A stretch of 64,000 bases of DNA. Source: Dehalococcoidia bacterium. Its GTDB lineage: Bacteria; Chloroflexota; Dehalococcoidia; Lucifugimonadales; JAGWBF01. The stretch lies in the NCBI GenBank assembly GCA_965248905.1, contig CBDFKS010000004.1, positions 14,759-78,758 of the forward strand, read 5' to 3'. The notes under the pieces were generated by a model. It was given only the letters and a program-made list of their open reading frames with translations, made no database searches and had not been told where the DNA came from. A program made the translations under genes and the position numbers. Of this stretch, positions 1-64,000 are shown one piece after another; position 1 is the stretch's first letter; every line of letters starts with the position of its first letter.

Positions 1-27
1 AACCTTTATTATGGACGCTACGATGCG

Positions 28-1026
28 CTATCCGCTGGCCGCCGAGACCATAGCTTCAACGAGTGCCATGAGCACCCTAAGATCGTTAGCCATTGCTGTG
101 AATACCATGGAGCTAGGGGCGTTGCCCCAGTGCATATGATATATGGGCCCTCCCTTCCACTGCACCCAAGCGAGGTCACCCTCCCGTCCAGCAGCCAACA
201 CCTCCCAGTCTGAACCCTGGGCATAGAGGGCGACGAATTGACCGGCGTTGGTATCGGGCGGAAAGAAGCCCCCTTCGGCGAGGTCTTGGACGGTCACCGA
301 CGTCGCATTACCAGTCGTCTCTGGATCCTCTCCGTATATGGCTATGAGAAAGCCGGCGCCACGTCGCTCGAACGGTGCTCTGATCCTGTGTCCAGCGATC
401 TCTGAAGGTAATCTCTCGAACAAAGCCGAGCTCTCTTCGACATTGTTGGGCCAGGAGACAGTGCCAAGTACCGCGGGGGCTGAGGCCTCGGGCAACAGTT
501 CGAAAGACGGTTGGGGCTCCATGATTCCACAACCAACTAAGGCATCAAGCTCTTCGGGGGTTGGCGGGCGCTCCCCGGTTTTTTTCGCTTCACGTACTGC
601 CTGCTCCCCTATGGCCTCAACAAGACATGCCTCCTGCTCGGGTGTGAGTCCCTTCCCCTCCTCCACTGCCACTGGCTCGGGTGTGGGTCCATTCCCCTCT
701 CCCACTGCCACTGCGAGTCTGCAACCGGCGATAGCGTCAATCTCATGGGAGGTTGGCGGGCGCTGCCCGCTGGACACTTCACGTGCTGCCCGCTCCCCTA
801 TGGCCTCAGCAAGACATGCCTCCTGCTCGGGTGTGAGTCTACTCCTCTCCCTTACTACCACTGCTGGGGAGGGGGTTGGACTGGGTGCAGACGTGGCCGT
901 GGGGGAGGGGGTCGGACTGGGTGCAGACGTGGCGGTAGAAGAGGGGGTTGGCTTCGACTCTCCTCCGCATGCGACCAATATCACTAGCAATAGGGCTGCC
1001 ATCGGAACGATCAAACGCATGATCAA
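28..1026 (-). CDS. Secreted lipoprotein of unknown function with a Pro/Thr/Ser linker and a duplicated Cys-containing module
   Basis: The N-terminus MIMRLIVPMAALLLVILVACGG is a signal peptide plus lipobox (L-V-A-C). TATSAPSPTPSP occurs twice in tandem (36-bp DNA repeat at about 865-937). The module LTPEQEACL.EAIGE..RPPT..E.DA..GC occurs twice. Confidence 0.75.
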   Translation of the reverse strand: MIMRLIVPMAALLLVILVACGGESKPTPSSTATSAPSPTPSPTATSAPSPTPSPAVVVRERSRLTPEQEACLAEAIGERAAREVSSGQRPPTSHEIDAIAGCRLAVAVGEGNGPTPEPVAVEEGKGLTPEQEACLVEAIGEQAVREAKKTGERPPTPEELDALVGCGIMEPQPSFELLPEASAPAVLGTVSWPNNVEESSALFERLPSEIAGHRIRAPFERRGAGFLIAIYGEDPETTGNATSVTVQDLAEGGFFPPDTNAGQFVALYAQGSDWEVLAAGREGDLAWVQWKGGPIYHMHWGNAPSSMVFTAMANDLRVLMALVEAMVSAASG

Positions 1027-1091
1027 ACGGGCACCTCCTCATCTATCTGTGTCTTCGCTGCTGGCACTGGTGGCCGCTCGATGCAAAGCCA

Positions 1092-1919
1092 CTAGAGTTT
1101 AAAAACCTCGGCTGGTGTCCGGTAGTCCAAGGCCTGATGGGGTCTTTGGGTGTTGTAGAAGCGAAAGTAGGCGTCGAGCCCGGCCTTGGCCTCCCGTCCG
1201 TTCGAGTAAGCATTCAGGTAGACCTCTTCGTACTTCACTGTCCTCCACAGCCGCTCCACAAAGATGTTGTCAGTGTACCGCCCTTTCCCGTCCATGCTGA
1301 TTCTAACACCATCCCGCTCGACAAGCCCGGTAAAGGCCTCGCTGGTGAATTGGCTCCCTTGGTCGGTGTTGAAGACCTCCGGCTTTCCTTTGCTCAGCGC
1401 CTTCTCGAAGGCCTCGAGGCAGAAGTCGACATCCAGGGTGTTGGACAGGCTCCAGGCCACCGCGTAGCGGCTATACCAGTCCATGATGGCCACCAGGTAC
1501 AGGAAGCCTCTGGCCATAGGGATGTATGTAATGTCGGCTGCCCACACCTGGTTGGGTCGGGTGATCTCCATGCCACTCAGCAAGTAGGGATACACCTTGT
1601 GCCCTGGTGCCGGCCGGCTGGTCCGAGGCCGCCGGTAGATGGCTGTCAGCCCCATGGTCCGCATTAAGCGCTGGACCCGCTTCCGGCTCACCTGGTGGCC
1701 CTGCCTACTGAGCCAGACCCTTATGCGCCGCGATCCGTAGAAAGGCGTGACCAGGTATTGCTGGTCTATCAGCTTCATCAAGGCCAGGTCTCCAGGGAGT
1801 ACTCCCTTGGGCCGGTAATACAGGCTGGAGCGGCTGATGTCCAGCAAGGCGCACTGCCGGACCGTAGACAGGGCCGGATGCTGGCGGTCGACCATTCCAC
1901 GCCGCCGCTCCCGGCTCAT
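1092..1919 (-). CDS. IS3-family transposase OrfB (DDE / rve integrase core)
   Basis: DDE-type motifs are present: [23 protein letters not shown] and [16 protein letters not shown]. The C-terminal [10 protein letters not shown] is typical of the rve domain. Confidence 0.93.
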
Positions 1920-2200
1920 GGACCGGACCGTTCCTCCAAGAAATCCCGTTCCACCTTCAGTTGGCCGATCTGCTGGTAAAGCCGGGCCACGAGGGCTTCA
2001 TCGGCCTTTTGGCGTCTCTCGTGGTTGCCGCCGAAGATGCTGGCCGCTCCCCCAAGCAAGGCCTTCTTCCACGCCTGGATCTGGCTCGGATGGACCTCAT
2101 ACCGGGCGGCCAGCTGGGCTATCGTCTCCTCCCCCTTCACCGCCTCTAAGGCCACCCTGGCCTTGAACGACGCACTGTGTTTCCTTCGTCCTTGTGACAC
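1916..2200 (-). CDS. IS3-family transposase OrfA (HTH)
   Basis: The sequence MSQGRRKHSASFKARVALEAVKGEETIAQLAARYEVHPSQIQAWKK matches the IS3/IS911-type HTH_Tnp_1. Its stop overlaps the orfB start. Confidence 0.9.
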   Translation of the reverse strand: MSQGRRKHSASFKARVALEAVKGEETIAQLAARYEVHPSQIQAWKKALLGGAASIFGGNHERRQKADEALVARLYQQIGQLKVERDFLEERSGP

Positions 2201-2288
2201 GTCCCGCTCCTCCTTTACAACTGATCTGATTTTAGAAGCAGGACTCTCGCTTAGCTACCTGTCCAGTTTTCCGGGTCCACCTCACTCA

Positions 2289-3467
2289 TCGGCGAGCGCA
2301 ACATGCCTGAGTTTACAAAAAACGCTCTTAGAAAGAATCCGGTATGTCGAGGATCAGATACGGGTCGCCAGATCGGAGATCAAGAATGCGAAGGCGGTGT
2401 TCAGTCGATACGTTGGATCGGACACAGACAGAAATTACAAACGTGAGGCCAAGAGTGCTATCAAGTCTCAAAACAGCAAGCTGGAAGGATACAAGCGGGT
2501 ACTGCATATTCTGAAGGACGTCGGAGATGCGATCGCATTTACGTATATTGATAAGTACGACATCAAGCCCATGCGTTTCAAGGAGGCATCCGGCTTCGTA
2601 TCCGGAAAAGCAGGATTGCGAGAGGAATGGCGCCTACTGCGAAAGATTTTTGAACAAGGTGGCATTGGCATATTGAACGACCTTACCCATTGCCTTCGGT
2701 ACGGCGACATTATTGCTGGGCAAGGAAACAGACTGTTCGCAATTTTCGAAGTCAAGTCAGGAACGCATAGAAACCAGCGGGCAAAGAGACAGTTCGCTAG
2801 CATCAACAAACTTGCGGGCTACTTGAAGACCGACACGACACACGAGCTATATGGAATGCGCGGCAAGTTCCAACGAATCGCGGTGTGCGGCGAAGAGGCG
2901 CATAATAGGAAGCGACTGGACTCCATCATTAGACAGGCTAGGAAATGTGGCCTAAGCTGGGAAGAGGTGGAGCCGGGCCTTTTTTATGTTGTCATGTACG
3001 AGCCCAGGATGGATTGGATGACGTCGGTGCAACAAAGATGTATTGGTCAGCCAATGCTGGTGATTGTGAACGGATTCAAATGGAAGAATCTCGCCTACTA
3101 ACCGTTCACGCTGTCCATCCACGATCTGGATGCACTGTGGGAGTTCTATCTTGGTAAAATGCTTATTGCGATAGTCATTGACACCAACAAATTGGCTGAG
3201 CAATTCAATTCCCGAGGGTTGTCGCTGGAACTCCTGGATGACCAGAACTCGGCAATGATGATAAGTTATCTTGGTGATCCAATATCTGGGTCGGAGGAAA
3301 CCGAAACATGGGTCAGTCGTCATTTATTTGATAGGTTGTTCGCTGAGTTCTTAAGTTTAGAGTGGCATTGTTCTCAGATTGCCCGTTTAGCGAAAAACGC
3401 TGGCACGGACCGAATAGGCGACTTCAATGGTAAGGAACCGGTGCTTAATCCACTCTACCTCCACTGA
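2289..3467 (+). pseudogene. Decayed gene for a PD-(D/E)xK-like protein, 5'-truncated by the IS and carrying an in-frame TAA
   Basis: There is no in-frame canonical start between the IS end and 2571. The TAA at 3099-3101 is followed in the same frame by ORF 3159-3467 (..KWKNLAY*PFTLSIHDLDALWEFYLGKMLIAIV..). The pattern GDIIAGQGNRLFAIFEVKSG fits D-x14-E-x-K. Confidence 0.55.
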
Positions 3468-3508
3468 TCCAACGAAATTAGCGCGAAAGGACTCTCGCAG
3501 ACGTACGA

Positions 3509-4918
3509 TTAAGCGTTGGGCGGACGCATGGTGTGCCAGGGGGTGCTCTGCTCGTAGGCGTGGGCCACCTTCAGTATGGTCTCCTCACCGCCTAGACGGC
3601 CCCCTATTTGGAAACCGATGGGCAGGTTCTGGGAGGTGAATCCGCAGGGCACCGTGATGGCGGGGGCGCTGGCCAGGTTAAAGGTGGGGGTCAGTAGATA
3701 GCCCAGCCGCCGACCGGATTCCTTGCTAGTAACCGGCTTGTTGAAGTCCTCGACCTTTGGGGCCGGTTTGCCCAGGGTCGGTAACACCAGGACATCGTAT
3801 CGCTCCAGGGCATCATGGACCTGCCGTCGAAGAAGCTCTCTAAGCTTCTGGGCCTTGTAGTACGCCTGGGCAGGCAGGACACTGCCCGTAAGGAACCCCA
3901 CGCGAAGCCTGTCCCCGTATTCCTGAAGCCGCGTCTTTATCCACTCTCGATGGTTCAGGGCGGGTTCCACAAGCAATGGCAACGTGGTGATTAGCATTGC
4001 GTGTTTGGTAAGGGGGAGAGAGACTTCTTCCACCGACGCCCCAAGCTCTCCAAGCACCGATGAGGCCTTGACCACGGCTTCCCTGATGTCCGTATCTACT
4101 ACATCGTCGTTGACCAGCTCCGTGATTATGCCCACTTTCATGCTTTTTATATCGCCACCCAGGACTCGCCTGTAGTCGGGCACGGGCGTATTCCATGTAT
4201 AGGGGTCCTTGGCATCGTATCCGGCGATGGCCCCCAGGGTAATAGCCGCGTCCTCGACCGTGCGAGAGATGGGGCCGACGGCGTCCATGGACCAGACTCC
4301 ACGCAAAACACCGTAGCGGCTTACCCGGCCCCACGTGGGCCTAAGACCCACCAGACCACACCAGCCCGCTGGCATTCTTATGGACCCCCCTGTATCCTCA
4401 CCCAGGGAGGTTGCGCAGAGGAAAGCCGCCGTGGCAGCCCCCGAGCCGCTGCTGGAGGCCCCGGCATACAGGTCCAGGTTCCACGGGTTGCGGGGCACGC
4501 TGTAACGCTGAAATCCGCCCGCGACCGCGAACTCGGTGACATTGGTCTTGCCCAGGAGAATAGCTCCGTTCTTTTTGAGATTAGCAACTGCGGTGGCATC
4601 CTCGCCGGGCACGAAATCGATAAGCAGCCGGGAGCCACCGGTAGTGCGGACATCTTTGCTCCAGATCTGGTCCTTCACGCCCACCGGAATGCCGTGCATA
4701 GGCCCCAGGTAATTGCCCTGGCCGATGGACCGCTCCGCCTCCTGTGCAGCCTGAAGGGCTTGCTTGCGACATACCGTTAGATACGCGTTGAACTTGAAGT
4801 CCAGGTCGTCAATCCGGTCCAGGTAGGCCTCGGTGACCTCGACGGGAGAGACCTCTTTCTTCTCTATTAGCTTTGAGAGCTCCGAGACTGAAAGGTAGGG
4901 GATTTGTGCCTTGTCCAC
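3509..4918 (-). CDS. Amidase-signature (AS) family amidase, paralog 1
   Basis: AS motifs are present: GIPVGVKDQ (Lys), AGASSSGSGAATAA (cis-Ser region) and GEDTGGSIRMPA (nucleophile Ser). GTG start with GGAGG 5 nt upstream. Confidence 0.92.
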   Translation of the reverse strand: MDKAQIPYLSVSELSKLIEKKEVSPVEVTEAYLDRIDDLDFKFNAYLTVCRKQALQAAQEAERSIGQGNYLGPMHGIPVGVKDQIWSKDVRTTGGSRLLIDFVPGEDATAVANLKKNGAILLGKTNVTEFAVAGGFQRYSVPRNPWNLDLYAGASSSGSGAATAAFLCATSLGEDTGGSIRMPAGWCGLVGLRPTWGRVSRYGVLRGVWSMDAVGPISRTVEDAAITLGAIAGYDAKDPYTWNTPVPDYRRVLGGDIKSMKVGIITELVNDDVVDTDIREAVVKASSVLGELGASVEEVSLPLTKHAMLITTLPLLVEPALNHREWIKTRLQEYGDRLRVGFLTGSVLPAQAYYKAQKLRELLRRQVHDALERYDVLVLPTLGKPAPKVEDFNKPVTSKESGRRLGYLLTPTFNLASAPAITVPCGFTSQNLPIGFQIGGRLGGEETILKVAHAYEQSTPWHTMRPPNA

Positions 4919-4943
4919 GTTACCTCCTCTGTCATGCCTTCGA

Positions 4944-5042
4944 TGGGCAGCCTCCTCTCCCCTTGCGGGAGAGGATTGAGGTGAGGGGTATCACCCCCAT
5001 CCTGACCTTCCCCCATCGAGAGGGAAGGGAGTTCTCTCGACT
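4944..5042. repeat. REP-like nested-hairpin intergenic element (copy A)
   Basis: Hairpins ctctcccc-ttgc-gggagag, ggggt-atc-acccc and ccttccccc-atcga-gagggaagg. The same modules recur at 6530-6628, 49291-49445 and 61058-61189. Confidence 0.8.
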
Positions 5043-5082
5043 TAGGATAAACCAACCAACATCTTGCAGGATAAGTCTGACA

Positions 5083-6504
5083 TCATGCGTTTGGCGGCCT
5101 CATGGTGTGCCAGGGAGTCGCCTGCTCGTAGGCATGGGCAACCTTGAGTACAGTCTCCTCATCACCGGGACGGCCCCCTAGCTGAAGGCCTATGGGCAGC
5201 CCATCGGAGCTGAAGCCACATGGCACGGATATGGACGGATCACCCGCTGCACTAAAGATCTGGGTCATGAGATAGGGGGGCTGAAGCGCCGACTGCTTGC
5301 TAGTAAGGGGCAGGTCTGCCTCGAAGGGCCGAGCGGTCTGCCTGGTAGTGGGCAGAGCCAGGACATCGAACCTCTCGAGGGCCTGATGGACCTGCTGACG
5401 CATCATATTCTTGAGCTTCTGGGCTTTGTAATACGCCTGAGCCGGCAAAATGCTGCCGACAAGCAATATGGTCTTGATGTCGTTGCCGTAGTCCTTGAGC
5501 CGCTCCGGGAGGCGATCCCGATGGTGGGGGGCCGACTCCACACACATGTGTACCCGCTGAATAAGATTAGCCCATCGAAGGATGGAATGTCTGATTAATG
5601 GAAGGGTCACCTCTTCCACCGACGCCCCCAGCTCCTCCAACACTGTGGTAGCCTTAATGACTGCCTGCCTGACATCTTCGTCGACCAAGTCGGTGTAGAC
5701 CTGCTCCGCAAGTACTCCGACACGGAGACCCCTTATGTCGCCCGTCAAGGCTTTCTGAAAATCGGGCACGGCTACGTCCCAGGTGTACCTATCCTTGGAA
5801 TCATAGCCAGCGATGGCGCCCAAGGTGATGGCGGCGTCCTCTACCGTGCGAGAGATAGGGCCTACGGTGTCCATGGACCAGACCGCCCCCAGGACCCCAT
5901 ACCGGCTAACCCTGCCGTAGCTGGGCAGAAGGCCCACGATACCGCAGCAGGACGCCGGCGCTCGGATGGAGCCGCCCGTATCTTCTCCCAGGGAGCTGGC
6001 GCATAGATAGGCGGCCGTGGCTGCTCCGGAGCCGCTGCTTGAAGCGCCTGTCTCTCGGTCGAAACCCCATGGGTTGTGGGGTAGGCTGAACCGGTGAGCG
6101 AAGCGGGTCATGGCAAACTCGGTCATGTTGAGCTTACCCAAGAGTATGGCCCCGGCCTTCTTCAGGTTGGCCACAACTGTTGCATCTTCTTCGGGGACGA
6201 AGTCGGACAGGATGGGCGACCCACCGGTCGTCCTGATGCCTTTGCTCCAGAACTGGTCTTTCACGGCCACCGGGATGCCGTGCATGGGGCCCAGGTAATT
6301 GCCTCCGGCGATGTCACGCTCGGCCTTCTGGGCCGCTTCCAACGCTTCCTTCCGGGACACGGTCAGATAGGAGTTGAATTTGAAGTCTAGGTCGTCGATG
6401 CGCTCCAAGTAGGCTTCGGTGGCCTCGACGGGAGATACCTTTTCCCCCTCTATCAGCCTGGAGAGCTCGGTCGCGGAAAGATAAGGGATGTCTGGCTTGT
6501 CCAC
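5083..6504 (-). CDS. Amidase-signature family amidase, paralog 2 (start re-set to GTG at 6504)
   Basis: It has the same AS motifs (GASSSGSGAATAA, GEDTGGSIRAPA). aGGAGGtaacGTGGACAAG mirrors the paralog 1 start. The longer ORF-track start (6603) reads through the REP element (..GDTPHLNPLPQGERR..). Confidence 0.9.
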   Translation of the reverse strand: MDKPDIPYLSATELSRLIEGEKVSPVEATEAYLERIDDLDFKFNSYLTVSRKEALEAAQKAERDIAGGNYLGPMHGIPVAVKDQFWSKGIRTTGGSPILSDFVPEEDATVVANLKKAGAILLGKLNMTEFAMTRFAHRFSLPHNPWGFDRETGASSSGSGAATAAYLCASSLGEDTGGSIRAPASCCGIVGLLPSYGRVSRYGVLGAVWSMDTVGPISRTVEDAAITLGAIAGYDSKDRYTWDVAVPDFQKALTGDIRGLRVGVLAEQVYTDLVDEDVRQAVIKATTVLEELGASVEEVTLPLIRHSILRWANLIQRVHMCVESAPHHRDRLPERLKDYGNDIKTILLVGSILPAQAYYKAQKLKNMMRQQVHQALERFDVLALPTTRQTARPFEADLPLTSKQSALQPPYLMTQIFSAAGDPSISVPCGFSSDGLPIGLQLGGRPGDEETVLKVAHAYEQATPWHTMRPPNA

Positions 6505-6529
6505 GTTACCTCCTATGCACGCCTTTACG

Positions 6530-6628
6530 GGCAGCCTCCTCTCCCCTTGTGGGAGAGGATTTAGGTGAGGGGTATCACCCCCATCCCACCCTTCCCCCAT
6601 CAATGGGGAAGGAGTTTTTCTCGATCTT
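6530..6628. repeat. REP-like nested-hairpin intergenic element (copy B)
   Basis: It is near-identical to copy A (gcagcctcctctccccttgtgggagaggatttaggtgaggggtatcacccccatcc..cttcccccatcaatggggaagg). The whole spacer is homologous to spacer 4919-5082, so it was duplicated together with the amidase gene. Confidence 0.8.
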
Positions 6629-6661
6629 GGGCAAACTTACATTTTCTGGAAAAACCTGACA

Positions 6662-8065
6662 TCATACATTTGGTGGCCTCATTTTGTGCCAATCGGTGCT
6701 CTGCTCGTAGGCGTGGGACACCTTCAGAACAGTCTCTTCCCCACCGGGACGGCTGCCTATCTGGAATCCTATGGGCAAGCCCTGTGACGTAAAGCCACAG
6801 GGCACCGAGATAGCCGTAGCTCCAGCCAAATTGAACATGAATGTCAGCAGATAGTTCAGTCCTCGCATCGACCTTTCATTCTCTATGGGTCCCGCTTGCT
6901 CTATCGGGAGGGCCGGAGTGCCTGTAGTGGGCGACACCAACACGTCGTATTTATCCAGATCCTCGAGCATTTGCTGTCGCAACAGACTGCGTAGCTTTTG
7001 CGCCTTGTAATAAGCCTGAGCCGGTATGATGCTCCCAGTCAGTAGTCCGATCTGGTTGCTATGGCTGTATTCGTGCAAACGCTCTTTCACCCAATCCCGA
7101 TGCTTCAGCGACGCTTCCACGGCCAACATCACCCATGTGATCACAAGACCGTGTTTCGTTAGAGGAAGAGATACATCTTCGACTGATGCCCCAAGCTCCG
7201 CCAGTACTGAGATAGCCTTGGTGACTGCGTCCCGTACCTCCGGTTCCACCGCGTCGCTGTTAAGCTCCTCTACCATTACTCCAACGCGCATGCCCTTTAT
7301 GCTGCCGTTCAGCGACTTTCTGTAGTCGGGTACAGGGACCTTCCAGGTATAGGCGTCCTTGGGATCATAGCCCGCGATGGCTCCAAGGGTGATGGCCGCA
7401 TCCTCCACGGTCCGAGAAATAGGGCCGACTGTATCCATGGACCAAACCCCAGGCATTAATCCGTAGCGGCTCACTCGCCCCCACGTCGGCTGTAATCCCA
7501 CCACACCACTCCAGCTTGCGGGGAAGCGAACGGAGCCACCTGTGTCTTCGCCTAACGAGGTGGCGCACAGGAAAGCGGAGGTTGCCACTCCTGAGCCGCT
7601 GCTGGAGGTACCGGCAAGCCTGTCCAGGTCCCAAGGATTACGAGGAGTGCTAAACCGCTGGGGAATATCGATGGCAAACTCGCTCAAGTTCGTCTTGCCT
7701 AGCAGAATCGCCCCAGCCCTCTTGATATTCGCTATCACCGTGGCGTCCTCGTCAGGAATGAAGTCCGCGAGTATTCGAGAGCCACCCGTGGACCGAATTC
7801 CCTTACTCCAGAGCTGGTCCTTCACAGCCACGGGAACTCCGTGCATCGGCCCCAGATAGTTCCCTTGAGCTATGGCTTTCTCAGCCTGTTTAGCAGCCTG
7901 GATAGCTTCCCTTCGGCATACTGTTAGATAAGAATTGAACTTGAAGTCCAAGTCATCGATGCGGTCCAGGTAGGCCTCGGTGATCTCGACAGGGGAGATT
8001 TGCTTCGACTCAATTAATCGGGAGAGCTCGGTGGTGGATAGGAAGGGCAGTTCCGATTTACTCAT
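6662..8065 (-). CDS. Amidase-signature family amidase, paralog 3
   Basis: GVPVAVKDQ, GTSSSGSGVATSA and GEDTGGSVRFPA are present. By eye it is well over half identical to paralogs 1 and 2 across the N-terminal 240 aa. Confidence 0.92.
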   Translation of the reverse strand: MSKSELPFLSTTELSRLIESKQISPVEITEAYLDRIDDLDFKFNSYLTVCRREAIQAAKQAEKAIAQGNYLGPMHGVPVAVKDQLWSKGIRSTGGSRILADFIPDEDATVIANIKRAGAILLGKTNLSEFAIDIPQRFSTPRNPWDLDRLAGTSSSGSGVATSAFLCATSLGEDTGGSVRFPASWSGVVGLQPTWGRVSRYGLMPGVWSMDTVGPISRTVEDAAITLGAIAGYDPKDAYTWKVPVPDYRKSLNGSIKGMRVGVMVEELNSDAVEPEVRDAVTKAISVLAELGASVEDVSLPLTKHGLVITWVMLAVEASLKHRDWVKERLHEYSHSNQIGLLTGSIIPAQAYYKAQKLRSLLRQQMLEDLDKYDVLVSPTTGTPALPIEQAGPIENERSMRGLNYLLTFMFNLAGATAISVPCGFTSQGLPIGFQIGSRPGGEETVLKVSHAYEQSTDWHKMRPPNV

Positions 8066-8204
8066 GGCAACCCTCAGTCACAGCCTTTCCATCAATAAAC
8101 TTCTGCAGCAAACGAGGCCACCAACTTTTGCATCGGGAGAGAGGAACGGTGAAGAGACGGGCTCCTCAGCGCACGGTGTTCGGCTCGGGTAGGGTTATCA
8201 CTTT

Positions 8205-8387
8205 TTATTTGGGTGGGATGATGATGGGCAGGGGCTCTACGTTTTCAAGACCGGGAGGATTGATCTGGTCCAGAGCTTCCAGTATGGCGTTGATGCTATA
8301 CATAACCTCGGTCAACTCGGGGTCCTCGATCTCCAGACCCACTGCGTGGCCCATGGCTTTCACTTCATCCTTCGTCAAATCTACCAT
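8205..8387 (-). CDS. GatC-like / AtzG-like small protein (60 aa), probable amidase partner subunit
   Basis: LTKDEVKAMGHAVGLEIEDPELTEVMYSINAILEALDQINPPGLENVEPLP follows the GatC pattern (..E.V..IA.LA.L.L...E......L..IL.....L.....VEP). A strong AGGAGGAT SD lies upstream. It is the first gene of the minus-strand amidase operon. Confidence 0.7.
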   Translation of the reverse strand: MVDLTKDEVKAMGHAVGLEIEDPELTEVMYSINAILEALDQINPPGLENVEPLPIIIPPK

Positions 8388-8573
8388 ACCATCCTCCTCA
8401 TAACGTGCGACAGAATATCGGTGCTAACACCTATATGTTCGAGATTACCCTTATTCTCTTTAAAACTAAACCTCGTGTCAAGACGAGCACACCAAGCCTA
8501 GGCCGTACCTACACTCTCGATGATCATGAGCCTAACCGCGTCTGAAACTCTTCACAGAGTGAGTCCATGCGGC

Positions 8574-8602
8574 TTGACACTGCTAGCGCATACTTTTACC
8601 AT
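8574..8602 (+). promoter_or_regulatory. Candidate sigma70-type promoter (TTGACA-17 nt-TACCAT) for the regulator gene
   Basis: TTGACA at 8574-8579, a 17-nt spacer, then TACCAT at 8597-8602. This would give a near-leaderless mRNA for the ATG at 8612. The call rests on sequence pattern only. Confidence 0.3.
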
Positions 8603-8611
8603 ATTATTAGC

Positions 8612-9256
8612 ATGCGTTCGAAGAATGAACAACAGAGCTCTATGGACGACTCCGCATATCGAGAGCTACGTCTGTTATCGGAAATCCAGCATACGTCCGA
8701 GGCAACCCAGCGAGACCTCTCACGAAGTCTGGGCATTGCCCTCGGGCTTACCAACGTACTGTTACGCAACCTCGCTCAAAAGGGGTACATACGCGTCACA
8801 CATGCCCGCTGGAAGCGTTGGTTGTACGCTCTAACGCCATCGGGATTTTCACGCAAGATTCAGCTCACAGTTTCCTACGTGCACCGAGTCCTTGACCACT
8901 ACCAGAACGTGCGCCAGACGCTGCGCGACGAGCTGGAGCCCCTTCACCTAAACGAGGAGTCTCGAATTGCCATTTATGGGACCGGTGAGTTCGCAGAGCT
9001 CGTCTATCTGGGAGTGAAAGAGTACGGGATAGAAGAGATAGACATCTTCGGGTCCATTAATCCTGGCAACGGAAAGTTCCTGGGCATGAGCATAAAGGAG
9101 ATCGAATCCCTTTCGCCCGAGAACTACGACAGAGTAATCATCGCCTCTTTGCAAGAAGTCCAAAACAAACGTGAGGATCTGGCCCTTCGGGGAGTCTATC
9201 AAGAAAACATCGTGACTTTTCTGCCGGAAGCTACAGGGGGTAATAATGGCTTTTGA
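8612..9256 (+). CDS. Winged-helix (MarR/EPS-associated-like) transcriptional regulator with a C-terminal Rossmann-like domain
   Basis: The wHTH segment is SEATQRDLSRSLGIALGLTNVLLRNLAQKGYIRV. The C-terminal part contains IAIYGTGEFAELVYLG. The start is ambiguous: 8567 (ORF track), 8612 or 8642. Confidence 0.75.
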   Translation: MRSKNEQQSSMDDSAYRELRLLSEIQHTSEATQRDLSRSLGIALGLTNVLLRNLAQKGYIRVTHARWKRWLYALTPSGFSRKIQLTVSYVHRVLDHYQNVRQTLRDELEPLHLNEESRIAIYGTGEFAELVYLGVKEYGIEEIDIFGSINPGNGKFLGMSIKEIESLSPENYDRVIIASLQEVQNKREDLALRGVYQENIVTFLPEATGGNNGF

Positions 9257-9815
9257 ATGGTTCGTGGCAAAAGTAAAGCGGGATCAATCCAGCCTGGCGG
9301 AGCACCATCTGGAGTTCGCGGGACTGAAGGTTTATAACCCTCGTATCGCCGTGTTAAAGAGCAAGACAAGAAAGTGGGAAGACCTGTTCCCAGGCTACCT
9401 GTTTTGCCGGGTAGACACCAACAGCTCCAGACCCTGGCCCGGGCTACTATGGACCCCCGGTATACGCTACTTCCTACCGTCTCAAGGAACCCCCGCACCT
9501 ATTAATGAAGGGGCGGTGGAAGAGATCCAGCAGAGAGTGGAAAACTGGAACGAAGGCGGTTACCTGTGGGTATTCAAGAAGGGTGACCAATTACGGGTCA
9601 AGTCAGGCCCTCTAAAGGGCCTGGATGCCATATTCGAAAGATATTTGCCGGCCCGTGAGCGTTGCGAGGTGTTCTTGAATTGGCTCGCCAGGGGACTACT
9701 CACAGTAATGAACCCTGCTGACCTTGAGATAGCTACGAAACCAGGCTCACCCGGCCCGTGGGTCAAAGAGTATGAGCGGATCGAAAGTACCCGTCCACAG
9801 GTCGGCGCACGCTAG
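9246..9815 (+). CDS. NusG/RfaH-family specialised paralog (NGN + KOW)
   Basis: The NGN-like N-terminus is WFVAKVKRDQSSLAEHHLEFAGLKVYNPRI...LFPGYLFCRVD. The KOW motif is KKGDQLRVKSGPLKGLDAIFE. It sits at the head of a long co-directional glycan cluster. Confidence 0.85.
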   Translation: MAFEWFVAKVKRDQSSLAEHHLEFAGLKVYNPRIAVLKSKTRKWEDLFPGYLFCRVDTNSSRPWPGLLWTPGIRYFLPSQGTPAPINEGAVEEIQQRVENWNEGGYLWVFKKGDQLRVKSGPLKGLDAIFERYLPARERCEVFLNWLARGLLTVMNPADLEIATKPGSPGPWVKEYERIESTRPQVGAR

Positions 9816-10010
9816 GTGCTTTTAACAAGCACTTAATGGAAAGCTCCAAAAGAGCACGGGCCACACAGGCCAAATCGCTCCTCACATGAACCTACCGATA
9901 CGGAGGTTGGTGAGAACCCTAACAGGCGGCTCTCCGAAGAGAAAGTAGGGGAGGGCGTCAGGGGGGAACCCTACGCCAAAATACCGCACCGGCAAGTCTA
10001 ACACCCACAA

Positions 10011-10751
10011 ATGTCAGCTATCGTAGCCATACCTGCTCGGTTGAAATCAACCAGGTTCCCTCGCAAGGTCCTTGCAGACATCAATGGCAAACCCATGCTC
10101 TGGCACGTCTGCCAGGGCGTGGCCAAAGCGGAGCAGGTCTCGGCGGTGTGGGTGCTCACCGACAGCTCAGAGGTATATGAGGCGGCTTCGTCCTGGGGCA
10201 TGAAGGCCATGATGACCGCCGAGGAATGTCCATCGGGAACGGCTCGCATAGCCTCGGTGATAGATGTCATAGATGCCGACATAGTGGTCAACGTACAGGC
10301 AGATGAGCCTCTTATCTCGGGTAGTGTAGTTGATGGTGTGGTAGCCGCGCTGGAGGATTCCGATGCCGTGGTGGCCACGCCGGTATATTCCATCAACAAC
10401 ATCGCAGATGTTACGAGTCCCAATGTGGTGAAAGTGGCCCGGGCCTCCGATGGGCGAGCGCTCTACTTCTCCCGCAGTCCGATACCGTACGTAAGGGACT
10501 TCGAGGTAAAGGACTGGCTTGATCAGGCCCCATATTGGGGCCATGTCGGGGTATATGCTTACCGGCGGCAAGTCTTGATTGATTATCTCCACCTACCCGA
10601 GGGCCAGATGGAACGGGCCGAGAAATTGGAGCAGCTTCGCCTCTTGGAAGCAGGACGAGACATACTTACGGTGGAGATCGATTACAGGCCTCACGGAGTG
10701 GACGTGCCTTCGGACCTAGACCTGGTGAAGGGGCTGCTCCAGTCTTCCTGA
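10011..10751 (+). CDS. kdsB: 3-deoxy-manno-octulosonate cytidylyltransferase (CMP-Kdo synthetase)
   Basis: IVAIPARLKSTRFPRKVLADINGKPML, VVNVQADEPLI, ALYFSRSPIPY and EQLRLLEAG align along the whole length with E. coli KdsB. Confidence 0.93.
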   Translation: MSAIVAIPARLKSTRFPRKVLADINGKPMLWHVCQGVAKAEQVSAVWVLTDSSEVYEAASSWGMKAMMTAEECPSGTARIASVIDVIDADIVVNVQADEPLISGSVVDGVVAALEDSDAVVATPVYSINNIADVTSPNVVKVARASDGRALYFSRSPIPYVRDFEVKDWLDQAPYWGHVGVYAYRRQVLIDYLHLPEGQMERAEKLEQLRLLEAGRDILTVEIDYRPHGVDVPSDLDLVKGLLQSS

Positions 10752-10781
10752 ATACATTTGGTCTCCACCTGAAAGCAAAAC

Positions 10782-11663
10782 ATGACAGTCAACGGAGATA
10801 AATCATGGGATAACGCTCTAGAGCCATTTGGGCCGCTGGAGCGAGTGGTAGAGGTAGGCCCATTGCGTATCGGCGATGGCTCCCTGGCCCTTATCGCCGG
10901 CCCATGCGCCATCGAGTCCGAGAACCTTTGTCTCTCCGTAGCCGAGCATCTAGCCTCCATTTGTGCAGAGCTAGGCATACCGTACGTTTTCAAAGCCTCC
11001 TTCGACAAAGCAAATCGCACCTCTCTGAACTCCTTCCGAGGACACGGATTAAACAACGGTGTATCCGTTCTCGCCAAGGTAAAGGAGCAGATTGGAGTTC
11101 CGGTGCTGACAGACGTACATGAGACTGAACAGGTCCAGCCGCTAGCAGATGTGGTGGACATTCTGCAGATACCAGCCTTCCTCAGCCGCCAGACGGACTT
11201 GCTGGTGGAGTGTGGCAGATTGGGACGGGCTGTGAATATCAAAAAGGGCCAGTTTCTACCGCCTGAGGACATGCAATACTCCGCCGAGAAGGTGGCCAAC
11301 TCCGGAACGAAAAACATCCTTCTGACGGAGCGGGGAGCCTTATTCGGATATAGAGATTTGGTAGTGGACATGAGGGGCCTGGTGATCATGAGGTCACTGG
11401 GATACCCGGTAGTGTTCGACGCCACCCACAGCGTACAGCAAATGGGCGGTAGGGGAGGCTCGTCAGGTGGCAGGCCTCATTTCATTCCAGCCCAGATTAG
11501 AGCAGCAGCGGCAGTGGGAATCGATGCCCTATTTATCGAGACTCACCCAGACCCTGACAGCGCCTTGTCCGATGGAGCAACCATGGTACCCTTGGCAAAC
11601 ATCAGGGCTGTGTTAGAGATGGCTTTAGCCATACATTCTACCCACCAAAGGCGCCTGAGCTGA
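10782..11663 (+). CDS. kdsA: 3-deoxy-8-phosphooctulonate (Kdo8P) synthase
   Basis: GIPYVFKASFDKANRTS..SFRG, DVVDILQIPAFLSRQTDL, VVFDATHSVQ and LFIETHPDP are canonical KdsA blocks. Confidence 0.95.
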   Translation: MTVNGDKSWDNALEPFGPLERVVEVGPLRIGDGSLALIAGPCAIESENLCLSVAEHLASICAELGIPYVFKASFDKANRTSLNSFRGHGLNNGVSVLAKVKEQIGVPVLTDVHETEQVQPLADVVDILQIPAFLSRQTDLLVECGRLGRAVNIKKGQFLPPEDMQYSAEKVANSGTKNILLTERGALFGYRDLVVDMRGLVIMRSLGYPVVFDATHSVQQMGGRGGSSGGRPHFIPAQIRAAAAVGIDALFIETHPDPDSALSDGATMVPLANIRAVLEMALAIHSTHQRRLS

Positions 11664-12223
11664 CCACAGGACACGACCGGTCGGAGGCTCGAGAGCTTGC
11701 GAAAGGGTTACAAGTACTCCTTCTGGATGTCGATGGAGTCTTGACCGATGGAGGGATCATACTGTTCGGCACAGAAGGAGAAGCCAAACGTTTCGATGTG
11801 CAGGACGGGATGGGAATCAACCTAGCCAGGGCAGCCGGGCTCAAGGTGGGAATCATCACCTCTAGGACCTCCGATGTCGTACAGCGTCGCGCCGAAGAGT
11901 TGAGCATCGATGAGCTTTTTCAGGGTACCAAACGCAAGGTAGACGCCCTCGACGTCGTTCTCGATAAATATCACATCGAAGCATCCCAAGCAGGCTATAT
12001 AGGCGATGACCTTCAGGACATTCCGATTATGGAACGAGTGGGAATCCCCATCGCGGTCCAAAACGCCGCCGAGCCTGTAAAGGCATGCAGCATGTATGTG
12101 ACCATGGCAGGTGGCGGGCATGGCGCGGTGCGTGAAGCCATCGAATGGCTCCTGGAGCTCCGGGGCGACAGGGATAAGGCATACAAGTCTATTACACACC
12201 GCACCCAATGGACTAGCTCGTAG
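11660..12223 (+). CDS. kdsC: Kdo8P phosphatase (HAD-IIIA); 5' end uncertain, possible CTG start
   Basis: LLLDVDGVLTDG (nucleophile DxD), GIITSR, KRKVDAL and YIGDDLQDIPIM are present. The first canonical start (TTG at 11741) lies after the DVDG motif. The frame is open upstream, and CTG at 11660 overlaps the kdsA stop. Confidence 0.8.
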   Translation: MTTGHDRSEARELAKGLQVLLLDVDGVLTDGGIILFGTEGEAKRFDVQDGMGINLARAAGLKVGIITSRTSDVVQRRAEELSIDELFQGTKRKVDALDVVLDKYHIEASQAGYIGDDLQDIPIMERVGIPIAVQNAAEPVKACSMYVTMAGGGHGAVREAIEWLLELRGDRDKAYKSITHRTQWTSS

Positions 12224-12277
12224 ATACGACCTCCACAGTACGTTTTAGCGCTAAGGATAACGGAGGGCAGCCGCAGT

Positions 12278-13252
12278 ATGGCATTGGACATTAAAGACAA
12301 GACTTTCTTGATAACTGGAGGTACAGGCTCATTCGGCCAAAAATGTACCGAACTTCTTCTCAAGGAAGGCCCTCCCCGGCGACTGGTTATATTTAGCCGG
12401 GACGAGCTAAAGCAGTACGAGATGGAGAAGCGATTCAATCATCCATCCCTACGCTTCTTCATCGGCGACGTCAGGGATAAGGATAGGCTGTATCGGGCTA
12501 TGAACGGCGTGGATTACGTCATCCACGCTGCAGCTTTAAAACAGGTACCAGCCTGCGAGTACAACCCTTTTGAGGCGGTGAAGACCAACATCCTTGGCGC
12601 TGTAAATGTGATAGACGCCTCTATTGATAACCAGGTGGAAAAAGTAATTGCCATCAGCACCGACAAGGCCGTGAACCCGGTTAACCTGTATGGCGCAACC
12701 AAACTGTGCGCTGAAAAACTCTTCGTACAGGGCAACGCATACTCGGGGGGTCGAGCCCGGTTCTCTTGTGCCCGATATGGGAACGTGGTCGGCAGCCGAG
12801 GAAGTGTAATCCCCCTGTTTTTGCAGCAAAAATCTACTGGGAAGGTAACCGTTACGGACAAGCGTATGACTCGTTTCTGGATTACCTTGGAACAGGGCGT
12901 CAGGTTCGTTCTCAGCTGCCTGGAGACCATGGTTGGCGGCGAGATTTTCGTGCCCAAGATCCCGAGCATGAATATCATGGACCTGGTTTCGGCTATTGTG
13001 CCCGAATGTGAAGTAAACTTAACCGGCATACGGCCAGGAGAGAAGATCCACGAGCTACTTATGTCCCCCGACGAGGCACGCCAAGCGTTAGAACGCCCTG
13101 ATATGTACATCATTCAGCCTGCTCACTCATGGTGGCAGATACAGGACTCCGACGGAAGTACCCCTGTACCCGATGAGTTTATCTACAGCAGTGACAACAA
13201 CCCCCATTGGCTCACGGTTGAAGAGATTCAAGGAATGGCTGCGTCCATATGA
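12278..13252 (+). CDS. pseB: UDP-GlcNAc 4,6-dehydratase (inverting), PseB/FlaA1 type
   Basis: LITGGTGSFG, SRDELKQYEM, FFIGDVRD, HAAALKQVP..EYNP, STDKAVNPVNLYGATKL, RYGNVVGSRGSV, RMTRFWIT and GEIFVPKIPS are near-collinear with Helicobacter FlaA1. Confidence 0.9.
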   Translation: MALDIKDKTFLITGGTGSFGQKCTELLLKEGPPRRLVIFSRDELKQYEMEKRFNHPSLRFFIGDVRDKDRLYRAMNGVDYVIHAAALKQVPACEYNPFEAVKTNILGAVNVIDASIDNQVEKVIAISTDKAVNPVNLYGATKLCAEKLFVQGNAYSGGRARFSCARYGNVVGSRGSVIPLFLQQKSTGKVTVTDKRMTRFWITLEQGVRFVLSCLETMVGGEIFVPKIPSMNIMDLVSAIVPECEVNLTGIRPGEKIHELLMSPDEARQALERPDMYIIQPAHSWWQIQDSDGSTPVPDEFIYSSDNNPHWLTVEEIQGMAASI

Positions 13253-13334
13253 CATCCCATTCCAATGTCATTTCACAAACCGGATCATTGGTCTTAATAT
13301 CCCAATACCTCACCAGGTAACCGAAACTCTCAAA

Positions 13335-14180
13335 ATGGAAGAGATCAGCGTTAAAGAACTGTCCCGATACACGCCTTGGGTTGCGAGGTTGGCTGGCGTC
13401 GAGCCCTTCTCAAAGCCGACGAGGAACATCCAGAAAATAGATGCGGAATACGACAAGGATAAGTATGCCGAGCTCTTGAAGTACTTCAAACACAATCCCG
13501 ATGCCGAGCCGAGACAGGTCAAGATCTACGAGTCGGGCAACGGCGCCGATACCGAGGTGTGCATTTCCAAAGGCGGGAAACTGTTATTAACCTCCCATCT
13601 CGAAGCACAGTGCCTGGAAGAAGAGACCCTTGTCAACTGCATAGGAGATGTTATCGGCCAGGCTCCTGTTGTAATCGAGTTAGGGTGTGGATACGGTTAC
13701 AATCTCTTCACACTATCGAAGGCCTATCCCGGCCGTAACTGGATAGGCGGAGAGTACTCCCACAACGCGGTAATTCTTTCTGAGCTCCTATACTCCGATT
13801 GCTCCAACATCAAAATACAGCCATTTAACTGGTATGACGACACCTGGGACATTTTCGAGTCATTGGAGTCAGAAGCTGTCGTATTTACCAGGCATTCCAT
13901 CGAACAGTTGCCCCAGGCGAAATCTGCTCTGCAGACGATGGCCAAATATAAAGCACAGATCAAAAGAGTAGTTCATCTAGAACCCATATATGAACTGTTC
14001 ACACAGCAATCCTCCACACTGGCACAGATGCGGCAGGCTTATATTCTCATGAATGACTATAATACGGACCTCCTGGCCACCCTAACGAACATGAACGTAA
14101 AGATTGAATTGATTCAGGATGACCTGATCGGCGGCAACCCCCTGAATCCTACCTGCGTCGTTCAGTGGACTTTCAGCTGA
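13335..14180 (+). CDS. Class I SAM-dependent methyltransferase
   Basis: Motif I is VVIELGCGYGYNLFTL. The start is set to ATG 13335, after the pseB stop. The ORF-track start at 13173 overlaps pseB. Confidence 0.7.
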   Translation: MEEISVKELSRYTPWVARLAGVEPFSKPTRNIQKIDAEYDKDKYAELLKYFKHNPDAEPRQVKIYESGNGADTEVCISKGGKLLLTSHLEAQCLEEETLVNCIGDVIGQAPVVIELGCGYGYNLFTLSKAYPGRNWIGGEYSHNAVILSELLYSDCSNIKIQPFNWYDDTWDIFESLESEAVVFTRHSIEQLPQAKSALQTMAKYKAQIKRVVHLEPIYELFTQQSSTLAQMRQAYILMNDYNTDLLATLTNMNVKIELIQDDLIGGNPLNPTCVVQWTFS

Positions 14181-15202
14181 ACAATCTGGAGGCAACCAGC
14201 TTCCTGGTCGTAGGCTGTGGATCGATAGGACGTCGTCACCTCCGTAACCTGAAGTCCCTGGGTATATCCAAATTAATGGCCTTAGATGTACAACCTGAGC
14301 GGGCCGAAGCGGTGGCGGAAGAGCTTGGCATATCGACATTTACGAGTTTGTCTCAAGCACTAGAATCATCGCCCGATGTGGTATTCATTAACACTTCAAC
14401 CAGCTTCCATGTGCCTTTGGCCTTGGACGCCGCCAACAACGGCTGCCACATTTTTATCGAAAAGCCCCTTTCGCACAACCTTGATGGCGTGGATGATCTG
14501 ATCGCCCTGGTACAAGCTAAGGAGCTGGTAACGTTGGTGGGTTGCAACATGCGCTTCCATCCGGGGCTAGCCTTAATCAAAAGACTCTTGGACGATGGAG
14601 CAGTTGGGAGGGTACTGGCTGCCAGGGTGCAGGTAGGGCAGTGGCTTCCCGACTGGCACCCCTGGGAGGACTATCGCCACGGTTACAGCGCTCGAAAGGA
14701 GCTGGGTGGCGGTGTCATCCTAGACGCCATCCACGAGCTGGACTACATAGGCTGGTTGCTGGGAGGCCCAGTGCATCAAGTTGTATGCTTTGCCGGCAAC
14801 ACAAGCAGTTTAGAGATCGACACGGAAGACACCGCTGCCATCATGTTGCGCTTCGCCGACGGCGCCATAGGTGAAGTGCACATGGACTATGTGCAGAGGG
14901 CTTACAGCCGCTCCTGCCATATAATAGGCGATATGGGTACTATCCACTGGGACTACACTGATGGTCAGGTCAGGCTGTATTCGGCATCGGAAGAAAGCTG
15001 GCACACCTACTGTAATCCCACCGGATGGGAACCGAATCAGATGTACATCGACGAGATGTGTCATTTCTTACGCTGCCTTTCCGGAGAAGAGGAGCCGGTA
15101 TTGAACGTGACTGAGGGCAAACGAGTACTGGAGCTTGCCCTTGCGGCCAAGCAATCGGCGGATATCGGGGAGGTGGTTGCCATAGGGGAGAACCCTAAGT
15201 GA
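14165..15202 (+). CDS. Gfo/Idh/MocA-family NAD(P) oxidoreductase
   Basis: The N-terminal Rossmann segment is FLVVGCGSIGRRHLRNL. IEKPL and a C-terminal GFO_IDH_MocA_C-like region are also present. Confidence 0.85.
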   Translation: MDFQLNNLEATSFLVVGCGSIGRRHLRNLKSLGISKLMALDVQPERAEAVAEELGISTFTSLSQALESSPDVVFINTSTSFHVPLALDAANNGCHIFIEKPLSHNLDGVDDLIALVQAKELVTLVGCNMRFHPGLALIKRLLDDGAVGRVLAARVQVGQWLPDWHPWEDYRHGYSARKELGGGVILDAIHELDYIGWLLGGPVHQVVCFAGNTSSLEIDTEDTAAIMLRFADGAIGEVHMDYVQRAYSRSCHIIGDMGTIHWDYTDGQVRLYSASEESWHTYCNPTGWEPNQMYIDEMCHFLRCLSGEEEPVLNVTEGKRVLELALAAKQSADIGEVVAIGENPK

Positions 15203-17253
15203 GCCATAACATCGCGGCCATTATTCAGGCCCGGATGGGCTCTAGCAGATTGCCCGGAAAAACTCTGGCGCAAGTCGGCGACAAACCCCTTCTTCAGCAC
15301 CTTATTGATGCGATCAAAGCCTCAGGCTTTGTAAAAGAGATAATCATCTCCACGACGCACAAGGCCCAGGACCAGGTGTTGGTGGAGTTCGCTGAAAAGA
15401 TGGAGTTGAAACACTTTCAGGGAAGTGAAGAGGATGTTCTGGACAGGGTATATCAGTCAGCACGCCACTATCAGGTAGAACACGTGGTGCGAGTCACTCC
15501 TGATTGCCCATTTCTGGACCACAAAGTCATGGATAAGGTTGTCGAGGCCTACCTGTCCGGTCAGTACGATTACGTCAGCAATACCCTTCTTTATACCTAC
15601 CCCGATGGCCTGGACGTAGAAGTATTCTCCTTTACGGCTCTGGAGCGAGCTTGGAAGGAGGCACAGCTCCCATCGGAACGAGAGCACGTAACTCCTTACA
15701 TTCGTAACTCCGGCCACTTCAAGCTTTTCAACGTGGAAAACTCGGTGGACCTTTCACATTTCAAGTGGTCTGTCGATACCGAAGATGACCTGAATTTCGC
15801 CAAGTCAGTTTTCGAAAAGCTCAATGACAACGGGGCTGCGTCAAGTCTGGACGAGGTGCTCACGGTTCTCCAAGACCACCCGGAGCTCCTCTACATAAAT
15901 CAGCAAAGTGTCGTGAATGCCGGCTATTACAAGTCCCTTGTCGACGACCCTCCCGTACCCGCCCGCACAATTCTGACCGGCCGGTCGGAGGCCATGAAAG
16001 ACAAGGCGCAATCCTTAATCCCTTCTTCTACCCAGACCTTCAGCAAGGGCCCCACCCAGCTCGTACAAGGGGTAGCGCCCGTGTTCCTCGCCAGGGGCCA
16101 GGGAAGCCACGTCTGGGACGTGGATGACAACGAGTATATCGACTACCCTATGGCCTTGGGCCCCGTCATCCTTGGCCACAACTACGGCCCCGTGACTGAA
16201 GCGGTGATACGCCAGATGCAGGAAGGGGTGTCTTTCTCCCTACCCCATCCCTTAGAGATAGAGCTGGCAGAAATTTTGGTGGACACACTTCCCTGTGCGG
16301 AGATGGTGCGCTTCGGCAAAAACGGCTCCGACGCCACCTCGGGAGCGGTCCGCGCCGCTCGGGCGTACACGGGAAGAGATATTATCGCTTGCTGCGGGTA
16401 TCACGGCTGGCAGGACTGGTACGTAGGGACTACGACTCGGAACAAGGGTGTGCCGGAAGCGGTCCGACGCCTAACCGTTCCCTTCGAGTACAACAATATC
16501 GAGAGTCTGGAAGAGATTTTCGCCCAGCATTCCGGCCAGGTAGCAGCCGTGATTATGGAACCAATCGGGCTGGTGGAGCCCCGGGACGGGTTCCTGCAAA
16601 AGGTGAAGGAGCTAGCCCATCGCGAAGGTGCTCTGCTGGTCTTCGACGAGATAATCACAGGCTTTAGGCTGTCCTTAGGTGGAGCTCAGGAGTATCTCGG
16701 AGTGGAACCGGACATGGCGGCCTTCGGAAAGGCCATGGCTAACGGCTTTCCGCTGTCCGCGGTGGTGGGTCGCCGGGATGTCATGGAGATTTTCGATGAG
16801 GTCTTTTTCTCGTTCACCTTTGGGGGAGAGGCCATCTCTCTGGCAGCATCTATCGCAACGATCAAAGAAATGCAGAACAAAGGTGTCATATCCCACCTGT
16901 GGGCCCAGGGTCGAAAGCTAAAAGACGGCTACAACGTCATGGCCAAGGAGTTCGGGATCGAACAATACACGGAGTGCGTGGGGTTACCTCCCAGGACAGT
17001 TGCCTTGTTCCGGGATGAAAACGGCGCCGAATCGCTGGTGTTGAAGAGTCTGTTCCAGCAAGAGTGTCTCAGACGTGGTGTCCTATTCTCGGTGGGTCAC
17101 AACATCTGCTACAGCCATAGCGACGAGGATATCGATCATACTCTCCGGGTTTATCGAACGGCTTTGGATATTTTGGCACAGGCTATTCGAGAGGGCGATG
17201 TCCTTGAAAGGCTAGACGGCAAGCCGGTCGAGCCCGTGTTTCGCAAAGCGTAA
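15199..17253 (+). CDS. Fusion protein: SpsF-type nonulosonate/sugar cytidylyltransferase (N) + class-III PLP aminotransferase, GSA-aminomutase-like (C)
   Basis: The N-terminal part is IAAIIQARMGSSRLPGKTL...VRVTPDCPF...HVTPYI (CTP_transf_3/SpsF-like). The C-terminal part is GSHVWDVDDNEYIDY..., GSDATSGAVRAARAYTG, VFDEIITGFR and AAFGKAMANG (Lys). Confidence 0.88.
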   Translation: MSHNIAAIIQARMGSSRLPGKTLAQVGDKPLLQHLIDAIKASGFVKEIIISTTHKAQDQVLVEFAEKMELKHFQGSEEDVLDRVYQSARHYQVEHVVRVTPDCPFLDHKVMDKVVEAYLSGQYDYVSNTLLYTYPDGLDVEVFSFTALERAWKEAQLPSEREHVTPYIRNSGHFKLFNVENSVDLSHFKWSVDTEDDLNFAKSVFEKLNDNGAASSLDEVLTVLQDHPELLYINQQSVVNAGYYKSLVDDPPVPARTILTGRSEAMKDKAQSLIPSSTQTFSKGPTQLVQGVAPVFLARGQGSHVWDVDDNEYIDYPMALGPVILGHNYGPVTEAVIRQMQEGVSFSLPHPLEIELAEILVDTLPCAEMVRFGKNGSDATSGAVRAARAYTGRDIIACCGYHGWQDWYVGTTTRNKGVPEAVRRLTVPFEYNNIESLEEIFAQHSGQVAAVIMEPIGLVEPRDGFLQKVKELAHREGALLVFDEIITGFRLSLGGAQEYLGVEPDMAAFGKAMANGFPLSAVVGRRDVMEIFDEVFFSFTFGGEAISLAASIATIKEMQNKGVISHLWAQGRKLKDGYNVMAKEFGIEQYTECVGLPPRTVALFRDENGAESLVLKSLFQQECLRRGVLFSVGHNICYSHSDEDIDHTLRVYRTALDILAQAIREGDVLERLDGKPVEPVFRKA

Positions 17254-17272
17254 CCTTGAGGAGTTGGTGTTT

Positions 17273-18331
17273 ATGGCGACAAAGATAGAAATCGCAGATT
17301 GCTCAATCGGCGATGGGGAGCCGTGCTTCATCATTGCCGAGGCTGGCTCCAACCACAACGGTAACTTCGAGCAGGCGCTACGCCTTATAGATGTAGCGGT
17401 GGACGCCGGCGCGGACGCGGTAAAATTTCAGCTCTTTCGAGCGAGCAAGCTTTACCCCAAAACCGCAGGGCGAAGCGATTATCTGAAGCTCGACCGCTCC
17501 ATCTACGATATCATCGCCGACATGGAGATGCCCTACGAGTGGTTGCCAAAGCTGGCAAACTATTGTCAAGAAAAGAAGATCATCTTCTTGTCTTCGGTCT
17601 TTGACGAGGAGTCAGTTGACATACTGGACCCCTATGTACCGGCTTACAAAATCGCTTCCTATGAAATGACCCATCTCCCCCTTGTCCGCCACATTGCTAA
17701 GAAAGGCAAGCCGGTCATAATCTCCACAGGCACCGCCAACCTGGAAGAGGTGGATGAGACTGTCGAAGCCTTCTTCGCGACCGAGAACAAGGACTTGATG
17801 TTGATGCAGTGCACTGCGTCGTATCCCGCACCCGTAGAGTCTCTGAACCTTCGGGCAATAACAACCATGAAAGAGTCATTCAAGGTGCCGGTCGGTCTTT
17901 CCGACCACTCCCGGGACCCCTTCGTGGGGCCCATGGCGGCCGTGGCCATGGGAGCGAATCTGGTAGAGAAACACTACACATTAAGCAACCGTCTGCCTGG
18001 GCCGGATCATGCCTATGCTGTCGAGCCTCCAGAGCTTCGCGAGATGGTCCGGAAGATACGGAGCGTATCCGAAAGCTTGGGTACAGGTGAGAAGACTGTG
18101 CACTCGGTAGAGGACGAACTGAGGAGCTTCGCCAGGCGCAGCATCTTCGCCACCAGACACATCGCAGATGGGGAGGTTATCACTTCGGACAACGTCGCTG
18201 TTCTCAGGTGTGGAAAGCTGTCGGCTGGTCTGGAGCCTAGGTATTACGACGAGATATTGGGTAGTAGAGCCCAAAGAGATATCGAGGTAGATTCAGCGAT
18301 CCATGGTGGGGACTATCGGGTGAGGAGTTAG
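17273..18331 (+). CDS. Nonulosonic acid synthase (NeuB/PseI/LegI family) with a C-terminal SAF domain
   Basis: CFIIAEAGSNHNG, DAVKFQLF and SDHS are present. GAGGAG lies 9 nt before ATG 17273. Specificity (Pse, Leg or Neu) cannot be told from the sequence by eye. Confidence 0.9.
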   Translation: MATKIEIADCSIGDGEPCFIIAEAGSNHNGNFEQALRLIDVAVDAGADAVKFQLFRASKLYPKTAGRSDYLKLDRSIYDIIADMEMPYEWLPKLANYCQEKKIIFLSSVFDEESVDILDPYVPAYKIASYEMTHLPLVRHIAKKGKPVIISTGTANLEEVDETVEAFFATENKDLMLMQCTASYPAPVESLNLRAITTMKESFKVPVGLSDHSRDPFVGPMAAVAMGANLVEKHYTLSNRLPGPDHAYAVEPPELREMVRKIRSVSESLGTGEKTVHSVEDELRSFARRSIFATRHIADGEVITSDNVAVLRCGKLSAGLEPRYYDEILGSRAQRDIEVDSAIHGGDYRVRS

Positions 18332-18856
18332 ATGAAGATAGCCTTCATGGGCGGCAAGCAGGCGGGTTGCCTGGGCTTGCTTACGGTTTACGCTGCAGGT
18401 CATCAGCCCACTGCCCTGGTGGCCTACGATGATCTAGTCCAGCAGTTGGCGGATTCCCTGTCATTACCCTGCTATTCGTCTATACGCGACTCAGGTTTCC
18501 AAGATGCTTTGGCACACAATGACCTTTTACTCAGCGTCCATGGGAGGGAGATCGTTCCCAACAGGTTACTAGCGGTTCCACCATTGGGAGGAATTAACGT
18601 CCACCCCTGCCTATATCGGTACAAAGGTGCCGATCCGATCGGCAGGTTTCTTCAGGATGGAATTTCCAAGGCCAGCGTTGGGATCCATTGCATGACCGAC
18701 AAGGTTGATGAAGGTGAAGTGTTAGTGGAGGAGTTTGTTGAAGTCGAAGGCAAGGAGACCGTTGATGGGGTATATAACGCTTTGTACCCCTACTACACCA
18801 CCGCATTGATTAAAGCTCTGAAGATCTTACAAAGTAGACTTCCCGTTAATCCATGA
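18332..18856 (+). CDS. Stand-alone formyltransferase catalytic domain (Fmt N-terminal-domain-like)
   Basis: GGINVHPCL supplies the N-x-H and HCMTDKVDEGEVL supplies the Asp of the N/H/D triad. It is 174 aa with no Fmt C-terminal domain. Confidence 0.75.
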   Translation: MKIAFMGGKQAGCLGLLTVYAAGHQPTALVAYDDLVQQLADSLSLPCYSSIRDSGFQDALAHNDLLLSVHGREIVPNRLLAVPPLGGINVHPCLYRYKGADPIGRFLQDGISKASVGIHCMTDKVDEGEVLVEEFVEVEGKETVDGVYNALYPYYTTALIKALKILQSRLPVNP

Positions 18857-19881
18857 CAAGGGTGCTCTTTCGCGTGGATGCCGGGCTTCACATCGGACTC
18901 GGCCATCTTCAACGATGTCTGTCTCTGGCCACCGCATTAAAGACCTCCTCCGCGGAGAGTAGCTTCCTCGTGAATGAAGACCATAGCAGCGGTGAGCGGG
19001 TAGAGCGATGGGGGTACACGTCTCAGACCCTTCGTGAGGTCCCATCCTGGACTACTGAGGACGCGAAGGTGACAATAGAGACGGCATCGCGATTAGGCTG
19101 TGACAGAGTGGTGGTCGATTCCCACGAAGTGCCTGCAGATTACCTGGCTATGCTTACGGACTCTGAGCTATTTATAATAGCCAGAGATGACCTTGCTCAG
19201 TACACCTTTCCCTGCCAGATGGTATTTAACGGGAACGCGGATGCCCGCCTGTTGCCCTATCATTCCACTAACGGTGATGCGGTGTTTCTTCTGGGTCCAG
19301 AATACGCAGTGTTGGGCCCGCAGTATCAGGAAACAACAGCCCGTAAGGTAAACGCCTCCGTGCAGAACCTCCTGATAACCATGGGCGGTGAAGACCGCTA
19401 TAACCTGGTCCCCGATATCCTCAGCTTGCTGGACTGGATGCCAGGAGATTTTAGCGTCACTGCTGTGATAGGACCATACTCTAGGAACGTCGCAGAGGTG
19501 GAATCAGCTGCAGGAAAATCAAAGAGGACCGTCAAGTTGGTCTACAGTCCATACTCATTGCGAGACGTGATGGTGGAGGCCGACATGGCCATATCAGCCG
19601 CCGGACAGACTCTCTACGATTTGGCCTGTACGGGATGTCCGACCGTGGCGATCAAGGTTGCCGAAAACCAGGTCGGGCAAATGAGGGCTTTCGAAGATGC
19701 AGGATTCCTTCGAGTAGGTGGGAACGCCGAGAAGGACGATGTCCTCTCTCCTCTAAGAGAGATTATCTCATCCTTGCTCTCTGATCCTGAGGCGCGGGCT
19801 GCCATGAGCAAGGTCGGCCGGAGGTTGGTCGACGGTCAAGGAGCCAAGCGAGTCGCCAAGGAGATCTTGGCGCATGTTTAG
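18853..19881 (+). CDS. pseG: UDP-2,4-diacetamido-2,4,6-trideoxy-beta-L-altropyranose hydrolase-like (PseG/SpsG family)
   Basis: VLFRVDAGLHIGLGHLQRCLSLATAL is the typical PseG N-terminus. The C-terminal half is GT-B/GT28-like (ADMAISAAGQTLYDLACTGCP). Confidence 0.85.
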   Translation: MTRVLFRVDAGLHIGLGHLQRCLSLATALKTSSAESSFLVNEDHSSGERVERWGYTSQTLREVPSWTTEDAKVTIETASRLGCDRVVVDSHEVPADYLAMLTDSELFIIARDDLAQYTFPCQMVFNGNADARLLPYHSTNGDAVFLLGPEYAVLGPQYQETTARKVNASVQNLLITMGGEDRYNLVPDILSLLDWMPGDFSVTAVIGPYSRNVAEVESAAGKSKRTVKLVYSPYSLRDVMVEADMAISAAGQTLYDLACTGCPTVAIKVAENQVGQMRAFEDAGFLRVGGNAEKDDVLSPLREIISSLLSDPEARAAMSKVGRRLVDGQGAKRVAKEILAHV

Positions 19882-19930
19882 TCTTTAGCCGGTCGAACAC
19901 TCGGACCCTTTGTAGCAATGCCGCACAGTT

Positions 19931-21838
19931 ATGACGCTGCTGGTCTCAGAAATTCATCCCTTCAACCTGTGTATCTTCTGGTTTCTTTCCTTTTTTCTGC
20001 GAATAGAAGCATATAGGATCAACCCGATGTGTCCTGGCTTACTTACCGGAAGGATAAGGGCGGTGGACATCTCCCAACATCTTTCCTGGATCAATACCCA
20101 TTGCTTTCGTTCCGGCGTAGTTCAGCAATGGGAAGAGCTCCTGACCAAGTTTCCAGAAAAGGACTGGAGTCTCCGTTATCGAGGCATGACCCTGGATTTC
20201 TCTACCAAAGCCAAACAGGAGCTAATATCATATTTCGACCAGCTTATGTTGTTACGGATGATTCAACAGCAACGAAGTCAAGGCTCTAAGATTTACATCG
20301 TGGACTCCCCTCAGTTCAGATACTTAAGAAACATGGACCGGTCGGCAGGGGTCTACAAATACCCTGCATTCCCCGTGTTTTCTACGATCAGCATGATGCT
20401 CGATCTGCTGTTTATGTATTTCTCGGTTGCTCAGCGCATGCTCTCGCTGATTGGCGCCATGGTGTATGGGATCGTGCGGCGAGATTCACGCAACCCGCTC
20501 CGAGCAAGAACCGTACCTTACATCTGGGACTCCATCAACTCAAACGAGCTCAGTGTTGATCCCCAGAGGCGCTATTTCCCCTGGATAGTGGACGGCCATC
20601 AGATTCCTATGGAGGAGGTACTGTTCATTGTCCCAAGGGGCGCGGACAAGAATGCCCGGCCGGACCTCCACAATGCCGGCTACCAGGCACATACCCTCCT
20701 GGAGCTGTATCGAATCATTCCGGTCACGGTCCTGCTGGGATGTATTGCCGCCATGATAGCGATGATAGCCAAACAGACGCTGCGATGGCATGGGAATATG
20801 GTATCGATCCAAAAGGCTGCTTACTTCGTCAGGATGATGAGATTGGCGCCGATTACTCAGAGCTTCAAACCCAACTGCTACGTCACCAACATTAGCATGA
20901 TGGGTAATGAAGAGCCGGCCACGGTGTTCTTCAACTCACTGGGCCTTCAGAGCATCATGTACAGCTACAGCTCCAATGCCTATCTGTTCGGAGACGAAAG
21001 CTGCACCTGCGATTATAGGGCCCCGACCTTCGCCCATATTCTGGCTTCTCACCTTCTGGTGTGGCATCGGGATTTCCAGGACTTTATCCAGCAACATCCT
21101 CAGGGAAACACCATTGTTGAAGCTGTTGGCCCGTTGATGTCTGGAGACGAAAGTGTTATGGAGCTGCCACCACATCAGCTTCGAACGGCTCTGGGAATAA
21201 AGTCTGCGAACTGGCAGGATGGTCTAAGCTACGTTTCGTTCTTTGACGTGGCGCCCCCTGTTGATGCTTTGAAGATAGCCAGAAATAGATATCCAGAGCC
21301 TTCCACGGAAGAATACAACGTGGCTTTCCTGGATGATATGATGCGGTTGCTGGAAGACTGCGATAATCTGGCTCTGATCTACAAACCTCAGCGAAGTCTG
21401 GTGGGGCCCAAGTTTTCTTACTCCGAAGGGTTTCGTGGTCTGTTGGACAGGCTGGAATCCAGTGGTCGCGGGTTCATTTTGGACGATACCATCAATCCCT
21501 GGGTCCCCATTGGAATCGCCGACCTGTGTATAAGCATGCCTTTTACTCCTCCTTCCCTTGCCGCGATGCACTACGGCATACCGGGTCTCTTTCACGATCC
21601 GACCGGCATGGCATTGCGCCACCGCTATCAACCCATATCCCATTTCATTACCCACGATTATGACGAGTTAAGGTCAAAGGTTAGAACGTTGCTTTCCAAT
21701 GGCTCACGTTACAATAGAGACAAAGAGATAATATGGTCAGAGGCACGTAGCTTTATCGGTGACCGCCCAGGCATAAACTCCAGCGAGAGATTCCGGAACA
21801 TGCTATGGAAGTTCCATAAAAAGGAGGACCAGACATGA
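19931..21838 (+). CDS. Large uncharacterised membrane-associated protein with a GT-B-like C-terminal module (KP variant of the HP motif)
   Basis: Hydrophobic segments are FSTISMMLDLLFMYFSVAQRMLSLIGAMVYGIV and IIPVTVLLGCIAAMIAMIA. The C-terminus LALIYKPQRS...IADLCISMPFTPPSLAAMHYGIPGLF parallels ORFs 27661 and 33446. The start is uncertain. Confidence 0.6.
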   Translation: MTLLVSEIHPFNLCIFWFLSFFLRIEAYRINPMCPGLLTGRIRAVDISQHLSWINTHCFRSGVVQQWEELLTKFPEKDWSLRYRGMTLDFSTKAKQELISYFDQLMLLRMIQQQRSQGSKIYIVDSPQFRYLRNMDRSAGVYKYPAFPVFSTISMMLDLLFMYFSVAQRMLSLIGAMVYGIVRRDSRNPLRARTVPYIWDSINSNELSVDPQRRYFPWIVDGHQIPMEEVLFIVPRGADKNARPDLHNAGYQAHTLLELYRIIPVTVLLGCIAAMIAMIAKQTLRWHGNMVSIQKAAYFVRMMRLAPITQSFKPNCYVTNISMMGNEEPATVFFNSLGLQSIMYSYSSNAYLFGDESCTCDYRAPTFAHILASHLLVWHRDFQDFIQQHPQGNTIVEAVGPLMSGDESVMELPPHQLRTALGIKSANWQDGLSYVSFFDVAPPVDALKIARNRYPEPSTEEYNVAFLDDMMRLLEDCDNLALIYKPQRSLVGPKFSYSEGFRGLLDRLESSGRGFILDDTINPWVPIGIADLCISMPFTPPSLAAMHYGIPGLFHDPTGMALRHRYQPISHFITHDYDELRSKVRTLLSNGSRYNRDKEIIWSEARSFIGDRPGINSSERFRNMLWKFHKKEDQT

Positions 21839-22545
21839 CTCAAGTGGACAAGGACATTCAAGCCGAAAACGCCGGTTGGACCTTCGAGAATATTGCCGAT
21901 AGCTTCGATGACCACGTTCGCAAATCGGTGCCTCTCTACGATGAAGGCCACGACCTGGTCTGCAAACTCAGCGATTTCTTTCTGCCCGAGGGTGGGGCTG
22001 TGGTGGAGCTGGGTACCTCGACAGGAGTCCTGGCCGGGAAGTTCCTAAAACATAACGAGAGACGTCATGATCTTAGCTACATCGGCATCGATCGCGTCGA
22101 CAGCATGTTGGAGCGGGCGAGGGAGCGATGCGTCCAGGATGGCCGGGCCCTGTTCATCAACGACGATGTAGTCACCTGCCCACTCCCCAAGAGCAACATG
22201 ATCATTTCTTACTACACCATGCAGTTCATCCACCCACGTTGGAGGCAGACCGTCTTCGACAAGATATATGAAGCCCTTGAGTGGGGTGGAGCCTTCGTTC
22301 TATTCGAAAAGGTACGGGCCCCAGATGCCAGGTTCCAGGATATAGCAGCCCAGCTCTACATCGAGTTCAAGCTAGACCAGGCCTTCGATGAGATTGAAAT
22401 CCTCGGAAAGCAACGCAGTCTCAAGGGAGTGCTAGAGCCCTTCTCAACGCAGGGTAACCTGGACTTGATGAAAAGGGCAGGATTCGTGGATATGATGACC
22501 ATTATGAAATCCATCTGCTTCGAGGGATTCCTAGCGATTAAATAA
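21835..22545 (+). CDS. CmoA-like class I SAM-dependent methyltransferase
   Basis: WTFENIADSFDDHVRKSVPLYDEGHDLV resembles the CmoA N-terminal block (F.....FD.H...SVP.Y). Motif I is VVELGTSTGVL. Confidence 0.75.
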   Translation: MTQVDKDIQAENAGWTFENIADSFDDHVRKSVPLYDEGHDLVCKLSDFFLPEGGAVVELGTSTGVLAGKFLKHNERRHDLSYIGIDRVDSMLERARERCVQDGRALFINDDVVTCPLPKSNMIISYYTMQFIHPRWRQTVFDKIYEALEWGGAFVLFEKVRAPDARFQDIAAQLYIEFKLDQAFDEIEILGKQRSLKGVLEPFSTQGNLDLMKRAGFVDMMTIMKSICFEGFLAIK

Positions 22546-22576
22546 GCTTGATTCCAAGTTTGATGAGAATACTCGA

Positions 22577-23647
22577 ATGGTGAAGGAAGACACGTCCAGG
22601 TTATCAACAAGCTCGGAAGCTGACTTATTCAACATCGTTGAGCAAGAGCTAGAGTCTTACGTAGACCTGGCGCTGTTGTCGGCCAATTCAAACGACCTGA
22701 CGAGCGTGTGGCAGAATAGGCTGAACAACGAGCCTCAACGCTTCATCAAGGACGGCTGTTCACTGAACCGGGAGGCCCTTCGTAACTTTCGCCGCATGCA
22801 GATCCTTGTCACTGACAACCCCAGAAACGATTTAAACCCGTTAAACCCTGTAAATATTTTGAGTGGCGGCCGCCGGGGCGAAAGGAAGATGCTCCAAGAG
22901 TGTCTGGCCGTGCTACAGGAACAGGGCTACGGCGAGCTGCTTCGCAAATATCCATGTCACGAGGCGGGCAATCCACACGCCTTCCGCTCCAAAGGGTTCT
23001 CATTTACACTTCGGTGGTTCAAACACATATGCTTCGTGGGCCTGCTGAACAAGGTCCTTGGAAGTCGGTTAGCGAATGAGTTTATTGGTCTGGATATAGG
23101 AAGTAGCTATGGAATATTCGCGAGCCTCGTAAAAAGGGAATATCCAAAATCCCGCCACATTCTGGTAGACTTCCCAGAGCAGCTGATCCTGGCCAAATAT
23201 TTCCTTGCCGCCTGCTTTCCCGAGGCCAGAATCGCAGGCGTCAAGGAGGTCTCCAAGCACGAATCGCTATCCCGGGACTTCATTGAGGACTACGACTTCG
23301 TTCTGGTCCCATCCTCGCTGTATGATCGCTTAACATCGGGCAGTGCCGATCTCGTAACCAACTTCGCCTCATTCGGGGAGATGACACGATATTGGTACGA
23401 GTACTACACGAAATCACCGGCATTCCAGACGGCAAGCTATCTATTCACGGCAAACAGAATTCAGTCGTACCCGACTTACGACACCGACGTGACTATACTC
23501 GACTACCCTGTTTGGGACCCTGAGAAAAGGCTTCATTTCGGTATCTCCCCAGCTTTCTCCGGCTACTATCGCTATCTCAGGCGCCACCTCTTCTTCTCCG
23601 ACAAACGGGGATACCCTCCTTATTTCGAGTATATCGGCGAACTTTAG
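22577..23647 (+). CDS. Putative sugar O-methyltransferase-like protein (class I MTase fold)
   Basis: The motif I-like segment is FIGLDIGSSYGIFASLV, followed by ILVDFPEQL. Its size and context fit the sugar O-methyltransferases of glycan clusters. Confidence 0.6.
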   Translation: MVKEDTSRLSTSSEADLFNIVEQELESYVDLALLSANSNDLTSVWQNRLNNEPQRFIKDGCSLNREALRNFRRMQILVTDNPRNDLNPLNPVNILSGGRRGERKMLQECLAVLQEQGYGELLRKYPCHEAGNPHAFRSKGFSFTLRWFKHICFVGLLNKVLGSRLANEFIGLDIGSSYGIFASLVKREYPKSRHILVDFPEQLILAKYFLAACFPEARIAGVKEVSKHESLSRDFIEDYDFVLVPSSLYDRLTSGSADLVTNFASFGEMTRYWYEYYTKSPAFQTASYLFTANRIQSYPTYDTDVTILDYPVWDPEKRLHFGISPAFSGYYRYLRRHLFFSDKRGYPPYFEYIGEL

Positions 23648-23650
23648 TTC

Positions 23651-25420
23651 ATGAGTTACCAGGTAGTTTTTCATTTTTTGCGCCAATACAGGCTCCTTTA
23701 CGGCGGGATATTGGTCGTCACACTTATCGCCTCCGCCCTGGAGAGCTTGAGCCTAGCAGCATTCTTCCCGGTGTTCACCTCCGTGCTCGATGACTCGACA
23801 GAAGGAGTGGGAGGGATATTAGGCGTCATTACCAGCATAGCGGAGAGGTTTCCCTTCGACGATCCTATAATATCGGCATCCGTTCTGCTAGTCAGCTTGT
23901 TCGTAGCTAAAACGATCTTCACAATGGCGCGCGAAGGCTTGATTGCCTATAGTAGCGGCAAAGTGTTGTACGACACCAAAAACCGAATAATGGAAAAGTA
24001 TGCCGGCTCCGACTATCAATTTTTCTTGGACAACAAACAAGGGTCCATGATTTATAGCGGCTTACAGGCTCCTCATCACATGGCCCATGTACTGCTTCGG
24101 TTTTCCCAGATGGTTGGCGAGCTGTTCCGGACAATCGCCATTATTATCGTTTTGCTATTCGTGTCACCCTTCGCGACCATAGCTCTTGCGATCCTGGCCC
24201 TGGGCTACTCCGGAGTCATCCACGATCTTTCAAAGAGGATGTCATACCGTTTCGGCCAGAGAAGGGCCAGTGCCTTGGCAGAGCAGACCGTCATCGCCAA
24301 CGAGTTCTTCACCGGAATCCGGCAGATCATCGCTTATTGCTCCGGGGGATCGTGGTTAGAGAGGTTTCGCAAAGAAAACCGCGTCTCCAGTGAAATGTAC
24401 GCGAAAGACCTGGCGTGGGTCGCCATGCCCAAAAGCATAATGGAGCTTGCTGGTGTAGCGCTTATGATGGGCCTTGTCCTGCTGTTATGGTTCGTTACGG
24501 CGGATACCTTTGCAGATGCCCTGCCCAGGCTTGGGGTCTTCGCCGTGGCCTTGATCCAGCTACTTCCTTCGATTACCAACTTCGGGCGAATGAGGATGCA
24601 GATAATGGGCGCGATGCCAGATACTGAGCTGGTGTACAATACTCTCACCGGCCCGGCACCGACCCGTGTGGACGGCAATAAGAACGTGGACTCCTTCGAG
24701 AAGGCCATCGCATTCGAAGATGTATCATTCGCATACAAAGGTAGGGATACCTTATTGGATCGAGTCGACATGGTCTTTGAAAAGGGGAAGACTACTGCCT
24801 TGGTGGGCCCTTCGGGTGCAGGCAAGACCACCATCATCAACCTCATTCTAGGGCTGTTCGAGCCTACTAACGGACGCATAACACTGGACGGTGTGTCCCT
24901 CGGGGAATACAAGCTGGCAAGCTGGCTCGGGAAAATCGGCTTCGTGAGCCAGGAGCCCTTCATATACAACTCCACTGTGGCCGCCAACATTACCTTCACC
25001 AGAAACGGCCACTCTATGGAGTCGATCATAACTGCGGCTAGCATCGCCAACGCCCACGGACTCATCTCCGATCTTCCCCAGGGATACGATACGATCGTCG
25101 GGGATAGGGGCATGAAGCTCTCAGGCGGCCAACAGCAACGCATCGCCATAGCTAGGGCAGTGCTGGACCAGCCCGAACTACTGATATTCGACGAAGCTAC
25201 AAGCTCCCTGGACACCCTCTCGGAGAAGCTGGTGCAAGAGGCCATCGAGAACGTCTCCAAAGATCGCACAGTGATCATAATCGCCCATCGGCTCTCGACG
25301 ATAAGATACGCTGACAAAATAATCGTTATGGACAGCGGTCGAGTAATCGAGGAAGGAACCCATGACGAACTGTTAAGTCAGCAGGGCCATTATTCCCGTC
25401 TGGTGGCTTCATCCACGTAA
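23651..25420 (+). CDS. ABC exporter, fused TMD-NBD (MsbA/PglK-like)
   Basis: The N-terminal half has six hydrophobic spans. Walker A is GPSGAGKTT, the signature is LSGGQQQRIAIARA and Walker B is LLIFDEATS. Confidence 0.93.
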   Translation: MSYQVVFHFLRQYRLLYGGILVVTLIASALESLSLAAFFPVFTSVLDDSTEGVGGILGVITSIAERFPFDDPIISASVLLVSLFVAKTIFTMAREGLIAYSSGKVLYDTKNRIMEKYAGSDYQFFLDNKQGSMIYSGLQAPHHMAHVLLRFSQMVGELFRTIAIIIVLLFVSPFATIALAILALGYSGVIHDLSKRMSYRFGQRRASALAEQTVIANEFFTGIRQIIAYCSGGSWLERFRKENRVSSEMYAKDLAWVAMPKSIMELAGVALMMGLVLLLWFVTADTFADALPRLGVFAVALIQLLPSITNFGRMRMQIMGAMPDTELVYNTLTGPAPTRVDGNKNVDSFEKAIAFEDVSFAYKGRDTLLDRVDMVFEKGKTTALVGPSGAGKTTIINLILGLFEPTNGRITLDGVSLGEYKLASWLGKIGFVSQEPFIYNSTVAANITFTRNGHSMESIITAASIANAHGLISDLPQGYDTIVGDRGMKLSGGQQQRIAIARAVLDQPELLIFDEATSSLDTLSEKLVQEAIENVSKDRTVIIIAHRLSTIRYADKIIVMDSGRVIEEGTHDELLSQQGHYSRLVASST

Positions 25421-25535
25421 TTAGGAGTTCTCGAAGCAGAATTGACTTTCAGGATCTAGAGCTACATCCGGTCGACAGAACACATCGAGGGCCGAGAGAA
25501 AGTTTAATATACTAATCCTAGAAAGGAGCCACAGT

Positions 25536-25805
25536 ATGATCCTTCTCAAAAGTAAACTCAATCGAGCATATCGCTTCGCACTCAGACGTACGTTCCATAA
25601 AGAGCCTCACTTACGACCTCCCCAGGAGAGGAAAGAGCATTTTCGACATTTCCTTGGAAAGATCCAAGGAAATCCCCTTGTCTGTGTCATAGGAGGCCAT
25701 GATCAAGAGCCCCTTGGTAGGGACGTGAGATATCGATACGCTAGCTTTGATATCGCAAGCCATGAGAACATCACTCCTAAAAAAGGGTGCAACCTTAGAC
25801 ACTGA
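25536..25805 (+). CDS. Small ORF (89 aa), probably the detached 5' part of the following gene
   Basis: There is a good SD (AAAGGAG 8 nt upstream). The last 33 nt before its divergent tail are repeated exactly 68 nt downstream, in frame with the ATG of ORF 25841. Confidence 0.5.
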   Translation: MILLKSKLNRAYRFALRRTFHKEPHLRPPQERKEHFRHFLGKIQGNPLVCVIGGHDQEPLGRDVRYRYASFDIASHENITPKKGCNLRH

Positions 25806-25841
25806 GTACTAGCTTTGATATCGCAAGCCATGAGAACATCA
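25741..25841 (+). repeat. Perfect 33-nt direct repeat (25741-25773 and 25809-25841), period 68 nt
   Basis: ctagctttgatatcgcaagccatgagaacatca occurs twice, separated by a 35-nt unique spacer. Confidence 0.95.
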
Positions 25842-27610
25842 TGGACATAGTAAACGAGACTAGGATTGACGCTTTCTATATCAATCGCGGCTCACCACGA
25901 GATTTGGTGAATCTCGTGAATTTCCTCGACGTCTATCATATCGATATCCCTGTCCTGATGGGAGACCAGTTTCGATGTCACAGTGTGATTGGCTACGTTC
26001 CTGTGATGCCTGGAGAGACGGTCTCTACATCAATTAGCGTACACAACTATTTTGGCAGGAATTACAGAATCAGTGATGCAATGCTGTATCAGGGGTATCT
26101 ATATCAGGGTAAAAACCTGATAGATTGCCATCAATTCCTTATGAAACCGGAGGAAACAAAGGTCATTGAGCTCCAAAAAGAACTGCACATGGAAAACGTA
26201 GGATCCGGTGTATATTACATGGAGATATTCCATCCCCAGCTCCCAACATCGAACAGTGAGTGCAGATATTATGGACTTTACCGTGATGAATCTTCGGACT
26301 CTATGGCAGGAATCCATTCTCTTCCATTGAAGGGTTGGTATAACTTCGGAAAGGAAGGCCGTACCCTTTCCAGAACGTTCTTTCCAAACCTAGACGACAT
26401 CTCAGTCAGGTATGTAATTCCGGGCTGGTCTCTGCAAGAGGAAAGGTTTGAGGTCAAGGCCCAAACCACCCTGGGCAATGAATTGCTGTTTACAGCTTCC
26501 AAGGGAAGGAGTTCTATCCAGGCGGTAGTTCCACGCCCGGATTCCCTGAAACCCCGTTCAGGACTCGAGTTCGACCGAATTGCACCAGGAATACCGATTT
26601 GGGGGGGACAGGGGTTTCAGACCTTGTGGATGGAGGGGAAAAGCCTTGCGGTTTGGCACGACGGGGCTTCGGTTAGGGATTTTCGAAAAAGGCGTAAGAC
26701 GGCCACTGTCAATGAAAAGGCCGCAAGGGTGAGCGCTGATAAAAACCAGAAGATGGCCGGTGTCTTGTATGAGGAACAACAGGAGTCGAGAGAAATCTCT
26801 GGGAACTTGATGGACCTTTTCAAAAGTAGGGTAAAATATTTTGGGACTTCGTTTCCTTTCCTGGGTCATTCGTACCCAGACCTACACCTTGTGATCGATC
26901 GCGAGCAGTGGGCCGGCAATATCCTGAACTTCAACATAGGTCTTTACACAAACAGTGGGACTCTTATAGATACTCAGCCCTGTCGCTTTAATGGATCAAT
27001 CCAAACTGTCAACCTCAATGTTCTCTTTGCCGAACAGCTTCAGGAAATCAGCCAAGGCTACTTCATGGTTACCGCCGACCCCCGTGACCAGGGTGATGAA
27101 CAGGAACCTGGCGACTTGCAATATCCAAGTGATTCTATGCTCTTCGCATTTTGGAGTGATGGGGTAAGAGTGTACGACTCGGTACACTCCCTAGACTCCT
27201 GGAATCTGGTCGCATTCGACCTGGGCGACTCTCCACGAGGGAAGTCGGAGATGGCTAAGGCGACAAAGAGAATAGTTTCCCGCACTAAAAAATTTGCACC
27301 CTTTGTGGCTAGCGATAAACAGAGATCATGGTACTGGATTTGTAATGCAGGTATGTCGGAGGAACAGATAGACACCGATGTCAAATTTAGGCTTTACGGC
27401 CCTGATGGTTTGGAGGAAATAGTTTCCTTTAACTTGCCTTCCAACTGCGCCCGAATCGTGTCAGCACATGAAATTTTGAGAGAATGCAACGCCACTTGTC
27501 CCTGGGGTACTCTCTGGGTAGAATCAAACGATTGCAATCTAGGCGCATTGTGGTTTATGGACACAGGTGATGGTAAGGGCTTTGCTACTGACCATTTCAC
27601 CGGAGGATAA
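25841..27610 (+). CDS. Orphan protein (589 aa), no family recognised; possible internal duplication
   Basis: It is a long open frame in an AT-richer segment (40-45% GC in sampled lines). There is no SD before ATG 25841. The halves are weakly similar (GVYYMEIFHP...GIHSLPLKGW versus QGYFMVTADP...SVHSLDSWN). Confidence 0.6.
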   Translation: MDIVNETRIDAFYINRGSPRDLVNLVNFLDVYHIDIPVLMGDQFRCHSVIGYVPVMPGETVSTSISVHNYFGRNYRISDAMLYQGYLYQGKNLIDCHQFLMKPEETKVIELQKELHMENVGSGVYYMEIFHPQLPTSNSECRYYGLYRDESSDSMAGIHSLPLKGWYNFGKEGRTLSRTFFPNLDDISVRYVIPGWSLQEERFEVKAQTTLGNELLFTASKGRSSIQAVVPRPDSLKPRSGLEFDRIAPGIPIWGGQGFQTLWMEGKSLAVWHDGASVRDFRKRRKTATVNEKAARVSADKNQKMAGVLYEEQQESREISGNLMDLFKSRVKYFGTSFPFLGHSYPDLHLVIDREQWAGNILNFNIGLYTNSGTLIDTQPCRFNGSIQTVNLNVLFAEQLQEISQGYFMVTADPRDQGDEQEPGDLQYPSDSMLFAFWSDGVRVYDSVHSLDSWNLVAFDLGDSPRGKSEMAKATKRIVSRTKKFAPFVASDKQRSWYWICNAGMSEEQIDTDVKFRLYGPDGLEEIVSFNLPSNCARIVSAHEILRECNATCPWGTLWVESNDCNLGALWFMDTGDGKGFATDHFTGG

Positions 27611-27660
27611 ACGAATCTTTGTAGTTAAAACGGAACTTCCCACAAACACCAGGCAACTAA

Positions 27661-28746
27661 ATGACTGATTCCTTGGCGCCCTTCCTTTTTGCTGCTGTTC
27701 ATAAGGGGCCATACCTATCGATAGAACCTCTGGAGGCCGAGCTGGGAACAGACAGAATACGATACCTGGTCGAAGGCGTATCTAAGAACGAACGATCGCA
27801 AAAAGGTTTGCCGTACGTAGATATGGAGGTAGTGGAAAGTTGGTGGGGAAGTCTTGAAAGGTTCTTGATCGATACAGGAGTAAAGGCGGTTATCCGAAGC
27901 TCATCAGAGGATGTGGCGGAGCGAAACGTCGAGGAGCTATCCTCGATAGCCGCCGGAAAAGCCGACATACCCGTGTTCGTAATCGAGGACTTTCCCGGCA
28001 ACTACTGGCCGAAGCCAGATGAGCGAATCGATGGCCTCTTCGTGGAGGATGACTCCATGAATGAGCTGTACCGGTCCCGCGGAGTCGATTCCCAAATCAT
28101 TTACGCCTCTGGGAATCTCCGATACAATGCGCTGGTCGGACTCGACCGAATGAGTCGAAGAGCAGAGACCAGAAAATCGCTCGGTTTGAGCGATGAACCA
28201 ACGGTACTATGGGCAGGACAGCCCGACGGCGACAACTCCTATCGAGCTCTTGACCGACTACTACAACATTTCGATGGGACAGGGACTTCCTTGCTTTTCC
28301 GGGCCCATCCAAGGGATGAGGCTTATAATGCCGGGGCATACAGCGAGTTGCAGGCCAACACATCAATGAAGGTGGTAGACACATCCTCGTACCCGAATGT
28401 GCTTGACCTATACTGCGCGTCCGACTTGGTTGTTACCCAGTTTTCTTCCGCAGGAGTGGAAGCGAGCTACCTTGGAGTTCCAGCGCTTTTCGTCCTCTTC
28501 AAAGACCTGGGCAAAGAGTACCTGAGGACCTCTAAAGGCTACGACAGTTTGCCCTGGTGCAGCAACGGTTGTGCTTTTCTAATCGAGTCAGAAATGGATA
28601 TAAAGAGCGTAATGGAGCAGGCTCTGTTAGACGCCGATGCCAGGGACCAAGTACGCTCCAACTTCCAGCGACGTTTCGTGGCTAGAGCAGACGGCGCTCG
28701 CATCATCGCGGACCGGATCCGGGAGGCAATAGGTGGAGACGCTTAA
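27661..28746 (+). CDS. Uncharacterised GT-B-like protein with an HP motif (candidate CMP-ulosonate transferase)
   Basis: SLLFRAHPRDEAYN is followed about 30 aa later by ASDLVVTQFSSAGVEASYLGVPALF. No other family was recognised. Confidence 0.6.
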   Translation: MTDSLAPFLFAAVHKGPYLSIEPLEAELGTDRIRYLVEGVSKNERSQKGLPYVDMEVVESWWGSLERFLIDTGVKAVIRSSSEDVAERNVEELSSIAAGKADIPVFVIEDFPGNYWPKPDERIDGLFVEDDSMNELYRSRGVDSQIIYASGNLRYNALVGLDRMSRRAETRKSLGLSDEPTVLWAGQPDGDNSYRALDRLLQHFDGTGTSLLFRAHPRDEAYNAGAYSELQANTSMKVVDTSSYPNVLDLYCASDLVVTQFSSAGVEASYLGVPALFVLFKDLGKEYLRTSKGYDSLPWCSNGCAFLIESEMDIKSVMEQALLDADARDQVRSNFQRRFVARADGARIIADRIREAIGGDA

Positions 28747-28838
28747 AAAGGCGGGGCCTGCACCTTACAGGATGCGGCCAAAGCAGGTGTATAATCACGA
28801 TAGAGATTGGGCCACAAGGAGACGAGGGAGAGTTATCT

Positions 28839-29999
28839 ATGGCTGATCTACAACTGAAGGTGAAGAAGAGCTATGACCAGGAGTCTTTGCTCAATGACAA
28901 GAGCATGAACTGGAAAGGGTTCGACAGGGATGCTCTGATGGCCAAGATCCGAGAGGAGCAGCAAGAGGGGCCAATCACCCGTCTCCGACATCCAGAGGTC
29001 CGATACGAGACCACGGACCATTGCAACGCCGAATGCATCATGTGTCCTAGAGATGTGCACAAGTTCGGCCGACCCCACGGCATCATGAACTTGGAGAAGT
29101 ATAAAAGGAGCATCGACGAGGTGGTGGAGCTCGGATGCAAGCAAGTCGTGCTCACAGGCTTCGGAGAGCCCCTGATAGACAAGAAGCTGGAACAGAAGGT
29201 CGCGTACGCTAGGGATAAGGGCCTTCGGACGTACATCATCAGCAACGCTTCTCTCCTTACACGAAAACGGGCCGAAGGCTTAATTCAGGCTGGACTGGAT
29301 GAGTTGAGACTCAGCTATTATGGCATGAGAAAAGAAAGCTACGAAGCGGTGATGGTAGGCCTTAATTTCGAAGTAACTATGTCAAATCTGCTGGGCTTTC
29401 TGGAGCTTCGTGATGAGCTAGGCTCCAAGAAGCCTCGGCTGGAGATCAACTGGCTGGTGCTGCCGGAGAACGAAGAGGATACGGACCACTTCAGGGAGTT
29501 CTGGGAGCCCAGGGCCGACGCCATCGAAATCTGGAAGCCTCATAACTTCGGCGATGGACGCGACTATCGCCAGCGCTATGAAGAAGTGGCTATGAAGACC
29601 ACCTGCGGCCGCCCCGAGAATGGTCCTCTACAGATCCAGTGGGATGGCGAGGTGATCCCTTGCTGCTACGACTATAACAATCAGATAGTGCTGGGAAACG
29701 CGTTTGAGCAGCCCGTGCTCGAAGTCCTAAATGGGGAGAAATACCGTCTGCTACGCTTCGCCCACCGGGACAAGAAGTTCAATCTCTTTCCATATTGTGA
29801 CCAATGTGACCAGCTCCTACCCCATGCCGACGCTCTGGTCTACACCAACCGCCACAACCTGCCCAAAGAGGTGGCGGTCAAGATGTCCAACACCGATCTG
29901 TACAATCTGGTGGACGACGAGTCATTCGATCCCAAGAACTTCAATGAGAAGTACGCAGATGGACTCGTTGAAGTCGAGTACAAGCAGGCAGGTCAATAG
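28839..29999 (+). CDS. Radical SAM enzyme with a SPASM/twitch-like C-terminal Cys cluster
   Basis: The CX3CX2C motif is in TTDHCNAECIMCPRD, followed by GFGEPL. C-terminal cysteines are TTCGRP, VIPCCYDYN and PYCDQCDQ. Confidence 0.88.
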   Translation: MADLQLKVKKSYDQESLLNDKSMNWKGFDRDALMAKIREEQQEGPITRLRHPEVRYETTDHCNAECIMCPRDVHKFGRPHGIMNLEKYKRSIDEVVELGCKQVVLTGFGEPLIDKKLEQKVAYARDKGLRTYIISNASLLTRKRAEGLIQAGLDELRLSYYGMRKESYEAVMVGLNFEVTMSNLLGFLELRDELGSKKPRLEINWLVLPENEEDTDHFREFWEPRADAIEIWKPHNFGDGRDYRQRYEEVAMKTTCGRPENGPLQIQWDGEVIPCCYDYNNQIVLGNAFEQPVLEVLNGEKYRLLRFAHRDKKFNLFPYCDQCDQLLPHADALVYTNRHNLPKEVAVKMSNTDLYNLVDDESFDPKNFNEKYADGLVEVEYKQAGQ

Positions 30000-30005
30000 T
30001 CCAGT

Positions 30006-30848
30006 ATGGCATCCCCTCCTTCTAGAGGAGCGAAAAACGATCTGTACGAAGCGTGGATGCAACGGGAGCATTCTACCCAGTTCAGCGGTTGGGACAGATA
30101 CTCGACTGCAAAGCTCATCAGATTTTGCGACCAGTTCAACGAGTGCCAGCTATTCCGTGAGATAGCAAGGAACCCCACATCTCGGACTCTTTCCGATATC
30201 GGTTGCGCCACAGGGCGATTCTACAGATATTTCCGCAAAGTATGGCCCTCACTGGAATACAAAGGCTTCGATATCTCCCCGGTTGCCATCGACCATGCGA
30301 AAAGTTTGTACCACCAGGCTGATTTCAGGGTATTCGACGGCAACCTAAAGTCCGACCCTCAAATTAAGTCGGACCTGATCTTCTGCAGAGATGTGGTTTT
30401 ACACCAACCCGATCCCCATGAATTTCTTTCTGATCTCTACAATGTTACAGGTAGCCACGCCATTCTCCGTCTCAGAACGAGGGAGATGGGTGCAACGGTA
30501 TTCGACGTGTCCCAGTCCTGCCAGTATTCGACCTCGGGACGTTGGGTCCCCTACATCGTGTTCAACACCACCGAGTTGGTCGATTTAATTCGCTCTTTCA
30601 GACCGTCCCCAGCCAGGATCGTTCTAAGAAGGCATCCCGTAGTGCTTGGGGGCTACAACAGACGCTATCTGCCCAAAGAGCTCTACTATCCTGAGACGGG
30701 CACCGCTGAGACGGCGCTCCTGATCGAGAAGGGGAGCGACGACAGCGACAAAGAACCTTCTGTGACCATAGAGACCTGTCCGGAGACGCGGCAACAGCCA
30801 CGGTGGACCAGGTTGGTGAAACATATTGGGCGTCGGTGGGGCCTGTGA
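30006..30848 (+). CDS. Class I SAM-dependent methyltransferase
   Basis: Motif I is TLSDIGCATGRFYRYF, with a post-I acidic residue in KGFDIS. Confidence 0.75.
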   Translation: MASPPSRGAKNDLYEAWMQREHSTQFSGWDRYSTAKLIRFCDQFNECQLFREIARNPTSRTLSDIGCATGRFYRYFRKVWPSLEYKGFDISPVAIDHAKSLYHQADFRVFDGNLKSDPQIKSDLIFCRDVVLHQPDPHEFLSDLYNVTGSHAILRLRTREMGATVFDVSQSCQYSTSGRWVPYIVFNTTELVDLIRSFRPSPARIVLRRHPVVLGGYNRRYLPKELYYPETGTAETALLIEKGSDDSDKEPSVTIETCPETRQQPRWTRLVKHIGRRWGL

Positions 30849-30868
30849 CTGAACCGGGGACAAGGCCG

Positions 30869-31684
30869 ATGGACATCTTCGGTGACATGGAATCCTCCAA
30901 GAAATCTTCTTTCTCTCACAGGGTCTACTCGAGACTTCGCTACCGATGGCCGTTTTCGTGGGTTTGGTTCCTTCTGTACCTGGTTACAGGCAAAGTTAGG
31001 CGAGTACCTGTGAACTCCCTGACCAACCTGGGCGCCTTCTCATATTCACAGAGTGGTTGGCATCCCTTCACCGCTGCTCTGAAGCAATTGGATAGTGACC
31101 CTGATATTTGTCCCAGGGACAGCATATTAACGCAGTTTTACGACCGTTTTAACCGGAATACTCAAGATGGTTATTTGCCGGCCCATTCAGAAGATGGTTG
31201 GCAATCAACCAAAACCTGCTACCTGCCCCCATGGCACGGGGGGAAGAACGTCAATTTTGACGATACCTTTGAACATTGGACGGGGCCGAAATCGGAAGAA
31301 GCCGTAGCATTCCTGTTCAATCGTCTCAAAGCCGTGTACCACAGGCTAAGATCAGAAGGATATCGCCCTCTGTCCTATCCTGATGGATTTATCCGTGTGT
31401 GTGTTCTCGAAAGGTCCAAGGGGGACCGCAGATGCCTTGTGGTGGGTGGGCAAAATCGCGCGGCAATAATCAGTCACTTGAGACATGATGAAACGTGGGT
31501 GCGGATTCAGCAACCCAGTGCAGTCTACCCAGGCAATATGCCCAGCATGATCAAACTTAGCGAAACAGACAGGTGGGAACGAGTCGTACAGGGAGAGTTT
31601 ACCACCGAGAACGCTTCCAGATTCTTCGATGCCTACTTTAAGTACGACGGGAAGGCCCAGGCCATCGCATTGGGGCTACTGTAG
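30869..31684 (+). CDS. Hypothetical protein (possible ParB/Srx-like fold)
   Basis: The open frame has cluster-typical codon usage. CLVVGGQNRAAIISHL loosely resembles the ParB-like DGxHR motif. The start is set to ATG 30869, after the preceding stop. Confidence 0.5.
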   Translation: MDIFGDMESSKKSSFSHRVYSRLRYRWPFSWVWFLLYLVTGKVRRVPVNSLTNLGAFSYSQSGWHPFTAALKQLDSDPDICPRDSILTQFYDRFNRNTQDGYLPAHSEDGWQSTKTCYLPPWHGGKNVNFDDTFEHWTGPKSEEAVAFLFNRLKAVYHRLRSEGYRPLSYPDGFIRVCVLERSKGDRRCLVVGGQNRAAIISHLRHDETWVRIQQPSAVYPGNMPSMIKLSETDRWERVVQGEFTTENASRFFDAYFKYDGKAQAIALGLL

Positions 31685-31707
31685 CTCCGTACCGAATGCC
31701 AGGTTAG

Positions 31708-32484
31708 ATGATCACCCTAGCACGTAAATACACATCAGCCAAACGTAGGGCCTATGGCGCGTTGTCGAGAATTGCCTTCGGCATCTACAGCAAGGCCCAC
31801 GAGCTTGAACTCCGCAACTCCCATCTTTATTTGCCCTGTTACTATTTCGAGAGCGCCAGCACCCTCAGGTCCGGGTCTACGGTGGATAAGTATGGACAGA
31901 TACGGGAGACCCTTCGACAAACGTTGGGGGAAGAGCCCGAGTCAAGTGTGTTGGATTTGGGCTGTAATGAAGGCTATTTCGCCCTAAGACTGGCGTCCGA
32001 GGGGTACTGGGTCACCGGCATCGACGCAGATGCGGGCTATCTTCGAGTAGCAAAGTTCCTTCAGCAGAGGTACCTGGTAAACAGAGCCTCCTTCTATCAG
32101 CTAACGGCCAACAAGGAAGACCTTCTGAGCTTACCCACATTCGACGTAGTGATTTTCATGTCCGTATTCCAGAAATGGTGCTCTCAATACGAGTTCGGAG
32201 AAGCGTTCGATATGTTAAGGGTACTCTGGCAGAAAACAAATCGGATCATGTTTTTCGAGATGCCGGACTCACTTGAAAGTGAGGAGTTCTTCAAGGACTC
32301 CATGCCAAGCATGGGGGAAACCAAGGAGGAGTGCCGGGAGTATATCAAAAATATGCTGGAATCAATCGGCTCCTGCTCGGTAACCTGGATTGCCGACAAC
32401 CCCATGGACTATAGGCCGGAACAACGAAGCCTCTTTGCCGTCACTAGGATCTTTGAGGATCAAAAGGATGGCAACTCACCATGA
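31708..32484 (+). CDS. Class I SAM-dependent methyltransferase
   Basis: Motif I is SVLDLGCNEGYFALRLA, with an acidic residue in VTGIDAD. Confidence 0.78.
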   Translation: MITLARKYTSAKRRAYGALSRIAFGIYSKAHELELRNSHLYLPCYYFESASTLRSGSTVDKYGQIRETLRQTLGEEPESSVLDLGCNEGYFALRLASEGYWVTGIDADAGYLRVAKFLQQRYLVNRASFYQLTANKEDLLSLPTFDVVIFMSVFQKWCSQYEFGEAFDMLRVLWQKTNRIMFFEMPDSLESEEFFKDSMPSMGETKEECREYIKNMLESIGSCSVTWIADNPMDYRPEQRSLFAVTRIFEDQKDGNSP

Positions 32485-33449
32485 GCATTCTGGAAGAGCT
32501 AGACAGGGTGTTCAAGCTTGAGATAGACACACTCATGAAGCTTAGAGACAGCCTTGACGGTTCCTATACGAAGGCGACGGAGTTGCTTTTCCAGTGTTCG
32601 GGTAAAGTCGTGGTCACAGGCATGGGGAAATCGGGCCTCATCGCTCAGAAGATCTCCGCCACCATGGTGTCCACAGGAACACCTGCGGTGTTTCTTCATC
32701 CCAGCGACGGTCTGCACGGCGACGTGGGCATCATTCGAGAAGGAGACGTCGTGCTGGCCATCAGCAAATCCGGAGAAACAGAAGAGCTGCTTGGCATACT
32801 GCTATATATCAAAAAAGTCGGGATACCGGTGATCTCTATCACCGCAGACCCAGAGTCCACGCTGGCAAAAAGCTCCGACGTCGTGTTGTTCACACAGGTG
32901 AACGAAGAGGCCTGCCCTCTGAATCTGGCTCCCACGTCCAGCACCACCGCCGCACTGGTGCTGGGGGATGCCTTGGCCATGGCTCTGATGAAGATGCGGG
33001 GCTTCGAGCCAGAGCAGTTCGCCATTCTCCACCCCGGCGGCCAGTTGGGGAAAAGGCTTCTGCTCACTGTAGAGGATATCATGCGGGGCGGCGAGAGAAA
33101 CCCCGTGGTCAATATCAAGGACACCGTAAGCAACATGCTTTCAGAGATCACAAGCAATTTGAGCGGAGCAGTCTCAGTAGTGGACGATGAGGGCAAGCTC
33201 CTTGGGCTGGTGACCGACTACGACATTCGCAAGATTCTGGAGCAAGGCAAGAATATCTATACACTGAGCATTCCAGAAATCATGAACACAAATCCCACCT
33301 ATATCTGCTCGGACGAGAAGGCTGCTGTGGCCTTAGACCTCATGGAAAACCGGGAAAAGCCCTTTCTGGTGTTGCCGGTATTGGAAAGGACCAGCAGAAA
33401 AGCGGTGGGCATTATACATCTCCACGATCTGATAGCCAAAGGTCTATGA
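32481..33449 (+). CDS. kpsF: Arabinose-5-phosphate isomerase (SIS + tandem CBS), KpsF/KdsD type
   Basis: The SIS block is VVVTGMGKSGLIAQKISATMVSTGTPAVFLHPSDGLHGDVG. A C-terminal CBS pair is present (VSVVDDEGKLLGLVTDYDI, GIIHLHDL). Confidence 0.92.
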   Translation: MSILEELDRVFKLEIDTLMKLRDSLDGSYTKATELLFQCSGKVVVTGMGKSGLIAQKISATMVSTGTPAVFLHPSDGLHGDVGIIREGDVVLAISKSGETEELLGILLYIKKVGIPVISITADPESTLAKSSDVVLFTQVNEEACPLNLAPTSSTTAALVLGDALAMALMKMRGFEPEQFAILHPGGQLGKRLLLTVEDIMRGGERNPVVNIKDTVSNMLSEITSNLSGAVSVVDDEGKLLGLVTDYDIRKILEQGKNIYTLSIPEIMNTNPTYICSDEKAAVALDLMENREKPFLVLPVLERTSRKAVGIIHLHDLIAKGL

Positions 33450-35263
33450 GCAACGTCATTCTCTGCGATCGATTGAGCTCGTTGAAGACTGCCCTGAAAG
33501 GCATATCGGGCCCCTTCCGCTACATAAGTTTGATAGAGACACAGGAGAGCTTTCAGATCCGTAGCTACCTACAGCAGCACCCGGATGCTCGGGAGCTTCC
33601 ACGGGCTCAGCTATTTCGGGAGCGTAGCGACAAGTTCAGGAAAAGCTACATCGAGACGATGGGTCAAATCAATGGGCGAAACCATTCGCTGGAGTGGTGG
33701 GCCATGCCCTTCACCAACAAGAACCCGTTGGCCACCCAGCTTTGTCGCCAAACCTTCCAGTTCCTCCTGATAGTAGAGCTACTCCGCAGCAGCCAAGAGG
33801 CTCTGGTGGTTGTCACCGACGACGCTGACCTCGTTGCTCAGGTGAAAGCCTGGGGAGACACACACGGAGTGCCTGTTGTCAGCACAGTTAAAGGGCAGAA
33901 GGGTTGGAAGTCCTTTGTTCAGAGGTTCACACCGGGAAATGTGCTGTACGCCTTTGTCAGGACCCTGTGGCTGTGGCTCCAGACTCGGCGTTTACGTATC
34001 CGCAGTGAGACCGGCACTGAATACACGGTGGTGGCGAGCCTATTTCACCCCCAGTCCCTGTCTGAGCCTGGAAAATACCGCGACGTGTACTTCGGCAGAC
34101 TTGTGGATGATCTTGAGGCCCAGCAGAAAAACGCCGTCGTGTTTGGACTACTCCAAGAGCCATGGCGAGGCCAGGTTTCCAAGCTGAAGGCGTTGAATGG
34201 CAGAGTCAAGGTTATCCCGGCTGAGGCTTACCTCTCCCTTTCGGACCTGATGTTGTGTGGCCTCAAGTCCCTGAAGGCCTATTTCAGCCGCTCACGAATT
34301 TCTGGCCCCGCAGAGTGTGACGGCATCGACATAGGAATCCTATTAAAAGGAGCCATCCGACAGGCCCGCCGCTCCGGTAATTTTCTCCGAGCACTGAGAG
34401 TATATTACTGCGCCAGACGACTGGCTCAGGAGGTACATGTGGAGCGGTGCATGTATCCCTATGAAAACAGAGCGTGGGAAAGGATGCTGATCCGCGGAAT
34501 CCGAGATGCCTCACCCAAAACCCGCATAGTAGGATACCAGCACGCCTCGGTGACCCTCGGCCACACCAATTTTATACTCGGCCAAGAAGAGCCCCAGATC
34601 GTTCCTTTACCCGATGCCATCGTTACCACAGGACCCTTGGTCAAGGAGTGGCTCGAAATGGAGGGCAACTATCCTCCTGGAATGTTGAAGACCGGCTGTG
34701 CGCTACGCCAATCTTCACCAAACGGCACAGTACAAGCCAGAAACAAGTCAGATCGAATCACCAACGTTCTGGTAGTCCTGGCCACCAGCCTAGACGAATA
34801 TGTAAACACATTGGTGTTCCTCGAAAAGGCGTTTTCAGGATCAACTGGGTACGAGGTTCGCATTCGCCCTCACCCTACCATTCCCCTGGAGTCAGCGGTT
34901 AAGATTGCGCCGTTGAGCCGCACTGAGTTCTATTCGCCAAGCACCGGCCCCTTGATGGACGCTCTCCAATGGGCCGATGTGGTCCTATACGCATCCTCCA
35001 CAGTTGGGATGGAGGCAGTCTCATTGGGAATCCCAGCTATTTACCTTGACCTGGGAAACTTCCTCGATACCGACCCCATGTTTGGCTGGAGTGAGTTCAA
35101 GTGGTCGGTTAGAGAGCCCGCAGAGCTAATTGATGCTATGCGAAAGATCGAAGCCGTACCTCCCAGCACCTTTAGTGAGCTACAGCTAAAAAGCCGGGAG
35201 TATGTATCCACTTATCTGAGTCCGGCGACGGCCGCCAGCGTGCACACTTTTCTCGAAGCCTAA
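33446..35263 (+). CDS. Large uncharacterised GT-B-like protein with an HP motif (candidate CMP-ulosonate transferase / surface carbohydrate biosynthesis protein)
   Basis: YEVRIRPHPTIPLESA is followed about 30 aa later by WADVVLYASSTVGMEAVSLGIPAIYLD. It is translationally coupled to kpsF (ATGA overlap). Confidence 0.65.
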   Translation: MSNVILCDRLSSLKTALKGISGPFRYISLIETQESFQIRSYLQQHPDARELPRAQLFRERSDKFRKSYIETMGQINGRNHSLEWWAMPFTNKNPLATQLCRQTFQFLLIVELLRSSQEALVVVTDDADLVAQVKAWGDTHGVPVVSTVKGQKGWKSFVQRFTPGNVLYAFVRTLWLWLQTRRLRIRSETGTEYTVVASLFHPQSLSEPGKYRDVYFGRLVDDLEAQQKNAVVFGLLQEPWRGQVSKLKALNGRVKVIPAEAYLSLSDLMLCGLKSLKAYFSRSRISGPAECDGIDIGILLKGAIRQARRSGNFLRALRVYYCARRLAQEVHVERCMYPYENRAWERMLIRGIRDASPKTRIVGYQHASVTLGHTNFILGQEEPQIVPLPDAIVTTGPLVKEWLEMEGNYPPGMLKTGCALRQSSPNGTVQARNKSDRITNVLVVLATSLDEYVNTLVFLEKAFSGSTGYEVRIRPHPTIPLESAVKIAPLSRTEFYSPSTGPLMDALQWADVVLYASSTVGMEAVSLGIPAIYLDLGNFLDTDPMFGWSEFKWSVREPAELIDAMRKIEAVPPSTFSELQLKSREYVSTYLSPATAASVHTFLEA

Positions 35264-35272
35264 ACCTCTCAC

Positions 35273-36217
35273 ATGAAGATATTCATCACGGGAATCAGTG
35301 GACTGCTAGGCCTGAACCTGGCCCTCCAGCTACGAGACAAACACGAAATAAGCGGCTGTTATCACACTCATCCCGTACAGTTGGACAGCGTAAATGCTCT
35401 ACAACTTGATCTGCTTGACATCGAACATACCAACAAATTATTGCACCAGCTACGACCCGATGTGGTTATCCATACTGTGGGCTTGACAAGCGTAGAGGGG
35501 TGCGAATCGGACCCAGTGCTGGCCCACAAGCTAAATGTAGAAGCTACCCAACACATCGCCGAGGCGTCCCGCACCATGAAGTTCAAGCTGGTGCACATTT
35601 CCACCGACCATCTGTTTGATGGCGCCTCGGCCTGGAGACGGGAAGAGGATACGCCGAATCCTCTCAATGTCTATGCCAGGACCAAGTTAAAGGCAGAGGA
35701 AACGGTCCTTGAGAGCTCGGATGATGCCTTGGTGATACGGACTAACTTCTATGGTTGGGGCACCAGCGTTCGATCCTCATTTAGCGATTGGATATATCAG
35801 TCCCTCGAAAAGGGCCAACAGCTCAGAATGTTCTCCGACGTGTTCTTCACTCCCATATTGATTAACGATCTGTCTAATCTGATCCTGCAGCTAGTCAACA
35901 AGGGAGCTGCGGGGATTTACAACGTTGCGGGAAGAGAGCGGCTCTCCAAATACGACTTCGCTGTCAAGTTAGCCGACGCGTTCAACTGCCCTTCTGAAAA
36001 CATTCACTCCATAAGCGTGAAAGAGTTCCCTTTCAAGGCACAAAGGCCCAAAGATATGTCCCTGTGCAGCGAAAAGGCGGCTAACTTCCTGGGAACCCAA
36101 ATGCCAGACATCTACGAAGGATTGAACCGGTTGAACAAGCTGAATTCAAGAGGATATCCAGAGACAGTGGAGCAAGCCATTCAGAGCAGTCGCCCTCGTC
36201 GAGCTTCTTACACCTGA
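35273..36217 (+). CDS. SDR-family sugar-nucleotide reductase (RmlD substrate-binding-domain type)
   Basis: MKIFITGISGLLG is the NAD-binding segment. YARTKLKAEE carries YxxxK. The length and layout are RmlD-like. Confidence 0.8.
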   Translation: MKIFITGISGLLGLNLALQLRDKHEISGCYHTHPVQLDSVNALQLDLLDIEHTNKLLHQLRPDVVIHTVGLTSVEGCESDPVLAHKLNVEATQHIAEASRTMKFKLVHISTDHLFDGASAWRREEDTPNPLNVYARTKLKAEETVLESSDDALVIRTNFYGWGTSVRSSFSDWIYQSLEKGQQLRMFSDVFFTPILINDLSNLILQLVNKGAAGIYNVAGRERLSKYDFAVKLADAFNCPSENIHSISVKEFPFKAQRPKDMSLCSEKAANFLGTQMPDIYEGLNRLNKLNSRGYPETVEQAIQSSRPRRASYT

Positions 36218-36230
36218 AAGCCTCGATATC

Positions 36231-37151
36231 ATGGCATTCAAGAACAAAGTAGCCATAGTGGTCCCTACCCGAAACAGACCCTCAGACCTGCGCCGCATGC
36301 TAGGCAGTGTCGCCGGCCAATCTTGCCTGCCCGACCAGATGATTATTGTGGACGGTGGAGAGCAGACGGTTGAGGAAGTGGCAAACGCCTTTCCCAACCT
36401 GAACGTTCGCTACCTCCGCGTTTATCCGCCTTCTCTCTCCAAGCAGCGAAACGCCGGTATGGAGACCGTTGATCCCTCGATAACTCTCGCTGGATATATG
36501 GACGACGACCTGGTCCTGGAACCGGGTTCCATGGAAGCCATGCTAAACTTTTGGGAAACCGCATCTGGCGATGTAGGTGGGGCTAGATTCAACATCGTAA
36601 ATGAGCAGCCTCCCAGGTCAGTTTGGATCAAGTCCCTGTTCCTCGCGAGCCGTCCGGAGAAAGGTACAGTCCTTCCCTCCGGCTATACCACTCCCATCGG
36701 CCCGATCAATGAGAATCTACAAGTCCGTTGGCTATCGGGAGGTGTGACCCTATGGCGGAGTGAGGTAATCAAAGAGTTCGGCTACGATGAGTGGTTCGAG
36801 GGCACCGGATACCTGGAGGACCTAGATTATAGCTACAACGTCGGAAAGAAGTACAAACTTGTAGCGGTGGCTGATGCCCGGGTTCAGCACCTCAGCTATC
36901 CCATACGCAAGAACATGAACTATTTGCTGGGTAAGTGGCAGGTGACCAATCGGATGTACTTTGTGAAAAAGTATCCCGACCTCTCCGTGTCCCTATGTTA
37001 CTTCGCTGTATGCGGTCAGATGGTGTTTAACCTGGCCAAGAGTGCCGCCGAGCGAGATAGTGTGGGCCTGCGACGCGCCCTCGGCAATCTCGTTGGCCTC
37101 TTCAGGGTCAGCACAGGGAAGATCGACAGGATGGGCGGTATCCTTAAATGA
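36231..37151 (+). CDS. Glycosyltransferase family 2
   Basis: VAIVVPTRNRPSDLRRMLGSVAGQS..IIVDGG and a DDD-type acidic motif (YMDDDLVL) are present. Confidence 0.88.
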   Translation: MAFKNKVAIVVPTRNRPSDLRRMLGSVAGQSCLPDQMIIVDGGEQTVEEVANAFPNLNVRYLRVYPPSLSKQRNAGMETVDPSITLAGYMDDDLVLEPGSMEAMLNFWETASGDVGGARFNIVNEQPPRSVWIKSLFLASRPEKGTVLPSGYTTPIGPINENLQVRWLSGGVTLWRSEVIKEFGYDEWFEGTGYLEDLDYSYNVGKKYKLVAVADARVQHLSYPIRKNMNYLLGKWQVTNRMYFVKKYPDLSVSLCYFAVCGQMVFNLAKSAAERDSVGLRRALGNLVGLFRVSTGKIDRMGGILK

Positions 37152-37228
37152 AGTATCGGCCTTTCCGTGTCAATCGTCGACAAAGGGCTAAGAATGGTAG
37201 TTCAAGAGTATATGAGGTACGACATTAG

Positions 37229-38112
37229 TTGAGAGATGAGCAGTTGAAATCCGCTAGTCGCGATGTGAATCTGGTACAGCTACTGGAAAGCCTTGCTCCT
37301 AATTTCAGCCATGACCACCTGGAGCAGATATTTCCCAAGAGCGTTCAAAAGCAGCAGAAGGCCATCAAAACGTGTCTGCAACTGTTGGGCGTCGATATGC
37401 AAAAGGACTCCATCGACGCCGGTGCCGTTCAAGCTACCGGCCCAGCAAGAACCTTAGACATCGGGCCTGGAATGGGTCTTCTGGCCATTGCTCTCAAGAA
37501 GTTAGGGTTCAACGCCGATTGCCTGTTTGCACCCCACGACTATCCCACACCCCCCCAATTCGAGCGCAATGAGGTTGGCATTCACTATTGCGACACCTAC
37601 ACCGAGCCCTTTCCGCAACCGGACAACACATACGATCTCATAACAATGCAAGAGGTTATAGAGCACTTCCACCACTCTCCCAAGAACTGCCTGCTGGAGA
37701 TGTATCGGGTGCTGAAACCTGGAGGCTGGGGCATTATCGAGACACCGAACTCAGTCAACCTCCGGGACAGGGTCAGGGTATTAATCGGCAAAGTAACTGG
37801 CCAGACGTAAAGCTCGTCTATAACTGGGGTGGCCCGTTCACCGGTCACGTCCGAGAGTACACCAAAGACGAGCTGGAATGGACTATCAAAGAAGCGGAGT
37901 TTAGCGACGTCAAGGTCTCGGCCATTAATCGCGTGGTCTGGCAATCGGAGTACAAAGGCCGGGATTCCACAGGGCGCATGGTCACGAAGTACCGAAACCG
38001 TTTCAGAGTCAACTCGCCTTACGCAATCGCTCGACTGATCTATTTCCTGCCTGTGCTGGCGGTGCCTAACTTGCGTGATACCTTGCTGGCTACTTTCAGA
38101 AAGCCCACCTGA
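37229..38112 (+). pseudogene. Class I SAM methyltransferase interrupted by a +1/-1 frameshift near 37788-37795
   Basis: Frame A (37229-37810) gives TLDIGPGMGLL...EVIEHF...LKPGGWGIIETPN...VLIGK then a stop. Frame B continues NWPDVKLVYNWGGPFTGHVREYTKDELEWTI to 38112. One extra A in ggcAAAgta would join the two frames. Confidence 0.7.
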
Positions 38113-38115
38113 GTA

Positions 38116-39288
38116 ATGGATAGCCCTATTCGGGTACTCAACGTTATCGCCGATGACCGGGTCGGCGGCCCTCAACTGAGAATCCTTAGAGTATCCAAGG
38201 CCCTAAAGAAGCTGGGAATCGAGACCACAGTCGCAATCCCAACAGGTGATGGAGGTTTTGGAGACCTGCTGGGAGAGGCAGATATCCCCTTCCATAGGCT
38301 TCCTGGTCTCTTGAGAATCCGTGGCACCCCAAACCCTCTAGCTCACCTGGACTGGTTCATTGGGCTTTGGGACTCCATTGGCCGTCTAATGACGATCATA
38401 AAGAGAGAGAGAATCGACATCGTTCATCAGAACGATGTCACCCATATTCAAGGAGCCATTGCCGGTCGGCTGGCGGGCCGGAAGGTTGTCTGGCACATCA
38501 ATGGCATGACCTACCCCCTTGTTTTCAAAAGCTTCAAACCTCTCCTTTACTTTATGCCCCACATGCTTGTGGCATCCTCTCAGGCCGTAGGCAGTGAGTA
38601 TCTTGGGGGAAAGGGGGATCTTTTCGCCCGTCCTTTCCAGGTACTCTATCCACCAGTGGATTGTCCAGACGACGATAAAAGCACCGATCAGGACTCGCTT
38701 AGAGATGAGTTCGACATCCCACATTCGAGTCCGTTGATAGGGATGGTGGGTAACGTCTATCCTTCGAAAGGCCACGTCTATTTCATCAGGGCGGCGGCGC
38801 TGATCAAAAAGCAGTACCCAGACGCTCGGTTTTTGATAGTAGGCCAACGCTTCGAGACCCGAAAGCAGTATTCAGCCGAGCTGGATAGAGAAGCTGAAAG
38901 GTTGGGCCTATCCGAGGCGCTTATATACACTGGATTCCGCCGCGACATGAACGATGTGCTAAACGCCCTGGATGTTCTCGTACATCCCAGCCTGTCCGAG
39001 TCCTTCGGAATGGCGCTGGCGGAGGGGCTGGCAGCGGGCAAACCGGTGGTAGCCTCCGATGTTGGCGGGGTTAAGGAGGTCGTGTTACACAATGAGACCG
39101 GCATTCTGGTGCCCCCGACAGATTCAGAAGCTATAGCCAAGTCTGTCATGTCTTTGCTGTGCGACCCGGAGTATGCGCATTCCATGGCGGTCAAGGGGAG
39201 GGAGAGGGTGAGGCAACTGTTCTCCACCGAAAGGTGTGCCTCTGAACATGAGAAAGTCTATCGACGAGTCTTGAATGGCAGGGTTTAG
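38116..39288 (+). CDS. Glycosyltransferase family 4 (GT-B, retaining type)
   Basis: VHPSLSESFGMALAEGLAAGKPVVASDVGGVKEVV is the EX7E region. Confidence 0.9.
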   Translation: MDSPIRVLNVIADDRVGGPQLRILRVSKALKKLGIETTVAIPTGDGGFGDLLGEADIPFHRLPGLLRIRGTPNPLAHLDWFIGLWDSIGRLMTIIKRERIDIVHQNDVTHIQGAIAGRLAGRKVVWHINGMTYPLVFKSFKPLLYFMPHMLVASSQAVGSEYLGGKGDLFARPFQVLYPPVDCPDDDKSTDQDSLRDEFDIPHSSPLIGMVGNVYPSKGHVYFIRAAALIKKQYPDARFLIVGQRFETRKQYSAELDREAERLGLSEALIYTGFRRDMNDVLNALDVLVHPSLSESFGMALAEGLAAGKPVVASDVGGVKEVVLHNETGILVPPTDSEAIAKSVMSLLCDPEYAHSMAVKGRERVRQLFSTERCASEHEKVYRRVLNGRV

Positions 39289-39300
39289 ACGTTCCCCAAG

Positions 39301-40569
39301 ATGAAAGCACTGCTACTAACCCAGTACTATCCGCCCGAGCCCGGCACGGCATCCCTGAAGATGTCGGACCTGGCGGAGCATCTGCAAAGGCAGGGCCACC
39401 AGGTAACGGTGGTCACAGGCTTCCCCAACTATCCCGATGGCGTCCTTTACGAGGGATATAAGAGGAAACTGTACCACGAGGAGACGGTAAATGGCGTTAA
39501 GGTCATCAGGACCTACCTTCTCATCACCACGGAGCGCCGTAGCTTTGGGCCCCGGATGAAGAATCATCTGTCGTTCATGGTCTCCTCGATTTTCGGGTCT
39601 CTGAGGGCCGGCCATCACGACCTGGTTTACGTATATTCCCCACCCTTGTTTTCGGCGGTGTCAGCATATCTGTTAAGCCGGCTGTGGCGCGCACCCTTCG
39701 TGCTGGACGTTCACGATCTTTGGCCTAAAGGACCCATTCATCTGGGCGTACTCAAGGGACGTACCAAGATCAGAATGGCAGAGCAGCTTGAGAAATTCGC
39801 CTATTCCAAAGCCCACCACCTGTTCTTCTATTCCGACCGTATGCGCCAAGACGTGGTTGCAACGGGCGTACCGGACTCCAAAACCGAGGTACATCCCCTT
39901 TGGGTAGACACGGAGTTCTTTCGACCGGCGCCACAAGAAGAGGCCGCCAAGATTCGCCAAGATTATGTCATGTCCGACAAGCTGGTGGTGATGTACACCG
40001 GCAACCTCGGTCTCCCCCAAGGGCTAGATACGGCCATCAAATGCGCACAGCTCATGCAGGAGCGAGGCTACGACCAAATCTTATTCGTCTTCGTGGGAGG
40101 TGGTGCGGATCGGGACAGGCTCCAACGGCTAAGTCAAGAGTATGGCCTGCGGAACGTGCTGTTTATTCCGCCTCAACCTGTGAGTGTCATGCCGGCCTTC
40201 ATGTCAGCCAGCGATATTCTGCTGGTGCATCTGGACAAGGCGCCTTTCCGGATGGGGACCGTGCCTGGCAAGCTGCTGACCTACATGAGCACGGGCCGTC
40301 CAGTGCTGGCCGGACTTGAAGGGGAATCCGCCGACATCGTAGAACGGAATCGGTGTGGCGTGCTAATAGAGCCCCAGAATGCTGAGGCCATGGCAGGGGC
40401 AATTCTGAAACTAGAAGATCCAGACACGCGGAGGCAGATGGGGGAAGCTGGACGGAGGGCTGCGGTTGCCCAGTACAATCGCGAAACCCTACTCGATGAG
40501 GTTGAGGACCGATTACAGCAGATCGTCACGGGACGTCGCGGACGGGCCGCCACGGCCAAGTCCTCATGA
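39301..40569 (+). CDS. Glycosyltransferase family 4, WcaI-like
   Basis: MKALLLTQYYPPEPGTAS...VTVVTGFPNYPDG is the WcaI-type N-terminus, followed by a GT-B C-terminal domain. Confidence 0.88.
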   Translation: MKALLLTQYYPPEPGTASLKMSDLAEHLQRQGHQVTVVTGFPNYPDGVLYEGYKRKLYHEETVNGVKVIRTYLLITTERRSFGPRMKNHLSFMVSSIFGSLRAGHHDLVYVYSPPLFSAVSAYLLSRLWRAPFVLDVHDLWPKGPIHLGVLKGRTKIRMAEQLEKFAYSKAHHLFFYSDRMRQDVVATGVPDSKTEVHPLWVDTEFFRPAPQEEAAKIRQDYVMSDKLVVMYTGNLGLPQGLDTAIKCAQLMQERGYDQILFVFVGGGADRDRLQRLSQEYGLRNVLFIPPQPVSVMPAFMSASDILLVHLDKAPFRMGTVPGKLLTYMSTGRPVLAGLEGESADIVERNRCGVLIEPQNAEAMAGAILKLEDPDTRRQMGEAGRRAAVAQYNRETLLDEVEDRLQQIVTGRRGRAATAKSS

Positions 40570-41606
40570 GCGACCAAGACCTCCGGTTAGTTCACATGGG
40601 TCGCTATCCGGGTAGAAGGGTACTGACCTGGCACAATGGAGAGCTGTATTTCTCACGAAAATATTCGTTGTGGAGAGGAAACCCCGTAGAGAACCGATGG
40701 GAGCACGTAGCTCGATACCGGCCTGACTGGACGAGGAGGCTTAGCAGTATCACCCGACTGGGAGGCAGGCTCCGCCGGGATGGATTCCACTCCCTGGGCA
40801 TATTGCCTAACGGAGGGATGGTGGCTGTTATGCCCAAGGTCATCGCTATCTGCCCGCCGGGCGAGAAAGAGTTTCAGGTTACCTGGCACATCAAAAGGGG
40901 GACCCGTCCCCTGGCATTGACCGTATCTCCGGACGGCGCCATTTATTGGGGGGAGTATTTCAACAACCCTACACGAGATGAAGTACACGTCTACGCATCT
41001 ACAGACCAAGGACGGACATGGAATGTAGCATACACCTTCACACAGGGTTCCATTCGACACGTTCACAGCATCACATACGATCCCTACAGAGACCACTTAT
41101 GGATGTGCACCGGCGACTACGGCGCAGAGTGCCGCATTATGCGGGTGAGCAACGACTGGCAGGTGATTGAGACTGTGCTTGAAGGGAACCAACAGGTCCG
41201 CACCGTTCGTCCAATTCCAGCGGCCGACGGCCTTTACTTCACCACGGACTCGGAGCTGGAGCAGAATTACGTCTATCGGCTGAACACTGAAGACCAGCTT
41301 GAACAGCTTCACCCAATCAACGGCCCAGGCATGTGGAGCTGCCAGGTAGGTGATGCACTGTTTTTCTCCAGCGACATAGAGCCCAGCAAAGTCAATCTTG
41401 ATCCTCTGGCGAGTGTCTACGGCAGTCCCGACGGAACATCCTGGTCCAGGCTGGTGGCTTGGCGCAAAGACCTGTGGCACAAACGCTTTTTTCAGTACGG
41501 GAATATCGTGCTTCCCCGAGGGCCGAATAGCTCCAACATTTTTGCAGCCTCGGGAATGGCGGTGCAGAAAGAAGACGACGTTATGCATGTCTGGAGAGTC
41601 CAGTGA
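40566..41606 (+). CDS. Asp-box (BNR) repeat beta-propeller-like protein, sialidase-fold candidate
   Basis: STDQGRTW is an exact S-x-D-x-G-x-T-W Asp-box and SPDGTSW is a degenerate second one. No signal peptide is obvious. Confidence 0.6.
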   Translation: MSDQDLRLVHMGRYPGRRVLTWHNGELYFSRKYSLWRGNPVENRWEHVARYRPDWTRRLSSITRLGGRLRRDGFHSLGILPNGGMVAVMPKVIAICPPGEKEFQVTWHIKRGTRPLALTVSPDGAIYWGEYFNNPTRDEVHVYASTDQGRTWNVAYTFTQGSIRHVHSITYDPYRDHLWMCTGDYGAECRIMRVSNDWQVIETVLEGNQQVRTVRPIPAADGLYFTTDSELEQNYVYRLNTEDQLEQLHPINGPGMWSCQVGDALFFSSDIEPSKVNLDPLASVYGSPDGTSWSRLVAWRKDLWHKRFFQYGNIVLPRGPNSSNIFAASGMAVQKEDDVMHVWRVQ

Positions 41607-42700
41607 CAGAGGCCCAGACAAGCGTTGTCTCAACGGTAAGGGAAAGTACCGCCTCAGATAAGACCGGAATATTCAAACTTCGAGAGGCGGTCTATGGCAA
41701 GCCCTTCGGCCAGGAGGAGTGGCACTGGAAATTCGAGAAACACTCCGGCATTCCAGCTAAAATCTATGTGGCAGAGGCTCAAGACTCGCTCGTGGGTCTC
41801 AGGGCCTTCATCGTCGAGAGACTGAAAGTTCATGAGAAGGTGTGGCTGGCTGGCCTCGGCGTGGACATCATGGTCCATCCTGAGTTCAGGAGATACGGCA
41901 TCGCCTCCCAGGTCGCCAACGAAGCCTCCGAAGCCATGGAAGCGGCGGACATCCCCATATTGACCGGGTTCCCCAACGAAGCCGCGTTCAAGGTCTACAA
42001 TCGTAGGCGCTCCAACTGGAGGCACGTCTGCTCGATTCCTCTACTGGTAAAGCCATTAAACTTTGATGCCATCCTGGGTAAGTACGTCAAGAATTCCCTA
42101 CTCCGATGGTCATTAAGGGTACCGCTACAGGTTCTGTGGAGAGTATTCTTCGGCGGAAAAACCCGTAAAGCCCAGGACATCACCGTGAAAAAGGGCGACG
42201 CCTTCGACGAGCGGTTTGACCAGCTATGGGAGTCGGTCAATAAGCAGCACGAAATTCTGCTGGTGCGAGACCGGGCCTTTCTTGATTGGCGATTCAAGGA
42301 GAATCCGGATGTAGCTTGCGTGGTTTGCACGGCCGAACGAGATGGCAAACTACTGGGCTATGCCGTTCTGTGGGAAGGCCAGATGTTCGATCTCAAAGTG
42401 GGGTTTATACTCGATATTCTAGCGGAAGACGCGAATGCGACCGATGCCCTGATATCCGATGCCGTCGACTATTTCAAGGGGAGGGGTGTGGAGGCTGCAG
42501 GATGTCTGATGCTTAAACACACGTCATACTTCAAGGAGCTGAGAAGGGCCGGGTTTGTTGTGGCACCAAAACGGGCTATCCATAAAGAGTTCTACTTTGG
42601 AGTTCAGGTGAAGCCGTCCATCATCCCCGACGAAGTTATGAACAAACGCGAAAGCTGGTATTTGACCTTTGCCGACCTGGACCGGGAGCTGCCTATATGA
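41603..42700 (+). CDS. GNAT-family N-acetyltransferase (two-lobed, about 365 aa)
   Basis: The acetyl-CoA-binding-like block is VHPEFRRYGIASQVANEA. The GTG start overlaps the upstream stop (GTGA). Confidence 0.75.
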   Translation: MTEAQTSVVSTVRESTASDKTGIFKLREAVYGKPFGQEEWHWKFEKHSGIPAKIYVAEAQDSLVGLRAFIVERLKVHEKVWLAGLGVDIMVHPEFRRYGIASQVANEASEAMEAADIPILTGFPNEAAFKVYNRRRSNWRHVCSIPLLVKPLNFDAILGKYVKNSLLRWSLRVPLQVLWRVFFGGKTRKAQDITVKKGDAFDERFDQLWESVNKQHEILLVRDRAFLDWRFKENPDVACVVCTAERDGKLLGYAVLWEGQMFDLKVGFILDILAEDANATDALISDAVDYFKGRGVEAAGCLMLKHTSYFKELRRAGFVVAPKRAIHKEFYFGVQVKPSIIPDEVMNKRESWYLTFADLDRELPI

Positions 42701-43517
42701 CCTCGCTGATGGTCGTCGGCTGGTACCCCCAGGACAATACCGTGTCCAGAAAGCGGCGTAGCAGCTCGATGTTCTGTATTCCAATGGAGCGCCGGTGCCT
42801 GCTGGGTAGAGCGGCCGGGAGCTCTTGCTGGTCAGGAGCAACAAACTCCCAGGGATGGCAATAGAAGTTCAGCATGTATCCCCGGTTGAATACCCGCCTG
42901 GCTGCCCACAAGGTCAAGGTGGGCCCCAGAAGTCTTAGCGCGGTCATGCTGACAGGGAATACGAAGGAGGAGGGCGGTACCTCCAGGATGGGGCTCGAGC
43001 CCTGCTTTCCCAGGCTATGAGGGTCTGGATGGTAGGGCCGGAGAGGTGACAGGAAGTAGCCCAGGTTGTTGACCATGCCCAAACCGGCGTCGAAGCGGCG
43101 AACGGGCACAGAAGAATCTACGCGATAGTTCATCTCTTCCAGGACTTTTAACATGGTGTCACTGACCTGCAAAAATGGAGCCCTGAACACCGATGGCCTG
43201 GCATGGATGACCTTCTCAATGGCTTCAGTCCCTCGTTCGAGCCATTCCCGTTGCTTCTCGTAAGGAGTCGTGGCAAAGTTTTCCTCGAAATCCAGCACGT
43301 GAGCCCAGCCGTGGGCTCCAATCTCATGTCCGGCGTCGGCAGCCTCAGCGATGAGGCTCGGATAGGCGTTTACGAACTGGCCAGCCACAAATATCGTTGA
43401 GCGGGCGTTGTACTCGTCACAGAGCTTGAGCACCGCCTCCAGTCCAGGCGCCGATCGAGGTACCCAATCGCCATCAACGGTCAATAGGAGCTTGTTCTGC
43501 TGCGAGGGTTTTTCCAA
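42693..43517 (-). CDS. Polysaccharide deacetylase (CE4 / NodB-homology) family protein
   Basis: LLLTVDGDW corresponds to the Asp motif and GAHGWAH is H-x4-H. It is the only minus-strand gene inside the island. Confidence 0.8.
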   Translation of the reverse strand: MEKPSQQNKLLLTVDGDWVPRSAPGLEAVLKLCDEYNARSTIFVAGQFVNAYPSLIAEAADAGHEIGAHGWAHVLDFEENFATTPYEKQREWLERGTEAIEKVIHARPSVFRAPFLQVSDTMLKVLEEMNYRVDSSVPVRRFDAGLGMVNNLGYFLSPLRPYHPDPHSLGKQGSSPILEVPPSSFVFPVSMTALRLLGPTLTLWAARRVFNRGYMLNFYCHPWEFVAPDQQELPAALPSRHRRSIGIQNIELLRRFLDTVLSWGYQPTTISEVI

Positions 43518-43617
43518 TCTTCCACATCCATACTTGGAATAACGGGGCTAACGGTAGCATAGGGTGTGGCATAATTCAAGCATGGCCATTATCTAGCCGG
43601 ATGTCTCCCAACTCGAA

Positions 43618-45816
43618 ATGAAGCAAGTATCACAAAACTATAAGACCGGAGAGCTGAGCCTCACCGAAGTGCCTGTAGGTATGGCCAGAAGGGGCCAATT
43701 GCTCGTCCAGACGGCAGCGTCACTGGTCAGCGCCGGCACCGAAAAATCCATGATCGAGCTGGCCCGCAAGTCCCTGATAGGAAAGGCGCTGGCCCGGCCC
43801 GACCTGGTGCGCCAGGTCATCGCCAAGGCCCAGTCCGACGGCATTCTGGAGGCCTGGAAGCAGGCCATGGGGCGGCTGGATACACCGATGCCCCTGGGAT
43901 ACTCCTCAGCTGGAGTGGTTATCGATGTGGGGGCAGGCGTAGAGGGTTTCACCTCGGGAGACCGCGTCGCTTGCACCGGCCAGGGCTACGCCGGGCACTC
44001 CGAAGTTGTTTCGGTCCCTGCCAACCTGTGCGTTAAGATTCCGGATGCAGTTGGAGTTGAGGCAGCAGCCTTCGTGGCTCTGGGAGGTATAGCCCTCGAA
44101 GCAGTCCGCATGGCGCGAATATCGCTGGGTGAGACAGTGGCTGTAATAGGTCTCGGGCTTCTGGGACAGATCGCGGTGCAGGTGGCTAAAGCCGCCGGTT
44201 GCCATGTCATCGGCATGGACATCGACCCCCAGAAGAGCCAGATGGCTGATCAGCGCGGTGCGGAAGCGGTCGCAACCAGCTATGACCAACTGGCCACCCT
44301 TTGCCGCCAAACGACCAACGGCTCCGGAGCCGATGCGGTCCTCATCCTGGCTACGGCCACGAGTAACGAACCCCTGGAGCAAGCCGCCGAGCTATGCCGA
44401 GAGAGGGGCCGGGTAGTAATCACCGGTCAGGTCGGCCTAGACGTCCCTAGAAAGCCCTTCTATGACAAGGAGCTGGAGCTAGTGGTCTCCCGCGCCTGGG
44501 GCCCGGGAATCTACGACTCCAACTACGCCGAGAAGGGTCTGGACTATCCCATCGGATATGCCAGGTGGACGGCAAATCGAAACATGGAAGAGTTCCTGAA
44601 GTTACTGGACCAAGGAGCGGTGCAGGTAGACGATCTCATTACCCATCGCTTTCCCCTTGAGCGTGCCAAAGAAGCATATCAGCTCATCCTGGAAGGAGAG
44701 GAGCCTTATATTGGCGTCCTGCTGACCTATCCTGAAGGTGCCATTCAGAGCACCAGACCTCGAATGGTAGAATTGCCTGTCCATGTCCCCAGCTCCAAGC
44801 AGCAGGACCGGCATATCAGTATAGGGGTAATAGGAGCAGGGCTGTTCGCCAGAGCCACCTTGCTGCCCACCATAAAACAGGTAGGAGGCTTTCGCTTCAA
44901 GGGCGTGGCTACCGCAACCGGGCTTAGCGCCAAGCACATCGCCAACAAATACAGGTTCCAGTACTGCGTCACCGACCACAGCGAGGTATTAAACGATCCC
45001 GACATCGACCTAGTGCTAATCCTCACCCGCCATGGTTCCCACGCGGGTCTTATCTCCGAGGCCTTAAGGGCCCAAAAGCACGTTTTCGTGGAAAAGCCTC
45101 TCGCGTTGAATCCGGAACAGCTTCAACAGGTCATTCAAGCCTTCAACGATTCCGGCAATGACCAGGTTCGTAGGCCATCGCTCACCGTCGGCTTCAACCG
45201 TCGTTACTCTCCATTCGCCAAATGGATCAAGGAGCGCTTCAGCAACGTATCTGAGCCGCTGGCTGTGCACTGTACCGTCAATGCCGGCGCTCTCCCCCCT
45301 GACAACTGGACTTACGACCCGGAGGAGGGCGGAGGACGGATCATAGGTGAGGTCTGCCACTTCATAGACCTCGTCCAGTACTTTACCGGCTCTTTGCCGG
45401 TCCGCGTGTACGCCGAGTCTTTGGTATCCAATGGATACGCACCCAGCGACAACGTGACGGTCTCCGTCAAGATGGCCAATGGCGCCATCGGGTCTGTGAC
45501 CTACGTGGCGGGCGGAGATAAACGATTTCCAAGGGAGCGGGTGGAGGTGTTCGGCGGCGGAGCGGTTGGGGTCATAGACAACTTCAAGGCTGCCAGCTTC
45601 ACCCAGAAGGGACGCAGGCGTAGTCGCCGAAGCTGGCTAAGCGTCGACCGGGGCTATCATGGAGAGATCGATAGCCTGCGCTCAGCGATAAACCAGGACG
45701 GCTTTCGACAAGAGGCGTTCCAGGAACATGTCTACACCACCCTCGCAACCTTTGCCGCCGAGGAATCCCTGAAGCAGGGCAGGCCCATAGACGTAGATTG
45801 GCCAAGTCCACTGTGA
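43618..45816 (+). CDS. Bi-domain oxidoreductase: MDR/zinc-ADH-like (N) + Gfo/Idh/MocA (C)
   Basis: The N-terminal part is GYSSAGVV.., GETVAVIGLGLLG. The C-terminal part is ISIGVIGAGLFA and VEKPLAL. Confidence 0.85.
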   Translation: MKQVSQNYKTGELSLTEVPVGMARRGQLLVQTAASLVSAGTEKSMIELARKSLIGKALARPDLVRQVIAKAQSDGILEAWKQAMGRLDTPMPLGYSSAGVVIDVGAGVEGFTSGDRVACTGQGYAGHSEVVSVPANLCVKIPDAVGVEAAAFVALGGIALEAVRMARISLGETVAVIGLGLLGQIAVQVAKAAGCHVIGMDIDPQKSQMADQRGAEAVATSYDQLATLCRQTTNGSGADAVLILATATSNEPLEQAAELCRERGRVVITGQVGLDVPRKPFYDKELELVVSRAWGPGIYDSNYAEKGLDYPIGYARWTANRNMEEFLKLLDQGAVQVDDLITHRFPLERAKEAYQLILEGEEPYIGVLLTYPEGAIQSTRPRMVELPVHVPSSKQQDRHISIGVIGAGLFARATLLPTIKQVGGFRFKGVATATGLSAKHIANKYRFQYCVTDHSEVLNDPDIDLVLILTRHGSHAGLISEALRAQKHVFVEKPLALNPEQLQQVIQAFNDSGNDQVRRPSLTVGFNRRYSPFAKWIKERFSNVSEPLAVHCTVNAGALPPDNWTYDPEEGGGRIIGEVCHFIDLVQYFTGSLPVRVYAESLVSNGYAPSDNVTVSVKMANGAIGSVTYVAGGDKRFPRERVEVFGGGAVGVIDNFKAASFTQKGRRRSRRSWLSVDRGYHGEIDSLRSAINQDGFRQEAFQEHVYTTLATFAAEESLKQGRPIDVDWPSPL

Positions 45817-46841
45817 CCGATTATCGCCAACATTACCGTGATAAGACCGTGCTGGTCACGGGAGGTGCTGGGGCCATTGGTTCCAACCTGTGTAGCAATC
45901 TGGCCCAGCTCGGTGCGCGAATCATCTGTCTAGACGACCTTTCCGCCTCAATGTCATGGAATGTCCCTTCGTCCTCCTCCATCACCTTTGTCCAGGGGGA
46001 CATTCTGAACGAGACTACACTTAAAGAGGCCTTTTCAAAGCGTCCACAGATCGTATTCCACCTGGCAGCCTTCTTCGCTAATCAAAACTCTGTAGACCAC
46101 CCCGAGCGGGACCTGATGGTCAACGGCCTGGGCACTCTTCGTCTGCTGCAATGCTCGGTCGCAGCGGAGATAGAGCGGTTCGTCTACGCATCTTCCAGCT
46201 CGATTTATGGCGGTGAGGCGCCGTTGCCAATCAGGGAAGAGAGCATCTCAGTGAACTTGAGCACCCCTTATCAGATTACTAAACTCCTTGGCGAGCTGTA
46301 CTGCAATTACTATCACAGCCATTACGGTCTCAAAGTGGTCAAGCCCCGTCTCTTCAACTCTTACGGACCCGGAGAGCTTCCGGGACAGTATCGCAACGTA
46401 ATACCAAACTTCATATATCAAGCGATGAAGGGTGGTCCCTTGACCATCACAGGCACCGGAGAAGAGACCCGGGACTTCACCTACATCAACTATATAGTAG
46501 ATGGGCTTCTACGTTTGGGCTACTTTGAGGGGGCCGTCGGGCAAGAGATTAACCTGGGATCCGGCAAAGAGACCTCTATTAGAGAGCTGGCTGAGACAAT
46601 CAACACATTGACAAATAACAAGGCTGACCTCAAGTTCGTGGAACCCCGCCGGTGGGACACCAGAAGTCGCCGGCTGGCCGATATTGGGAGGGCTCGGACT
46701 CTTGCGGGCTACGACCCCACTATATCTCTCCACGAAGGGTTGAGCCTGACAGTCGCCTGGTTCCGGACGAATTGGGAGAGCATCATCGGGGCTGCTCGGT
46801 TCGAGCCAGAGACATCGATAGCCGCTCCGAAGCATGGATAA
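45798..46841 (+). CDS. NAD-dependent sugar-nucleotide epimerase/dehydratase (extended SDR)
   Basis: TVLVTGGAGAIGSNL and YQITKLLGE (YxxxK) are present. Confidence 0.88.
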   Translation: MAKSTVTDYRQHYRDKTVLVTGGAGAIGSNLCSNLAQLGARIICLDDLSASMSWNVPSSSSITFVQGDILNETTLKEAFSKRPQIVFHLAAFFANQNSVDHPERDLMVNGLGTLRLLQCSVAAEIERFVYASSSSIYGGEAPLPIREESISVNLSTPYQITKLLGELYCNYYHSHYGLKVVKPRLFNSYGPGELPGQYRNVIPNFIYQAMKGGPLTITGTGEETRDFTYINYIVDGLLRLGYFEGAVGQEINLGSGKETSIRELAETINTLTNNKADLKFVEPRRWDTRSRRLADIGRARTLAGYDPTISLHEGLSLTVAWFRTNWESIIGAARFEPETSIAAPKHG

Positions 46842-48150
46842 ACTCTGTGTCCAGGGTCTGGGCTACATCGGCCTGCCGACGGCAGCGATGTTCGCCAGTC
46901 ATGGATTACAGGTCTTGGGAGTAGATGTTAATCCTGCGGTGCTTAAGGTGCTCCAAAAGGGAGGTACTCACATTGAGGAACCGGGTATCTCCCAGTTGGT
47001 GGACACAGTCATTGGCTCAGGCCGATTAACCTTCAGCAGCCAGCCCGAAGCCGCCAACGCATTCATCATCTCCGTACCCACTCCCATCAACGCCGACAAA
47101 CGGGCCGATATGAGCTATGTAGAATCGGCCGCTCGAGCAACGATGACCTGCCTCCGTCCCGGCAATCTCGTTGTTCTGGAGTCCACTGTTCCACCGGGCA
47201 CAACACGAGACGTCGTGAAACCGATCCTTGAAGAGTCCGGCCTGAAAGCGGGATCGGATTTTTTGTTGGCTTACTCTCCTGAACGAGTCATGCCGGGCCG
47301 TATCCTGGACGAGATCGTAAATAACTCCCGGGTTGTCGGAGGCGTAGACGAGGCATCCGCCAAGGCTGCCCAAGCCCTATATGGGACCTTCGTAAAGGGC
47401 GACATTGTTTTGACCGACTGCTCAACCGCCGAAATGGTCAAGCTGATGGAGAACACCTCACGGGACGTGGCTATCGCATTGGCCAACGAATACGCCCGAC
47501 TGGCCGATGAGTTTGGTGTGGATGTGTGGGAGGCCATCGACATCGCCAACAAACATCCACGAGTAAGTATCTTGAGCCCAGGACCGGGGGTTGGCGGCCA
47601 CTGCATTAGCGTTGACCCCTGGTTCCTTGTGGAAGCCGCTCCCTACCTTACCCCGTTGATTCATCAGGCTAGACGAATCAACGACGAACAACCTGAATAT
47701 GTCGCCCGTATGGTTGAAGAAGCACTCTCTCGTCTGCACAATGACAGAGAATCACCCGCTCCTCCGTCGGATGCAATAATCGGGTGTCTCGGTCTCAGCT
47801 ATAAGGGAGACGTTGGGGATATCCGGGAAAGTCCAGCCATAGCGGTGGTTAAGGCTCTACGAAGTAGAGGGTACACGATAAAAGCCTTCGATCCATTTGT
47901 CGAATCTCTTCCCGAGATGGCTGACGTGGTTACCGGGTCCCTGGAAGAAGCTGTAGCCGGGACCGATTGCCTACTCCTGCTAGTCGACCATACGGCGTTT
48001 CAACAACTGGACATCGAACATTTGGCGTCCGTTGTGCGTCGGCGGCTGGTCATAGACACCCGAACGATGGCGGACCAGGACCGGTGGTCCGCTCATGGAT
48101 TTAAGGTGATACGCCTCGGTGATGGAAGACACAGAGATTTTGATCCATGA
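46834..48150 (+). CDS. wecC: UDP-N-acetyl-D-mannosamine dehydrogenase family (nucleotide-sugar dehydrogenase)
   Basis: LCVQGLGYIGLPTAAMFASHG..VLGVDVN, YSPERVMPG and GPGVGGHCISVDP (catalytic Cys) are present. Confidence 0.85.
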   Translation: MDKLCVQGLGYIGLPTAAMFASHGLQVLGVDVNPAVLKVLQKGGTHIEEPGISQLVDTVIGSGRLTFSSQPEAANAFIISVPTPINADKRADMSYVESAARATMTCLRPGNLVVLESTVPPGTTRDVVKPILEESGLKAGSDFLLAYSPERVMPGRILDEIVNNSRVVGGVDEASAKAAQALYGTFVKGDIVLTDCSTAEMVKLMENTSRDVAIALANEYARLADEFGVDVWEAIDIANKHPRVSILSPGPGVGGHCISVDPWFLVEAAPYLTPLIHQARRINDEQPEYVARMVEEALSRLHNDRESPAPPSDAIIGCLGLSYKGDVGDIRESPAIAVVKALRSRGYTIKAFDPFVESLPEMADVVTGSLEEAVAGTDCLLLLVDHTAFQQLDIEHLASVVRRRLVIDTRTMADQDRWSAHGFKVIRLGDGRHRDFDP

Positions 48151-49286
48151 TCAAGGTGCTCTCCGTTTTCGGCACACGCCCCGAGGCTATAAAGATGGCG
48201 CCAGTCATCAAAGAGCTGGAACGGCGGCGAGACAAATTTATTTCGGTGGTCTGCGTGACCGCTCAGCATCGCCAGATGTTGGACCAAGTGTTGGACATCT
48301 TCGGCATCACTGCAGACCACGACCTGGACATCATGAAGAGCGGTCAGGACCTCTTCCACATCACATCCCGGTCCCTGGAAGGACTCAAGCCGGTGCTGGA
48401 GGAGGAGAAGCCGGACATCGTTCTAGTCCAGGGCGATACCACCACCGTATTCATGGCCACACTTGCCGCCTATTATATGCGAATCCCCATAGGTCACGTG
48501 GAGGCGGGCCTCAGGACCCATGACAAGTATAGCCCCTTCCCCGAAGAGGTAAACCGTCGCCTGACGGACGTCCTGGCCGATTTCTGCTTCGCACCCACCG
48601 AGCACAACCGTGAGAACCTCCTCAGGGAAGGTGTCCAGGATGACCGTATCTTCGTGACCGGAAACACGGTCATCGACTCCCTCCAAGAGACCGTAGAAAC
48701 GTTGGGCTCCCTAGCCTCCGGTCCTTCCCTACCGCCCGAGCTCTCGTCCATACCAACCACCCAGAAGATTATCGCCGTTACGGCTCACCGCCGTGAGAGT
48801 TTCGGCCAGGAGATGGAGAATATCTGTTGGGGACTCCGAAAGCTGGTCGAGCGTAACGACGATCTGTGCATCGTATATCCCGTGCACATGAATCCCAACG
48901 TTCAGAAGCCTGTCCATCGCATCTTGGGCGACGTACCAGGCATCATACTTACTGAGCCATTGGAGTACGTTCCATTCGTATGGCTATTGAATCGTTGCCA
49001 CTTCACACTCACAGACTCGGGAGGCATACAAGAAGAGGCCCCAGCGCTGGGCAAGCCGGTGCTGGTCATGCGCAAAAAGACCGAACGCCCAGAAGGAGTG
49101 GAAGCTGGAGTTGCCCGCGTAATCGGGACAGACAGTGAGTCGATCTATGGGGAAGCACAGCGACTGCTGCATGACCCCGACGCCTATCAACAGATGGCCC
49201 AGGCCGTAAATCCCTACGGAGACGGCCATGCCTCTCGATACATAGTCGACATACTGGAGCAAAAGCTAGTAGTCAGTCGACTTTAA
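48147..49286 (+). CDS. wecB: UDP-N-acetylglucosamine 2-epimerase (non-hydrolysing)
   Basis: KVLSVFGTRPEAIKMAPV, VQGDTTT, HVEAGLRT and TDSGGIQEEAPALGKPVLVMR are present. Confidence 0.93.
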   Translation: MIKVLSVFGTRPEAIKMAPVIKELERRRDKFISVVCVTAQHRQMLDQVLDIFGITADHDLDIMKSGQDLFHITSRSLEGLKPVLEEEKPDIVLVQGDTTTVFMATLAAYYMRIPIGHVEAGLRTHDKYSPFPEEVNRRLTDVLADFCFAPTEHNRENLLREGVQDDRIFVTGNTVIDSLQETVETLGSLASGPSLPPELSSIPTTQKIIAVTAHRRESFGQEMENICWGLRKLVERNDDLCIVYPVHMNPNVQKPVHRILGDVPGIILTEPLEYVPFVWLLNRCHFTLTDSGGIQEEAPALGKPVLVMRKKTERPEGVEAGVARVIGTDSESIYGEAQRLLHDPDAYQQMAQAVNPYGDGHASRYIVDILEQKLVVSRL

Positions 49287-49290
49287 AATT

Positions 49291-49445
49291 GAAGCATCGT
49301 TTCACTCCCATCCCTTCGGCAGGCTCAGGACAGGCTCTAGTCTTCCCCCATCGAGGGAGAAGGAACTTGTTCTCTCCCCATTGAAGGGGGAGAGTTAGAG
49401 CGGCAGTGAAAGACACCTATCAAATCTTGGTTGAGTAAGTACTAG
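49291..49445. repeat. REP-like nested-hairpin element (copy C) with a conserved 32-nt tail
   Basis: Hairpins tcttccccc-atcga-gggagaagg and ctctcccc-attgaa-gggggagag lie inside an outer stem ttcactcccatcc.../...cagtgaaa. The tail is cacctatcaaatcttggttgagtaagtactag. Confidence 0.8.
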
Positions 49446-49861
49446 TCCTTTTTCCAGATCTGCCAGCCCCTCTTTTGGGGCTGGTTTTCTTCATGGGCAG
49501 TCTGGGCTGAGGTCCCCTCTGCTTGCGAGGCCGCTTCTCCGGACGTAGCTACCTGGCTGGGGGTTTCAGCCTCGGAAGCCGACGTTGCAGCCGGATCGGA
49601 CTGCACCTCAGGCTCCACCTCCATCTCCCAATCGCCCCCAAATATCTCCCATGGATGGAAGGACTCCACGAACTCTTTGGCCTCCTCCATCGTGGCGAAG
49701 CCCTTCTGCGCGCGGCCTGGGTCGTAGGTGTTGGTCTTGGCCAGAGCATCGAATCCTCTGGGAGTTTGCCGTACCGCCCCAACTTCGACCTCGGTCTCAT
49801 CATCTCCACTAAGGATCAGCCGCTGTCCCGATCTGCGTTCCTGCCAGAATACCTTCGTCAT
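49442..49861 (-). CDS. Hypothetical protein with an acidic low-complexity C-terminus
   Basis: It is a 139-aa open frame with no motif recognised. Its stop overlaps the tail of repeat C. Confidence 0.5.
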   Translation of the reverse strand: MTKVFWQERRSGQRLILSGDDETEVEVGAVRQTPRGFDALAKTNTYDPGRAQKGFATMEEAKEFVESFHPWEIFGGDWEMEVEPEVQSDPAATSASEAETPSQVATSGEAASQAEGTSAQTAHEENQPQKRGWQIWKKD

Positions 49862-49942
49862 GTTTCGCCCCCCAATGTTTAATCCGGTTGAAAAGTTCTC
49901 TGAGTGAGACTCGACCCGTGCGGTAGGAAATCCACGCTGACT

Positions 49943-50725
49943 CTATTGAGTCAACTCGAGCTTCTGACGCGCCAAAATATCAGCTTGGTCAGTTACCACC
50001 GCGTCCAGACCAAGCTTCATGAGGCCGTTGGTATGACCGGAAGCGTCAATGTCCCAGGCGGCCACCAGGTTTCCCCTGGAATGGAGCTTGGCAAGCAGCT
50101 TTGGGGTGAAGGAGCTCCGGTCCGGAGCGTACCACCGGGGCTGGGCCATCGGACTTAGCCAGCGGGCTCTCATGGGTAGGGGATGGTTTGCTGACCAGAT
50201 GTAACCTCTGATTATTCTGGGTTCAGCGAACCTCAGCATTATCAGCGCTATGGGATTGAAGCTGGCGACCATGGTGCTTTCCCATCGTTGATGTCGCCGA
50301 ATAACCTCGATAACCCGTGACGCCAAAGCCCACGCGCCATGCCCGCGGACCTTCATCTCCACGTACACCAGCGTGTCATTAGGGAACGCTTGAAACACCT
50401 CATCCAGGGTAGGTACCTGCTCACCGCTAAACTGGGAACCGTACCAGGAGCCTGCGTCCAGAGACTTCAGCTCCTTTAGGGTATGAGTTCCCACCGGGCC
50501 CCTACCGGTGGTCGTGCGATCCACCATTCTATCGTGGATGACAGCTACTTCCCCATCCTTGGTAAGCCTCACATCCATCTCTAGTCCGTCCGCGCCCACT
50601 TCCAGCGCCTTCCTGAAGGCACTCAGGGTATTCTCAGGCGCGAGATTGTTGGCACCCCGGTGAGCTAGCACTAAAGGATAACTCAGTGACCCTGCTGGAA
50701 TTTTCCAGCTAACAATGCGCTTCAT
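49943..50725 (-). CDS. Glycerophosphodiester phosphodiesterase (GDPD family)
   Basis: VLAHRGANNLAPENTLSAFRKALEVGADGLEMDVRLTKDGEVAVIHD is present. The start is re-set to MKRIV (ATG 50725). The longer ORF-track N-terminus overlaps the divergent gene. Confidence 0.88.
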   Translation of the reverse strand: MKRIVSWKIPAGSLSYPLVLAHRGANNLAPENTLSAFRKALEVGADGLEMDVRLTKDGEVAVIHDRMVDRTTTGRGPVGTHTLKELKSLDAGSWYGSQFSGEQVPTLDEVFQAFPNDTLVYVEMKVRGHGAWALASRVIEVIRRHQRWESTMVASFNPIALIMLRFAEPRIIRGYIWSANHPLPMRARWLSPMAQPRWYAPDRSSFTPKLLAKLHSRGNLVAAWDIDASGHTNGLMKLGLDAVVTDQADILARQKLELTQ

Positions 50726-50873
50726 CTTCACCTGTAGTATGCCATCCCACCAACCCGTGGGCAATCCCCAGAGTCCTAAAGATTTGGTACATGCCGGGCT
50801 GACGCGCCATTGATAAATACAGATTCTTGCGCCAGGGTTCCTATAAATGTAAAATCTCGTGGGAGGTGAACTT

Positions 50874-52547
50874 ATGGCTGTTATGAGCGGTGCCCGATTT
50901 CTTGCGGAGACCATGAAAGGATACGGCATGACCCATGCGTTCTTCGTGCCTACTATAGTCAGAAAAGCGCTGGTGGAGATGGAGAGGGTGGGTATACGCC
51001 GAATCGTGACCCACGGTGAGAAGGCGGCCGCATACATGGCCGATGGCTACTCGCGGGCCTCTCACCGACCCAGCATATGCATGGCCCAAGCAGTAGGGGC
51101 GGCCAACCTCGCAGCCGGTCTGCAGGACGCCTACCTGGGCTTGTCTCCCGTCATTGCCATCACAGGGCATAGGCCACTGCTTCAACAGTACAGGAACTCC
51201 TATCAAGAGATCGAGCACGTCCTTCCCTTCAACTCGGTCACCAAGTACAACGTAAACGTCGAGAGCGTGGAGCAGCTACCCTATCTGCTTCGACAGGCCT
51301 TGCGCGAGGTCACTTCCGGAGCGCCGGGCCCCGCACACCTGGACTTCCAGGGAAGTCAGGGAGAAGTGATCGTGGAATCCGAGGCAGATCTAGAGGTGAT
51401 TATAGAGGACACCTTTACCCAATTCCCCGCCTTTCGACCAGAGCCAGAGACGGAGCGGGTCCGAGAGGCGGCCAGAGTATTGTCCGAGGCCCGCCGGCCC
51501 GTGATCGTAGCAGGTGGAGGAGTGACGGCCTCTCGGGCGAAGGGAGAGGTTGTAGAGCTGGCGGAGATGCTAAATATCCCAATCGCCACGTCCCTCAACG
51601 CAAAGGAGACTATCACCGACGATCATCCTCTCTCGGTGGGAGTGGTGGGCTCCTACTCCCGATGGTGCGCCAACCGAGTGGTGGCCGAGGCCGACCTCGT
51701 GGTGTTCATCGGAAGCCACACGGGAAGCCAGGTCACCAACGACTGGAAGATCCCCGCGATCGGCACGCCTGTCATCCAAATAGATATAGACCCGGCCGAG
51801 CTGGGCAGAAGCTACCCCACGAAGGTGGCCCTACAGGGCGACGCCAAGGTGACGGTGCGCAAGCTGATTGAAGCATTGGAACCCATGGGACCTCGACGGG
51901 AATGGACCGAGAGGGTAAGCCAGCTAGTGCTAGATTGGCGGTCCGAGGCGGAGCCGTTACTGAACTCCGATGCCTCTCCTATTCGTCCGGAGCGCATCTG
52001 CAAAGCGATCTCCGACTGGCTGCCCGACGACGCCCTTGTAGTGTCCGACACAGGCCACTCAGGCATATGGTCGGGCACTATGTTGGACCTAAAGTCGCCG
52101 GAGCAGAGCTACATACGCTGCGCCGGATCTCTGGGCTGGGGATTTTCAGCGGCACTAGGAGCCAAGTGTGCCGTGGGCGACAGCAGGCCGGTACTGTGCT
52201 TCACCGGAGACGGGGGTTTCTGGTATCACATCGGCGAGCTGGAGACCGCCGCCCGCTACGGCATCAACACAGTAACGGTCATCAACAACAATCACTCCCT
52301 CAATCAGGAAAAGAGGGGCGACGAGCGGGCGTACGCCGGACAGCCCGGCAACTCTGACGAGCTTTGGCACTTCCTGGACATAGACCTGGCCAGAGTGGCC
52401 CGGGACATCGGCTGTTTCGGCATTCGAGTCGAGAAGCCCAGCGAGCTTCAGCCGGCCTTGGAGCAGGCCTTCGCCTCGGGTAGGCCGGCGATAGTTGACG
52501 TTGTCGGCGATATCGATGGCATCGCGCCACCGCCGTGGGAGGGGTAA
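50874..52547 (+). CDS. Thiamine-diphosphate-dependent enzyme (acetolactate-synthase-like fold)
   Basis: The ThDP motif is FTGDGGFWYHIGELETAARYGINTVTVINNN. GGAGGTGA lies 5 nt before ATG 50874. Confidence 0.88.
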   Translation: MAVMSGARFLAETMKGYGMTHAFFVPTIVRKALVEMERVGIRRIVTHGEKAAAYMADGYSRASHRPSICMAQAVGAANLAAGLQDAYLGLSPVIAITGHRPLLQQYRNSYQEIEHVLPFNSVTKYNVNVESVEQLPYLLRQALREVTSGAPGPAHLDFQGSQGEVIVESEADLEVIIEDTFTQFPAFRPEPETERVREAARVLSEARRPVIVAGGGVTASRAKGEVVELAEMLNIPIATSLNAKETITDDHPLSVGVVGSYSRWCANRVVAEADLVVFIGSHTGSQVTNDWKIPAIGTPVIQIDIDPAELGRSYPTKVALQGDAKVTVRKLIEALEPMGPRREWTERVSQLVLDWRSEAEPLLNSDASPIRPERICKAISDWLPDDALVVSDTGHSGIWSGTMLDLKSPEQSYIRCAGSLGWGFSAALGAKCAVGDSRPVLCFTGDGGFWYHIGELETAARYGINTVTVINNNHSLNQEKRGDERAYAGQPGNSDELWHFLDIDLARVARDIGCFGIRVEKPSELQPALEQAFASGRPAIVDVVGDIDGIAPPPWEG

Positions 52548-52569
52548 GTCAATAACGGAGGTCTAGCCT

Positions 52570-52597
52570 GTAGGAGCCAGACATGTCTGGCTCCTAC
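52570..52597. terminator. Perfect 13-bp-stem hairpin between convergent genes
   Basis: gtaggagccagac-at-gtctggctcctac is followed on the plus strand by ttcttt. It overlaps the stop of the minus-strand aminotransferase. Confidence 0.65.
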
Positions 52598-53772
52598 TTC
52601 TTTCGCGCCTTTGCCACAAAGTCTCCAAGCCTGTCTAGGGCCTTCTTTAGGTTCTCTTGGGAGTTAGCGTAGGAGAGACGCAGGCAACCCTTGCCGAAGC
52701 TGCCAAAAGCCTCCCCTGATAGTAGAGCCACACCCGCTTCGTTCAGTGCTCTATCCTGGAACTCCTGACTGGAGATGCCGGTGCCCTCGATGTTGGGGAA
52801 GGCATAGAAAGCGCCCTCGGGCTTGGGGCACTCGATACCGGGAATCGCCTGAAGCCCGCTGGAGATTATCTCCCGCCTCTGTCTAAACTCCGCAACCATA
52901 TCTTTCACCGCGTCCTGGGGCCCTTCCAACGCCTTTATGGCAGCTCGCTGGCTGAAAGAGGCGGCGCAAGAGACGCTGTTTGCCGCCAGCTTTACGATGT
53001 GGGGCAGCAGCTGTTCCGGGAACACGCCGTATCCCAACCGCCACCCGGTCATCGCGTAGCTCTTGGAGAAGCCGTCCAGAATAGCGGTCCGATCAAGCAT
53101 GTCTGGGAAGGAGGCTATGCTGTGGTGCTCACCCTGGTAGATGATATCCTTGTATATCTCATCGGAGAGCACATATATGTCGTCCCTGCCCCTCACCATG
53201 TCGGCTATCGCCGCCAGCTCATCTCGAGACAGCACCGAGCCGGTGGGGTTTTGTGGCGAGTTCAGGATGATGAGCCGGGTCCGGGAATTTATCTTGGAGG
53301 CCAGGTCATCCAGGTCGGGGTGATATCCCTTTCCTGGGATGGGACGGATAGGTACGGCCTTGGCTCCACAGAAGTGGATCATGGACTCGAAGATGGGAAA
53401 TCCGGGGTTGGGATAAATTATCTCCACGCCCCTCTGAGCGATGGCCATGATGGTGAAGAACATGATGGGCTTGGCGCCCGGCGTCACCACTATGCTGTCT
53501 GGCTCCACAGTAATGCCCCTGGTCTCCCCAACGTTTCGTGCGATGGCCTCACGAAGCTCCGGCAGCCCGGAAGTAGGGCCGTAGTGGGTGTACCCCTGCC
53601 GCAAGGCCTCCACTCCTTCCTCCACTATGTGGCTCGGGGTATCGAAGTCGGGCTCCCCGATCTCCAGGTGTATTATCTCCCGTCCCTGGGCCTCCAGCGC
53701 TCGGGCCTTGGCCAGCATCTCGAAGGCCGACTCTGTGCCCAGGTTCGCCATTTTTCTAGCAACAGTCACCAT
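52594..53772 (-). CDS. PLP-dependent aminotransferase, class I/II (aspartate aminotransferase-like)
   Basis: NPQNPTG and LDGFSKSYAMTGWRLGY (PLP Lys) are present. Confidence 0.9.
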   Translation of the reverse strand: MVTVARKMANLGTESAFEMLAKARALEAQGREIIHLEIGEPDFDTPSHIVEEGVEALRQGYTHYGPTSGLPELREAIARNVGETRGITVEPDSIVVTPGAKPIMFFTIMAIAQRGVEIIYPNPGFPIFESMIHFCGAKAVPIRPIPGKGYHPDLDDLASKINSRTRLIILNSPQNPTGSVLSRDELAAIADMVRGRDDIYVLSDEIYKDIIYQGEHHSIASFPDMLDRTAILDGFSKSYAMTGWRLGYGVFPEQLLPHIVKLAANSVSCAASFSQRAAIKALEGPQDAVKDMVAEFRQRREIISSGLQAIPGIECPKPEGAFYAFPNIEGTGISSQEFQDRALNEAGVALLSGEAFGSFGKGCLRLSYANSQENLKKALDRLGDFVAKARKK

Positions 53773-53817
53773 TTACCTCCAGTGTCTTCTACTGTTCGCA
53801 TGCCCGATCGGGTGGCA

Positions 53818-53927
53818 GGGTCTTTTAGTTCTCCCCTACGGTCATTGCGAGCGGAGCGAAGCAATCTCTTTTCGCAGAGGGAGATTGCTTCAGGGCTTTG
53901 CCCTTCGCAATGACAATTAAAAGACCC
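53818..53927. repeat. About 110-nt long imperfect hairpin element (cattgcgag..gaagcaatctc type)
   Basis: The outer arms are gggtcttttagtt / aattaaaagaccc. The inner arms are gtcattgcgagcggagcgaagcaatctc / gagattgcttcagggctttgcccttcgcaatgac. Confidence 0.75.
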
Positions 53928-53998
53928 TTACCGGGCGGCGGTTTAAGTTTATCGGAGAATAGGCTAACATTACACAGACAAGATGTAGGGAGTATATC

Positions 53999-55123
53999 AT
54001 GGCTGAGAAGACCGATGTAGTAGTGGTGGGCGGAGGCATAGTCGGCTGTGCTACCGCCTATTTCCTGGCCCAAAAGGGAATCAAGACCACCCTTATCGAG
54101 AAGGAATCAATAGGATGGGGCGCATCCGGCTTCGCCGCTGGACTATTGAACCCATTGCATGGCCTGGGCATTCCAGGGCCACTGGAAGGGTTAGCACGGG
54201 AAAGCTTTCGCATTCACCTCAGCCTGGCTGGGGAAGTCAGGGCTGAGTCAGGAATCGACCCTCAGCTCCGCGGTTCTCCCTGCATTTACCTGGCCTTCAA
54301 CGACGGTGAACGGGAGGAAAGCCTGGAGCACTTACATCTGGCCGAGAGAGCGAAAGGATTCTCAGCCAGATGGTTGGAGTACCGGGATTTGAACTCCCTC
54401 GAGTCCAGAATATCCTCTCAGGCAATTGGCGGCGTGTGCGTTGAGGGAACCCGGCAGGTTGACGCCTATCAATATACCCAGGCTCTAACGAAGGCTGCCG
54501 AGGGACGCGGTGCTACGGTCCGCGTGGACACTGTGAGAGGGCTTTCTCGCGATAGTGGCCGTGTATCAGGAGTCGTGCTTGGAGATGGAGATATACAGTG
54601 TGACAAAGTGGTATTGGCAATGGGACCCTGGACGGGCGAGGTGGAAGCCTGGCTGGGTGTTCCCGTACCCATTGGGCCATTGAAAGGCCAGATCCTACGT
54701 TTGGAGCTGACTGGACGTCCCCTGAAACACGCCCTGTACCGAAGTGGAGGAGGATACGTCACCTCCAAGTCTGATGGCTTGATATGGGTCGGCACCACCG
54801 AAGAACGCGTTGGATTCGACAACGAGCCCACTGAGGAAGCACGAGCTTCCATCATGAAGGAGGCTCTGGAGATCATGCCTGCCCTGTCCGATTCCAGACT
54901 GGTGCTGCAGACCGCATGTCTCCGCCCTGTGTCGGAGGACGGGCTGCCCATAATAGACCAGGTGCCCGGCTGGGACGGCGTGTATCTGGCCACCGGAGCT
55001 GGACGTAAAGGGATTCTTCTGGGTCCAGGCATGGCCAGAGCCGCTGCCGACATGGTCACCAACGGTTACACCGACCTGCCAGTGGAACCCTTTTCCCTGG
55101 GAAGGTTCGCTCGAGCAGCGTGA
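53999..55123 (+). CDS. FAD-dependent oxidoreductase (DAO family; glycine/D-amino-acid oxidase-like)
   Basis: DVVVVGGGIVGCATAYFLAQKG is the GxGxxG dinucleotide fold, and the length is DAO-like. Confidence 0.88.
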   Translation: MAEKTDVVVVGGGIVGCATAYFLAQKGIKTTLIEKESIGWGASGFAAGLLNPLHGLGIPGPLEGLARESFRIHLSLAGEVRAESGIDPQLRGSPCIYLAFNDGEREESLEHLHLAERAKGFSARWLEYRDLNSLESRISSQAIGGVCVEGTRQVDAYQYTQALTKAAEGRGATVRVDTVRGLSRDSGRVSGVVLGDGDIQCDKVVLAMGPWTGEVEAWLGVPVPIGPLKGQILRLELTGRPLKHALYRSGGGYVTSKSDGLIWVGTTEERVGFDNEPTEEARASIMKEALEIMPALSDSRLVLQTACLRPVSEDGLPIIDQVPGWDGVYLATGAGRKGILLGPGMARAAADMVTNGYTDLPVEPFSLGRFARAA

Positions 55124-55134
55124 ATTGATGTGAT

Positions 55135-55596
55135 ATGACTACCCCCGCGGGCTCTAAACTAAAGCCCCTTCGTCCAAGCTGGCTGAGGAGCCGACTTGCC
55201 AAGTGGGCGCTGATCGTTTACACGTTGGGCCTGGGGGCCTTGGTCGGCAAGAAAGTCCTGATCCTTACCACCAGAGGGGAAGTAAGCGGCAAGAGGTGGC
55301 GAACTCCGCTTTGGTACCTTCGCGACAACGAGGCTATATACTGCATATCGGGTTGGGGGCCATCCAGCCACTGGCTGAAAAACGTGCAAGCGAACCCCGA
55401 TGTGCTCATCCAGATAGGAAATGACAAGAAGACGGGTAGAGGAACTCTAATAAAAGAGCCCTCGGAGCTCGAACGGGTGCTGCAGAGGTTTCAGAACAAG
55501 TACGGCCGCCGTATGGTGAATATCTTCTACCACATGGACCGGCTGGTTCTGGTTGCTTTTACCATGGAGGAAACCGCTGCCCAAAAAGCGATGTAA
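55135..55596 (+). CDS. Deazaflavin (F420)-dependent nitroreductase-family protein (DDN / PNPOx-like)
   Basis: LTTRGEVSGKRWRTPLWYLRDNEAIYCISGWGPSSHWLKNVQANPDVLIQ matches the DDN-domain pattern. Confidence 0.8.
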   Translation: MTTPAGSKLKPLRPSWLRSRLAKWALIVYTLGLGALVGKKVLILTTRGEVSGKRWRTPLWYLRDNEAIYCISGWGPSSHWLKNVQANPDVLIQIGNDKKTGRGTLIKEPSELERVLQRFQNKYGRRMVNIFYHMDRLVLVAFTMEETAAQKAM

Positions 55597-55613
55597 GAAG
55601 TGGCTAAACTAGT

Positions 55614-56855
55614 TCACTCCTTGAACTCCGGTAGTATTTCGTTGGCGAACGTCTCCAGCTGCCACTGGGCCTCGTCCCAGGTCAAGAACCCTTGGGGGAA
55701 TCCCCAGCTGAACCATTCCAACTCCCCTTTGCCGTAGCACGTTGATATGGACTCTATCTTACGCTTCACGTCGTCCACGGTGCCACAGAGAGCGAAGTCA
55801 TGTTCCACCATACGCTGGTATATCTCTTCCGGAGTGTCCATAGTTAAGGGCGCTGGAGACTCCTCGCCTGGGTTACGGAACGCCTCGAAGAAGCCGAAAT
55901 TAGCGAAATAAGCGTGATATCCAACACCGGTAGTCCGTACACCTAGCGCAAAAGCCTCTTCATAGGTCTTGCCTATGGAGATGGATCGAGCTGCCCCGAC
56001 GCTCTGTCCCAGTCCCAGCTGGCGTCCAGCGGCGGATGCCTCTTCTTGATACCCCTCACATAGCTTAACGAAGGTTTCGGGATATGAGATAAGTATCCAG
56101 GGCATGATGCTCTCTCTGGCGCACCACCGGATGGTGGATTCGCTCACGGAAAAGGGCTGCCAAAGGGGAGGATGGGGCTGCTGGTACGGTTTGGGAATAA
56201 CACTGACTCTCCGTATAACACCCTCTTCGTCAAGCTCTCCGGGAGCTCCATATTTGCGGGTCCACTCCCTGGCCGGCCAACGTGTTATCCCCTCTTCGTA
56301 AGGCTGAGGGATTGAATAATATTTACTATTGTATTCAATAGTTTCTTGAGTCCAGGCCATCTTGATAATCTTAAAAACCTCTTCGAACACCTCCCGGTTG
56401 TGCTTGTCTACCTCAGAACCATCCATGGGGGCGCCAGTCACATGGTAATGCTGTCCTAAAATGTTGGTCCAGCGGTCTTGATAGCCCCGGGCGAACCCAA
56501 CCATCAGCCGGCCTTTGGTCAGGTGGTCCAGGATAGCCAGCTCTTCGGCACAGCGGATGGGGTCCCAAGAGGGTAGCACCAGACCCAGAGGCGCGAACTT
56601 GATACGTTTTGTCCTGGCCGCCAGGTCCGTATACAGCAGCAGTGGAGCCACAGACGCTTCGAACCCCTCCGAGTGGAAGTGGTGCTCAGTGGTGGAGAAG
56701 GCGTCGATTCCCATTTCATCGGCCAGGATTGCGATCTTGCGAAGCTCGTCCAGCATCTGCTGGTATCGTTCGTTGTTGCGCCCTATCGGGCGAAGAGCAG
56801 CCCGGTCCTCCAGCGTACCTGGAATCGTAGGCAGCGGGAATATATCGAACTTCAT
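55614..56855 (-). CDS. LLM-class (luciferase-like) flavin/F420-dependent oxidoreductase
   Basis: MKFDIF..., GIDAFSTTEHHF and a TIM-barrel LLM layout are present. GAGGAG lies 7 nt before ATG 56855. Confidence 0.85.
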   Translation of the reverse strand: MKFDIFPLPTIPGTLEDRAALRPIGRNNERYQQMLDELRKIAILADEMGIDAFSTTEHHFHSEGFEASVAPLLLYTDLAARTKRIKFAPLGLVLPSWDPIRCAEELAILDHLTKGRLMVGFARGYQDRWTNILGQHYHVTGAPMDGSEVDKHNREVFEEVFKIIKMAWTQETIEYNSKYYSIPQPYEEGITRWPAREWTRKYGAPGELDEEGVIRRVSVIPKPYQQPHPPLWQPFSVSESTIRWCARESIMPWILISYPETFVKLCEGYQEEASAAGRQLGLGQSVGAARSISIGKTYEEAFALGVRTTGVGYHAYFANFGFFEAFRNPGEESPAPLTMDTPEEIYQRMVEHDFALCGTVDDVKRKIESISTCYGKGELEWFSWGFPQGFLTWDEAQWQLETFANEILPEFKE

Positions 56856-56920
56856 GACGCTTCTCCTCACATAATGTTCGGCCCATTGATTCCAATAGGC
56901 AGATATCTACTAAGTGGACC

Positions 56921-56944
56921 TTGCCTTGATCAAGGCAAATTATA
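56921..56944 (-). promoter_or_regulatory. TATAAT -10 box directly abutting a perfect 18-bp palindrome (candidate operator)
   Basis: The minus strand reads TATAAT (56944-56939) and then TTGCCTTGATCAAGGCAA (56938-56921). This lies 66-89 nt upstream of the LLM start codon. Confidence 0.45.
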
Positions 56945-57030
56945 CATCTAAAAAGTTAGGCCCAACAAGGGAAACTCTAAAAGGACCAAGTGGTGACAAA
57001 CCTACTTAACTCGATGTGCGGGTTCTTCAT

Positions 57031-57124
57031 GTCACCCTGAGGGAAGTGAAGGGTCTGGGGAGGGGTTACATCGCTTAGAGATGGTCTCCCTACCCCAGAT
57101 TCTTCGGCTACGCCTCAGAATGAC
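57031..57124. repeat. About 95-nt long imperfect hairpin element (gtca..ctgagg / cctcagaatgac type)
   Basis: The arm gtcaccctgagggaagtgaagggtctgggg pairs with the reverse complement of ccccagattcttcggctacgcctcagaatgac. Confidence 0.7.
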
Positions 57125-57194
57125 ATTTTTGTCGAAAAACTTGCACATCAGGTTACTTAGGAAAGCCAAAATATTTTTTACATCATGCAAAGCA

Positions 57195-57223
57195 AGAGGG
57201 GAGACCTCAGCGGTCTCCCCTCT
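57195..57223 (-). terminator. Hairpin terminator downstream of amidohydrolase paralog 1
   Basis: agaggggagacc-tcagc-ggtctcccctct is a 12-bp stem. The U tract on the minus strand is modest. Confidence 0.6.
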
Positions 57224-57248
57224 ATTGTGTCGGCCTATCGATGGTGGA

Positions 57249-58973
57249 TTATTTGACCATGTCGTAGCTGCGTAGCAGCTTGCCTGGTAGTGCACCGGTT
57301 CCCTCGTTGCCCTCGAAGGTGACTGTACCGTTCACCAAGGTGTAGCGAAAGCCGGTGGGCTTCTGGATGAAACGCCGCTCGTCACCAGGGAAGTCGTTGA
57401 CGAAGGTGGGTTTGGGGTATAGATAGCCCAGCTCATCCAGGTTGTAGACGATAACGTCGGCCGCCAGCCCGATCTGGAGCCTGCCTCGATCGTTGAAGCT
57501 GGCTATCCATGCCGGCAGGTTGCTTATCTTGTAGTGGGCTTGCTCTAAGCTCATCACTTCGTGGTCGCGGACCCAGTTTGCCAGGAAGCGAACGGGCCAG
57601 TCAGCGGTAGTCTGGTATCGGACGTGGGCACCGCCGTCGGAGATAGAGACGTGTCCATATGGCCCTCGGATGCGTTCTGCCAACTCCTCGGTGAATGGGT
57701 CTTCCGGCGTCTGGGGTACGCTAAACTCGGTCTGGAGCTTTTCGCTCATCGCAAAGTCCAAGAATGCGTCCACAGGGTCTTTGCCAGTCTGTTCGGCGAT
57801 CTGCTTAATCGTCATACCCTCGTACTTCTTGTTCTCCGGGTAGGCGACCTCCCAAACCTTCATCCGGCTCCAGTCTGTTCGATACAGCTCGGGGCTAACG
57901 CTGGTGATAGTCCGCTCGCGCCACGCCTTCTCCACGTCAGCCTTCATGGCCTCTCGAACGCCGGTTGCCTGCAGCTTGGCCAGTCGCTCCTCGGCATCAC
58001 CTATCAAGGGCTGAACCCAGCTGGGGAATATGTCGAAGAGGTTGTACTCGGCCAGCTTGAAGGTGCTATCGCCAGTGGTGACCGCCACCTGCTCGCATAC
58101 CGGATATCCCTTGGCGCGGGCCTCATTCATCCACTGGAAGCTCTCCACGCCTCCGAGGATAAGCTGCATGGGACGTCCACAGGCATCCATCATTTTCTCT
58201 AGCAGAGCGTGCTGCTGGGGTCGGTCGTCGAACATGGGCACGTTGCCTATGTCCCATCCTAGATGTCCGACATTGAAATCTCCCAGCACTTCCATCAGCC
58301 CTAACCACTCTTCGTCAGATGCGATGTGGCTGGGCAGATATCCGCCATCCTCAGGATGGTCCTCTGCACTGCGGTTGCCTGCTATTCCGAAGGCTCCCAC
58401 TTCCATTCCCTCACGGAAAAGCTTCTTCATCTCGTTGATCTCTGCCTCTGTCGCAGTCTTCCGAGTCCTCGCCTCCATCATTCCCATCACATATCCACGC
58501 AACGGGGAGAAGGGGACCAACGCTCCTATGTTCAGTCCCAACCCTTGTCGGTCAAGGCTTTCCATGTACTCCGGGAAGGTCTCCCAGTCCCAGCGCAGAC
58601 CCTGACGCATGGACTCCAGAGGAATGGCCTCTATGCGGTTCATCATTCGCATGTTCAGGTCTCGGTCTTCGGGTCTAGTGGGCGCGAACCCGAACCCGCA
58701 TTGCCCGATGGTCAAAGATGTCACTCCAAACCAACCTGAAGGCGTGCAGTAGGGGTCCCAGTTTAGCTGACCATCATAGTGAGTGTGCAAGTCTATGGCG
58801 CCAGGCGCTACTATGCAACCGCTAGCGTCCAGTTCCTTCGCTCCTGCGCCTCGGATCCGACCGCCTATGTTGGCAATTTTCCCATCTTTGATTGCCAAAT
58901 CGGACTTGTACCTTGGTATACCCGTACCATCTATTACTGTACCGCCTCGAATTACCAGATCGTACTCGGCCAT
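57249..58973 (-). CDS. D-aminoacylase-like metallo-amidohydrolase (N-acyl-D-amino-acid deacylase family), paralog 1
   Basis: MAEYDLVIRGGTVIDGTGIPRYKSDLAIKDGKIANIG...VAPGAIDLHTHYD is present. The start is re-set to ATG 58973 (574 aa, equal to paralog 2). Confidence 0.88.
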   Translation of the reverse strand: MAEYDLVIRGGTVIDGTGIPRYKSDLAIKDGKIANIGGRIRGAGAKELDASGCIVAPGAIDLHTHYDGQLNWDPYCTPSGWFGVTSLTIGQCGFGFAPTRPEDRDLNMRMMNRIEAIPLESMRQGLRWDWETFPEYMESLDRQGLGLNIGALVPFSPLRGYVMGMMEARTRKTATEAEINEMKKLFREGMEVGAFGIAGNRSAEDHPEDGGYLPSHIASDEEWLGLMEVLGDFNVGHLGWDIGNVPMFDDRPQQHALLEKMMDACGRPMQLILGGVESFQWMNEARAKGYPVCEQVAVTTGDSTFKLAEYNLFDIFPSWVQPLIGDAEERLAKLQATGVREAMKADVEKAWRERTITSVSPELYRTDWSRMKVWEVAYPENKKYEGMTIKQIAEQTGKDPVDAFLDFAMSEKLQTEFSVPQTPEDPFTEELAERIRGPYGHVSISDGGAHVRYQTTADWPVRFLANWVRDHEVMSLEQAHYKISNLPAWIASFNDRGRLQIGLAADVIVYNLDELGYLYPKPTFVNDFPGDERRFIQKPTGFRYTLVNGTVTFEGNEGTGALPGKLLRSYDMVK

Positions 58974-59030
58974 GAACAATCCTCCTAAATTTCGCCAGTG
59001 CGGCATTTCGGCCACATCATCGACCGCAAC

Positions 59031-59039
59031 ATTATACCA
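59031..59039 (-). promoter_or_regulatory. Extended -10 promoter TGGTATAAT for paralog 1
   Basis: The reverse complement of attatacca is TGGTATAAT, 58-66 nt upstream of the ATG. The same motif occurs upstream of paralogs 2 and 3. Confidence 0.55.
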
Positions 59040-59150
59040 CCACATGCAATATCTGCCTACACTTGTTTTTAAGGCTTTATTGCTTGTCCTAGGCACAGTT
59101 TACCTCCACGGCCCTCGAGTTATGGGCTCTCGTCAGCCATACGAAAAAGA

Positions 59151-59180
59151 GAAGAGACCCGCCTGTTGGCGGGTCTCTTC
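59151..59180 (-). terminator. Rho-independent terminator of amidohydrolase paralog 2
   Basis: gaagagacccgcc-tgtt-ggcgggtctcttc is a 13-bp GC-rich stem, followed on the minus strand by TCTTTTTCGT. Confidence 0.85.
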
Positions 59181-59204
59181 TTGGTTGGGATGGCCGTAAA
59201 GTTG

Positions 59205-60929
59205 TTAACCAATCATGTCATAGCTACGAAGCAGCTTGCCGGGCAGGGCCTCAGTGCACTCGTTATCTTTGAACGTCAATGTGCCGTTGACCAAAGTATA
59301 ACGTAATCCCTTGGGCTTCTGGATGAACCGAGACTCGTTACCGGGTAGGTCGGTGACTACCACCGGGTCATCATACAGAAAGCCCAATTCGTCGAAGTTG
59401 TACACCATTACATCGGCGGCCAACCCGATCTGCAATTTACCACGATCGTTGAAGCCGGCTAGCCAGGCAGGCAACGTACTCATCTTGTGGTGGGCCTGCT
59501 CAAGGCTCATTATTTCTTTCTCCCTGATGAAGCGGGTCAGCATCATGACGGGCCACTCAGCAGCAGTTTGGTAGCGCATGTGAGCCCCTCCGTCGGAGAG
59601 CGACACATGTCCATAGGGACCTCGTATCCGCTCTATTAGCTGCTGCATCTGGTCTTCAGGTGGGTCCTGCGGGTAGGTAAACCTGGTTTCCAACTGCTCG
59701 TCTATAGCCAGGTCAAAGTACGCGTCCAGCGGGTCCTTGCCCATTGCCTCACCCAGCTGGTTTATGCTCATCCCCTCGTATTTGCCGTTGCGCTCGTACG
59801 CCACCTCTCTTACCCTCAACCTATCCCAGTCCACACGGTACAGCTCCGGGGTCACCGTGTCTCTGCGCCGCTCCTCCCTAGCCTTTTCTACATCTGCTTT
59901 CATGGCAGCACGGTTGGCGGGGTCCTTCAGCTTGAGCATCCGCTCTTCCCGAGTCCCTAGCAGCGGTTGGACCCAGCTGGCGAAGATATCGTAGAGGTTG
60001 TACTCAGCGAGGTTGAAGGTGCTTCGCTGCTTGGTAACCGGTACTTGCTCATAGATCGGGTACCCCTTCGCTCTCATCTGGACCATCCAGTCGTAGCTCT
60101 CAATCCCACCCAGGATCATCTGCATGGGACGACCGCTGATCTCCAACATCTTCTCCAACAATACATGCTGGACCTCCCGGTCGTTGAACATGGGAACGTT
60201 ACCTATGTCCCAGCCCATGTGGCCTACGTTGAACTCTCCCATAACCTCCGCCATGGCCAGCCACTCTTCGTCCGAGGCGACGTGGCTGGGTAAATAGCCC
60301 CCATCTTCGGGATGGTCCTCTGCACTCCGGTTACCCGAAATGCCAAAGGCTCCGACCGTCATGGCCTCGTGAAAGAGCTGCTTCATCTGGTTCAGCTCAC
60401 TCTCCGTCACAGTCGTCCTATTCCTCGCTTCCATCATCCCCATAACATATCCCCTCATTGGCGAGAAGGGGAGCAGAGCGCCTATGTTCAGACCCAACCC
60501 CTGTCGCTCCAGGCTCTCCATGTACTCAGGAAAGGTCTCCCAGTCCCATCGTATACCCTCCCTCATGCACTCCAACGGCATCGCCTCTATCCGGTTCATC
60601 ATGCGCATGTTCAGGTCCCGGTCCTCAGGCTTTGTGGGTGCAAACCCGAATCCACACTGGCCTATCGTCAGCGACGTCACCCCGAACCACCCCGAGGGCG
60701 TGCAATAGGGATCCCAGTTAAGCTGCCCATCATAGTGGGTGTGCAGGTCGACGGCTCCAGGCGCTACTATGCACCCGCCGGCATCCAACTCCTTGGCGCC
60801 GCCTACCCGGATATTTCCGCCGATGTTCGCTATCTTTCCGTTCTTAATAGCCAGGTCGGACTTGTATCTGGGAATTCCTGTTCCATCTACGATCGTACCG
60901 CCACGGATTACCATATCGTACTCAGCCAT
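59205..60929 (-). CDS. D-aminoacylase-like metallo-amidohydrolase, paralog 2
   Basis: MAEYDMVIRGGTIVDGTGIPRYKSDLAIKNGKIANIG...DLHTHYD is present. It is very similar to paralog 1 throughout. Confidence 0.9.
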   Translation of the reverse strand: MAEYDMVIRGGTIVDGTGIPRYKSDLAIKNGKIANIGGNIRVGGAKELDAGGCIVAPGAVDLHTHYDGQLNWDPYCTPSGWFGVTSLTIGQCGFGFAPTKPEDRDLNMRMMNRIEAMPLECMREGIRWDWETFPEYMESLERQGLGLNIGALLPFSPMRGYVMGMMEARNRTTVTESELNQMKQLFHEAMTVGAFGISGNRSAEDHPEDGGYLPSHVASDEEWLAMAEVMGEFNVGHMGWDIGNVPMFNDREVQHVLLEKMLEISGRPMQMILGGIESYDWMVQMRAKGYPIYEQVPVTKQRSTFNLAEYNLYDIFASWVQPLLGTREERMLKLKDPANRAAMKADVEKAREERRRDTVTPELYRVDWDRLRVREVAYERNGKYEGMSINQLGEAMGKDPLDAYFDLAIDEQLETRFTYPQDPPEDQMQQLIERIRGPYGHVSLSDGGAHMRYQTAAEWPVMMLTRFIREKEIMSLEQAHHKMSTLPAWLAGFNDRGKLQIGLAADVMVYNFDELGFLYDDPVVVTDLPGNESRFIQKPKGLRYTLVNGTLTFKDNECTEALPGKLLRSYDMIG

Positions 60930-60989
60930 GACACATCCTCCTGAAAATATACGTCACTGTGTCTACTGTGCCGTTATACCGACTGGAAA

Positions 60990-60998
60990 ATTATACCA
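60990..60998 (-). promoter_or_regulatory. Extended -10 promoter TGGTATAAT for paralog 2
   Basis: The reverse complement of attatacca lies 61-69 nt upstream of ATG 60929. Confidence 0.55.
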
Positions 60999-61057
60999 TT
61001 CGCAGGCAACCGGTGCTGACTGCCGTCGCAGAGCCCTAGTGATTAGTCAACTTAGAT

Positions 61058-61189
61058 TTGATGCATCTTTCACCCCCACTCTAACTCTCCCCCATCAAGG
61101 GGGAGAGAACAAGTCCCTTCCCTCTCGATGGGGGAAGGCTAGGATGGGGGTGAAGGGCACCTATCAAATCTTGCTTCACTGAGTACTAG
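61058..61189. repeat. REP-like nested-hairpin element (copy D), core inverted relative to copy C, same 32-nt tail
   Basis: The core tttcacccccactctaactctcccccatcaagggggagagaacaagtcccttccctctcgatgggggaaggctaggatgggggtgaa is the reverse complement of the copy C core. The tail cacctatcaaatcttgcttcactgagtactag matches the C tail at 28 of 32 positions in the same orientation. Confidence 0.8.
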
Positions 61190-61228
61190 TTCTATTACCG
61201 CAACTCCGTTAGCGCACACCAAATTGGC

Positions 61229-62906
61229 TCAACCAATCATGTCGTAACTACGGAGCAGCTTGCCAGGCAGGGCCTCAGTGCACTTGTTCTCTTCAAAGGT
61301 AACAGTGCCATTTACCACTGTATATCGCAAACCGGTTGGCTTTTGAACCAGGCGGCGTTCTCCTCCGGGGAAGTCAGTGTGGAACACCGGTTTTTCGTAG
61401 AGAAAGCCCAACTCCTCCTGATTATAGACCATGACGTCAGCCCAGGCTCCGATACGAAGTGTGCCCCGGTCCTTAAGGTCCGCGACCCAAGCCGGGAGAG
61501 CACTAATCTTGTAATGGGCCTGCTCCAAACTTATCACCTCCCTGTCGCGGACCCAGTAGGCCAGGAGGTGCACGGGCCATACACTGTTAGTGAGAAACCT
61601 GGTATGGGCACCCCCGTCTGAGACGGAGACATGAACGTGGGGGCTCTTGATTCGAGGCTCGATGGTCTCGTCATCCTGAGTTCCCGCCGAATGGCTAAAC
61701 TGGGTCTCCAGATCTTCGTCCAGGGCAAGATCAAGGAAGACGTCCAAGGGGTCTTTACCGTCCGTCGCGGCAATGTCCTCGATGGTCATGCCCTCGTACT
61801 TGTAATTGCGGTCATGTACCGCTTCCAGGACCTTCATCTTGCTCCAGTCTGTACGAGGGTGAGGTCTGGCGAGCACATCTAGCTTCATGGCCTCCCTGAC
61901 ACCCGGTTCGCGTAGTTTAGCGGCCCTCTCCTCAGGGTCACCCACCCAAGGGCTGTACCCAACTGGGCATATAGTCGAACATGTTATATTCGGCAAGTTT
62001 GAACTCGGCATACGTATTGATGGGGGTTTGTTGGGCAACGACGGGGAGTCCCTGGGCACGCGATGACTGCACCCATTCAAAACCCTCTTCGTCGCCAGGG
62101 ATCACATGAAGGGGCCGACCACTAATTTTCATCATCTCCGTCAGCATCGCTCTCTGCTCTTCTTTGTCATCGGAGATTCCTATGGTCCATCCTATGTGTC
62201 CTACACCGAACTGGCCCAACACCTCCGCCAGCCCCAAAAACTCTTCACTGGACGCCACATGGCTGGGCAGCCAGCTACCATCCTCGGGCCGGTCCTCCTG
62301 GTTCTTATCAGCCGAAAATCCGAAGGCGCCAGCCACCATCCCCTGGTAGAACAACTCCTTCATCCTATTGAGCTCGGCCTCTGTCACTGAGGTACGCTCC
62401 CTCGCAGGTATCATACCGAGCACGTACCCTCGCAAAGGCGAGAAGGGAAATACCGCACCTACGTTCACGCCCAACCCCTGGCGGTCCAGGCTGTCCATAA
62501 ATTCTGGGAAGGTCTCCCAGTCCCAGCGCATGCCCTGCCTCATGGACTCCAAAGGAATGGCCTCTATTCGGTTCATCATTCGCATATTCAGGTCCCGGTC
62601 CTCTGGCCTGGTCGGCGCAAACCCAAATCCGCACTGCCCTATGGTCAGCGAAGTCACACCAAACCACCCGGACAGAGAGCAGTACGGGTCCCAGTTGAGC
62701 TGGGCGTCGTAGTGGGTGTGCAGGTCTATTGCTCCTGGAGCCACGATGCAGCCGCTGGCATCCAGCTCTCTGGAACCACCCGCACATATCTTGCCACTGA
62801 TCATAGCCACCCGGCCATTCTTAACAGCCAAGTCGGCTTTGTATCGGGGGACGCCGGTGCCATCTACGATGGTGCCGCCACGGATAACCAGGTCATACTC
62901 AGCCAT
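61229..62906 (-). pseudogene. D-aminoacylase-like amidohydrolase, paralog 3, interrupted by a 1-nt frameshift near 61941-61952
   Basis: The N-terminal part (to ..PSWVQPLGG*) and the C-terminal part (..VGDPEERAAKLREPGVREAMK..) are in different frames. Paralog 1 reads PSWVQPLIGDAEERLAKL. One extra G in cccttGGGtgggtgac explains the shift. Confidence 0.75.
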
Positions 62907-62959
62907 TACCTTTACCTCCTTGGCCACTTCTGCACTCATAAGATGGACTGCGATGGCTT

Positions 62960-62968
62960 AGTATACCA
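62960..62968 (-). promoter_or_regulatory. Extended -10 promoter TGGTATACT for paralog 3
   Basis: The reverse complement of agtatacca lies 54-62 nt upstream of ATG 62906, immediately downstream of the paralog 4 terminator. Confidence 0.5.
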
Positions 62969-62973
62969 AAAAG

Positions 62974-63007
62974 GAGAGAGGAGACCATAGCAATGGTCTC
63001 CTCTCTC
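62974..63007 (-). terminator. Rho-independent terminator of amidohydrolase paralog 4
   Basis: gagagaggagaccat-agca-atggtctcctctctc is a 15-bp stem, followed on the minus strand by CTTTTTGG. Confidence 0.85.
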
Positions 63008-63027
63008 AAACTCGCTGCTGCTCTGGA

Positions 63028-64000
63028 TTATTTGACCATGTCGTAGCTTCGGAGCAGTTTGCCGGGTAGAGCGCCCGTGCACTCGTTCCCCTCGAAAGTG
63101 ACTGTGCCGTTCACCAAGGTGTAGCGCAGTCCCGTGGGCTTCTGAATGTAGCGCCGCTCTTCGCCCGGAAAGTCGTTGGTATAGACGGGCCGTTCGTAGA
63201 GCATGCCAATCTCGTTCAGATCGTAGACCATAATGTCTGCCGCTAGACCAATCTGCAGCTTGCCACGGTCATGGAAGCTAGCGATCCAGGCAGGCAGGGT
63301 GCTGATCTTATAATGGGCCTGCTCCAGGCTCATTACCTCGTGGTCCCTCACCCAGTCGGACAGGAAGAAAATCGGCCAGTGGGCGCCGGTCTGATACCTG
63401 ACATGGGCGCCGCCGTCGGACAGGGAGACGTGGCTAAAGGGACTGCTGACACGGCTCGCCAGCTCCTCGGCAAAGGGGTCCTCGGGTCCTTGGGGCACGG
63501 AAAACTCGGTCTGCAGCTTCTCATCGATGGCAAGATCGAGGAAGGTGTCCACAGGGTGCTTGCCGAGCTGATCTGCCACCTCTTGAACGCTCAGTCCCTC
63601 GTATTTCTGATTCCGATCTTCTGTCGTCGTGAAGATAATCATCCGACTGAAATCGGTGCGATAGAGCTCGGGACTTACGCTGAGGGATATGCGATCGCGT
63701 AACTGCTGCCACTCCGCCTTCATGGCCTCCCTATTCTCCGGGTTCTGGAGCTTGGCCAGTCGCTCTTCCGCATCCCCTACCAACGGCTGAATCCAGCTGG
63801 CCATGATGTCGAAGAGGTTGTATTCTGCCAGCTTGAAGGTGCTTTGAGCCCTGACTACCTGGACCTGCTCGGTCACCGGATAACCCTGTGCTCGAACATC
63901 TTCCATCCACTGGTAGCTCTCCGGGCCGCCCAGAATCAACTGCAGGGGTCGGCCACAGACATCCATCATCTTGATCAGCAGGTCGTGCTGCTCAGGCCGG
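63028..64000 (-). CDS. D-aminoacylase-like amidohydrolase, paralog 4 (5' part beyond the window edge)
   Basis: The frame stays open to position 64000 (..RPEQHDLLIKMMDVCGRPLQLILGG aligns with ..RPQQHALLEKMMDACGRPMQLILGG of paralog 1). The C-terminal 320 aa are collinear with the other paralogs. Confidence 0.88.
   Translation of the reverse strand, partial: RPEQHDLLIKMMDVCGRPLQLILGGPESYQWMEDVRAQGYPVTEQVQVVRAQSTFKLAEYNLFDIMASWIQPLVGDAEERLAKLQNPENREAMKAEWQQLRDRISLSVSPELYRTDFSRMIIFTTTEDRNQKYEGLSVQEVADQLGKHPVDTFLDLAIDEKLQTEFSVPQGPEDPFAEELASRVSSPFSHVSLSDGGAHVRYQTGAHWPIFFLSDWVRDHEVMSLEQAHYKISTLPAWIASFHDRGKLQIGLAADIMVYDLNEIGMLYERPVYTNDFPGEERRYIQKPTGLRYTLVNGTVTFEGNECTGALPGKLLRSYDMVK

Follow-up and report, generated by a model that had tools for sequence, protein, structure and literature searches.

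A predicted envelope-glycan locus headed by an RfaH-like NusG paralog and an ops-like element in an uncultured Dehalococcoidia bacterium

Background

The kps cluster of Escherichia coli K1 combines dependence on RfaH with CMP-Kdo genes, a CMP-nonulosonate pathway and ABC export. In Bacteroides, capsular polysaccharide (CPS) operons open with a NusG paralog and a partner regulator (UpxY/UpxZ, opsX; PMC11685472). Cis-encoded RfaH homologues adjoin long operons, and monomorphic RfaH homologues encoded beside their targets worked without ops when assayed in E. coli (PMC13015549). Members of the Chloroflexota are viewed as monoderm bacteria that have no LPS outer membrane (PMC10608941), and a surface sugar chain with Kdo and a Pse/Leg-type acid would be unexpected in such a phylum.

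Here we describe a gene array in a window of 64 kb, the whole stretch of DNA that was analysed. Gene identities were taken from Pfam and NCBIfam profiles with their curated cut-offs, and the matches bear out the original prediction of a polysaccharide locus with a specialised NusG paralog at its head. We consider it reasonably probable that this is an envelope-glycan locus of an uncultured member of the Dehalococcoidia, located at a fixed site, with modular cargo and cis-encoded RfaH-like control at an ops-type element. Features are listed in Table 1; L numbers denote loci of relatives.

Table 1. Features of the array, with window coordinates and supporting matches (bits vs cut-off)
Position	Strand	Feature	Evidence or remark
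8574..8602	+	Promoter-like site TTGACA-17-TACCAT	Ends 9 nt before wHTH start codon
8612..9256	+	MarR-type winged-helix (wHTH) regulator, 214 aa, Rossmann-like C-terminal half	Pfam HTH_24/MarR_2
9246..9815	+	RfaH-like specialised NusG paralog, 189 aa, NGN + KOW	Pfam NusG NGN
9962..9980	+ (non-template strand)	ops-like element GGGGGAACCCTACGCCAAA	19 nt; 49 nt before first cargo start codon
10011-10751	+	KdsB	NCBIfam 290 vs 193
10782-11663	+	KdsA	NCBIfam 391 vs 242
11741-12223	+	KdsC	TIGR01670 134 vs 107
12278..13252	+	PseB-type UDP-GlcNAc 4,6-dehydratase	TIGR03589 490 vs 408
13335..14180	+	Class-I methyltransferase-like protein, 281 aa	Weak Methyltransf_4 match; motif VIELGCGYG
14165-15202	+	Gfo/Idh/MocA oxidoreductase (GFO)	Pfam
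15199-17253	+	CTP_transf_3 cytidylyltransferase/class-III aminotransferase fusion	Pfam
17264..18331	+	NeuB/PseI/SpsE-family nonulosonic acid synthase	Pfam NeuB+SAF
18332..18856	+	Short formyltransferase-like protein, 174 aa	Formyl_trans_N; NVHP...D motif
18853..19881	+	PseG-type UDP-sugar hydrolase	TIGR03590 178.5 vs 153.6
19931..21838	+	PFTS-motif polysaccharide biosynthesis protein	TIGR04417 158 vs 100
21835-22545	+	CmoA-like methyltransferase	CmoA 121 vs 193
22577-23647	+	NanM-like putative sugar O-methyltransferase	TIGR04371 103 vs 44
23651..25420	+	Fused TMD-NBD ABC exporter, MsbA/PglK/HepA type	Pfam ABC_membrane+ABC_tran
25536..27610	+	Function-unassigned gene, 667 aa once repaired	68-nt duplication, units 25742-25809 and 25810-25877
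27661-28746	+	TagF-like GT-B protein	Pfam/NCBIfam
28839-29999	+	Radical SAM/SPASM enzyme	Pfam/NCBIfam
30006-30848	+	Methyltransferase	Pfam/NCBIfam
30803-31684	+	Unassigned 293-aa protein	
31708-32484	+	Methyltransferase	
32481-33449	+	KpsF/GutQ-type arabinose-5-phosphate isomerase	TIGR00393 280 vs 204
33446..35263	+	GT-B-fold protein, 605 aa (u605), TIGR04326-like family	TIGR04326 77 vs 250
35273..42700	+	Region with RmlD-like reductase, GT2 and the genes of the next five rows	
37229-38112	+	Frameshifted methyltransferase	
38116-39288	+	GT4	
39301-40569	+	WcaI-like GT4	
40566-41606	+	346-aa protein with two Asp-box motifs	
41603-42700	+	365-aa GNAT protein	
42693..43517	-	Polysaccharide deacetylase	Pfam Polysacc_deac_1
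43534..43566	+	Putative promoter-like element TTGGAA ... GGCTAACGGTAGCATAGGGTG	
43618..49286	+	Distal unit: ADH_zinc+GFO bi-domain oxidoreductase, SDR epimerase/dehydratase, WecC-like UDP-ManNAc dehydrogenase, WecB 2-epimerase	

Layout of the array

The region 8567-49286 holds 36 ORFs, 35 of them on the plus strand and most tightly packed, in agreement with the original prediction of about 36 co-directional genes with one interruption, and the sole minus-strand gene encodes the polysaccharide deacetylase. The short overlaps that had been predicted are also present: eight junctions are 4-nt overlaps, and several others are overlaps of 8-19 nt or gaps of 0-13 nt. The start of the wHTH gene was reset from 8567 to 8612 (the N-terminus MRSKNEQQ is kept in relatives), and the ORF listed from 13173 truly starts at 13335, giving a 281-aa product.

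The two large gaps are coding. The 420-nt gap at 25420-25841 belongs to a 667-aa ORF split by a 68-nt tandem duplication, in which a 32-mer recurs exactly after 68 nt; deleting one unit restores the frame. The best homologue of this protein, P0250 (669 aa), aligns from P0250 residue 81, and P0254, 99% identical, reads through the duplication junction undisturbed. The 305-nt gap at 37810-38116 belongs to the frameshifted methyltransferase gene. The eight 4-nt overlaps and the coding nature of both gaps make for tight packing, which counts for the proposed glycan locus. Scans for consensus promoters and terminators gave matches at chance level and thus have no bearing on transcription units.

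A single very long unit is not what the distal end suggests. The last four genes lie behind the deacetylase gene and probably have their own promoter, given that the promoter-like element before them is conserved, being alignable with GGCTACGGTATCATGGGTG, which precedes the ADH-GFO gene of L007-9.

Regulatory head and leader element

The array opens with a wHTH regulator and a NusG/RfaH-family paralog, as predicted: the former is of the MarR type, and the latter has an NGN domain by Pfam and a KOW region alignable to solved NusG structures. The two genes overlap by 11 nt and are always paired within the close clade. The regulator matches TIGR04176 MarR_EPS weakly (64 bits, cut-off 88), and its homologues match PF22674 C2185-like_N. 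The promoter-like site in front of it was the top-scoring site of the promoter scan (10/12 matches); a -10-like hexamer 6-9 nt before the ATG is also found in L006, L004 and L007, and the -35 TTGAC also in L006. From its position, this putative promoter would give a head transcript with no leader or almost none.

The top NCBIfam match of the paralog is RfaH (70 bits, under the 144.5 cut-off), with about 38 bits each for the UpxY, LoaP and NusG models. That it falls far under the RfaH, UpxY and LoaP cut-offs counts against an RfaH-type reading. The RfaH residues W4, K10, H20, E48, F51, P52, G74 and R138 are present, whereas R23, Q24, R73 and HTTT are absent. Retention of E48, R138, K10 and H20 counts for an RfaH-type function, and loss of R23, Q24 and R73, which contact ops in RfaH, counts against ops-type loading. 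AF2 models the NGN confidently; for the C-terminal domain its confidence is low, which counts against RfaH-like control.

The ops-like element between the paralog gene and the first cargo gene occurs once in the 64-kb window. L006, L092 and L004 keep 16-18 of its 19 positions in a leader that is otherwise unalignable. Among relatives it forms a graded series, from GGCGGAGCCTTACGCC in L093 via GGCGGAGCACTGCC in L007-9 to the canonical GGCGGTAGnnTG in more distant Chloroflexota, and grades into the E. coli ops sequence. Each locus has a single element, in every case on the plus strand and 3' of the paralog gene, with a uniform spacing of about 50 nt to the first gene. In 45 of 80 related loci the motif GGCGG(T)AGC is present no more than 400 nt past the stop codon of the paralog gene. 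After the paralog gene it was seen 46 times, vs about 2 expected, and its density there is 21-fold higher than elsewhere (1.49 vs 0.071 per kb). A conserved ops-like element in this position adds comparative support to the reading of the paralog as a specialised NusG.

Compared with E. coli ops, the window element has C3 replaced by G, G8 replaced by A, and T6 missing, at positions important in E. coli; these departures count against ops-type loading. We find it rather unlikely that the element does something other than load the paralog, serving as the operator of the MarR-type regulator, as a piece of an internal promoter or as an RNA motif of the leader; the paralog would then be monomorphic and cis-acting and work site-independently, or it would act on RNA like LoaP. 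The divergence from ops, the loss of the contact residues and the ops-independence of monomorphic RfaH homologues encoded beside their targets (PMC13015549) would fit such a role, as would the strict co-inheritance of the wHTH partner with the diverged element of the close clade and the partial inverted repeats GTAGGG/CCCTAC that flank the site in the window. However, the repeats are not kept in L006, L004 and L007, Rfam gives no known RNA family, and strand and spacing are invariant. Moreover, the series runs continuously to canonical ops in relatives that do not have the wHTH partner. We retain ops-type loading as the preferred reading.

Kdo genes

The predicted full CMP-Kdo route is present. 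The KdsB/A/C block is completed by a KpsF/GutQ-type isomerase, and all four proteins score above their curated cut-offs. Pfam and NCBIfam gave no recognised Kdo transferase in the array. The protein u605 is a candidate Kdo (or other ulosonate) transferase. It has 106 homologues, and its AF2 model (pLDDT 92, pTM 0.91) has generic GT-B matches in Foldseek, including TagF-like Cps3D and WaaA. In L088 and L090, u605 comes after a KpsF-type gene, and u605 and KdsA share contigs in at least 8 cases.

The named KdsA neighbours are from Chloroflexi, Dehalococcoidia or SAR202, in keeping with a host in the Dehalococcoidia. KdsA homologues of at least 70% identity are very common in MAGs of Chloroflexota, Dehalococcoidia and SAR202. 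This commonness could suit housekeeping genes for a lipopolysaccharide core in a lineage that is in fact diderm, a case we judge very improbable. Close relatives differ in whether they have the Kdo block at this position, and L004 has a 45-aa KdsB remnant, both of which fit an essential role poorly. It also lies between the putative antiterminator gene and the nonulosonate genes, and WaaA, Lpx and Lpt genes are absent from the 64-kb window. That the envelope of this genome is free of LPS is assumed from its phylum (PMC10608941).

Nonulosonate genes

The prediction of a Pse-like route went too far. PseB and PseG exceed their cut-offs, but neither PseC/DegT nor a PseH-type GNAT is found anywhere in the 64-kb window, and the route here is thus non-canonical; compared with every other relative examined, both have been lost. 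The CTP_transf_3 domain of the fusion protein is under both the KdsB and PseF cut-offs. The synthase is under the cut-offs for NeuB (361 vs 400) and PseI (312 vs 340), and its closest solved structure is Bacillus subtilis SpsE (1vli, 1e-90), followed by PseI (8h2c, 4e-65). SpsE leads to legionaminic acid in B. subtilis (PMC7439481). Given this closeness to SpsE, the product may be Pse or Leg.

The 281-aa protein is 73% identical to the product of a 281-aa gene between DegT and GFO in L093; at this place relatives have PseC and then the 281-aa gene. The C-terminal half of the fusion resembles the PRK06209 GSA-aminomutase-like family (464 bits vs 486), and its PDB relatives include sugar C-6' aminotransferases. 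We propose that GFO and the fusion provide CMP activation plus an oxidation-transamination tailoring step. The pair accompanies the Pse block in L004, L006 (unfused), L091, L092, L093 and L094. The PFTS protein, with no PDB relative by sequence and a homologue in L088 that matches PF27878, is, from its position, a candidate nonulosonate transferase.

The split gene, the frameshifted gene and the absence of PseC and PseH count against the proposed glycan locus. The pathway may be incomplete in this genome, or the gene damage may stem from long-read assembly errors. That the locus is decaying or partly non-functional here, and that no ulosonate glycan is made, seems improbable to us, even with the KdsB remnant of L004 as a precedent and the duplication splitting a gene that a 99%-identical sequence has intact. 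The PseC-less layout is common to three independent assemblies with 93-98% protein identity and all other ORFs intact. The split genes vary by assembly (KdsA in L002/L003; the 281-aa gene and Fmt in L001), a pattern to be expected from long-read indel errors and not from shared mutations. The formyltransferase gene occupies exactly the slot that holds a PseH-type GNAT gene in L004, L091 and L093, and looks like a replacement rather than a loss.

Export and other cargo

The ABC exporter is under the NCBIfam cut-offs for HepA, MsbA and PglK. According to a hydropathy scan it is the sole integral membrane protein in the array, and in L007-9 its gene is directly behind the head. The two GT4 genes are also kept in L007-9 (59-66% identity). 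Profiles and hydropathy recognised no priming phosphoglycosyltransferase, Wzx-type flippase, polymerase or ligase in the array, and these absences, like that of a Kdo transferase, count against the proposed glycan locus.

The remaining cargo matches expectation, with six methyltransferase-like genes, one radical SAM/SPASM enzyme and the UDP-ManNAcA genes. WecB is well above its cut-off (509 bits vs 210); the WecC-like protein passes the NDP-sugar dehydrogenase subfamily model (433 vs 190) and is just under the WecC equivalog (421 vs 459).

Conservation in relatives

The best 12 loci for the NusG paralog are all from Dehalococcoidia MAGs. The wHTH-paralog head is found in seven lineages (L001/2, L006, L092, L093, L094, L004 and L007-9), with a common chromosomal neighbourhood (aroE, MmgE/PrpD, amidases). 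The head occupies a fixed chromosomal site, with modular cargo behind it.

Four head lineages plus one further locus have the Kdo and Pse blocks side by side; the blocks recur together, yet they are separable. This goes against the two blocks never being conserved together, the comparative outcome that would have refuted the original prediction. It is possible, though in our view unlikely, that two or more independent glycoconjugate pathways share the locus by chance: a core ManNAcA-type polymer from the ABC exporter, two GT4s, ADH-GFO and WecBC, and separate Kdo and Pse/Leg cassettes for another acceptor, e.g. in protein glycosylation. In L007-9 the ABC, GT4 and ADH-GFO genes come straight after the head, and Kdo and Pse genes are both missing; L004 and L094 carry Pse genes but none for Kdo, and the SAR202 locus L090 has Kdo and the rSAM-KpsF-u605 cassette with no Pse genes in view. 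In the L004 genome the u605 module lies 340 kb from the head, with transposases on its flanks, and the promoter-like element of the distal unit would also suit separate pathways. On the other hand, the cassettes are all co-directional after one head with a single exporter, and in the close clade Kdo always adjoins Pse (window, L006, L092, L093, L091). Variable cassettes are also normal in single O-antigen or capsule loci. The distant locus L088 has the gene order PFTS-ABC-Glyphos_transf-rSAM/SPASM-MT-unknowns-SIS/CBS-u605 in common with the window. With modular cargo, and relatives that have Pse without Kdo or neither, the predicted single glycan with both acids can be put forward only as a suggestion.

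Proposed model and comparison with known systems

In the model that we favor, a promoter just before 8612 would drive the two-gene head, and RNA polymerase would then pass a 195-nt spacer whose non-template strand carries the diverged ops-type element some 50 nt ahead of kdsB. The paralog would load on the polymerase at this element and confer resistance to pausing and termination, so that the modified polymerase could cross about 33 kb of packed genes, up to 42700. The short distal unit would be driven by its own promoter.

The predicted products are CMP-Kdo, UDP-ManNAcA, methyl, acetyl and other decorations, and a CMP-activated 5,7-diamino-type nonulosonate of the Pse/Leg family, made without PseC and PseH and probably aminated and formylated via the GFO, class-III aminotransferase and formyltransferase genes. 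Six GT-B/GT-A-type transferases would assemble, in the cytoplasm, an oligo- or polysaccharide linked to a lipid, and the single MsbA/PglK-type ABC transporter would export the glycan to a non-LPS envelope.

The original prediction had no characterised cluster of this exact architecture to cite. In its details that is correct, but two systems come near. E. coli K1 kps already has the combination predicted for the array, with RfaH dependence, CMP-Kdo, CMP-nonulosonate and ABC export, and the CPS operons of Bacteroides likewise start with a NusG paralog and a partner regulator. The locus thus appears to be a variation on the RfaH/UpxY-type control of polysaccharide operons.

Organization of the gene array

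The ORF listing and junction analysis bore out the predicted layout of the glycan gene array, with 36 ORFs at 8567-49286, 35 of them on the plus strand. The sole minus-strand gene encodes a polysaccharide deacetylase. Eight of the junctions are 4-nt overlaps and the remainder are mostly short overlaps or gaps of 0-13 nt. The G+C content is 0.48-0.57 within the array, compared with 0.56-0.60 in the flanks. Both flanks hold genes of ordinary metabolism, three tandem amidases upstream and a GDPD phosphodiesterase, a TPP enzyme, an aminotransferase and others downstream, and the boundaries in the original prediction are therefore right. As an observation it stands with the corrections given below, and its interpretation is only partly supported.

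The amidase genes are tandem minus-strand paralogs preceded by a conserved 60-aa ORF. This set (3509-8387) and the glycan head are divergent, and its synteny extends to the related loci L001, L092, L093 and L094.

Positions of features in the window and in related loci
Feature	Locus	Position	Strand	Remark
Amidase paralogs	window	3509-4918, 5083-6603, 6662-8065	minus	tandem
60-aa ORF	window	8205-8387		conserved
Promoter-like block of head	window	8574-8602		TTGACA-17-TACCAT
wHTH gene	window	8612-9256	plus	MarR-type
NusG paralog gene	window	9246-9815	plus	RfaH-like
ops-like block	window	9962-9980	plus	GGGGGAACCCTACGCCAAA
PFTS-motif protein	window	19931-21838	plus	TIGR04417
CmoA-like methyltransferase	window	21835-22545	plus	
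667-aa ORF	window	25536-27610	plus	68-nt tandem duplication, units 25742-25809 and 25810-25877
KpsF/GutQ-type isomerase	window	32481-33449	plus	
605-aa GT-B-fold protein (u605)	window	33446-35263	plus	TIGR04326-related
Frameshifted methyltransferase	window	37229-38112	plus	second frame after ~37800 (..GHVREYTKDEL..)
346-aa two-Asp-box protein	window	40566-41606	plus	
Polysaccharide deacetylase	window	42693-43517	minus	
G+C-rich hairpins	window	49340-49395		two
KdsB remnant, 45 aa	L004	10648-10785		
Sulfation genes	L090	4190-9105		
Promoter-like block before ADH-GFO gene	L007	18620-18840		GGCTACGGTATCATGGGTGCGCTCGACGG..CAACGGGTA

Four entries of the gene map were corrected. The wHTH gene starts at 8612, with an N-terminus (MRSKNEQQ) that is conserved among relatives. 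The ORF listed from 13173 has its real start at 13335 and is 73% identical to a 281-aa gene of locus L093. An apparent gap of 420 nt before 25841 is coding. Here a 32-mer is present twice, 68 nt apart (25742 and 25810), and deleting one 68-nt unit restores a continuous 667-aa ORF. The best homologue has 669 aa, with the alignment beginning at its residue 81, and a 99%-identical fragment found elsewhere is unbroken across the duplication junction. This family is rare, with only 76 hits among 1.84 billion representatives. The duplication could be an inactivating or reversible mutation, or an assembly artefact.

The fourth correction concerns an apparent 305-nt gap before 38116, in which a methyltransferase gene carries on in another frame. 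The frameshift marks either a pseudogene or a long-read indel error. Different genes are split in related assemblies (kdsA in L002 and L003, fmt in L001), which favours sequencing error. As both gaps are coding, they were rejected as internal promoter regions.

Transcription units

In the corrected map three genuine plus-strand spacers exceed all others: the 195-nt leader downstream of the paralog gene, about 115 nt after the ABC transporter gene and 100 nt after the minus-strand gene. Past the leader, the stretch 8612-42700 has no large non-coding gap. Operon calls were made without consensus promoter and terminator scans, which scored at or below shuffle expectation over the island. No known leader RNA family was matched in the window by Rfam at the gathering threshold.

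The distal four genes come after the minus-strand deacetylase gene and behind a conserved promoter-like block (GGCTAACGGTAGCATAGGGTG in the window, GGCTACGGTATCATGGGTG in L007-9), so at least two plus-strand transcription units are expected. A motif resembling the RfaH-binding ops element before this distal unit, CGGTAGCAT, is better explained as the conserved -10 region, TAGCAT or TATCAT. The L007-9 loci have a second ops-like element, GGCGGAGCG, 22 nt before the start codon of the ADH-GFO oxidoreductase gene, whereas the window has none before its distal unit. A promoter-like block upstream of the ADH-GFO gene was seen in L007, where it is tandemly duplicated, and also in L008 and L009.

Just past the last gene of the array we observed two G+C-rich hairpins, e.g. 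CTCTCCCC-ATTGAA-GGGGGAGAG, neither with a T-tract. They may form a non-canonical terminator.

The regulatory head and its chromosomal site

The first two genes of the array encode a wHTH protein and the NusG paralog. Related loci with the same pair are L001/L002 (97% identity), L092 and L094 (66%), L006 (65%), L093 (63%), L004 (56%) and L007-9 (54-56%). More distant paralogs have no wHTH partner. In a paralog-alignment scan using one genome per species, the 12 best loci were all from Dehalococcoidia MAGs (65-39% identity), followed in rank by other Chloroflexota. At about 30% identity came paralogs from Desulforudis and other Bacillota, Binatia, Nitrospirota and Marinobacter/Alcanivorax.

Five head lineages have upstream neighbours in common, namely shikimate dehydrogenase, MmgE/PrpD, an FAD oxidoreductase and amidases. 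The chromosomal site of the glycan locus is thus fixed, and its content is variable. A mobile genomic island was rejected, because the chromosomal neighbours are identical in the five lineages. A tRNA scan of the window found no tRNA gene to mark an integration site.

The wHTH protein is of the MarR type by Pfam and NCBIfam, and its homologues in L004, L092 and L093 match PF22674 (C2185-like_N). The C-terminal half is Rossmann-like and shows weak PDB similarity to a fold like that of shikimate dehydrogenase; its ligand may be a nucleotide or nucleotide sugar. At 6-9 nt ahead of the wHTH start codon lies a conserved -10-like hexamer, which suggests that the head transcript would be leaderless.

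The paralog has a Pfam NusG NGN domain (residues 4-94), and residues 104-160 align with the KOW domain of solved NusG structures. Its top NusG-family model in NCBIfam is RfaH (TIGR01955), at 70.1 bits against a cut-off of 144.5, and by the curated model it is not an RfaH member. It also scores under the cut-offs for UpxY (NF033644, 37.8 bits vs 100) and LoaP (NF033641, 37.6 bits vs 125). We aligned the paralog to E. coli RfaH, with the RfaH sequence verified against 2OUG. Residues W4, K10, H20, E48, F51, P52, G74 and R138 are kept. In autoinhibited RfaH, E48 and R138 form a salt bridge. Among the ops-contact residues, K10 and H20 are kept and R23, Q24 and R73 are replaced by F, A and P, respectively; the HTTT motif is absent. 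An AF2 model built from 16 sequences gave pLDDT 70-90 for the NGN domain and 30-55 for the C-terminal domain, where short helices and no barrel were predicted with low confidence. We read the paralog as a probable RfaH-like, cis-encoded factor whose DNA signal appears to have diverged together with its contact residues.

An ops-like element downstream of the paralog

The 195-nt spacer after the paralog gene is unalignable between relatives save for one block. This block is unique within the window, occurs once per related locus and always on the plus (non-template) strand, and lies about 50 nt upstream of the first cargo start codon. The ops element of RfaH is the 12-nt GGCGGTAGnnTG, located on the non-template strand in the leader of the target operon. 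Relative to it, the element of the window is a diverged form without T6.

Forms of the ops-type element after cis-encoded NusG paralogs
Locus or host	Form	Sequence
window	ops-like block	GGGGGAACCCTACGCCAAA, also quoted as GGGGGAACCCTACG at 9962
L006, L092	ops-like block	GGGGGAGCCCTACGCCAAA
L004	ops-like block	GGGGGAGCCCTATCCTAAA
L094	ops-like block	GGGGGATCCTTACGCCAAA
L093	ops-like block	GGCGGAGCCTTACGCCAAA, also quoted as GGCGGAGCCTTACG
L007, L008	ops-like block	GGCGGAGCACTGCCCAAGA, also quoted for L007 as GGCGGAGCACTG
L015, L026	canonical ops	GGCGGTAGCATG
L023	canonical ops	GGCGGTAGCCTG
L077	canonical ops	GGCGGTAGCTTG
L016-L018, L022, L024, L027, L028, L030, L034, L039, L040, L042, L046, L048, L050, L058, L065, L066, L084	T6-less variant	GGCGGAGCnnTG
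Marinobacter, Alcanivorax		GGCGGTAGCGTG

Distant Chloroflexota have an E. coli-type ops, GGCGGTAGnnTG, in position after the paralog; across L015, L026, L023 and L077 it is quoted as GGCGGTAGCATG/CCTG/TTG. The T6-less variant GGCGGAGCnnTG follows cis-encoded NusG paralogs in further loci, hosted by Chloroflexota, Desulforudis, Pelotomaculum, Desulfotomaculum, other Bacillota and Binatia. Gammaproteobacterial members carry the form listed for Marinobacter and Alcanivorax. The pattern GGCGG(T)AGC occurs at most 400 nt downstream of the paralog stop codon in 45 of 80 loci. Over these 80 loci there are 46 hits in 30.9 kb (1.49 per kb vs 0.071 per kb elsewhere), where about 2 would be expected, a 21-fold enrichment for a pattern that was partly derived from the same sequences; the canonical ops core, the form in distant members, was not so derived.

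The CMP-Kdo route

The original prediction of a full CMP-Kdo route was confirmed, with all four enzymes over curated cut-offs: a KpsF/GutQ-type arabinose-5-phosphate isomerase (TIGR00393, 279.6 bits vs 203.7), KdsA (NF003543, 391 vs 242), KdsC (TIGR01670, 134 vs 107) and KdsB (NF003952, 290 vs 193). No island protein had a Pfam or NCBIfam match to a recognised Kdo transferase (WaaA/GT30, KpsC/KpsS or WbbB-type). Where neighbours of KdsA are named, they come from MAGs of Chloroflexi, Dehalococcoidia and SAR202; at least 120 clusters lie at or over 70% identity. Chloroflexota are viewed as monoderms that have no LPS outer membrane (PMC10608941), and the Kdo route, complete and apparently accessory, would here belong to a phylum taken to be without LPS.

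In locus L004, where the Kdo block has been lost, a 45-aa KdsB remnant follows the head. On the same 2.0-Mb contig, 340 kb off, locus L086 holds a module of HAD, CTP_transf_3, u605, RmlD-like and GT2 genes flanked by rve-family transposases. In SAR202 AD-802-F09 (L090), genes for a sulfotransferase, a fused ATP sulfurylase/pyruvate-kinase-like protein and APS kinase lie directly upstream of KdsB-KdsA-KdsC. This arrangement suggests that marine SAR202 may make sulfated Kdo-containing glycans.

The nonulosonate route

The Pse-like route held up for two of its enzymes, PseB (TIGR03589, 490 vs 408) and PseG (TIGR03590, 178.5 vs 153.6). PseC and PseH are missing, and by the canonical definition the route is incomplete. 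The proteins in the PseI and PseF positions belong to the right superfamilies, below equivalog level: the NeuB-family synthase is under both cut-offs (PseI 311.6 vs 340.25, NeuB 361 vs 400), and the N-terminal domain of a 684-aa fusion protein scores 39.5 against 205.7 for PseF.

A tblastn search of the 64-kb window with the PseC/DegT and PseH/GNAT proteins of L006 and L004 gave E = 0.9 at best. Pfam matched no DegT protein in the window, and a pseudogenised PseC was sought there and not found; the gene is simply absent. In every other relative examined PseC comes directly after PseB. A GNAT gene lies past the synthase gene in L004, L091 and L093, the relatives with sequence reaching that far, and its PseH place is occupied in the window by a formyltransferase gene. 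The PseC-less layout is common to three independent assemblies and is therefore a lineage feature.

Tailoring and activation are represented by a 281-aa methyltransferase-like protein, a Gfo/Idh/MocA oxidoreductase (GFO), the 684-aa fusion, the NeuB-family synthase and the short formyltransferase. The fusion joins a CTP_transf_3 cytidylyltransferase to a class-III (GSA-aminomutase-like) aminotransferase. GFO and the class-III aminotransferase go with the Pse block in all relatives; the fusion is found in most of them, and in L006 its two parts are separate. In the PDB, sugar C-6' aminotransferases are among the relatives of this aminotransferase, and we infer a putative oxidation-transamination tailoring step. 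Replacement of PseC by this aminotransferase is unsupported, since relatives have both enzymes.

The synthase is nearest to B. subtilis SpsE (1e-90) and then to PseI (4e-65). The Sps enzymes of B. subtilis are Pse-like proteins that make legionaminic acid from UDP-sugars (PMC7439481), and Pse versus Leg stereochemistry is therefore not callable. Our literature search found nothing on pseudaminic acid in Dehalococcoidia, nothing on NusG paralogs in Chloroflexi and nothing relevant on nonulosonic acids in Chloroflexi.

Co-occurrence of the Kdo and Pse blocks

The original prediction combined both routes in a single glycan. Far from never being co-conserved, KdsBAC and the Pse block follow the head together in four head lineages (window/L001, L006, L092 and L093). 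The blocks recur together, yet they are separable. Only the Pse block follows the head in L004 and L094, and the L007-9 clade has neither, the head being followed by ABC, GT4 and ADH-GFO genes. In L091, KdsBAC adjoins the Pse block with no head in view. In L090 it adjoins rSAM/SPASM, KpsF, a u605 homologue and the sulfation genes, with no Pse block in view. A single glycan may carry both Kdo and a nonulosonate.

Transferases, decoration and export

In brief, the remaining cargo encodes the PFTS-motif protein, CmoA-like and NanM-like methyltransferases, an orphan protein, a TagF-like protein, a radical SAM/SPASM enzyme, two more methyltransferases, u605, an RmlD-like reductase, a GT2 and two GT4 glycosyltransferases, a two-Asp-box protein and a large GNAT protein. 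The distal unit encodes a bi-domain ADH+GFO oxidoreductase, an SDR epimerase, a WecC-like dehydrogenase and WecB. The predicted UDP-ManNAcA genes were confirmed, WecB over its cut-off (TIGR00236, 509 vs 210) and WecC by the NDP-sugar dehydrogenase subfamily model (433 vs 190), with the equivalog NF008286 just short (421 vs 459).

A fused MsbA/PglK-type ABC exporter (ABC_membrane+ABC_tran) is the one integral membrane protein and only transporter of the array. We found no priming phosphoglycosyltransferase, Wzx, Wzy, ligase or oligosaccharyltransferase in the array, and no Pfam matches to Capsule_synth, Poly_export or Wzz. A distant genome (L088) repeats the order PFTS, ABC, TagF-like, rSAM/SPASM, methyltransferase, unknowns, KpsF-type and u605, and runs on into MurJ-like, Bac_transf, PglD and DegT genes. 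This continuation points to possible assembly of the glycan on a polyprenyl carrier.

The u605 protein has 106 homologues and is on one contig with KdsA in at least 8 cases. Its predicted fold (pLDDT 92, pTM 0.91) gave only generic GT-B matches in Foldseek, namely GT1/GT4, NeuC, the TagF-like Cps3D and, at rank 36, WaaA; no ulosonate transferase was singled out with this model. There is a weak resemblance between the u605 C-terminus and the TagF-like protein. For the PFTS protein, no relative was found in the PDB by sequence. From position and fold we propose u605 and PFTS as candidate ulosonate transferases.

The two-Asp-box protein has no family match and no evident signal peptide, and carries the motifs STDQGRTW and SPDGTSW. 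Such Asp-box (BNR) motifs are typical of sialidase-like beta-propellers, and the protein is unexpected inside an ulosonic-acid cluster. The CmoA-like protein is nearest to CmoA, at 121 bits against a cut-off of 193. CmoA is a carboxy-S-adenosylmethionine synthase, and the likeness hints at possible carboxymethyl rather than methyl chemistry on the glycan.

Significance

Kdo is treated as a hallmark of LPS, and Dehalococcoidia and SAR202 are abundant in the subsurface and the ocean. The locus has a complete, apparently accessory Kdo route next to a nonulosonate route, and its phylum is regarded as having no LPS. It predicts an acidic, heavily methylated envelope glycan, with possible effects on recognition by phages, on adhesion to particles and on the pool of ulosonic acids in sea and soil. 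Among its genes are candidates for new transferase families and an uncharacterised module for amination.

RfaH has mostly been studied in enterobacteria and was found in 23 of 117 phyla, with about 95% of its members in Proteobacteria (PMC7593976; RfaH is also reviewed in PMC7819879). Cis-encoded relatives with graded ops variants in several phyla form a natural data set on the co-evolution of paralog and DNA signal, and the variants offer a sequence rule to find target operons in uncultured bacteria. Three features stand out: the pair of an RfaH-type protein and its signal in Dehalococcoidia, seemingly part of a broad, cis-encoded and little-described family; the accessory Kdo genes; and a nonulosonate route that departs from the canonical one, whose tailoring and transferase candidates are uncharacterised. 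Gene identities, synteny and the conservation of the motif are observed, and every functional step past these is inferred.

The most far-reaching reading is possible, though somewhat improbable. An undescribed clade of cis-encoded RfaH-type antiterminators would span Gammaproteobacteria and also Chloroflexota, Bacillota, Nitrospirota and Binatia. Each would be followed by its own ops variant, including the T6-less GGCGGAGCnnTG and a further diverged form in Dehalococcoidia. In Dehalococcoidia and SAR202 the system would drive operons of 30-40 kb whose products equip a non-LPS envelope glycan of monoderms with Kdo and a Pse/Leg-type nonulosonate. This would involve unclassified ulosonate transferases (PFTS and TIGR04326-like GT-B families) and a new tailoring module for oxidation, transamination and formylation, fused to the CMP-transferase.

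Comparison with known systems

In E. coli, RfaH/ops controls LPS, O-antigen and group 2 capsule operons, K1 kps among them. As there, the window has a specialised NusG paralog, a short non-template-strand leader element and a putative long polysaccharide operon, and its paralog keeps K10, H20, E48 and R138 of RfaH. Unlike RfaH, the paralog is cis-encoded, second in the array and next to a MarR-type partner; it falls below the model cut-off, its element is diverged and T6-less, and the host phylum is regarded as monoderm. The combination of CMP-Kdo genes (kpsF and kpsU in K1), a CMP-nonulosonate pathway (neu in K1) and ABC-transporter export recalls K1. However, the exporter is of the fused MsbA/PglK type, and no KpsMT ABC-2 transporter, KpsC/KpsS Kdo-linker transferases or KpsD/KpsE were matched in the array, which in turn has kdsA and kdsC.

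LoaP of Firmicutes appears to use an RNA element, whereas a DNA ops-type motif is conserved here and the LoaP model is missed (37.6 bits vs 125). Cis-encoded monomorphic RfaH homologues adjoin long operons (PMC13015549). Like these and LoaP, the paralog of the window adjoins a long operon, its presumed target. Its low-confidence AF2 model shows no confident alpha-hairpin in the C-terminal domain.

The nonulosonate route shares with canonical Pse synthesis and B. subtilis Sps a PseB-type dehydratase, a PseG-type hydrolase, a NeuB-family synthase, a CTP_transf_3 cytidylyltransferase and a UDP-linked precursor. It differs in having no PseC/SpsC aminotransferase or PseH/SpsD acetyltransferase, and in its extra GFO, class-III aminotransferase fused to the cytidylyltransferase, formyltransferase and methyltransferase-like gene. 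The O-antigen clusters of L. pneumophila Sg6/Sg12 list a similar trio of PseG, a GSA-aminomutase-like protein and a cytidylyltransferase, but unfused (PMC3694923).

The closest architectural precedent is Bacteroides UpxY/UpxZ with opsX, where a locus-specific NusG paralog and a partner regulator are likewise the first two genes of the operon and UpxY recognises paused polymerase via a leader ops-type sequence (PMC11685472). As in Bacteroides capsule operons, the sugar cargo differs from locus to locus. Unlike there, the partner comes first, so the gene order is reversed, and in place of UpxZ it is a wHTH protein that has a Rossmann-like domain. The regulator genes precede the ops-like site instead of following it, and a single locus is seen here, with no sign of invertible promoters.

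Follow-up and report, generated by a model that had tools for sequence, protein, structure and literature searches.

Sinorhizobium K antigens (KPS) are strain-specific hexose-Kdo, poly-Kdo or pseudaminic acid derivative polymers, in which O-methylated sugars are frequent (PMC4881576). Among monoderms, Bacillus coahuilensis m2-6 and Hendrickia genomes carry a kdsABCD(+kpsC) genomic island (PMC4744853, PMC13249872), so that the preliminary description of the locus analysed here overstated the case in calling a Kdo-containing glycan unusual for a monoderm. Cultured SAR202 bacteria are monoderm, without peptidoglycan genes and with an S-layer-like coat (PMC10444878). The present locus lies in a 64,000-nt stretch of DNA, hereafter the window (GCA_965248905.1, CBDFKS010000004.1:14759-78758), and we found no publication joining SAR202 and Kdo. 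In the dark ocean, SAR202 ranks among the most abundant groups of bacteria and, to our knowledge, almost nothing is known of its surface. We propose that the window encodes a working CMP-Kdo pathway in a strain-variable island and that Kdo would serve as a building block of a non-LPS surface glycan in a monoderm SAR202 host, a reading to which we give a probability of about 0.78.

The host is a SAR202/Dehalococcoidia member of Chloroflexota. For RecA, encoded on another contig of the same genome, the nearest proteins bear the name 'Dehalococcoidia bacterium', in support of the host phylum that the preliminary description had only suspected. The island proteins match sequences named 'SAR202 cluster bacterium', 'Dehalococcoidia bacterium' and 'Chloroflexi bacterium', some of them from a SAR202 single-cell genome. 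The genome (G000) is a MAG of 7 contigs, 94.7% complete with ~5% estimated contamination. The lack of lpx and waaA genes, reported earlier for the window, extends to this whole genome, in which a lipid A or WaaA pathway located elsewhere was looked for and not found: there was no match to WaaA (GT30, PF04413), to the lipid A enzymes LpxA (PF13720), LpxC (PF03331), LpxB (PF02684) and LpxK (PF02606), or to the outer-membrane biogenesis proteins BamA/Omp85 (PF01103) and LptD (PF04453). A PBP transpeptidase also gave no match in the genome. The controls for the LPS and outer-membrane markers matched in E. coli and other diderms, those for WaaA in E. coli, Caulobacter and Bacteroides. In the host family, WaaA is absent from all 28 genomes, eight of them single-contig, as are KpsC/KpsS (PF05159 Capsule_synth; 0/28, G000 included) and PBP transpeptidase (0/28 save one split match with an internal stop), and LpxC is absent from the phylum sample (0/401 genomes). 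Judged by its genes, the host is an organism with one membrane, without LPS, outer-membrane machinery or peptidoglycan transpeptidase. Because LPS and outer-membrane genes are lacking, Kdo is not expected to act as an LPS core sugar here.

The pathway genes are real and lie where they had been placed, with kdsB, kdsA and kdsC adjacent and kpsF/kdsD ~20 kb from them; every one of the four scores above its NCBIfam cut-off (Table 1). All four reading frames are intact and no loss of catalytic residues or motifs was found in KdsB (IPARLKSTRFPRK at 7-19, VQADEP at 95-100, GVDVPSDL at 229-236), KdsA (GPCAIES with Cys42, KANRTS at 76-81, DATHSVQ at 213-219, ETHPDPD at 253-259, LSDG at 262-265), KpsF (GMGKSG at 47-52, HPSDGLHGD at 73-81, SGETEE at 97-102, HPGG at 184-187) or KdsC (see below). 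The best solved relative of KdsB is 1gq9 (183 bits, full-length alignment), which we take for the E. coli K-CKS/KpsU, the capsule-specific enzyme; a set of other KdsB structures, presumably including LPS-type enzymes, scores 125-154 bits. KdsA matches 6mdy, 3fs2 and 1fwn best, and KpsF aligns to the E. coli KdsD structure 2xhz. An exact-sequence look-up of the window KdsA returned no identical public record, and the length of the KdsA database record P0005 (266 aa) suggests that translation of kdsA may really begin 3' of ATG 10782. Relative to L104, an independent assembly from the same genus that served as the dN/dS reference, the pathway genes evolve under purifying selection (dN/dS 0.075-0.096; kdsB 0.096, kdsA 0.075, kdsC 0.085). 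The kept catalytic residues and the absent LPS markers support the earlier view of Kdo as a surface-glycan block rather than an LPS core sugar; Kdo most likely feeds a surface glycan, which may be a capsule, an EPS or a glycan of the S-layer.

Table 1. Features of the island, with positions counted from the first nucleotide of the window
Feature	Position	Strand	Basis
MarR-family EPS-associated regulator, island head	8567..9256	+	TIGR04176 64 bits, under cut-off 88
NusG paralogue (RfaH/LoaP/UpxY-like)	9246..9815	+	PF02357 NusG domain; RfaH, UpxY and LoaP models under cut-offs
kdsB, CMP-Kdo synthetase	10011..10751	+	NF003952 290 bits (cut-off 193); TIGR00466 192.8 bits (cut-off 155.2)
kdsA, Kdo-8-phosphate synthase, metal-dependent class	10782..11663	+	TIGR01362 375.7 bits (cut-off 314)
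kdsC, Kdo-8-phosphate phosphatase, 187 aa	11660..12223	+	TIGR01670 133.7 bits (cut-off 107)
Pseudaminic-acid-like nonulosonate module	12278..19881	+	TIGR03589 PseB 490 bits; PseG 178 bits
Fused TMD-NBD ABC exporter, HepA/MsbA/PglK type	23651..25420	+	HepA_fam 375, MsbA 357, PglK 260 bits
Radical SAM/SPASM enzyme	28839..29999	+	Radical SAM/SPASM model matches
SAM-dependent methyltransferase	31708..32484	+	Methyltransf_31, _25, _11 matches; stop overlaps kpsF start (ATGA)
kpsF/kdsD, arabinose-5-phosphate isomerase	32481..33449	+	TIGR00393 279.6 bits (cut-off 203.7); SIS and two CBS domains
605-aa GT-B 'HP-motif' protein, candidate CMP-Kdo transferase	33446..35263	+	Start overlaps kpsF stop

The start of kdsC, set at TTG 11741 in the preliminary description, has to be moved. 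This codon comes only after the motif of the HAD nucleophile, LLLDVDGV (11717-11740), and the stretch from the preceding in-frame stop to 11741 contains no canonical start (ATG, GTG or TTG). In five relatives (four family genomes and G481) kdsC begins with a GTG that overlaps the kdsA stop or lies a few bases from it; the triplet at the homologous position of the window is CTG (11660-11662), which overlaps the kdsA stop (cTGA), and the kdsC of L104 has the same CTG. Since the TTG follows the DVDG motif, the relatives have their GTG at the homologous site and the CTG is common to L104, we place kdsC at 11660-12223, with CTG 11660 rather than TTG 11741 as its predicted start. DVDGV falls inside the predicted protein only with translation from this CTG. 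The resulting KdsC aligns with the structures 2p9j, 4um5 and 2r8e from residue 8-15 onward, DVDGV (23-27) included, and the remaining HAD motifs ITSR, GTKRK and GDDLQD are encoded in frame. Its dN/dS was obtained with all 187 codons from the CTG counted; the 27 codons from the CTG to TTG 11741 differ from L104 by 8 synonymous and 3 amino-acid changes (hand count on the alignment) and hence evolve as coding sequence. Being common to an independent same-genus assembly, the CTG has persisted. With no canonical start before the nucleophile motif, kdsC as sequenced must either use the CTG or be inactive. Table 11 allows CTG as a weak start, such starts are tolerated where overlapping genes are translated by termination-reinitiation, and KdsC is dispensable in E. 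coli, where other phosphatases substitute.

The regulator at the island head passes the HTH_24 and MarR_2 Pfam thresholds, with MarR just under, and is 63-65% identical in G001, G014 and G003 and 93% in L104. It is followed by the NusG paralogue, which in the relatives immediately precedes kdsB and is probably an operon-specific antiterminator. After kdsC comes, in all relatives, the nonulosonate module, which encodes PseB, a methyltransferase-like protein, a GFO-type oxidoreductase, a cytidylyltransferase-aminotransferase fusion, a NeuB/PseI-like synthase (361 and 312 bits with the NeuB and PseI models, both under cut-off), a formyltransferase and a PseG-like hydrolase; by its predicted enzymes this module gives the island a second source of CMP-ulosonic acid. 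The ABC protein, whose HepA_fam, MsbA and PglK scores all stay under the equivalog cut-offs, is 57-64% identical in G012 and G014 and 38% in L106, and is probably a flippase/exporter of a lipid-linked glycan. It is the sole ABC exporter among the island proteins scanned, none of which matched the KpsM/T, KpsD or KpsE models. The most conserved island protein is the radical SAM/SPASM enzyme (79-84% in G012 and G014, 68-76% in L106 and L108), and its gene also precedes kpsF, with the gene order kept, in L106, L107 and L108. It opens a conserved sub-module that continues with two unknown proteins, the methyltransferase and kpsF and has the glycosyltransferase at its end; at least five methyltransferase-like genes occur in the island. 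No initiating transferase, polymerase or ligase was among the matches inside the window; genes for two Bac_transf phosphoglycosyltransferases and for Wzy_C-domain proteins are found at other places in the genome.

At the end of this sub-module two 4-nt ATGA overlaps, at 32481-32484 and 33446-33449, can be read directly in the sequence, the second being the previously noted junction of kpsF with the HP-motif protein gene. Against TIGR04326 the 605-aa protein scores 76.6 bits, under the cut-off of 250 and over its C-terminal part (324-567) only, and several homologues 49-56% identical to it are named TIGR04326 family by JGI; we treat it as a branch related to, but distinct from, TIGR04326. We know of no solved or characterised member of this related family. 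Searches of the PDB by single sequence and by profile gave nothing meaningful. With its AF2 model (pLDDT 92.4), Foldseek returned generic GT-B matches only, with WaaA at rank 34, no KpsC, WbbB or sialyltransferase in the top 50 and no preference for TagF, and the modelled GT-B fold would speak neither for nor against Kdo transfer. R474-P475-H476-P477 is near-invariant across 88 homologues. The gene follows kpsF without exception, lying directly 3' of it in G003, G012, G014, G481, L106/L107, L108 and L109; the pair is kept down to 39-45% identity, mostly with the 4-nt overlap, and a distant 24% homologue adjoins cytidylyltransferase genes. A test of strict co-occurrence with Kdo supply failed in one genome: G002 keeps the gene, downstream of a frameshifted kpsF remnant and without kdsA, so that the glycosyltransferase is not strictly tied to that supply. 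On its genomic context, the 605-aa protein is the best candidate for a putative Kdo transferase.

A bolder extension, which we consider doubtful, would make the 605-aa HP-motif GT-Bs a new CMP-Kdo transferase family that places Kdo, within a glycan also holding a pseudaminic-acid-like sugar, on the S-layer or the archaellins of a wall-less monoderm. Archaellin-domain matches number 16 in G000, and the family genomes with archaellins overlap with those holding the 605-aa family in 6/7. If true, a 'Gram-negative' sugar would sit on an archaeal-type motility filament. An archaeal-type N-glycosylation route was rejected, since a search for an STT3/AglB oligosaccharyltransferase found none.

The Kdo pathway is an accessory trait in the host family. 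KdsA occurs in 5/28 species genomes of this family and in 2 of ~285 genomes sampled from the order's other families, and was found in none of 400 other genomes of the phylum sample; kpsF is confined, within the family, to KdsA-positive genomes. The head MarR-NusG-kdsB-kdsA-kdsC-pseB is common to G001, G003, G012 and G014, and since four genomes have it and G014 is a 3.67-Mb single-contig genome, the chromosomal location of the island is genuine; the island contigs of G012 and G001 measure 0.6-2.5 Mb. L104 has the left flank (amidase paralogues) and the head as in the window, followed by different genes and an IS element. Partial decay is seen in two relatives, G001 having kept kdsBAC with no detectable kpsF, and G002 having the kdsA loss and kpsF remnant described above. 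In the KdsA tree 33 SAR202-type sequences form one clade (SH-aLRT 99, stem 0.32), for which no supported sister was found among 79 named diderm sequences, and the tree accordingly does not single out a donor. A KdsA search of genome contigs returned only sequences of diderm phyla that are 50-61% identical, the nearest named ones outside the clade, with neither family members nor a donor. We propose that the SAR202 lineage acquired the Kdo module horizontally, in a single event or in a few.

Could the kds genes nevertheless be ordinary LPS-core genes, from a diderm organism or a mis-binned contig whose lipid A genes and WaaA are missing from the assembly? A genome ~95% complete with ~5% contamination leaves some room for this, as do the diderm affinities of KdsA, but seven independent LPS/outer-membrane markers are all absent, WaaA is missing throughout the family and LpxC throughout the phylum sample, the island is found in the single-contig G014 and on the long contigs of G012 and G001, and its left flank is common to L104. 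We reject mis-binning and the LPS-core explanation on these grounds and regard their chance as close to negligible. It is somewhat less remote, if still very improbable, that the genes are a horizontally acquired remnant in decay, with the kdsC start lost and no CMP-Kdo made. The change from GTG to CTG with no other canonical start before DVDG would fit such a passenger, and so would the patchy occurrence of KdsA and the losses in G001 and G002; however, four intact frames with every catalytic motif, dN/dS values that include kdsC from the CTG, the coding-like evolution of the 27 codons and the persistence of the CTG in L104 all argue for maintenance, and a weak start would be tolerable at an overlapping junction in a gene that E. 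coli can spare.

An end product other than plain Kdo is an improbable alternative to which we give a little more weight. The pathway could lead to a modified octulosonate (for instance Kdo with O-methyl, 8-amino or other tailoring), or arabinose-5-P could be diverted by the sub-module from the radical SAM gene to kpsF. The position of kpsF within that sub-module, 20 kb from kdsBAC, and the number of methyltransferase-like genes favour this view, and rhizobial K antigens hold Kdo derivatives and O-methyl sugars (PMC4881576). Yet no KdnA/KdnB-type Kdo8N genes were found among the proteins scanned, KdsA and KdsB score as equivalogs of plain-Kdo enzymes, and tailoring after transfer would still yield a Kdo glycan.

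Our preferred reading, a working CMP-Kdo pathway that feeds a surface glycan, can be cast as the following route. KpsF/KdsD would convert ribulose-5-P into arabinose-5-P, which the metal-dependent KdsA would condense with PEP to Kdo-8-P; KdsC would then remove the phosphate and KdsB, which is capsule-type-like, would form CMP-Kdo. We infer that CMP-Kdo is consumed by the GT-B HP-motif protein encoded directly after kpsF. Together with the pseudaminic-acid-like nonulosonate, Kdo would give an acidic, probably O-methylated surface glycan; the pathway sits in a strain-variable surface-glycan island of ~40 kb. The glycan may be assembled on a lipid carrier, with priming by the phosphoglycosyltransferases encoded elsewhere in the genome, exported through the PglK/MsbA-type ABC protein and delivered to an S-layer-like coat, to other surface proteins or as free polymer. 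The module would now be an accessory, serotype-like trait.

Part of the SAR202 clade, about one species in five of the family, thus appears to hold an intact, selected Kdo pathway adjoining a pathway for a sialic-acid-like sugar. This makes a chemical prediction for cultured strains and marine glycan surveys, namely that Kdo and Pse-type acids occur in the coat. The island is likely a serotype-like locus that matters for recognition by phages and grazers, and its kpsF-coupled GT-B protein is a candidate Kdo transferase from a family with no relation to WaaA or KpsC/KpsS. As Chloroflexota joins the increasing number of monoderm lineages that carry Kdo pathways, kds genes become weaker markers of a diderm envelope.

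With the LPS inner-core pathway the locus has in common the same four enzyme families and the same catalytic motifs, but its genome has no WaaA, lipid A enzymes, Lpt or Bam machinery. The E. coli group 2 capsule resembles the locus in that a surface polymer other than LPS receives its Kdo through a dedicated KpsF-type isomerase and a CMP-Kdo synthetase, and the window KdsB is nearest to the presumed capsule enzyme 1gq9. The SAR202 host, in contrast, is monoderm, with no outer membrane and hence no KpsD/E-type export, its family has no KpsS/KpsC, its exporter is of the fused MsbA/PglK/HepA type rather than KpsM/T, and its island has its own kdsA and kdsC. The Bacillus/Hendrickia island likewise comprises a complete, horizontally acquired Kdo pathway in a host without LPS or outer membrane, within a variable island containing glycosyltransferases. 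It belongs to a different phylum, however, and in Bacillus it has kpsC, IS flanks and strongly deviant G+C, whereas the SAR202 island lacks kpsC, occupies a conserved chromosomal site behind the NusG paralogue and is linked to a nonulosonate pathway, in a host that also lacks peptidoglycan genes. The rhizobia that make Sinorhizobium K antigens are diderm, have Kdo also in their LPS and export the polymer by rkp-1 and KpsMT-type systems, unlike the SAR202 host. In composition, these antigens offer a parallel: they use Kdo and Pse-type nonulosonates as alternative or joint blocks of a strain-variable acidic polysaccharide, and the window, as far as genes alone can tell, brings a Kdo module together with a Pse-like one and several methyltransferases.

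Gene content and motif conservation show four apparently intact enzymes, together sufficient for CMP-Kdo synthesis, in a genome without an LPS acceptor. As the preliminary description had stated, kdsB, kdsA and kdsC are adjacent, lying head to tail in the ORF table and all scoring above the NCBIfam curated cut-offs, and kpsF belongs to the same run of + strand genes, which extends from about 8.6 to 49.3 kb. Its predicted coupling to the following 605-aa ORF fits the sequence, the kpsF stop overlapping the start of that ORF (ctATGAgc), and the kpsF start itself overlaps the stop of the upstream methyltransferase gene (caccATGAgc). Alignments to solved structures, made to check the catalytic residues, find every expected motif kept in KdsA (GPCAIES with Cys42, KANRTS, DATHSVQ, ETHPDPD and LSDG), KdsB (IPARLKSTRFPRK, VQADEP and GVDVPSDL) and KdsD (GMGKSG, HPSDGLHGD, SGETEE and HPGG). 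By its motifs we take KdsA to belong, like the Aquifex aeolicus enzyme, to the metal-dependent class. Among solved structures KdsB is closest to 1gq9 (183 bits, other KdsB entries reaching 125-154 bits), presumably the capsule-specific E. coli K-CKS/KpsU, and we assume that the other entries include LPS-type enzymes.

Coordinates of the Kdo supply genes and neighbouring features in the window
Feature	Position	Strand	Remarks
Amidase-signature paralogues, three in tandem	3509-8065	-	left flank of island; also in L104
Untranslated leader, 195 nt	9816-10010		between NusG paralogue and kdsB
kdsB	10011-10751	+	NF003952 290 bits (cut-off 193); TIGR00466 192.8 bits (cut-off 155)
kdsA	10782-11663	+	TIGR01362 375.7 bits (cut-off 314)
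kdsC	11741-12223 (ORF table); 11660-12223 (re-read)	+	TIGR01670 133.7 bits (cut-off 107)
kpsF/kdsD	32481-33449	+	TIGR00393 KpsF/GutQ 279.6 bits (cut-off 203.7); one SIS and two CBS domains
605-aa GT-B protein	33446-35263	+	directly after kpsF

One assignment had to be corrected. The TTG at 11741, taken as the kdsC start, falls just 3' of the HAD nucleophile motif. Upstream of it the frame runs ...ELAKGLQVLLLDVDGV-L(TTG)TDG, with no ATG, GTG or TTG between the previous stop and this codon. The GTG start of kdsC overlaps the kdsA stop (GTGA) in the family genomes G001, G003 and G012, the junction is TAGTG in G014, and in G481, from another family of the order, the GTG lies a few bases past the kdsA stop. 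Five relatives of other genera thus use GTG where this genus has CTG (gCTGAcc, 11660-11662). The same CTG stands in L104, a contig of the same genus with 89-93% protein identity, and because this is an independent ENA assembly the codon is not an assembly error. L104 also has an in-frame TTG seven codons after the CTG, a possible start, where the window reads CGG. Against L104, kdsC has a dN/dS of 0.085 over the 187 codons counted from CTG; the 27 codons before TTG 11741 carry, by our count on the alignment, eight synonymous and three amino-acid changes, and the region therefore evolves as coding sequence. We infer that kdsC begins at a weak CTG, probably initiated by coupling to kdsA termination.

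One alternative is that these are ordinary LPS-core genes, with lipid A and WaaA pathways encoded elsewhere in the genome. The preliminary description reported no lpx, waaA or lipid A gene in the window, and this extends to the whole metagenome-assembled genome (3.71 Mb, seven contigs, 94.7% complete, 5.1% contamination; the window is C4:14759-78758), where WaaA, LpxC, LpxB, LpxK, the LpxA C-terminal domain, LptD and Omp85/BamA all lack a match, with controls positive in known diderms. The lipid A/WaaA pathway that would make these ordinary LPS-core genes is therefore not found in the assembly. These absences are HMM results on an assembly that is 95% complete, and closed relatives back them. 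WaaA and KpsC/KpsS are each found in 0 of 28 genomes of the family, and LpxC in 0 of 401 sampled evenly across the phylum. The host assignment, for which a marker outside the window had been proposed, is supported by RecA on contig C3, nearest to NCBI 'Dehalococcoidia bacterium' (Chloroflexota) proteins at about 80% identity. Relatives of KdsA and the 605-aa protein (45-77% identity), some from Tara samples, are labelled 'SAR202 cluster bacterium AD-802-F09_MRT_200m', 'Dehalococcoidia bacterium' or 'Chloroflexi bacterium'. The family has no PBP transpeptidase apart from one split match with an internal TGA (G439:C11:204603-205524), which may be a pseudogene or contamination. The LPS and transpeptidase absences agree with SAR202 strains in culture, monoderm cells without peptidoglycan genes that bear an S-layer-like coat (PMC10444878).

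With WaaA and KpsC/KpsS missing, the 605-aa protein that follows kpsF is the best candidate for CMP-Kdo use. It follows kpsF, mostly with a 4-nt overlap, in the window, G003, G012, G014, G481 and contigs L106/L107, L108 and L109 (6.5 kb, from a Nitrospiraceae bin), at 34-65% identity; at least eight long contigs, judged from matching longest-contig sizes, appear to have both it and a SAR202-type KdsA. A 24% homologue sits among cytidylyltransferase genes. The stretch R474-P475-H476-P477 is nearly invariant among 88 homologues, in which E340, G363 and E382 do not vary at all. The AlphaFold model is a confident two-Rossmann GT-B fold (pLDDT 92.4), to which Foldseek matches generic GT-B enzymes only (CalG, NeuC, MurG, PimB'), with WaaA at rank 34; sequence and profile searches against the PDB found nothing. 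Gene order thus points to a CMP-Kdo transferase, a tentative assignment to which we give slightly less than even odds. The pairing does not always hold: the family genome G002 has a decayed copy of the kpsF-GT sub-module (C4:278810-282500, L114-L116). A kpsF remnant broken by a frameshift comes first, then a HAD hydrolase and a KdsB-like cytidylyltransferase of 37% identity, and after these intact orthologues of the GT (60%), the RmlD-like gene and the GT2; kdsA is absent from the G002 genome.

The head of the island, MarR-NusG paralogue-kdsB-kdsA-kdsC-pseB, is kept in G001, G014 and G003 at 63-83% identity; only its kdsB-kdsA-kdsC-pseB part is matched in G012, where an extra 191-aa SIS_2-domain gene (GmhA-like or single-SIS isomerase; C7, locus L102 3472-4047) lies between kdsC and pseB. 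The leader before kdsB is where a putative ops/JUMPStart-like recruitment element would be sought. The single 3.67-Mb contig of G014 places the island on the chromosome in this family, and the amidase flank common to the window and L104 anchors it at a conserved site. Beyond that flank and the head, L104 differs in gene content: an IS element (rve/HTH_Tnp_1, 17589-18805) lies inside its island, and pseB is followed by genes for a separate cytidylyltransferase, an acetyltransferase, a 620-aa protein, a carrier protein and a MaoC/SDR fusion, a serotype-like pattern; the locus is variable within one genus. In the window the island further holds a pseudaminic-acid-like module with its own cytidylyltransferase fusion, UDP-ManNAcA-type genes, several methyltransferases, GT2 and GT4 transferases, a TagF-like protein, a radical SAM/SPASM enzyme and a fused HepA/MsbA/PglK-type ABC exporter. 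The string radical SAM/SPASM-two unknown proteins-methyltransferase-kpsF-605-aa GT (28839-32484 onward) recurs in the distant contigs L106, L107 and L108; the radical SAM protein, the most conserved of the island (68-84% identity), may tailor Kdo or the arabinose-5-P branch. The window has no initiating transferase or ligase; elsewhere the genome encodes two Bac_transf phosphoglycosyltransferases and Wzy_C-domain proteins, and STT3/AglB is absent from it.

KdsA exceeds the cut-off in five of the 28 species genomes of the family (G000, the window's own, and G001, G003, G012 and G014; five genera), in two of about 285 sampled from the order's other families (G481, G570) and in none of 400 others across the phylum; all but one of the five positive family genomes also have kpsF, which no negative one has. 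At least 120 clusters (90% identity) in public metagenomes share at least 70% identity with the window KdsA. Maximum-likelihood analysis groups 33 SAR202-type KdsA sequences in a single clade (SH-aLRT 99, stem 0.32), with no supported sister among 79 named diderm-phyla sequences, just 50-61% identical. This suggests one main acquisition from a diderm donor, then spread or loss within SAR202; the compact kdsB-kpsF-kdsA-kdsC operon of G570, only 54-59% identical, may be a separate event.

In the mechanism we propose, HP-motif GT-B enzymes would add CMP-Kdo and CMP-nonulosonate to a lipid-linked glycan, which methyltransferases would tailor and the PglK/MsbA-like ABC protein would export, for display on a proteinaceous coat or release as polymer, with the NusG paralogue securing long-range transcription of the island. 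As a lead only, the glycan may decorate archaella. Sixteen archaellin-domain (PF01917) matches of this genome lie outside the window (C6:110-116 kb, C7:894-897 kb, C7:747-750 kb, C5:161 kb); six of the seven archaellin-positive family genomes (G000, G003, G013, G002, G010, G012, G005), related and so not independent, also have a 605-aa GT family member.

Our literature search found no paper joining 'SAR202' and 'Kdo'. The closest known systems include the supply genes of E. coli group 2 capsules (KpsF/KpsU), the rhizobial K antigens, polymers based on Kdo or Pse that differ from strain to strain and are often O-methylated (PMC4881576), and the kdsABCD+kpsC island of monoderm Bacillus coahuilensis and Hendrickia genomes (PMC4744853, PMC13249872). 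Kdo pathways in monoderms are a recurrent theme; new here are the phylum and the peptidoglycan-less host, the tight pairing of the Kdo pathway with a Pse-like one, and the kpsF-coupled GT family.

Follow-up and report, generated by a model that had tools for sequence, protein, structure and literature searches.

A putative pseC-less nonulosonic acid module with a fused SpsF-type cytidylyltransferase/class-III aminotransferase

The genes at 12278-19881 of the window, the whole 64-kb stretch of DNA analysed here, are best explained as the core of an operon that makes a nonulosonic acid of the pseudaminic/legionaminic type, a sialic-acid-like surface sugar. The class-III aminotransferase of this core is predicted to be a conserved extra tailoring enzyme and not a PseC substitute, while the PseC activity probably comes from a DegT-family enzyme encoded elsewhere in the genome and acting in trans. 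Taken jointly, this explanation appears to us about equally likely to be right or wrong. The surrounding region is a ~40-kb surface-polysaccharide locus containing Kdo genes.

Gene content of the locus

Pfam and NCBIfam family scans of 12278-19881 recovered the gene order given in an earlier note on this DNA, namely PseB, methyltransferase, Gfo/Idh/MocA oxidoreductase, SpsF::class-III aminotransferase, NeuB-type synthase, formyltransferase and PseG, with each gene intact. The features of the locus are listed below.

10011-12223, + strand: kdsB, kdsA and kdsC, CMP-Kdo supply (NCBIfam KdsB, KdsA, KdsC above cut-offs)
12278-13252, + strand: PseB, UDP-GlcNAc 5-inverting 4,6-dehydratase (TIGR03589, 490 bits, cut-off 408)
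13253-13334, no strand: 82-bp spacer at the pseC position of relatives, the deletion scar (aligned with L082 and L083)
13335-14180, + strand: class I SAM-dependent methyltransferase, 281 aa, overlapping the gfo start
14165-15202, + strand: Gfo/Idh/MocA NAD(P) oxidoreductase, predicted nonulosonate-hydroxyl oxidase (Pfam PF01408, PF02894, PF22725)
15199-17253, + strand: SpsF-type cytidylyltransferase (~15199-15978) fused to class-III aminotransferase (~15979-17253), 684 aa (PF02348, PF00202, NCBIfam PRK06209 464 bits)
17264-18331, + strand: nonulosonate synthase, NeuB family, SpsE-like (PF03102 and SAF domain)
18332-18856, + strand: short formyltransferase, 174 aa, Formyl_trans_N (PF00551)
18853-19881, + strand: PseG, UDP-sugar hydrolase (TIGR03590, 178.5 bits, cut-off 153.6)
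19931-25420, + strand: PFTS-motif polysaccharide protein, CmoA-like methyltransferase, NanM-like sugar O-methyltransferase and MsbA/PglK-like ABC exporter (NCBIfam TIGR04417, TIGR00740-like, TIGR04371, ABC families)
32481-33449, + strand: KdsD/KpsF arabinose-5-phosphate isomerase (NCBIfam matches)
35273-36217, + strand: RmlD-family 4-ketoreductase (PF04321, 194 bits)
41603-42700, + strand: sole GNAT of the window, Acetyltransf_9 with a C-terminal part lacking an assignment (Pfam)

By score, PseB and PseG can be assigned at the equivalog level, and the best PDB match of PseB is the Helicobacter pylori enzyme (2GN4, 360 bits). The synthase scores 361 bits against NeuB_NnaB and 312 bits against PseI, both under their own cut-offs; its best PDB match is SpsE of Bacillus subtilis (1VLI, 308 bits), and PseI 8H2C follows with 224. 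In the fusion protein, CTP_transf_3 spans residues 6-180 and Aminotran_3 (PRK06209, GSA-aminomutase-like) residues 262-683. Among the positions that are invariant in 12 homologues of the fusion are Lys511, which sits in a GK motif, and Asp483-Glu484; we take these to be the usual PLP-lysine and PLP-binding aspartate. The methyltransferase open reading frame of 335 aa from 13173 is over-extended; the real ATG lies near 13335, and homologues measure ~280 aa. These 95 homologues form a small family tied to nonulosonate genes: fusion to a NeuB domain is seen in one, and a Gfo N-terminal domain is additionally present in one partial sequence. The gene lies between PseC and Gfo in the sister contig L082 and after the fusion in L015.

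The kdsB-kdsA-kdsC genes lie directly upstream of pseB, an order repeated in L082, L083 and L002, and the KdsD/KpsF enzyme at 32481-33449 would complete the Kdo pathway of the locus. Downstream, the genes at 19931-25420 continue the module as an operon-like block, which is syntenic with L082, L083 and L085.

Deletion of pseC

The absence of PseC from the window, asserted in the earlier note, is borne out. Family scans of most other large open reading frames of the window revealed no DegT protein, and tblastn with 62 DegT proteins from related loci gave no DegT match in all 64 kb (of a contig of about 295 kb), the only significant hit being that of a DegT::PseG fusion query on the pseG of the window. 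A DegT remnant was not found by tblastn in the 82-bp spacer. The junction between PseB and the methyltransferase, including this spacer, is identical in the independent ENA assembly L083, and the Logan assembly L084 has the gene order and spacing of the window, so the pseC-less junction is not an assembly artefact. Both assemblies share the pseC-less, formyltransferase-bearing layout, and their fusion protein is 95% identical to that of the window.

The sister contig L082, which has the same flanks, is arranged as PseB-PseC-methyltransferase-Gfo-fusion-NeuB-GNAT-PseG. Of 66 related loci that carry the fusion and span at least 15 kb, 64 have a DegT gene beside it, and usually a PseH-like GNAT as well. 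The PseB-adjacent DegT proteins of L082, L001, L026 and L086, the four tested, score 461-499 bits on TIGR03588 (cut-off 423.5) and, lying above the trusted cut-off, are assigned as canonical PseC. Comparison of these layouts indicates that in the lineage of the window pseC was cleanly deleted and the GNAT was exchanged for a formyltransferase.

Formyltransferase in the PseH position

No PseH-like GNAT emerged when the window was searched by tblastn with GNAT queries from relatives. The sole GNAT, at 41603-42700, is not matched by these queries and is of a different type, with one homologue upstream of PseB in L061; the earlier note's statement that no PseH-type GNAT adjoins the module thus stands. 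The slot of the formyltransferase is the slot of the PseH-like GNAT in close relatives. The formyltransferase belongs to a family of 235 members, its PDB neighbours include sugar N-formyltransferases, and its N-x-H and Asp motifs are intact. The NeuB-formyltransferase order is also found in L085, L086 and L087, with the PseG-position gene directly following in L085 and L086. A PseH-like GNAT is present in 3 of 12 formyltransferase loci versus 44 of 54 others (negative association, Fisher p = 3e-4), while 11 of the 12 keep the DegT gene; the swap of GNAT for formyltransferase is repeated among relatives that retain PseC. These patterns support the earlier note in its suggestion of the short formyltransferase as a substitute for PseH.

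The two losses, pseC and the PseH-like GNAT, are exactly the two steps handling the 4-amine, which lends weight to a rather unlikely alternative without any 4-amination. Here the RmlD-like enzyme (35273-36217), a candidate reducer of the PseB product if 4-amination does not occur, would reduce that product; PseG and the synthase would make a 5-amino-3,5,9-trideoxy, 7-hydroxy, fusaminic-acid-like nonulosonate; and Gfo and the class-III aminotransferase would add the only further amine, to be acylated by the formyltransferase. The reductase is present in the locus, and five acidobacterial loci (L049, L052, L057, L067 and L072) have homologues of ~38% identity within their nonulosonate modules; of these loci, L049 is without DegT, GNAT or formyltransferase. 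Nevertheless, the reductase lies 15 kb from the module, its best PDB matches are dTDP-4-dehydrorhamnose reductases, and it may serve another 6-deoxy-hexosamine. The DegT gene is still present in four of the five loci with the embedded RmlD-like gene, and the formyltransferase accompanies DegT in every other context examined with the exception of L025. Nearly all conserved residues of PseG and the synthase are kept, the one change being a conservative one in PseG, and they give no hint of an altered substrate.

The class-III aminotransferase as a tailoring enzyme

In GTDB the fusion was encountered in no fewer than 579 species, and in the majority of 80 related loci it is associated with PseB, PseG and NeuB. 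The earlier note had offered the class-III aminotransferase as a possible replacement of PseC. In such a non-orthologous displacement, the enzyme would have taken over C4 amination of the UDP-4-keto sugar and the formyltransferase would acylate the resulting amine. The lack of a DegT gene in 64 kb favours this reading, as does the purifying selection on PseB, PseG and NeuB, which requires some onward route from the 4-keto sugar, and the formyltransferase implies an amine available for acylation. We nonetheless consider displacement improbable and have set aside the class-III enzyme as a PseC surrogate. It coexists with DegT in those 64 of 66 relatives, including canonical PseC in all four tested; one of these, L082, shares the flanking genes of the window, and this coexistence points to an extra tailoring step. 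Change at conserved positions is not in excess either, as among 170 highly conserved columns the fusion of the PseC-bearing sister deviates at 5 and that of the window at 6, and the dN/dS of the latter is 0.09. The CMP-transferase and Gfo partners of the enzyme in fusions also suggest a late, CMP-level substrate and not UDP-hexos-4-ulose.

Selection on the module

Since the split from L083/L084 (dS ~0.2), pseB, gfo, fusion, neuB and pseG have evolved with dN/dS of 0.04-0.15, including 0.04 for PseB and 0.11 for PseG against L083; flanking genes give 0.10 in the same comparison. The value of 0.55 for the formyltransferase comes from 14 substitutions only. These ratios indicate purifying selection on the five genes and a pathway that appears to be still in use.

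That the locus is a decaying remnant, with the pathway dead or being dismantled after the loss of pseC and a gene content without functional meaning, appears very unlikely. It would account for several lesions in the relatives: the methyltransferase is frameshifted in L083 and L084, in L083 the formyltransferase is split as well and the PFTS gene interrupted by an IS element, kdsA is split in L084, and IS elements are also found in L082 and L085. The lesions of L083 and L084 hint at dispensable or decaying parts of the locus, although some of these frameshifts sit in low-coverage long-read assemblies. The genes of the window are all intact, and the dN/dS of the module genes resembles that of the flanking housekeeping genes.

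Comparison with known systems

The canonical CMP-pseudaminic acid pathway of Helicobacter and Campylobacter (PseB, PseC, PseH, PseG, PseI, PseF) shares with the window the PseB and PseG equivalogs, a NeuB-family synthase and a PF02348 cytidylyltransferase, and in relatives of the window these are joined by PseC, an equivalog by score in the four tested, and by the PseH-like GNAT. The window differs in lacking PseC and PseH, in a synthase nearer to SpsE than to PseI, in the fusion of its SpsF-type cytidylyltransferase to a class-III aminotransferase, and in the extra Gfo, methyltransferase and formyltransferase. The CMP-legionaminic acid pathway of B. subtilis employs SpsM/C/D/G/E/F (PMC7439481); it contains the best solved relative of the synthase, SpsE, together with an SpsF-type enzyme and a PseG-family hydrolase. 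In contrast to the window, this pathway has the DegT aminotransferase SpsC and the acetyltransferase SpsD, and it is without Gfo and class-III aminotransferase. The B. subtilis dehydratase is of the retaining kind, while that of the window scores as an inverting PseB.

Precedents for the oxidoreductase are found among its PDB neighbours, which include 3EZY (the top match), RgNanOx (6Z3B/6Z3C) and YjhC (6O15), the latter two being among the best PDB matches with E-values of 8e-21 to 8e-17. RgNanOx oxidises the C4 hydroxyl of sialic acid (PMC7535918). RgNanOx and YjhC are thus Gfo/Idh/MocA enzymes acting on C4 of a nine-carbon sugar, but they are catabolic, recycle NAD within the reaction, use a substrate that is not CMP-activated and have no aminotransferase partner. 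In Acinetobacter baumannii KL49, ElaA (Gfo/Idh/MocA), ElaB (CTP-transferase) and ElaC (SDR) epimerise CMP-Leg5,7Ac2 at C8 via an 8-keto intermediate, the ElaA reaction itself being proposed from genetics, structures and docking (PMC13656337). The scheme is alike in its three parts: formation of the CMP-nonulosonate by a CTP-transferase, oxidation of a hydroxyl to a ketone by a Gfo/Idh/MocA enzyme, and further conversion of that ketone by a third enzyme. The nearest solved structure, 3EZY, is common to ElaA and the Gfo of the window. The third enzyme is an SDR reductase in one and a PLP aminotransferase in the other, with epimerisation versus predicted amination, and ElaB is PseF-like and unfused in contrast to the fused SpsF domain. 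Prophage-encoded EpaA, a CTP_transf_3::reductase (aldo-keto reductase) fusion, acts with EpaB on Pse to give 8-epi-Pse (PMC12053666). Its CTP_transf_3 domain is likewise fused to an enzyme handling the oxidised nonulosonate, the architectural principle of the SpsF::aminotransferase; the fused partner is a reductase, however, and the oxidase EpaB is an SDR and not a Gfo/Idh/MocA enzyme. By analogy, the logic of the module matches ElaABC and EpaAB, with transamination in place of reduction.

Amination of a sugar carbonyl has its own parallel. The aminoglycoside C-6' aminotransferases 7LM0, 7LLD and 9AUE, among the closest PDB matches of the aminotransferase domain that are named for a sugar substrate (E-values 1e-47 to 6e-35), are class-III, GSA-aminomutase-like enzymes and aminate a carbonyl produced by a partner oxidase. 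Their substrates are aminoglycoside pseudo-oligosaccharides without nucleotide activation, and they are not fused to a cytidylyltransferase.

Gene fusions among the relatives are consistent with an oxidation-amination module. Gfo::SpsF::aminotransferase is a single protein in 25 relatives, and in one archaeal locus a GNAT::Gfo gene precedes those for SpsF, class-III aminotransferase, NeuB and formyltransferase. Of 66 loci, 21 have a second type of GNAT, which in the loci checked lies immediately upstream of gfo; this GNAT supports the amination model in part, as several module-bearing relatives have no spare N-acyltransferase.

The interpretation of the earlier note is supported in part. Its other option, an ulosonic acid that gains one more amino group from the oxidoreductase/aminotransferase pair, is the better reading in view of the fusions and the ElaABC/EpaAB precedents, with the nonulosonate pathway and not Kdo as the partner. 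The note drew an analogy with the pair that makes 8-amino-Kdo in Shewanella. That pair, KdnB/KdnA, likewise turns a hydroxyl of an ulosonic acid into an amine, but its enzymes belong to other families (iron alcohol dehydrogenase and DegT-like aminotransferase) and its substrate is the primary alcohol of Kdo. With kdsB, kdsA and kdsC directly upstream and kdsD downstream, the pair of the window could act on Kdo in the same manner. We regard this as extremely improbable, as the conserved partner of the window's pair is the nonulosonate pathway: the fusion travels with PseB, PseC, PseG and NeuB across the 80 relatives, and Kds genes are nearby in few (e.g. L001, L002, L012). Kdo activation has its own KdsB, moreover, while for the nonulosonate no cytidylyltransferase candidate other than the fused SpsF domain was found.

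Proposed route

The route that we favour, with the class-III enzyme as a tailoring step and pseC in trans, is held at roughly even confidence as a whole. From its family assignment, PseB would convert UDP-GlcNAc to the 4-keto-6-deoxy sugar. The 4-amination is not encoded here, pseC having been deleted, and would most likely fall to a DegT-family enzyme whose gene lies in another part of the genome. Judging from the gene replacement patterns, the short formyltransferase would N-formylate the 4-amine in PseH's stead. PseG would then remove UDP, the SpsE-like synthase would condense the hexose with phosphoenolpyruvate, and the SpsF domain would make the CMP-sugar. The Gfo/Idh/MocA enzyme would oxidise a hydroxyl of the (CMP-)nonulosonate, which may be that at C8 (ElaA analogy) or C4 (RgNanOx analogy), and the fused class-III aminotransferase, on the strength of fusions and analogy, would turn the ketone into the extra amino group. 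The adjacent 281-aa methyltransferase may methylate this amine.

The predicted product is a nonulosonate with an additional amino group, of which we found no description in the literature. The class-III aminotransferase thus belongs to a widespread, unstudied add-on module whose probable effect is one more amino group on the sugar.

Gene Content of the Module

The module lies within a one-strand block of ~40 kb and comprises the following genes between positions 12278 and 19881, all of which are intact in the window.

12278-13252: PseB, UDP-GlcNAc 5-inverting 4,6-dehydratase (TIGR03589, 490.1 bits; trusted cut-off 407.75)
ATG start near 13335: methyltransferase, 281 aa, with a weak methyltransferase motif only
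14165-15202: Gfo/Idh/MocA oxidoreductase (Gfo), assigned by Pfam
15199-17253: fusion protein, 684 aa, with an N-terminal SpsF-type cytidylyltransferase domain (CTP_transf_3, PF02348) and a C-terminal class-III aminotransferase domain
17264-18331: NeuB-family synthase
18332-18856: formyltransferase, 174 aa (Formyl_trans_N, PF00551, 53 bits)
18853-19881: PseG, UDP-sugar hydrolase (TIGR03590, 178.5 bits; cut-off 153.55)

ORF listing and profile searches confirm this gene order, which the earlier note had read from the sequence. By profile score the dehydratase is a genuine PseB, and its nearest solved relative in a PDB search is H. pylori PseB (2GN4). The aminotransferase domain of the fusion matches PRK06209, “GSA-aminomutase-like”, with 464 bits. 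A 335-aa reading of the methyltransferase ORF is over-extended; 95 homologues of ~280 aa and the alignment with sister loci identify the N-terminal 54 codons as surplus, and moving the start to ~13335 leaves a spacer of 82 bp after pseB. The 335-aa ORF had also been considered as a reductase or as a degenerate DegT/DnrJ/EryC1-type aminotransferase (DegT, the family that includes PseC), which is ruled out by its membership of the class I SAM methyltransferase family.

The same note reported neither a DegT/PseC gene in the window nor a PseH-type GNAT adjacent to the module, and both absences were borne out by profile scans and tblastn. No DegT gene was detected in the 64 kb by tblastn with 62 DegT proteins of related loci and by profile scans that covered most of the other large ORFs; the sole match of these queries is pseG, which is hit through a DegT::PseG fusion query. 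Searches with the PseH-like GNATs of relatives (tblastn) likewise found no such gene in the window, and the only GNAT present, at 41603-42700, is of a different type. Relative to the Sps set of B. subtilis, the window is devoid of SpsC (DegT) and of a suitable acetyltransferase (SpsD).

Surrounding Locus

The block opens with a MarR-type and an RfaH/NusG-like regulator. kdsB, kdsA and kdsC are situated immediately 5' of pseB, and kdsD is farther downstream. Further genes encode a PFTS-motif polysaccharide protein (PFTS), several methyltransferases and an MsbA/PglK-like ABC exporter. A radical-SAM enzyme, a surface-carbohydrate protein of family TIGR04326, an RmlD-like reductase and glycosyltransferases are represented as well, together with UDP-ManNAc(A) genes. 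The block as a whole is a locus for surface polysaccharide with both Kdo and a nonulosonic acid. Other features of the region are as follows.

5083-8065, minus strand: two tandem amidase (GatA/AtzE-like) genes beside the locus
25841-27610: ORF of 589 aa with no family match
41603-42700: GNAT, Acetyltransf_9 with an unknown C-terminal half
43618-49286: zinc-type alcohol dehydrogenase fused to a second Gfo/Idh/MocA domain (732 aa); next come genes for an SDR epimerase/dehydratase (LegB/GalE-like) and a UDP-ManNAc dehydrogenase-like protein, and then wecB

The last group resembles a distinct branch of the locus, for an amino sugar or a uronic acid. A homologue of the GNAT is found in a Vicinamibacterales locus (L061, 2347-3432), four genes upstream of PseB, and this type may be a more general component of loci for nonulosonates or polysaccharides. 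The 589-aa ORF is unmatched in the related locus L085, which does have matches to the genes on either side of it (ABC exporter and glycerophosphotransferase-like).

Distribution of the Fusion and Its Association with PseC

A scan in which each species was represented by a single genome found at least 579 stretches encoding the fusion in bacteria and archaea. The closest carriers are other Dehalococcoidia (71-72% identity), and the remainder include Thermodesulfobacteriota, Planctomycetia, Omnitrophota, Acidobacteriota, Verrucomicrobiota and Woesearchaeota. Metagenomic homologues are very numerous; the best 120 share the two-domain architecture at 60-95% identity, and those that are named carry only the labels “glutamate-1-semialdehyde aminomutase / SpsF” or “aminotransferase”.

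The usual order in 80 fetched loci is PseB, DegT, (GNAT), Gfo, fusion, PseG, NeuB, and PseB, PseG and NeuB accompany the fusion in most of them. A DegT gene lies within 10 kb in 64 of the 66 loci that are 15 kb or longer, a count corrected by tblastn since antisense ORFs had masked pseC or pseB in several high-GC loci. The PseB-adjacent DegT proteins of four loci (L082, L001, L026 and L086) reach 461-499 bits on TIGR03588, the model for PseC (cut-off 423.5). PseG of relatives is often ~500 aa long with a C-terminal GNAT domain, and the free small GNATs bear a weak resemblance to PseH. Because the fusion co-occurs with DegT in nearly every locus, and this DegT is of PseC grade in the four tested, the class-III aminotransferase is, as judged from gene company, an addition to a full PseB/PseC/PseH/PseG/synthase set rather than an alternative to PseC. 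The proposal that it replaces PseC is not upheld; as a general function it is ruled out by this co-occurrence together with the lack of specific divergence in the window copy.

Synthase, Cytidylyltransferase and Formyltransferase

The synthase falls below the cut-offs of both the PseI model TIGR03586 (311.6 against 340.25 bits) and NeuB_NnaB (361.4 against 399.65 bits). Among solved structures it is closest to SpsE (1VLI, 308 bits), ahead of PseI (8H2C, 224 bits). The best solved relative of the SpsF-type domain is an uncharacterised cytidylyltransferase (6OEW), no PseF equivalog is among the matches listed for this domain, and JGI labels for homologues of the fusion end in “/SpsF”. The SpsE pathway of B. 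subtilis, which was reported to yield legionaminic acid with PseG-like and SpsF enzymes (PMC7439481), has the same combination of SpsE-type synthase and SpsF-type cytidylyltransferase as the window. Since the synthase is under the PseI and NeuB/LegI cut-offs and closest to SpsE, “pseudaminic” is a working label only.

The formyltransferase is a member of a 235-protein family, all of them short (~165-195 aa), and retains the motifs GINVHP and DKVDEG, whose Asn-x-His and Asp we take to be the catalytic residues. GDP-perosamine and dTDP-sugar N-formyltransferases are among the solved structures near it, and one partial family member also carries the Pfam domain Glyco_tran_28_C, which the long PseG of relatives has too. 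In the window the gene occupies the PseH slot. A PseH-like GNAT is present in 3 of the 12 formyltransferase loci versus 44 of 54 others (Fisher p = 3e-4, with loci that are not phylogenetically independent), and a DegT gene is kept in 11 of the 12. The formyltransferase contexts L085, L086 and L087 all have a DegT gene. The negative association supports the suggestion of the earlier note that the formyltransferase could stand in for PseH; elsewhere it would act downstream of a DegT-type enzyme. Formylated nonulosonates and a formyltransferase encoded in the cluster were described for Ca. Kuenenia in a preprint.

Lineage History of the Locus

Three sister loci provide a glimpse of how the window arrangement arose. 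L082 matches the window in its flanks (two amidases, MarR, NusG, kdsB, kdsA, kdsC, pseB) and encodes PseB, PseC (403 aa), the methyltransferase (281 aa), Gfo, the fusion, NeuB, a GNAT (142 aa), PseG and PFTS. In contrast, L083 and L084, in which the fusion is 95% identical to that of the window, share the window layout of PseB, methyltransferase, Gfo, fusion, NeuB, formyltransferase and PseG. The tandem amidases are kept in all three and served as synteny anchors. From these layouts we infer that pseC was cleanly removed in the lineage of the window, leaving the 82-bp spacer and no remnant, and that the formyltransferase took the place of the GNAT encoded between neuB and pseG. An assembly artefact as the source of the missing pseC is ruled out, as independent assemblies have the same junction.

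A third variant occurs in L085, from the same sample as L082, which encodes a methyltransferase and a Gfo (MT', Gfo'), DegT, a class-III aminotransferase devoid of SpsF, NeuB, formyltransferase, PseG and PFTS, and continues onward. The window is nearer to L085 (aminotransferase domain 89%, NeuB 89%, formyltransferase 84% identity) than to L082 (86%, 81% and no match, respectively), and the locus is therefore a recombination mosaic. Relatives show frameshifts and IS elements: the methyltransferase is split in L083 and L084; in L083 the formyltransferase is also split and the PFTS gene is interrupted by an IS, and in L084 kdsA is split. IS elements with rve-type transposases are located in or beside the orthologous loci (L083 16125-17131, L082 19320-20493, L085 2765-3981). 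The locus is a hot spot of insertion and recombination.

Selection on the Module and the Source of the 4-Amine

Between the window and L083/L084, all of which are pseC-less, dS is ~0.2. The dN/dS values of pseB (0.04), gfo (0.15), the fusion (0.09), neuB (0.125) and pseG (0.11) are indistinguishable from that of the flanking amidase and nusG (0.10). The formyltransferase has a dS of 0.04, compared with ~0.2 for its neighbours, and a dN/dS of 0.55 on 14 substitutions, which could reflect a recent exchange of a small gene between strains or relaxed constraint. At columns conserved to at least 95% in relatives, the window fusion deviates at 6 of 170 and that of PseC-bearing L082 at 5; PseB and NeuB retain all conserved positions, and PseG and Gfo deviate at one each. 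In view of the low dN/dS and the kept columns, the module looks functional, and the aminotransferase carries no sign of a changed job.

These values bear on the question of which enzyme performs the 4-amination. A pathway that is dying after the loss of pseC is disfavoured by dN/dS values of 0.04-0.15, as in the flanks, and by the retention of nearly all conserved positions. Moonlighting of the class-III enzyme as PseC is likewise disfavoured, since this enzyme normally coexists with DegT/PseC and departs from conserved columns about as often as that of the PseC-bearing sister. Alternatively, 4-amination would be omitted, with the PseB product reduced by the RmlD-like 4-ketoreductase (35273-36217) to give a 7-hydroxy backbone; homologous reductases are found within the module of L049, which has no DegT, GNAT or formyltransferase. 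A DegT enzyme encoded elsewhere in the genome is most likely responsible, because paralogues are common (two DegT genes lie within 22 kb in seven relatives) and the usual partner of the formyltransferase is a DegT-type enzyme.

Proposed Role of the Oxidoreductase/Aminotransferase Pair

Gfo, SpsF and the aminotransferase form a single protein of ~1,030 aa in 25 of 75 relatives. A Methanofastidiosum locus encodes GNAT::Gfo followed by SpsF, class-III aminotransferase, NeuB and formyltransferase, and a second GNAT type, located directly 5' of gfo in the loci inspected, occurs in 21 of 66. These fusions and the Gfo-associated GNAT link Gfo, the cytidylyltransferase and the aminotransferase with each other, as far as gene architecture can tell. 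In the lineage of the window, the 281-aa methyltransferase holds the position of this GNAT. Residues of the aminotransferase domain that are invariant across homologues include one lysine and one aspartate, presumably the PLP-binding pair, and among the PDB neighbours whose names specify a sugar substrate are aminoglycoside C-6' aminotransferases.

We also note variants of the module in other lineages. In an acidobacterial sub-family (L049, L052, L057, L067 and L072), an RmlD-like reductase (~12040-12980 in most) takes the place of PseG, with the triple fusion on one side and a divergent NeuB on the other, and in the Planctomycetia locus L009 an RmlD-like::DegT fusion (4159-6333) directly follows PseB. 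A B12-binding radical-SAM enzyme of ~570-590 aa is situated between PseC and Gfo or NeuB in L001 (7154-8929), L019 (4545-6260) and L086 (4880-6601), which points to C-methylation, or a different radical modification, of the sugar in these relatives.

The best PDB match of Gfo is 3EZY, and RgNanOx and YjhC, Gfo/Idh/MocA enzymes that oxidise C4 of sialic acid (PMC7535918), are among the best. In A. baumannii KL49, the CTP-transferase ElaB makes CMP-Leg5,7Ac2, the Gfo/Idh/MocA protein ElaA is the proposed C8 oxidase, and the SDR ElaC is proposed to re-reduce the product to the 8-epimer (PMC13656337). Similarly, EpaA (CTP_transf_3::aldo-keto-reductase) and the SDR EpaB convert Pse to 8-epi-Pse (PMC12053666). 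In both systems the cytidylyltransferase lies beside or is fused to tailoring enzymes, as SpsF is fused to the aminotransferase in the window (cf. EpaA). The window Gfo and ElaA belong to the same family and share 3EZY as nearest solved structure, a likeness by description and not by sequence. In contrast to ElaABC and EpaAB, where a second reductase (SDR or aldo-keto) re-reduces the ketone, the window module has no such enzyme, and the class-III aminotransferase would take this role. By analogy, the module would work like ElaABC/EpaAB; given the aminotransferase in place of the second reductase, it falls outside the epimerase kind. No EpaA-like match was found in the phage collection.

The cytidylyltransferase domain would thus form the CMP-nonulosonate, Gfo would oxidise its hydroxyl at C8 or C4, and the class-III enzyme would transaminate the resulting ketone at the point where a reductase would re-reduce it; in some lineages the Gfo-associated GNAT would acetylate the new amine. 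The addition of a further amino group by an oxidase/aminotransferase pair, the second possibility raised in the earlier note, gains comparative support from the Gfo::SpsF::aminotransferase and GNAT::Gfo fusions and the ElaABC/EpaAB logic. Kdo as the substrate of the pair is largely rejected, with Kds genes near the fusion in few of the 80 loci; the pairing with Kdo genes, which characterises the KdnA/KdnB system for 8-amino-Kdo, is not kept. Our tentative proposal, which we consider rather more apt to be wrong than right in its full form, is that the Gfo/SpsF/class-III cassette turns the C8 or C4 hydroxyl of a CMP-Pse/Leg-type sugar into an amine, giving a new class of nonulosonates with an extra backbone amine that is N-acetylated, N-methylated or free depending on the lineage. 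The window would represent the N-formyl, N-methyl version, with PseC in trans or a 7-hydroxy backbone. If true, the products would include, for example, 5,7,8-triamino-3,5,7,8,9-pentadeoxy sugars. The calculated mass of the free aminated sugar is 333.154 Da (C13H23N3O7), compared with 334.138 Da for Pse5Ac7Ac, and that of a tri-N-acetyl form is 375.164 Da (C15H25N3O8).

To our knowledge, and in the literature searched, nonulosonate backbone types carry at most two amino groups. A literature search on the fusion and on 8-amino or triamino nonulosonates returned nothing beyond mentions in a Legionella gene table. In this table, for the O-antigens of L. pneumophila serogroups 6 and 12, genes for PseG, a GSA-aminomutase-like protein and an SpsF-like cytidylyltransferase adjoin (PMC3694923); the trio may be an unfused module in a cultured carrier. 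The nonulosonate cluster of L. interrogans contains a second aminotransferase with an unassigned step (PMC3438082), which might mark another cultured carrier of an unfused module. Acidobacteriaceae isolates and Desulfomonile tiedjei are further candidates among cultured carriers of the cassette.

Significance

Many surface glycans and flagellins of microbes are capped by nonulosonic acids, which influence immune recognition, phage adsorption and the charge of the surface. The window is, on the comparisons of loci presented here, a lineage-specific recombinant variant of a widespread, uncharacterised nonulosonic-acid tailoring cassette, and it illustrates the diversification of such a locus by deletion and cassette swapping. 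The current annotation “glutamate-1-semialdehyde aminomutase / SpsF” is misleading. If the proposed function is true, the class-III transaminase would represent a new enzyme activity on a CMP-keto-sugar, and a new backbone type would alter the charge of the sugar across hundreds of mostly uncultured species of Acidobacteriota, Thermodesulfobacteriota, Planctomycetota, Chloroflexota, Omnitrophota and archaea.
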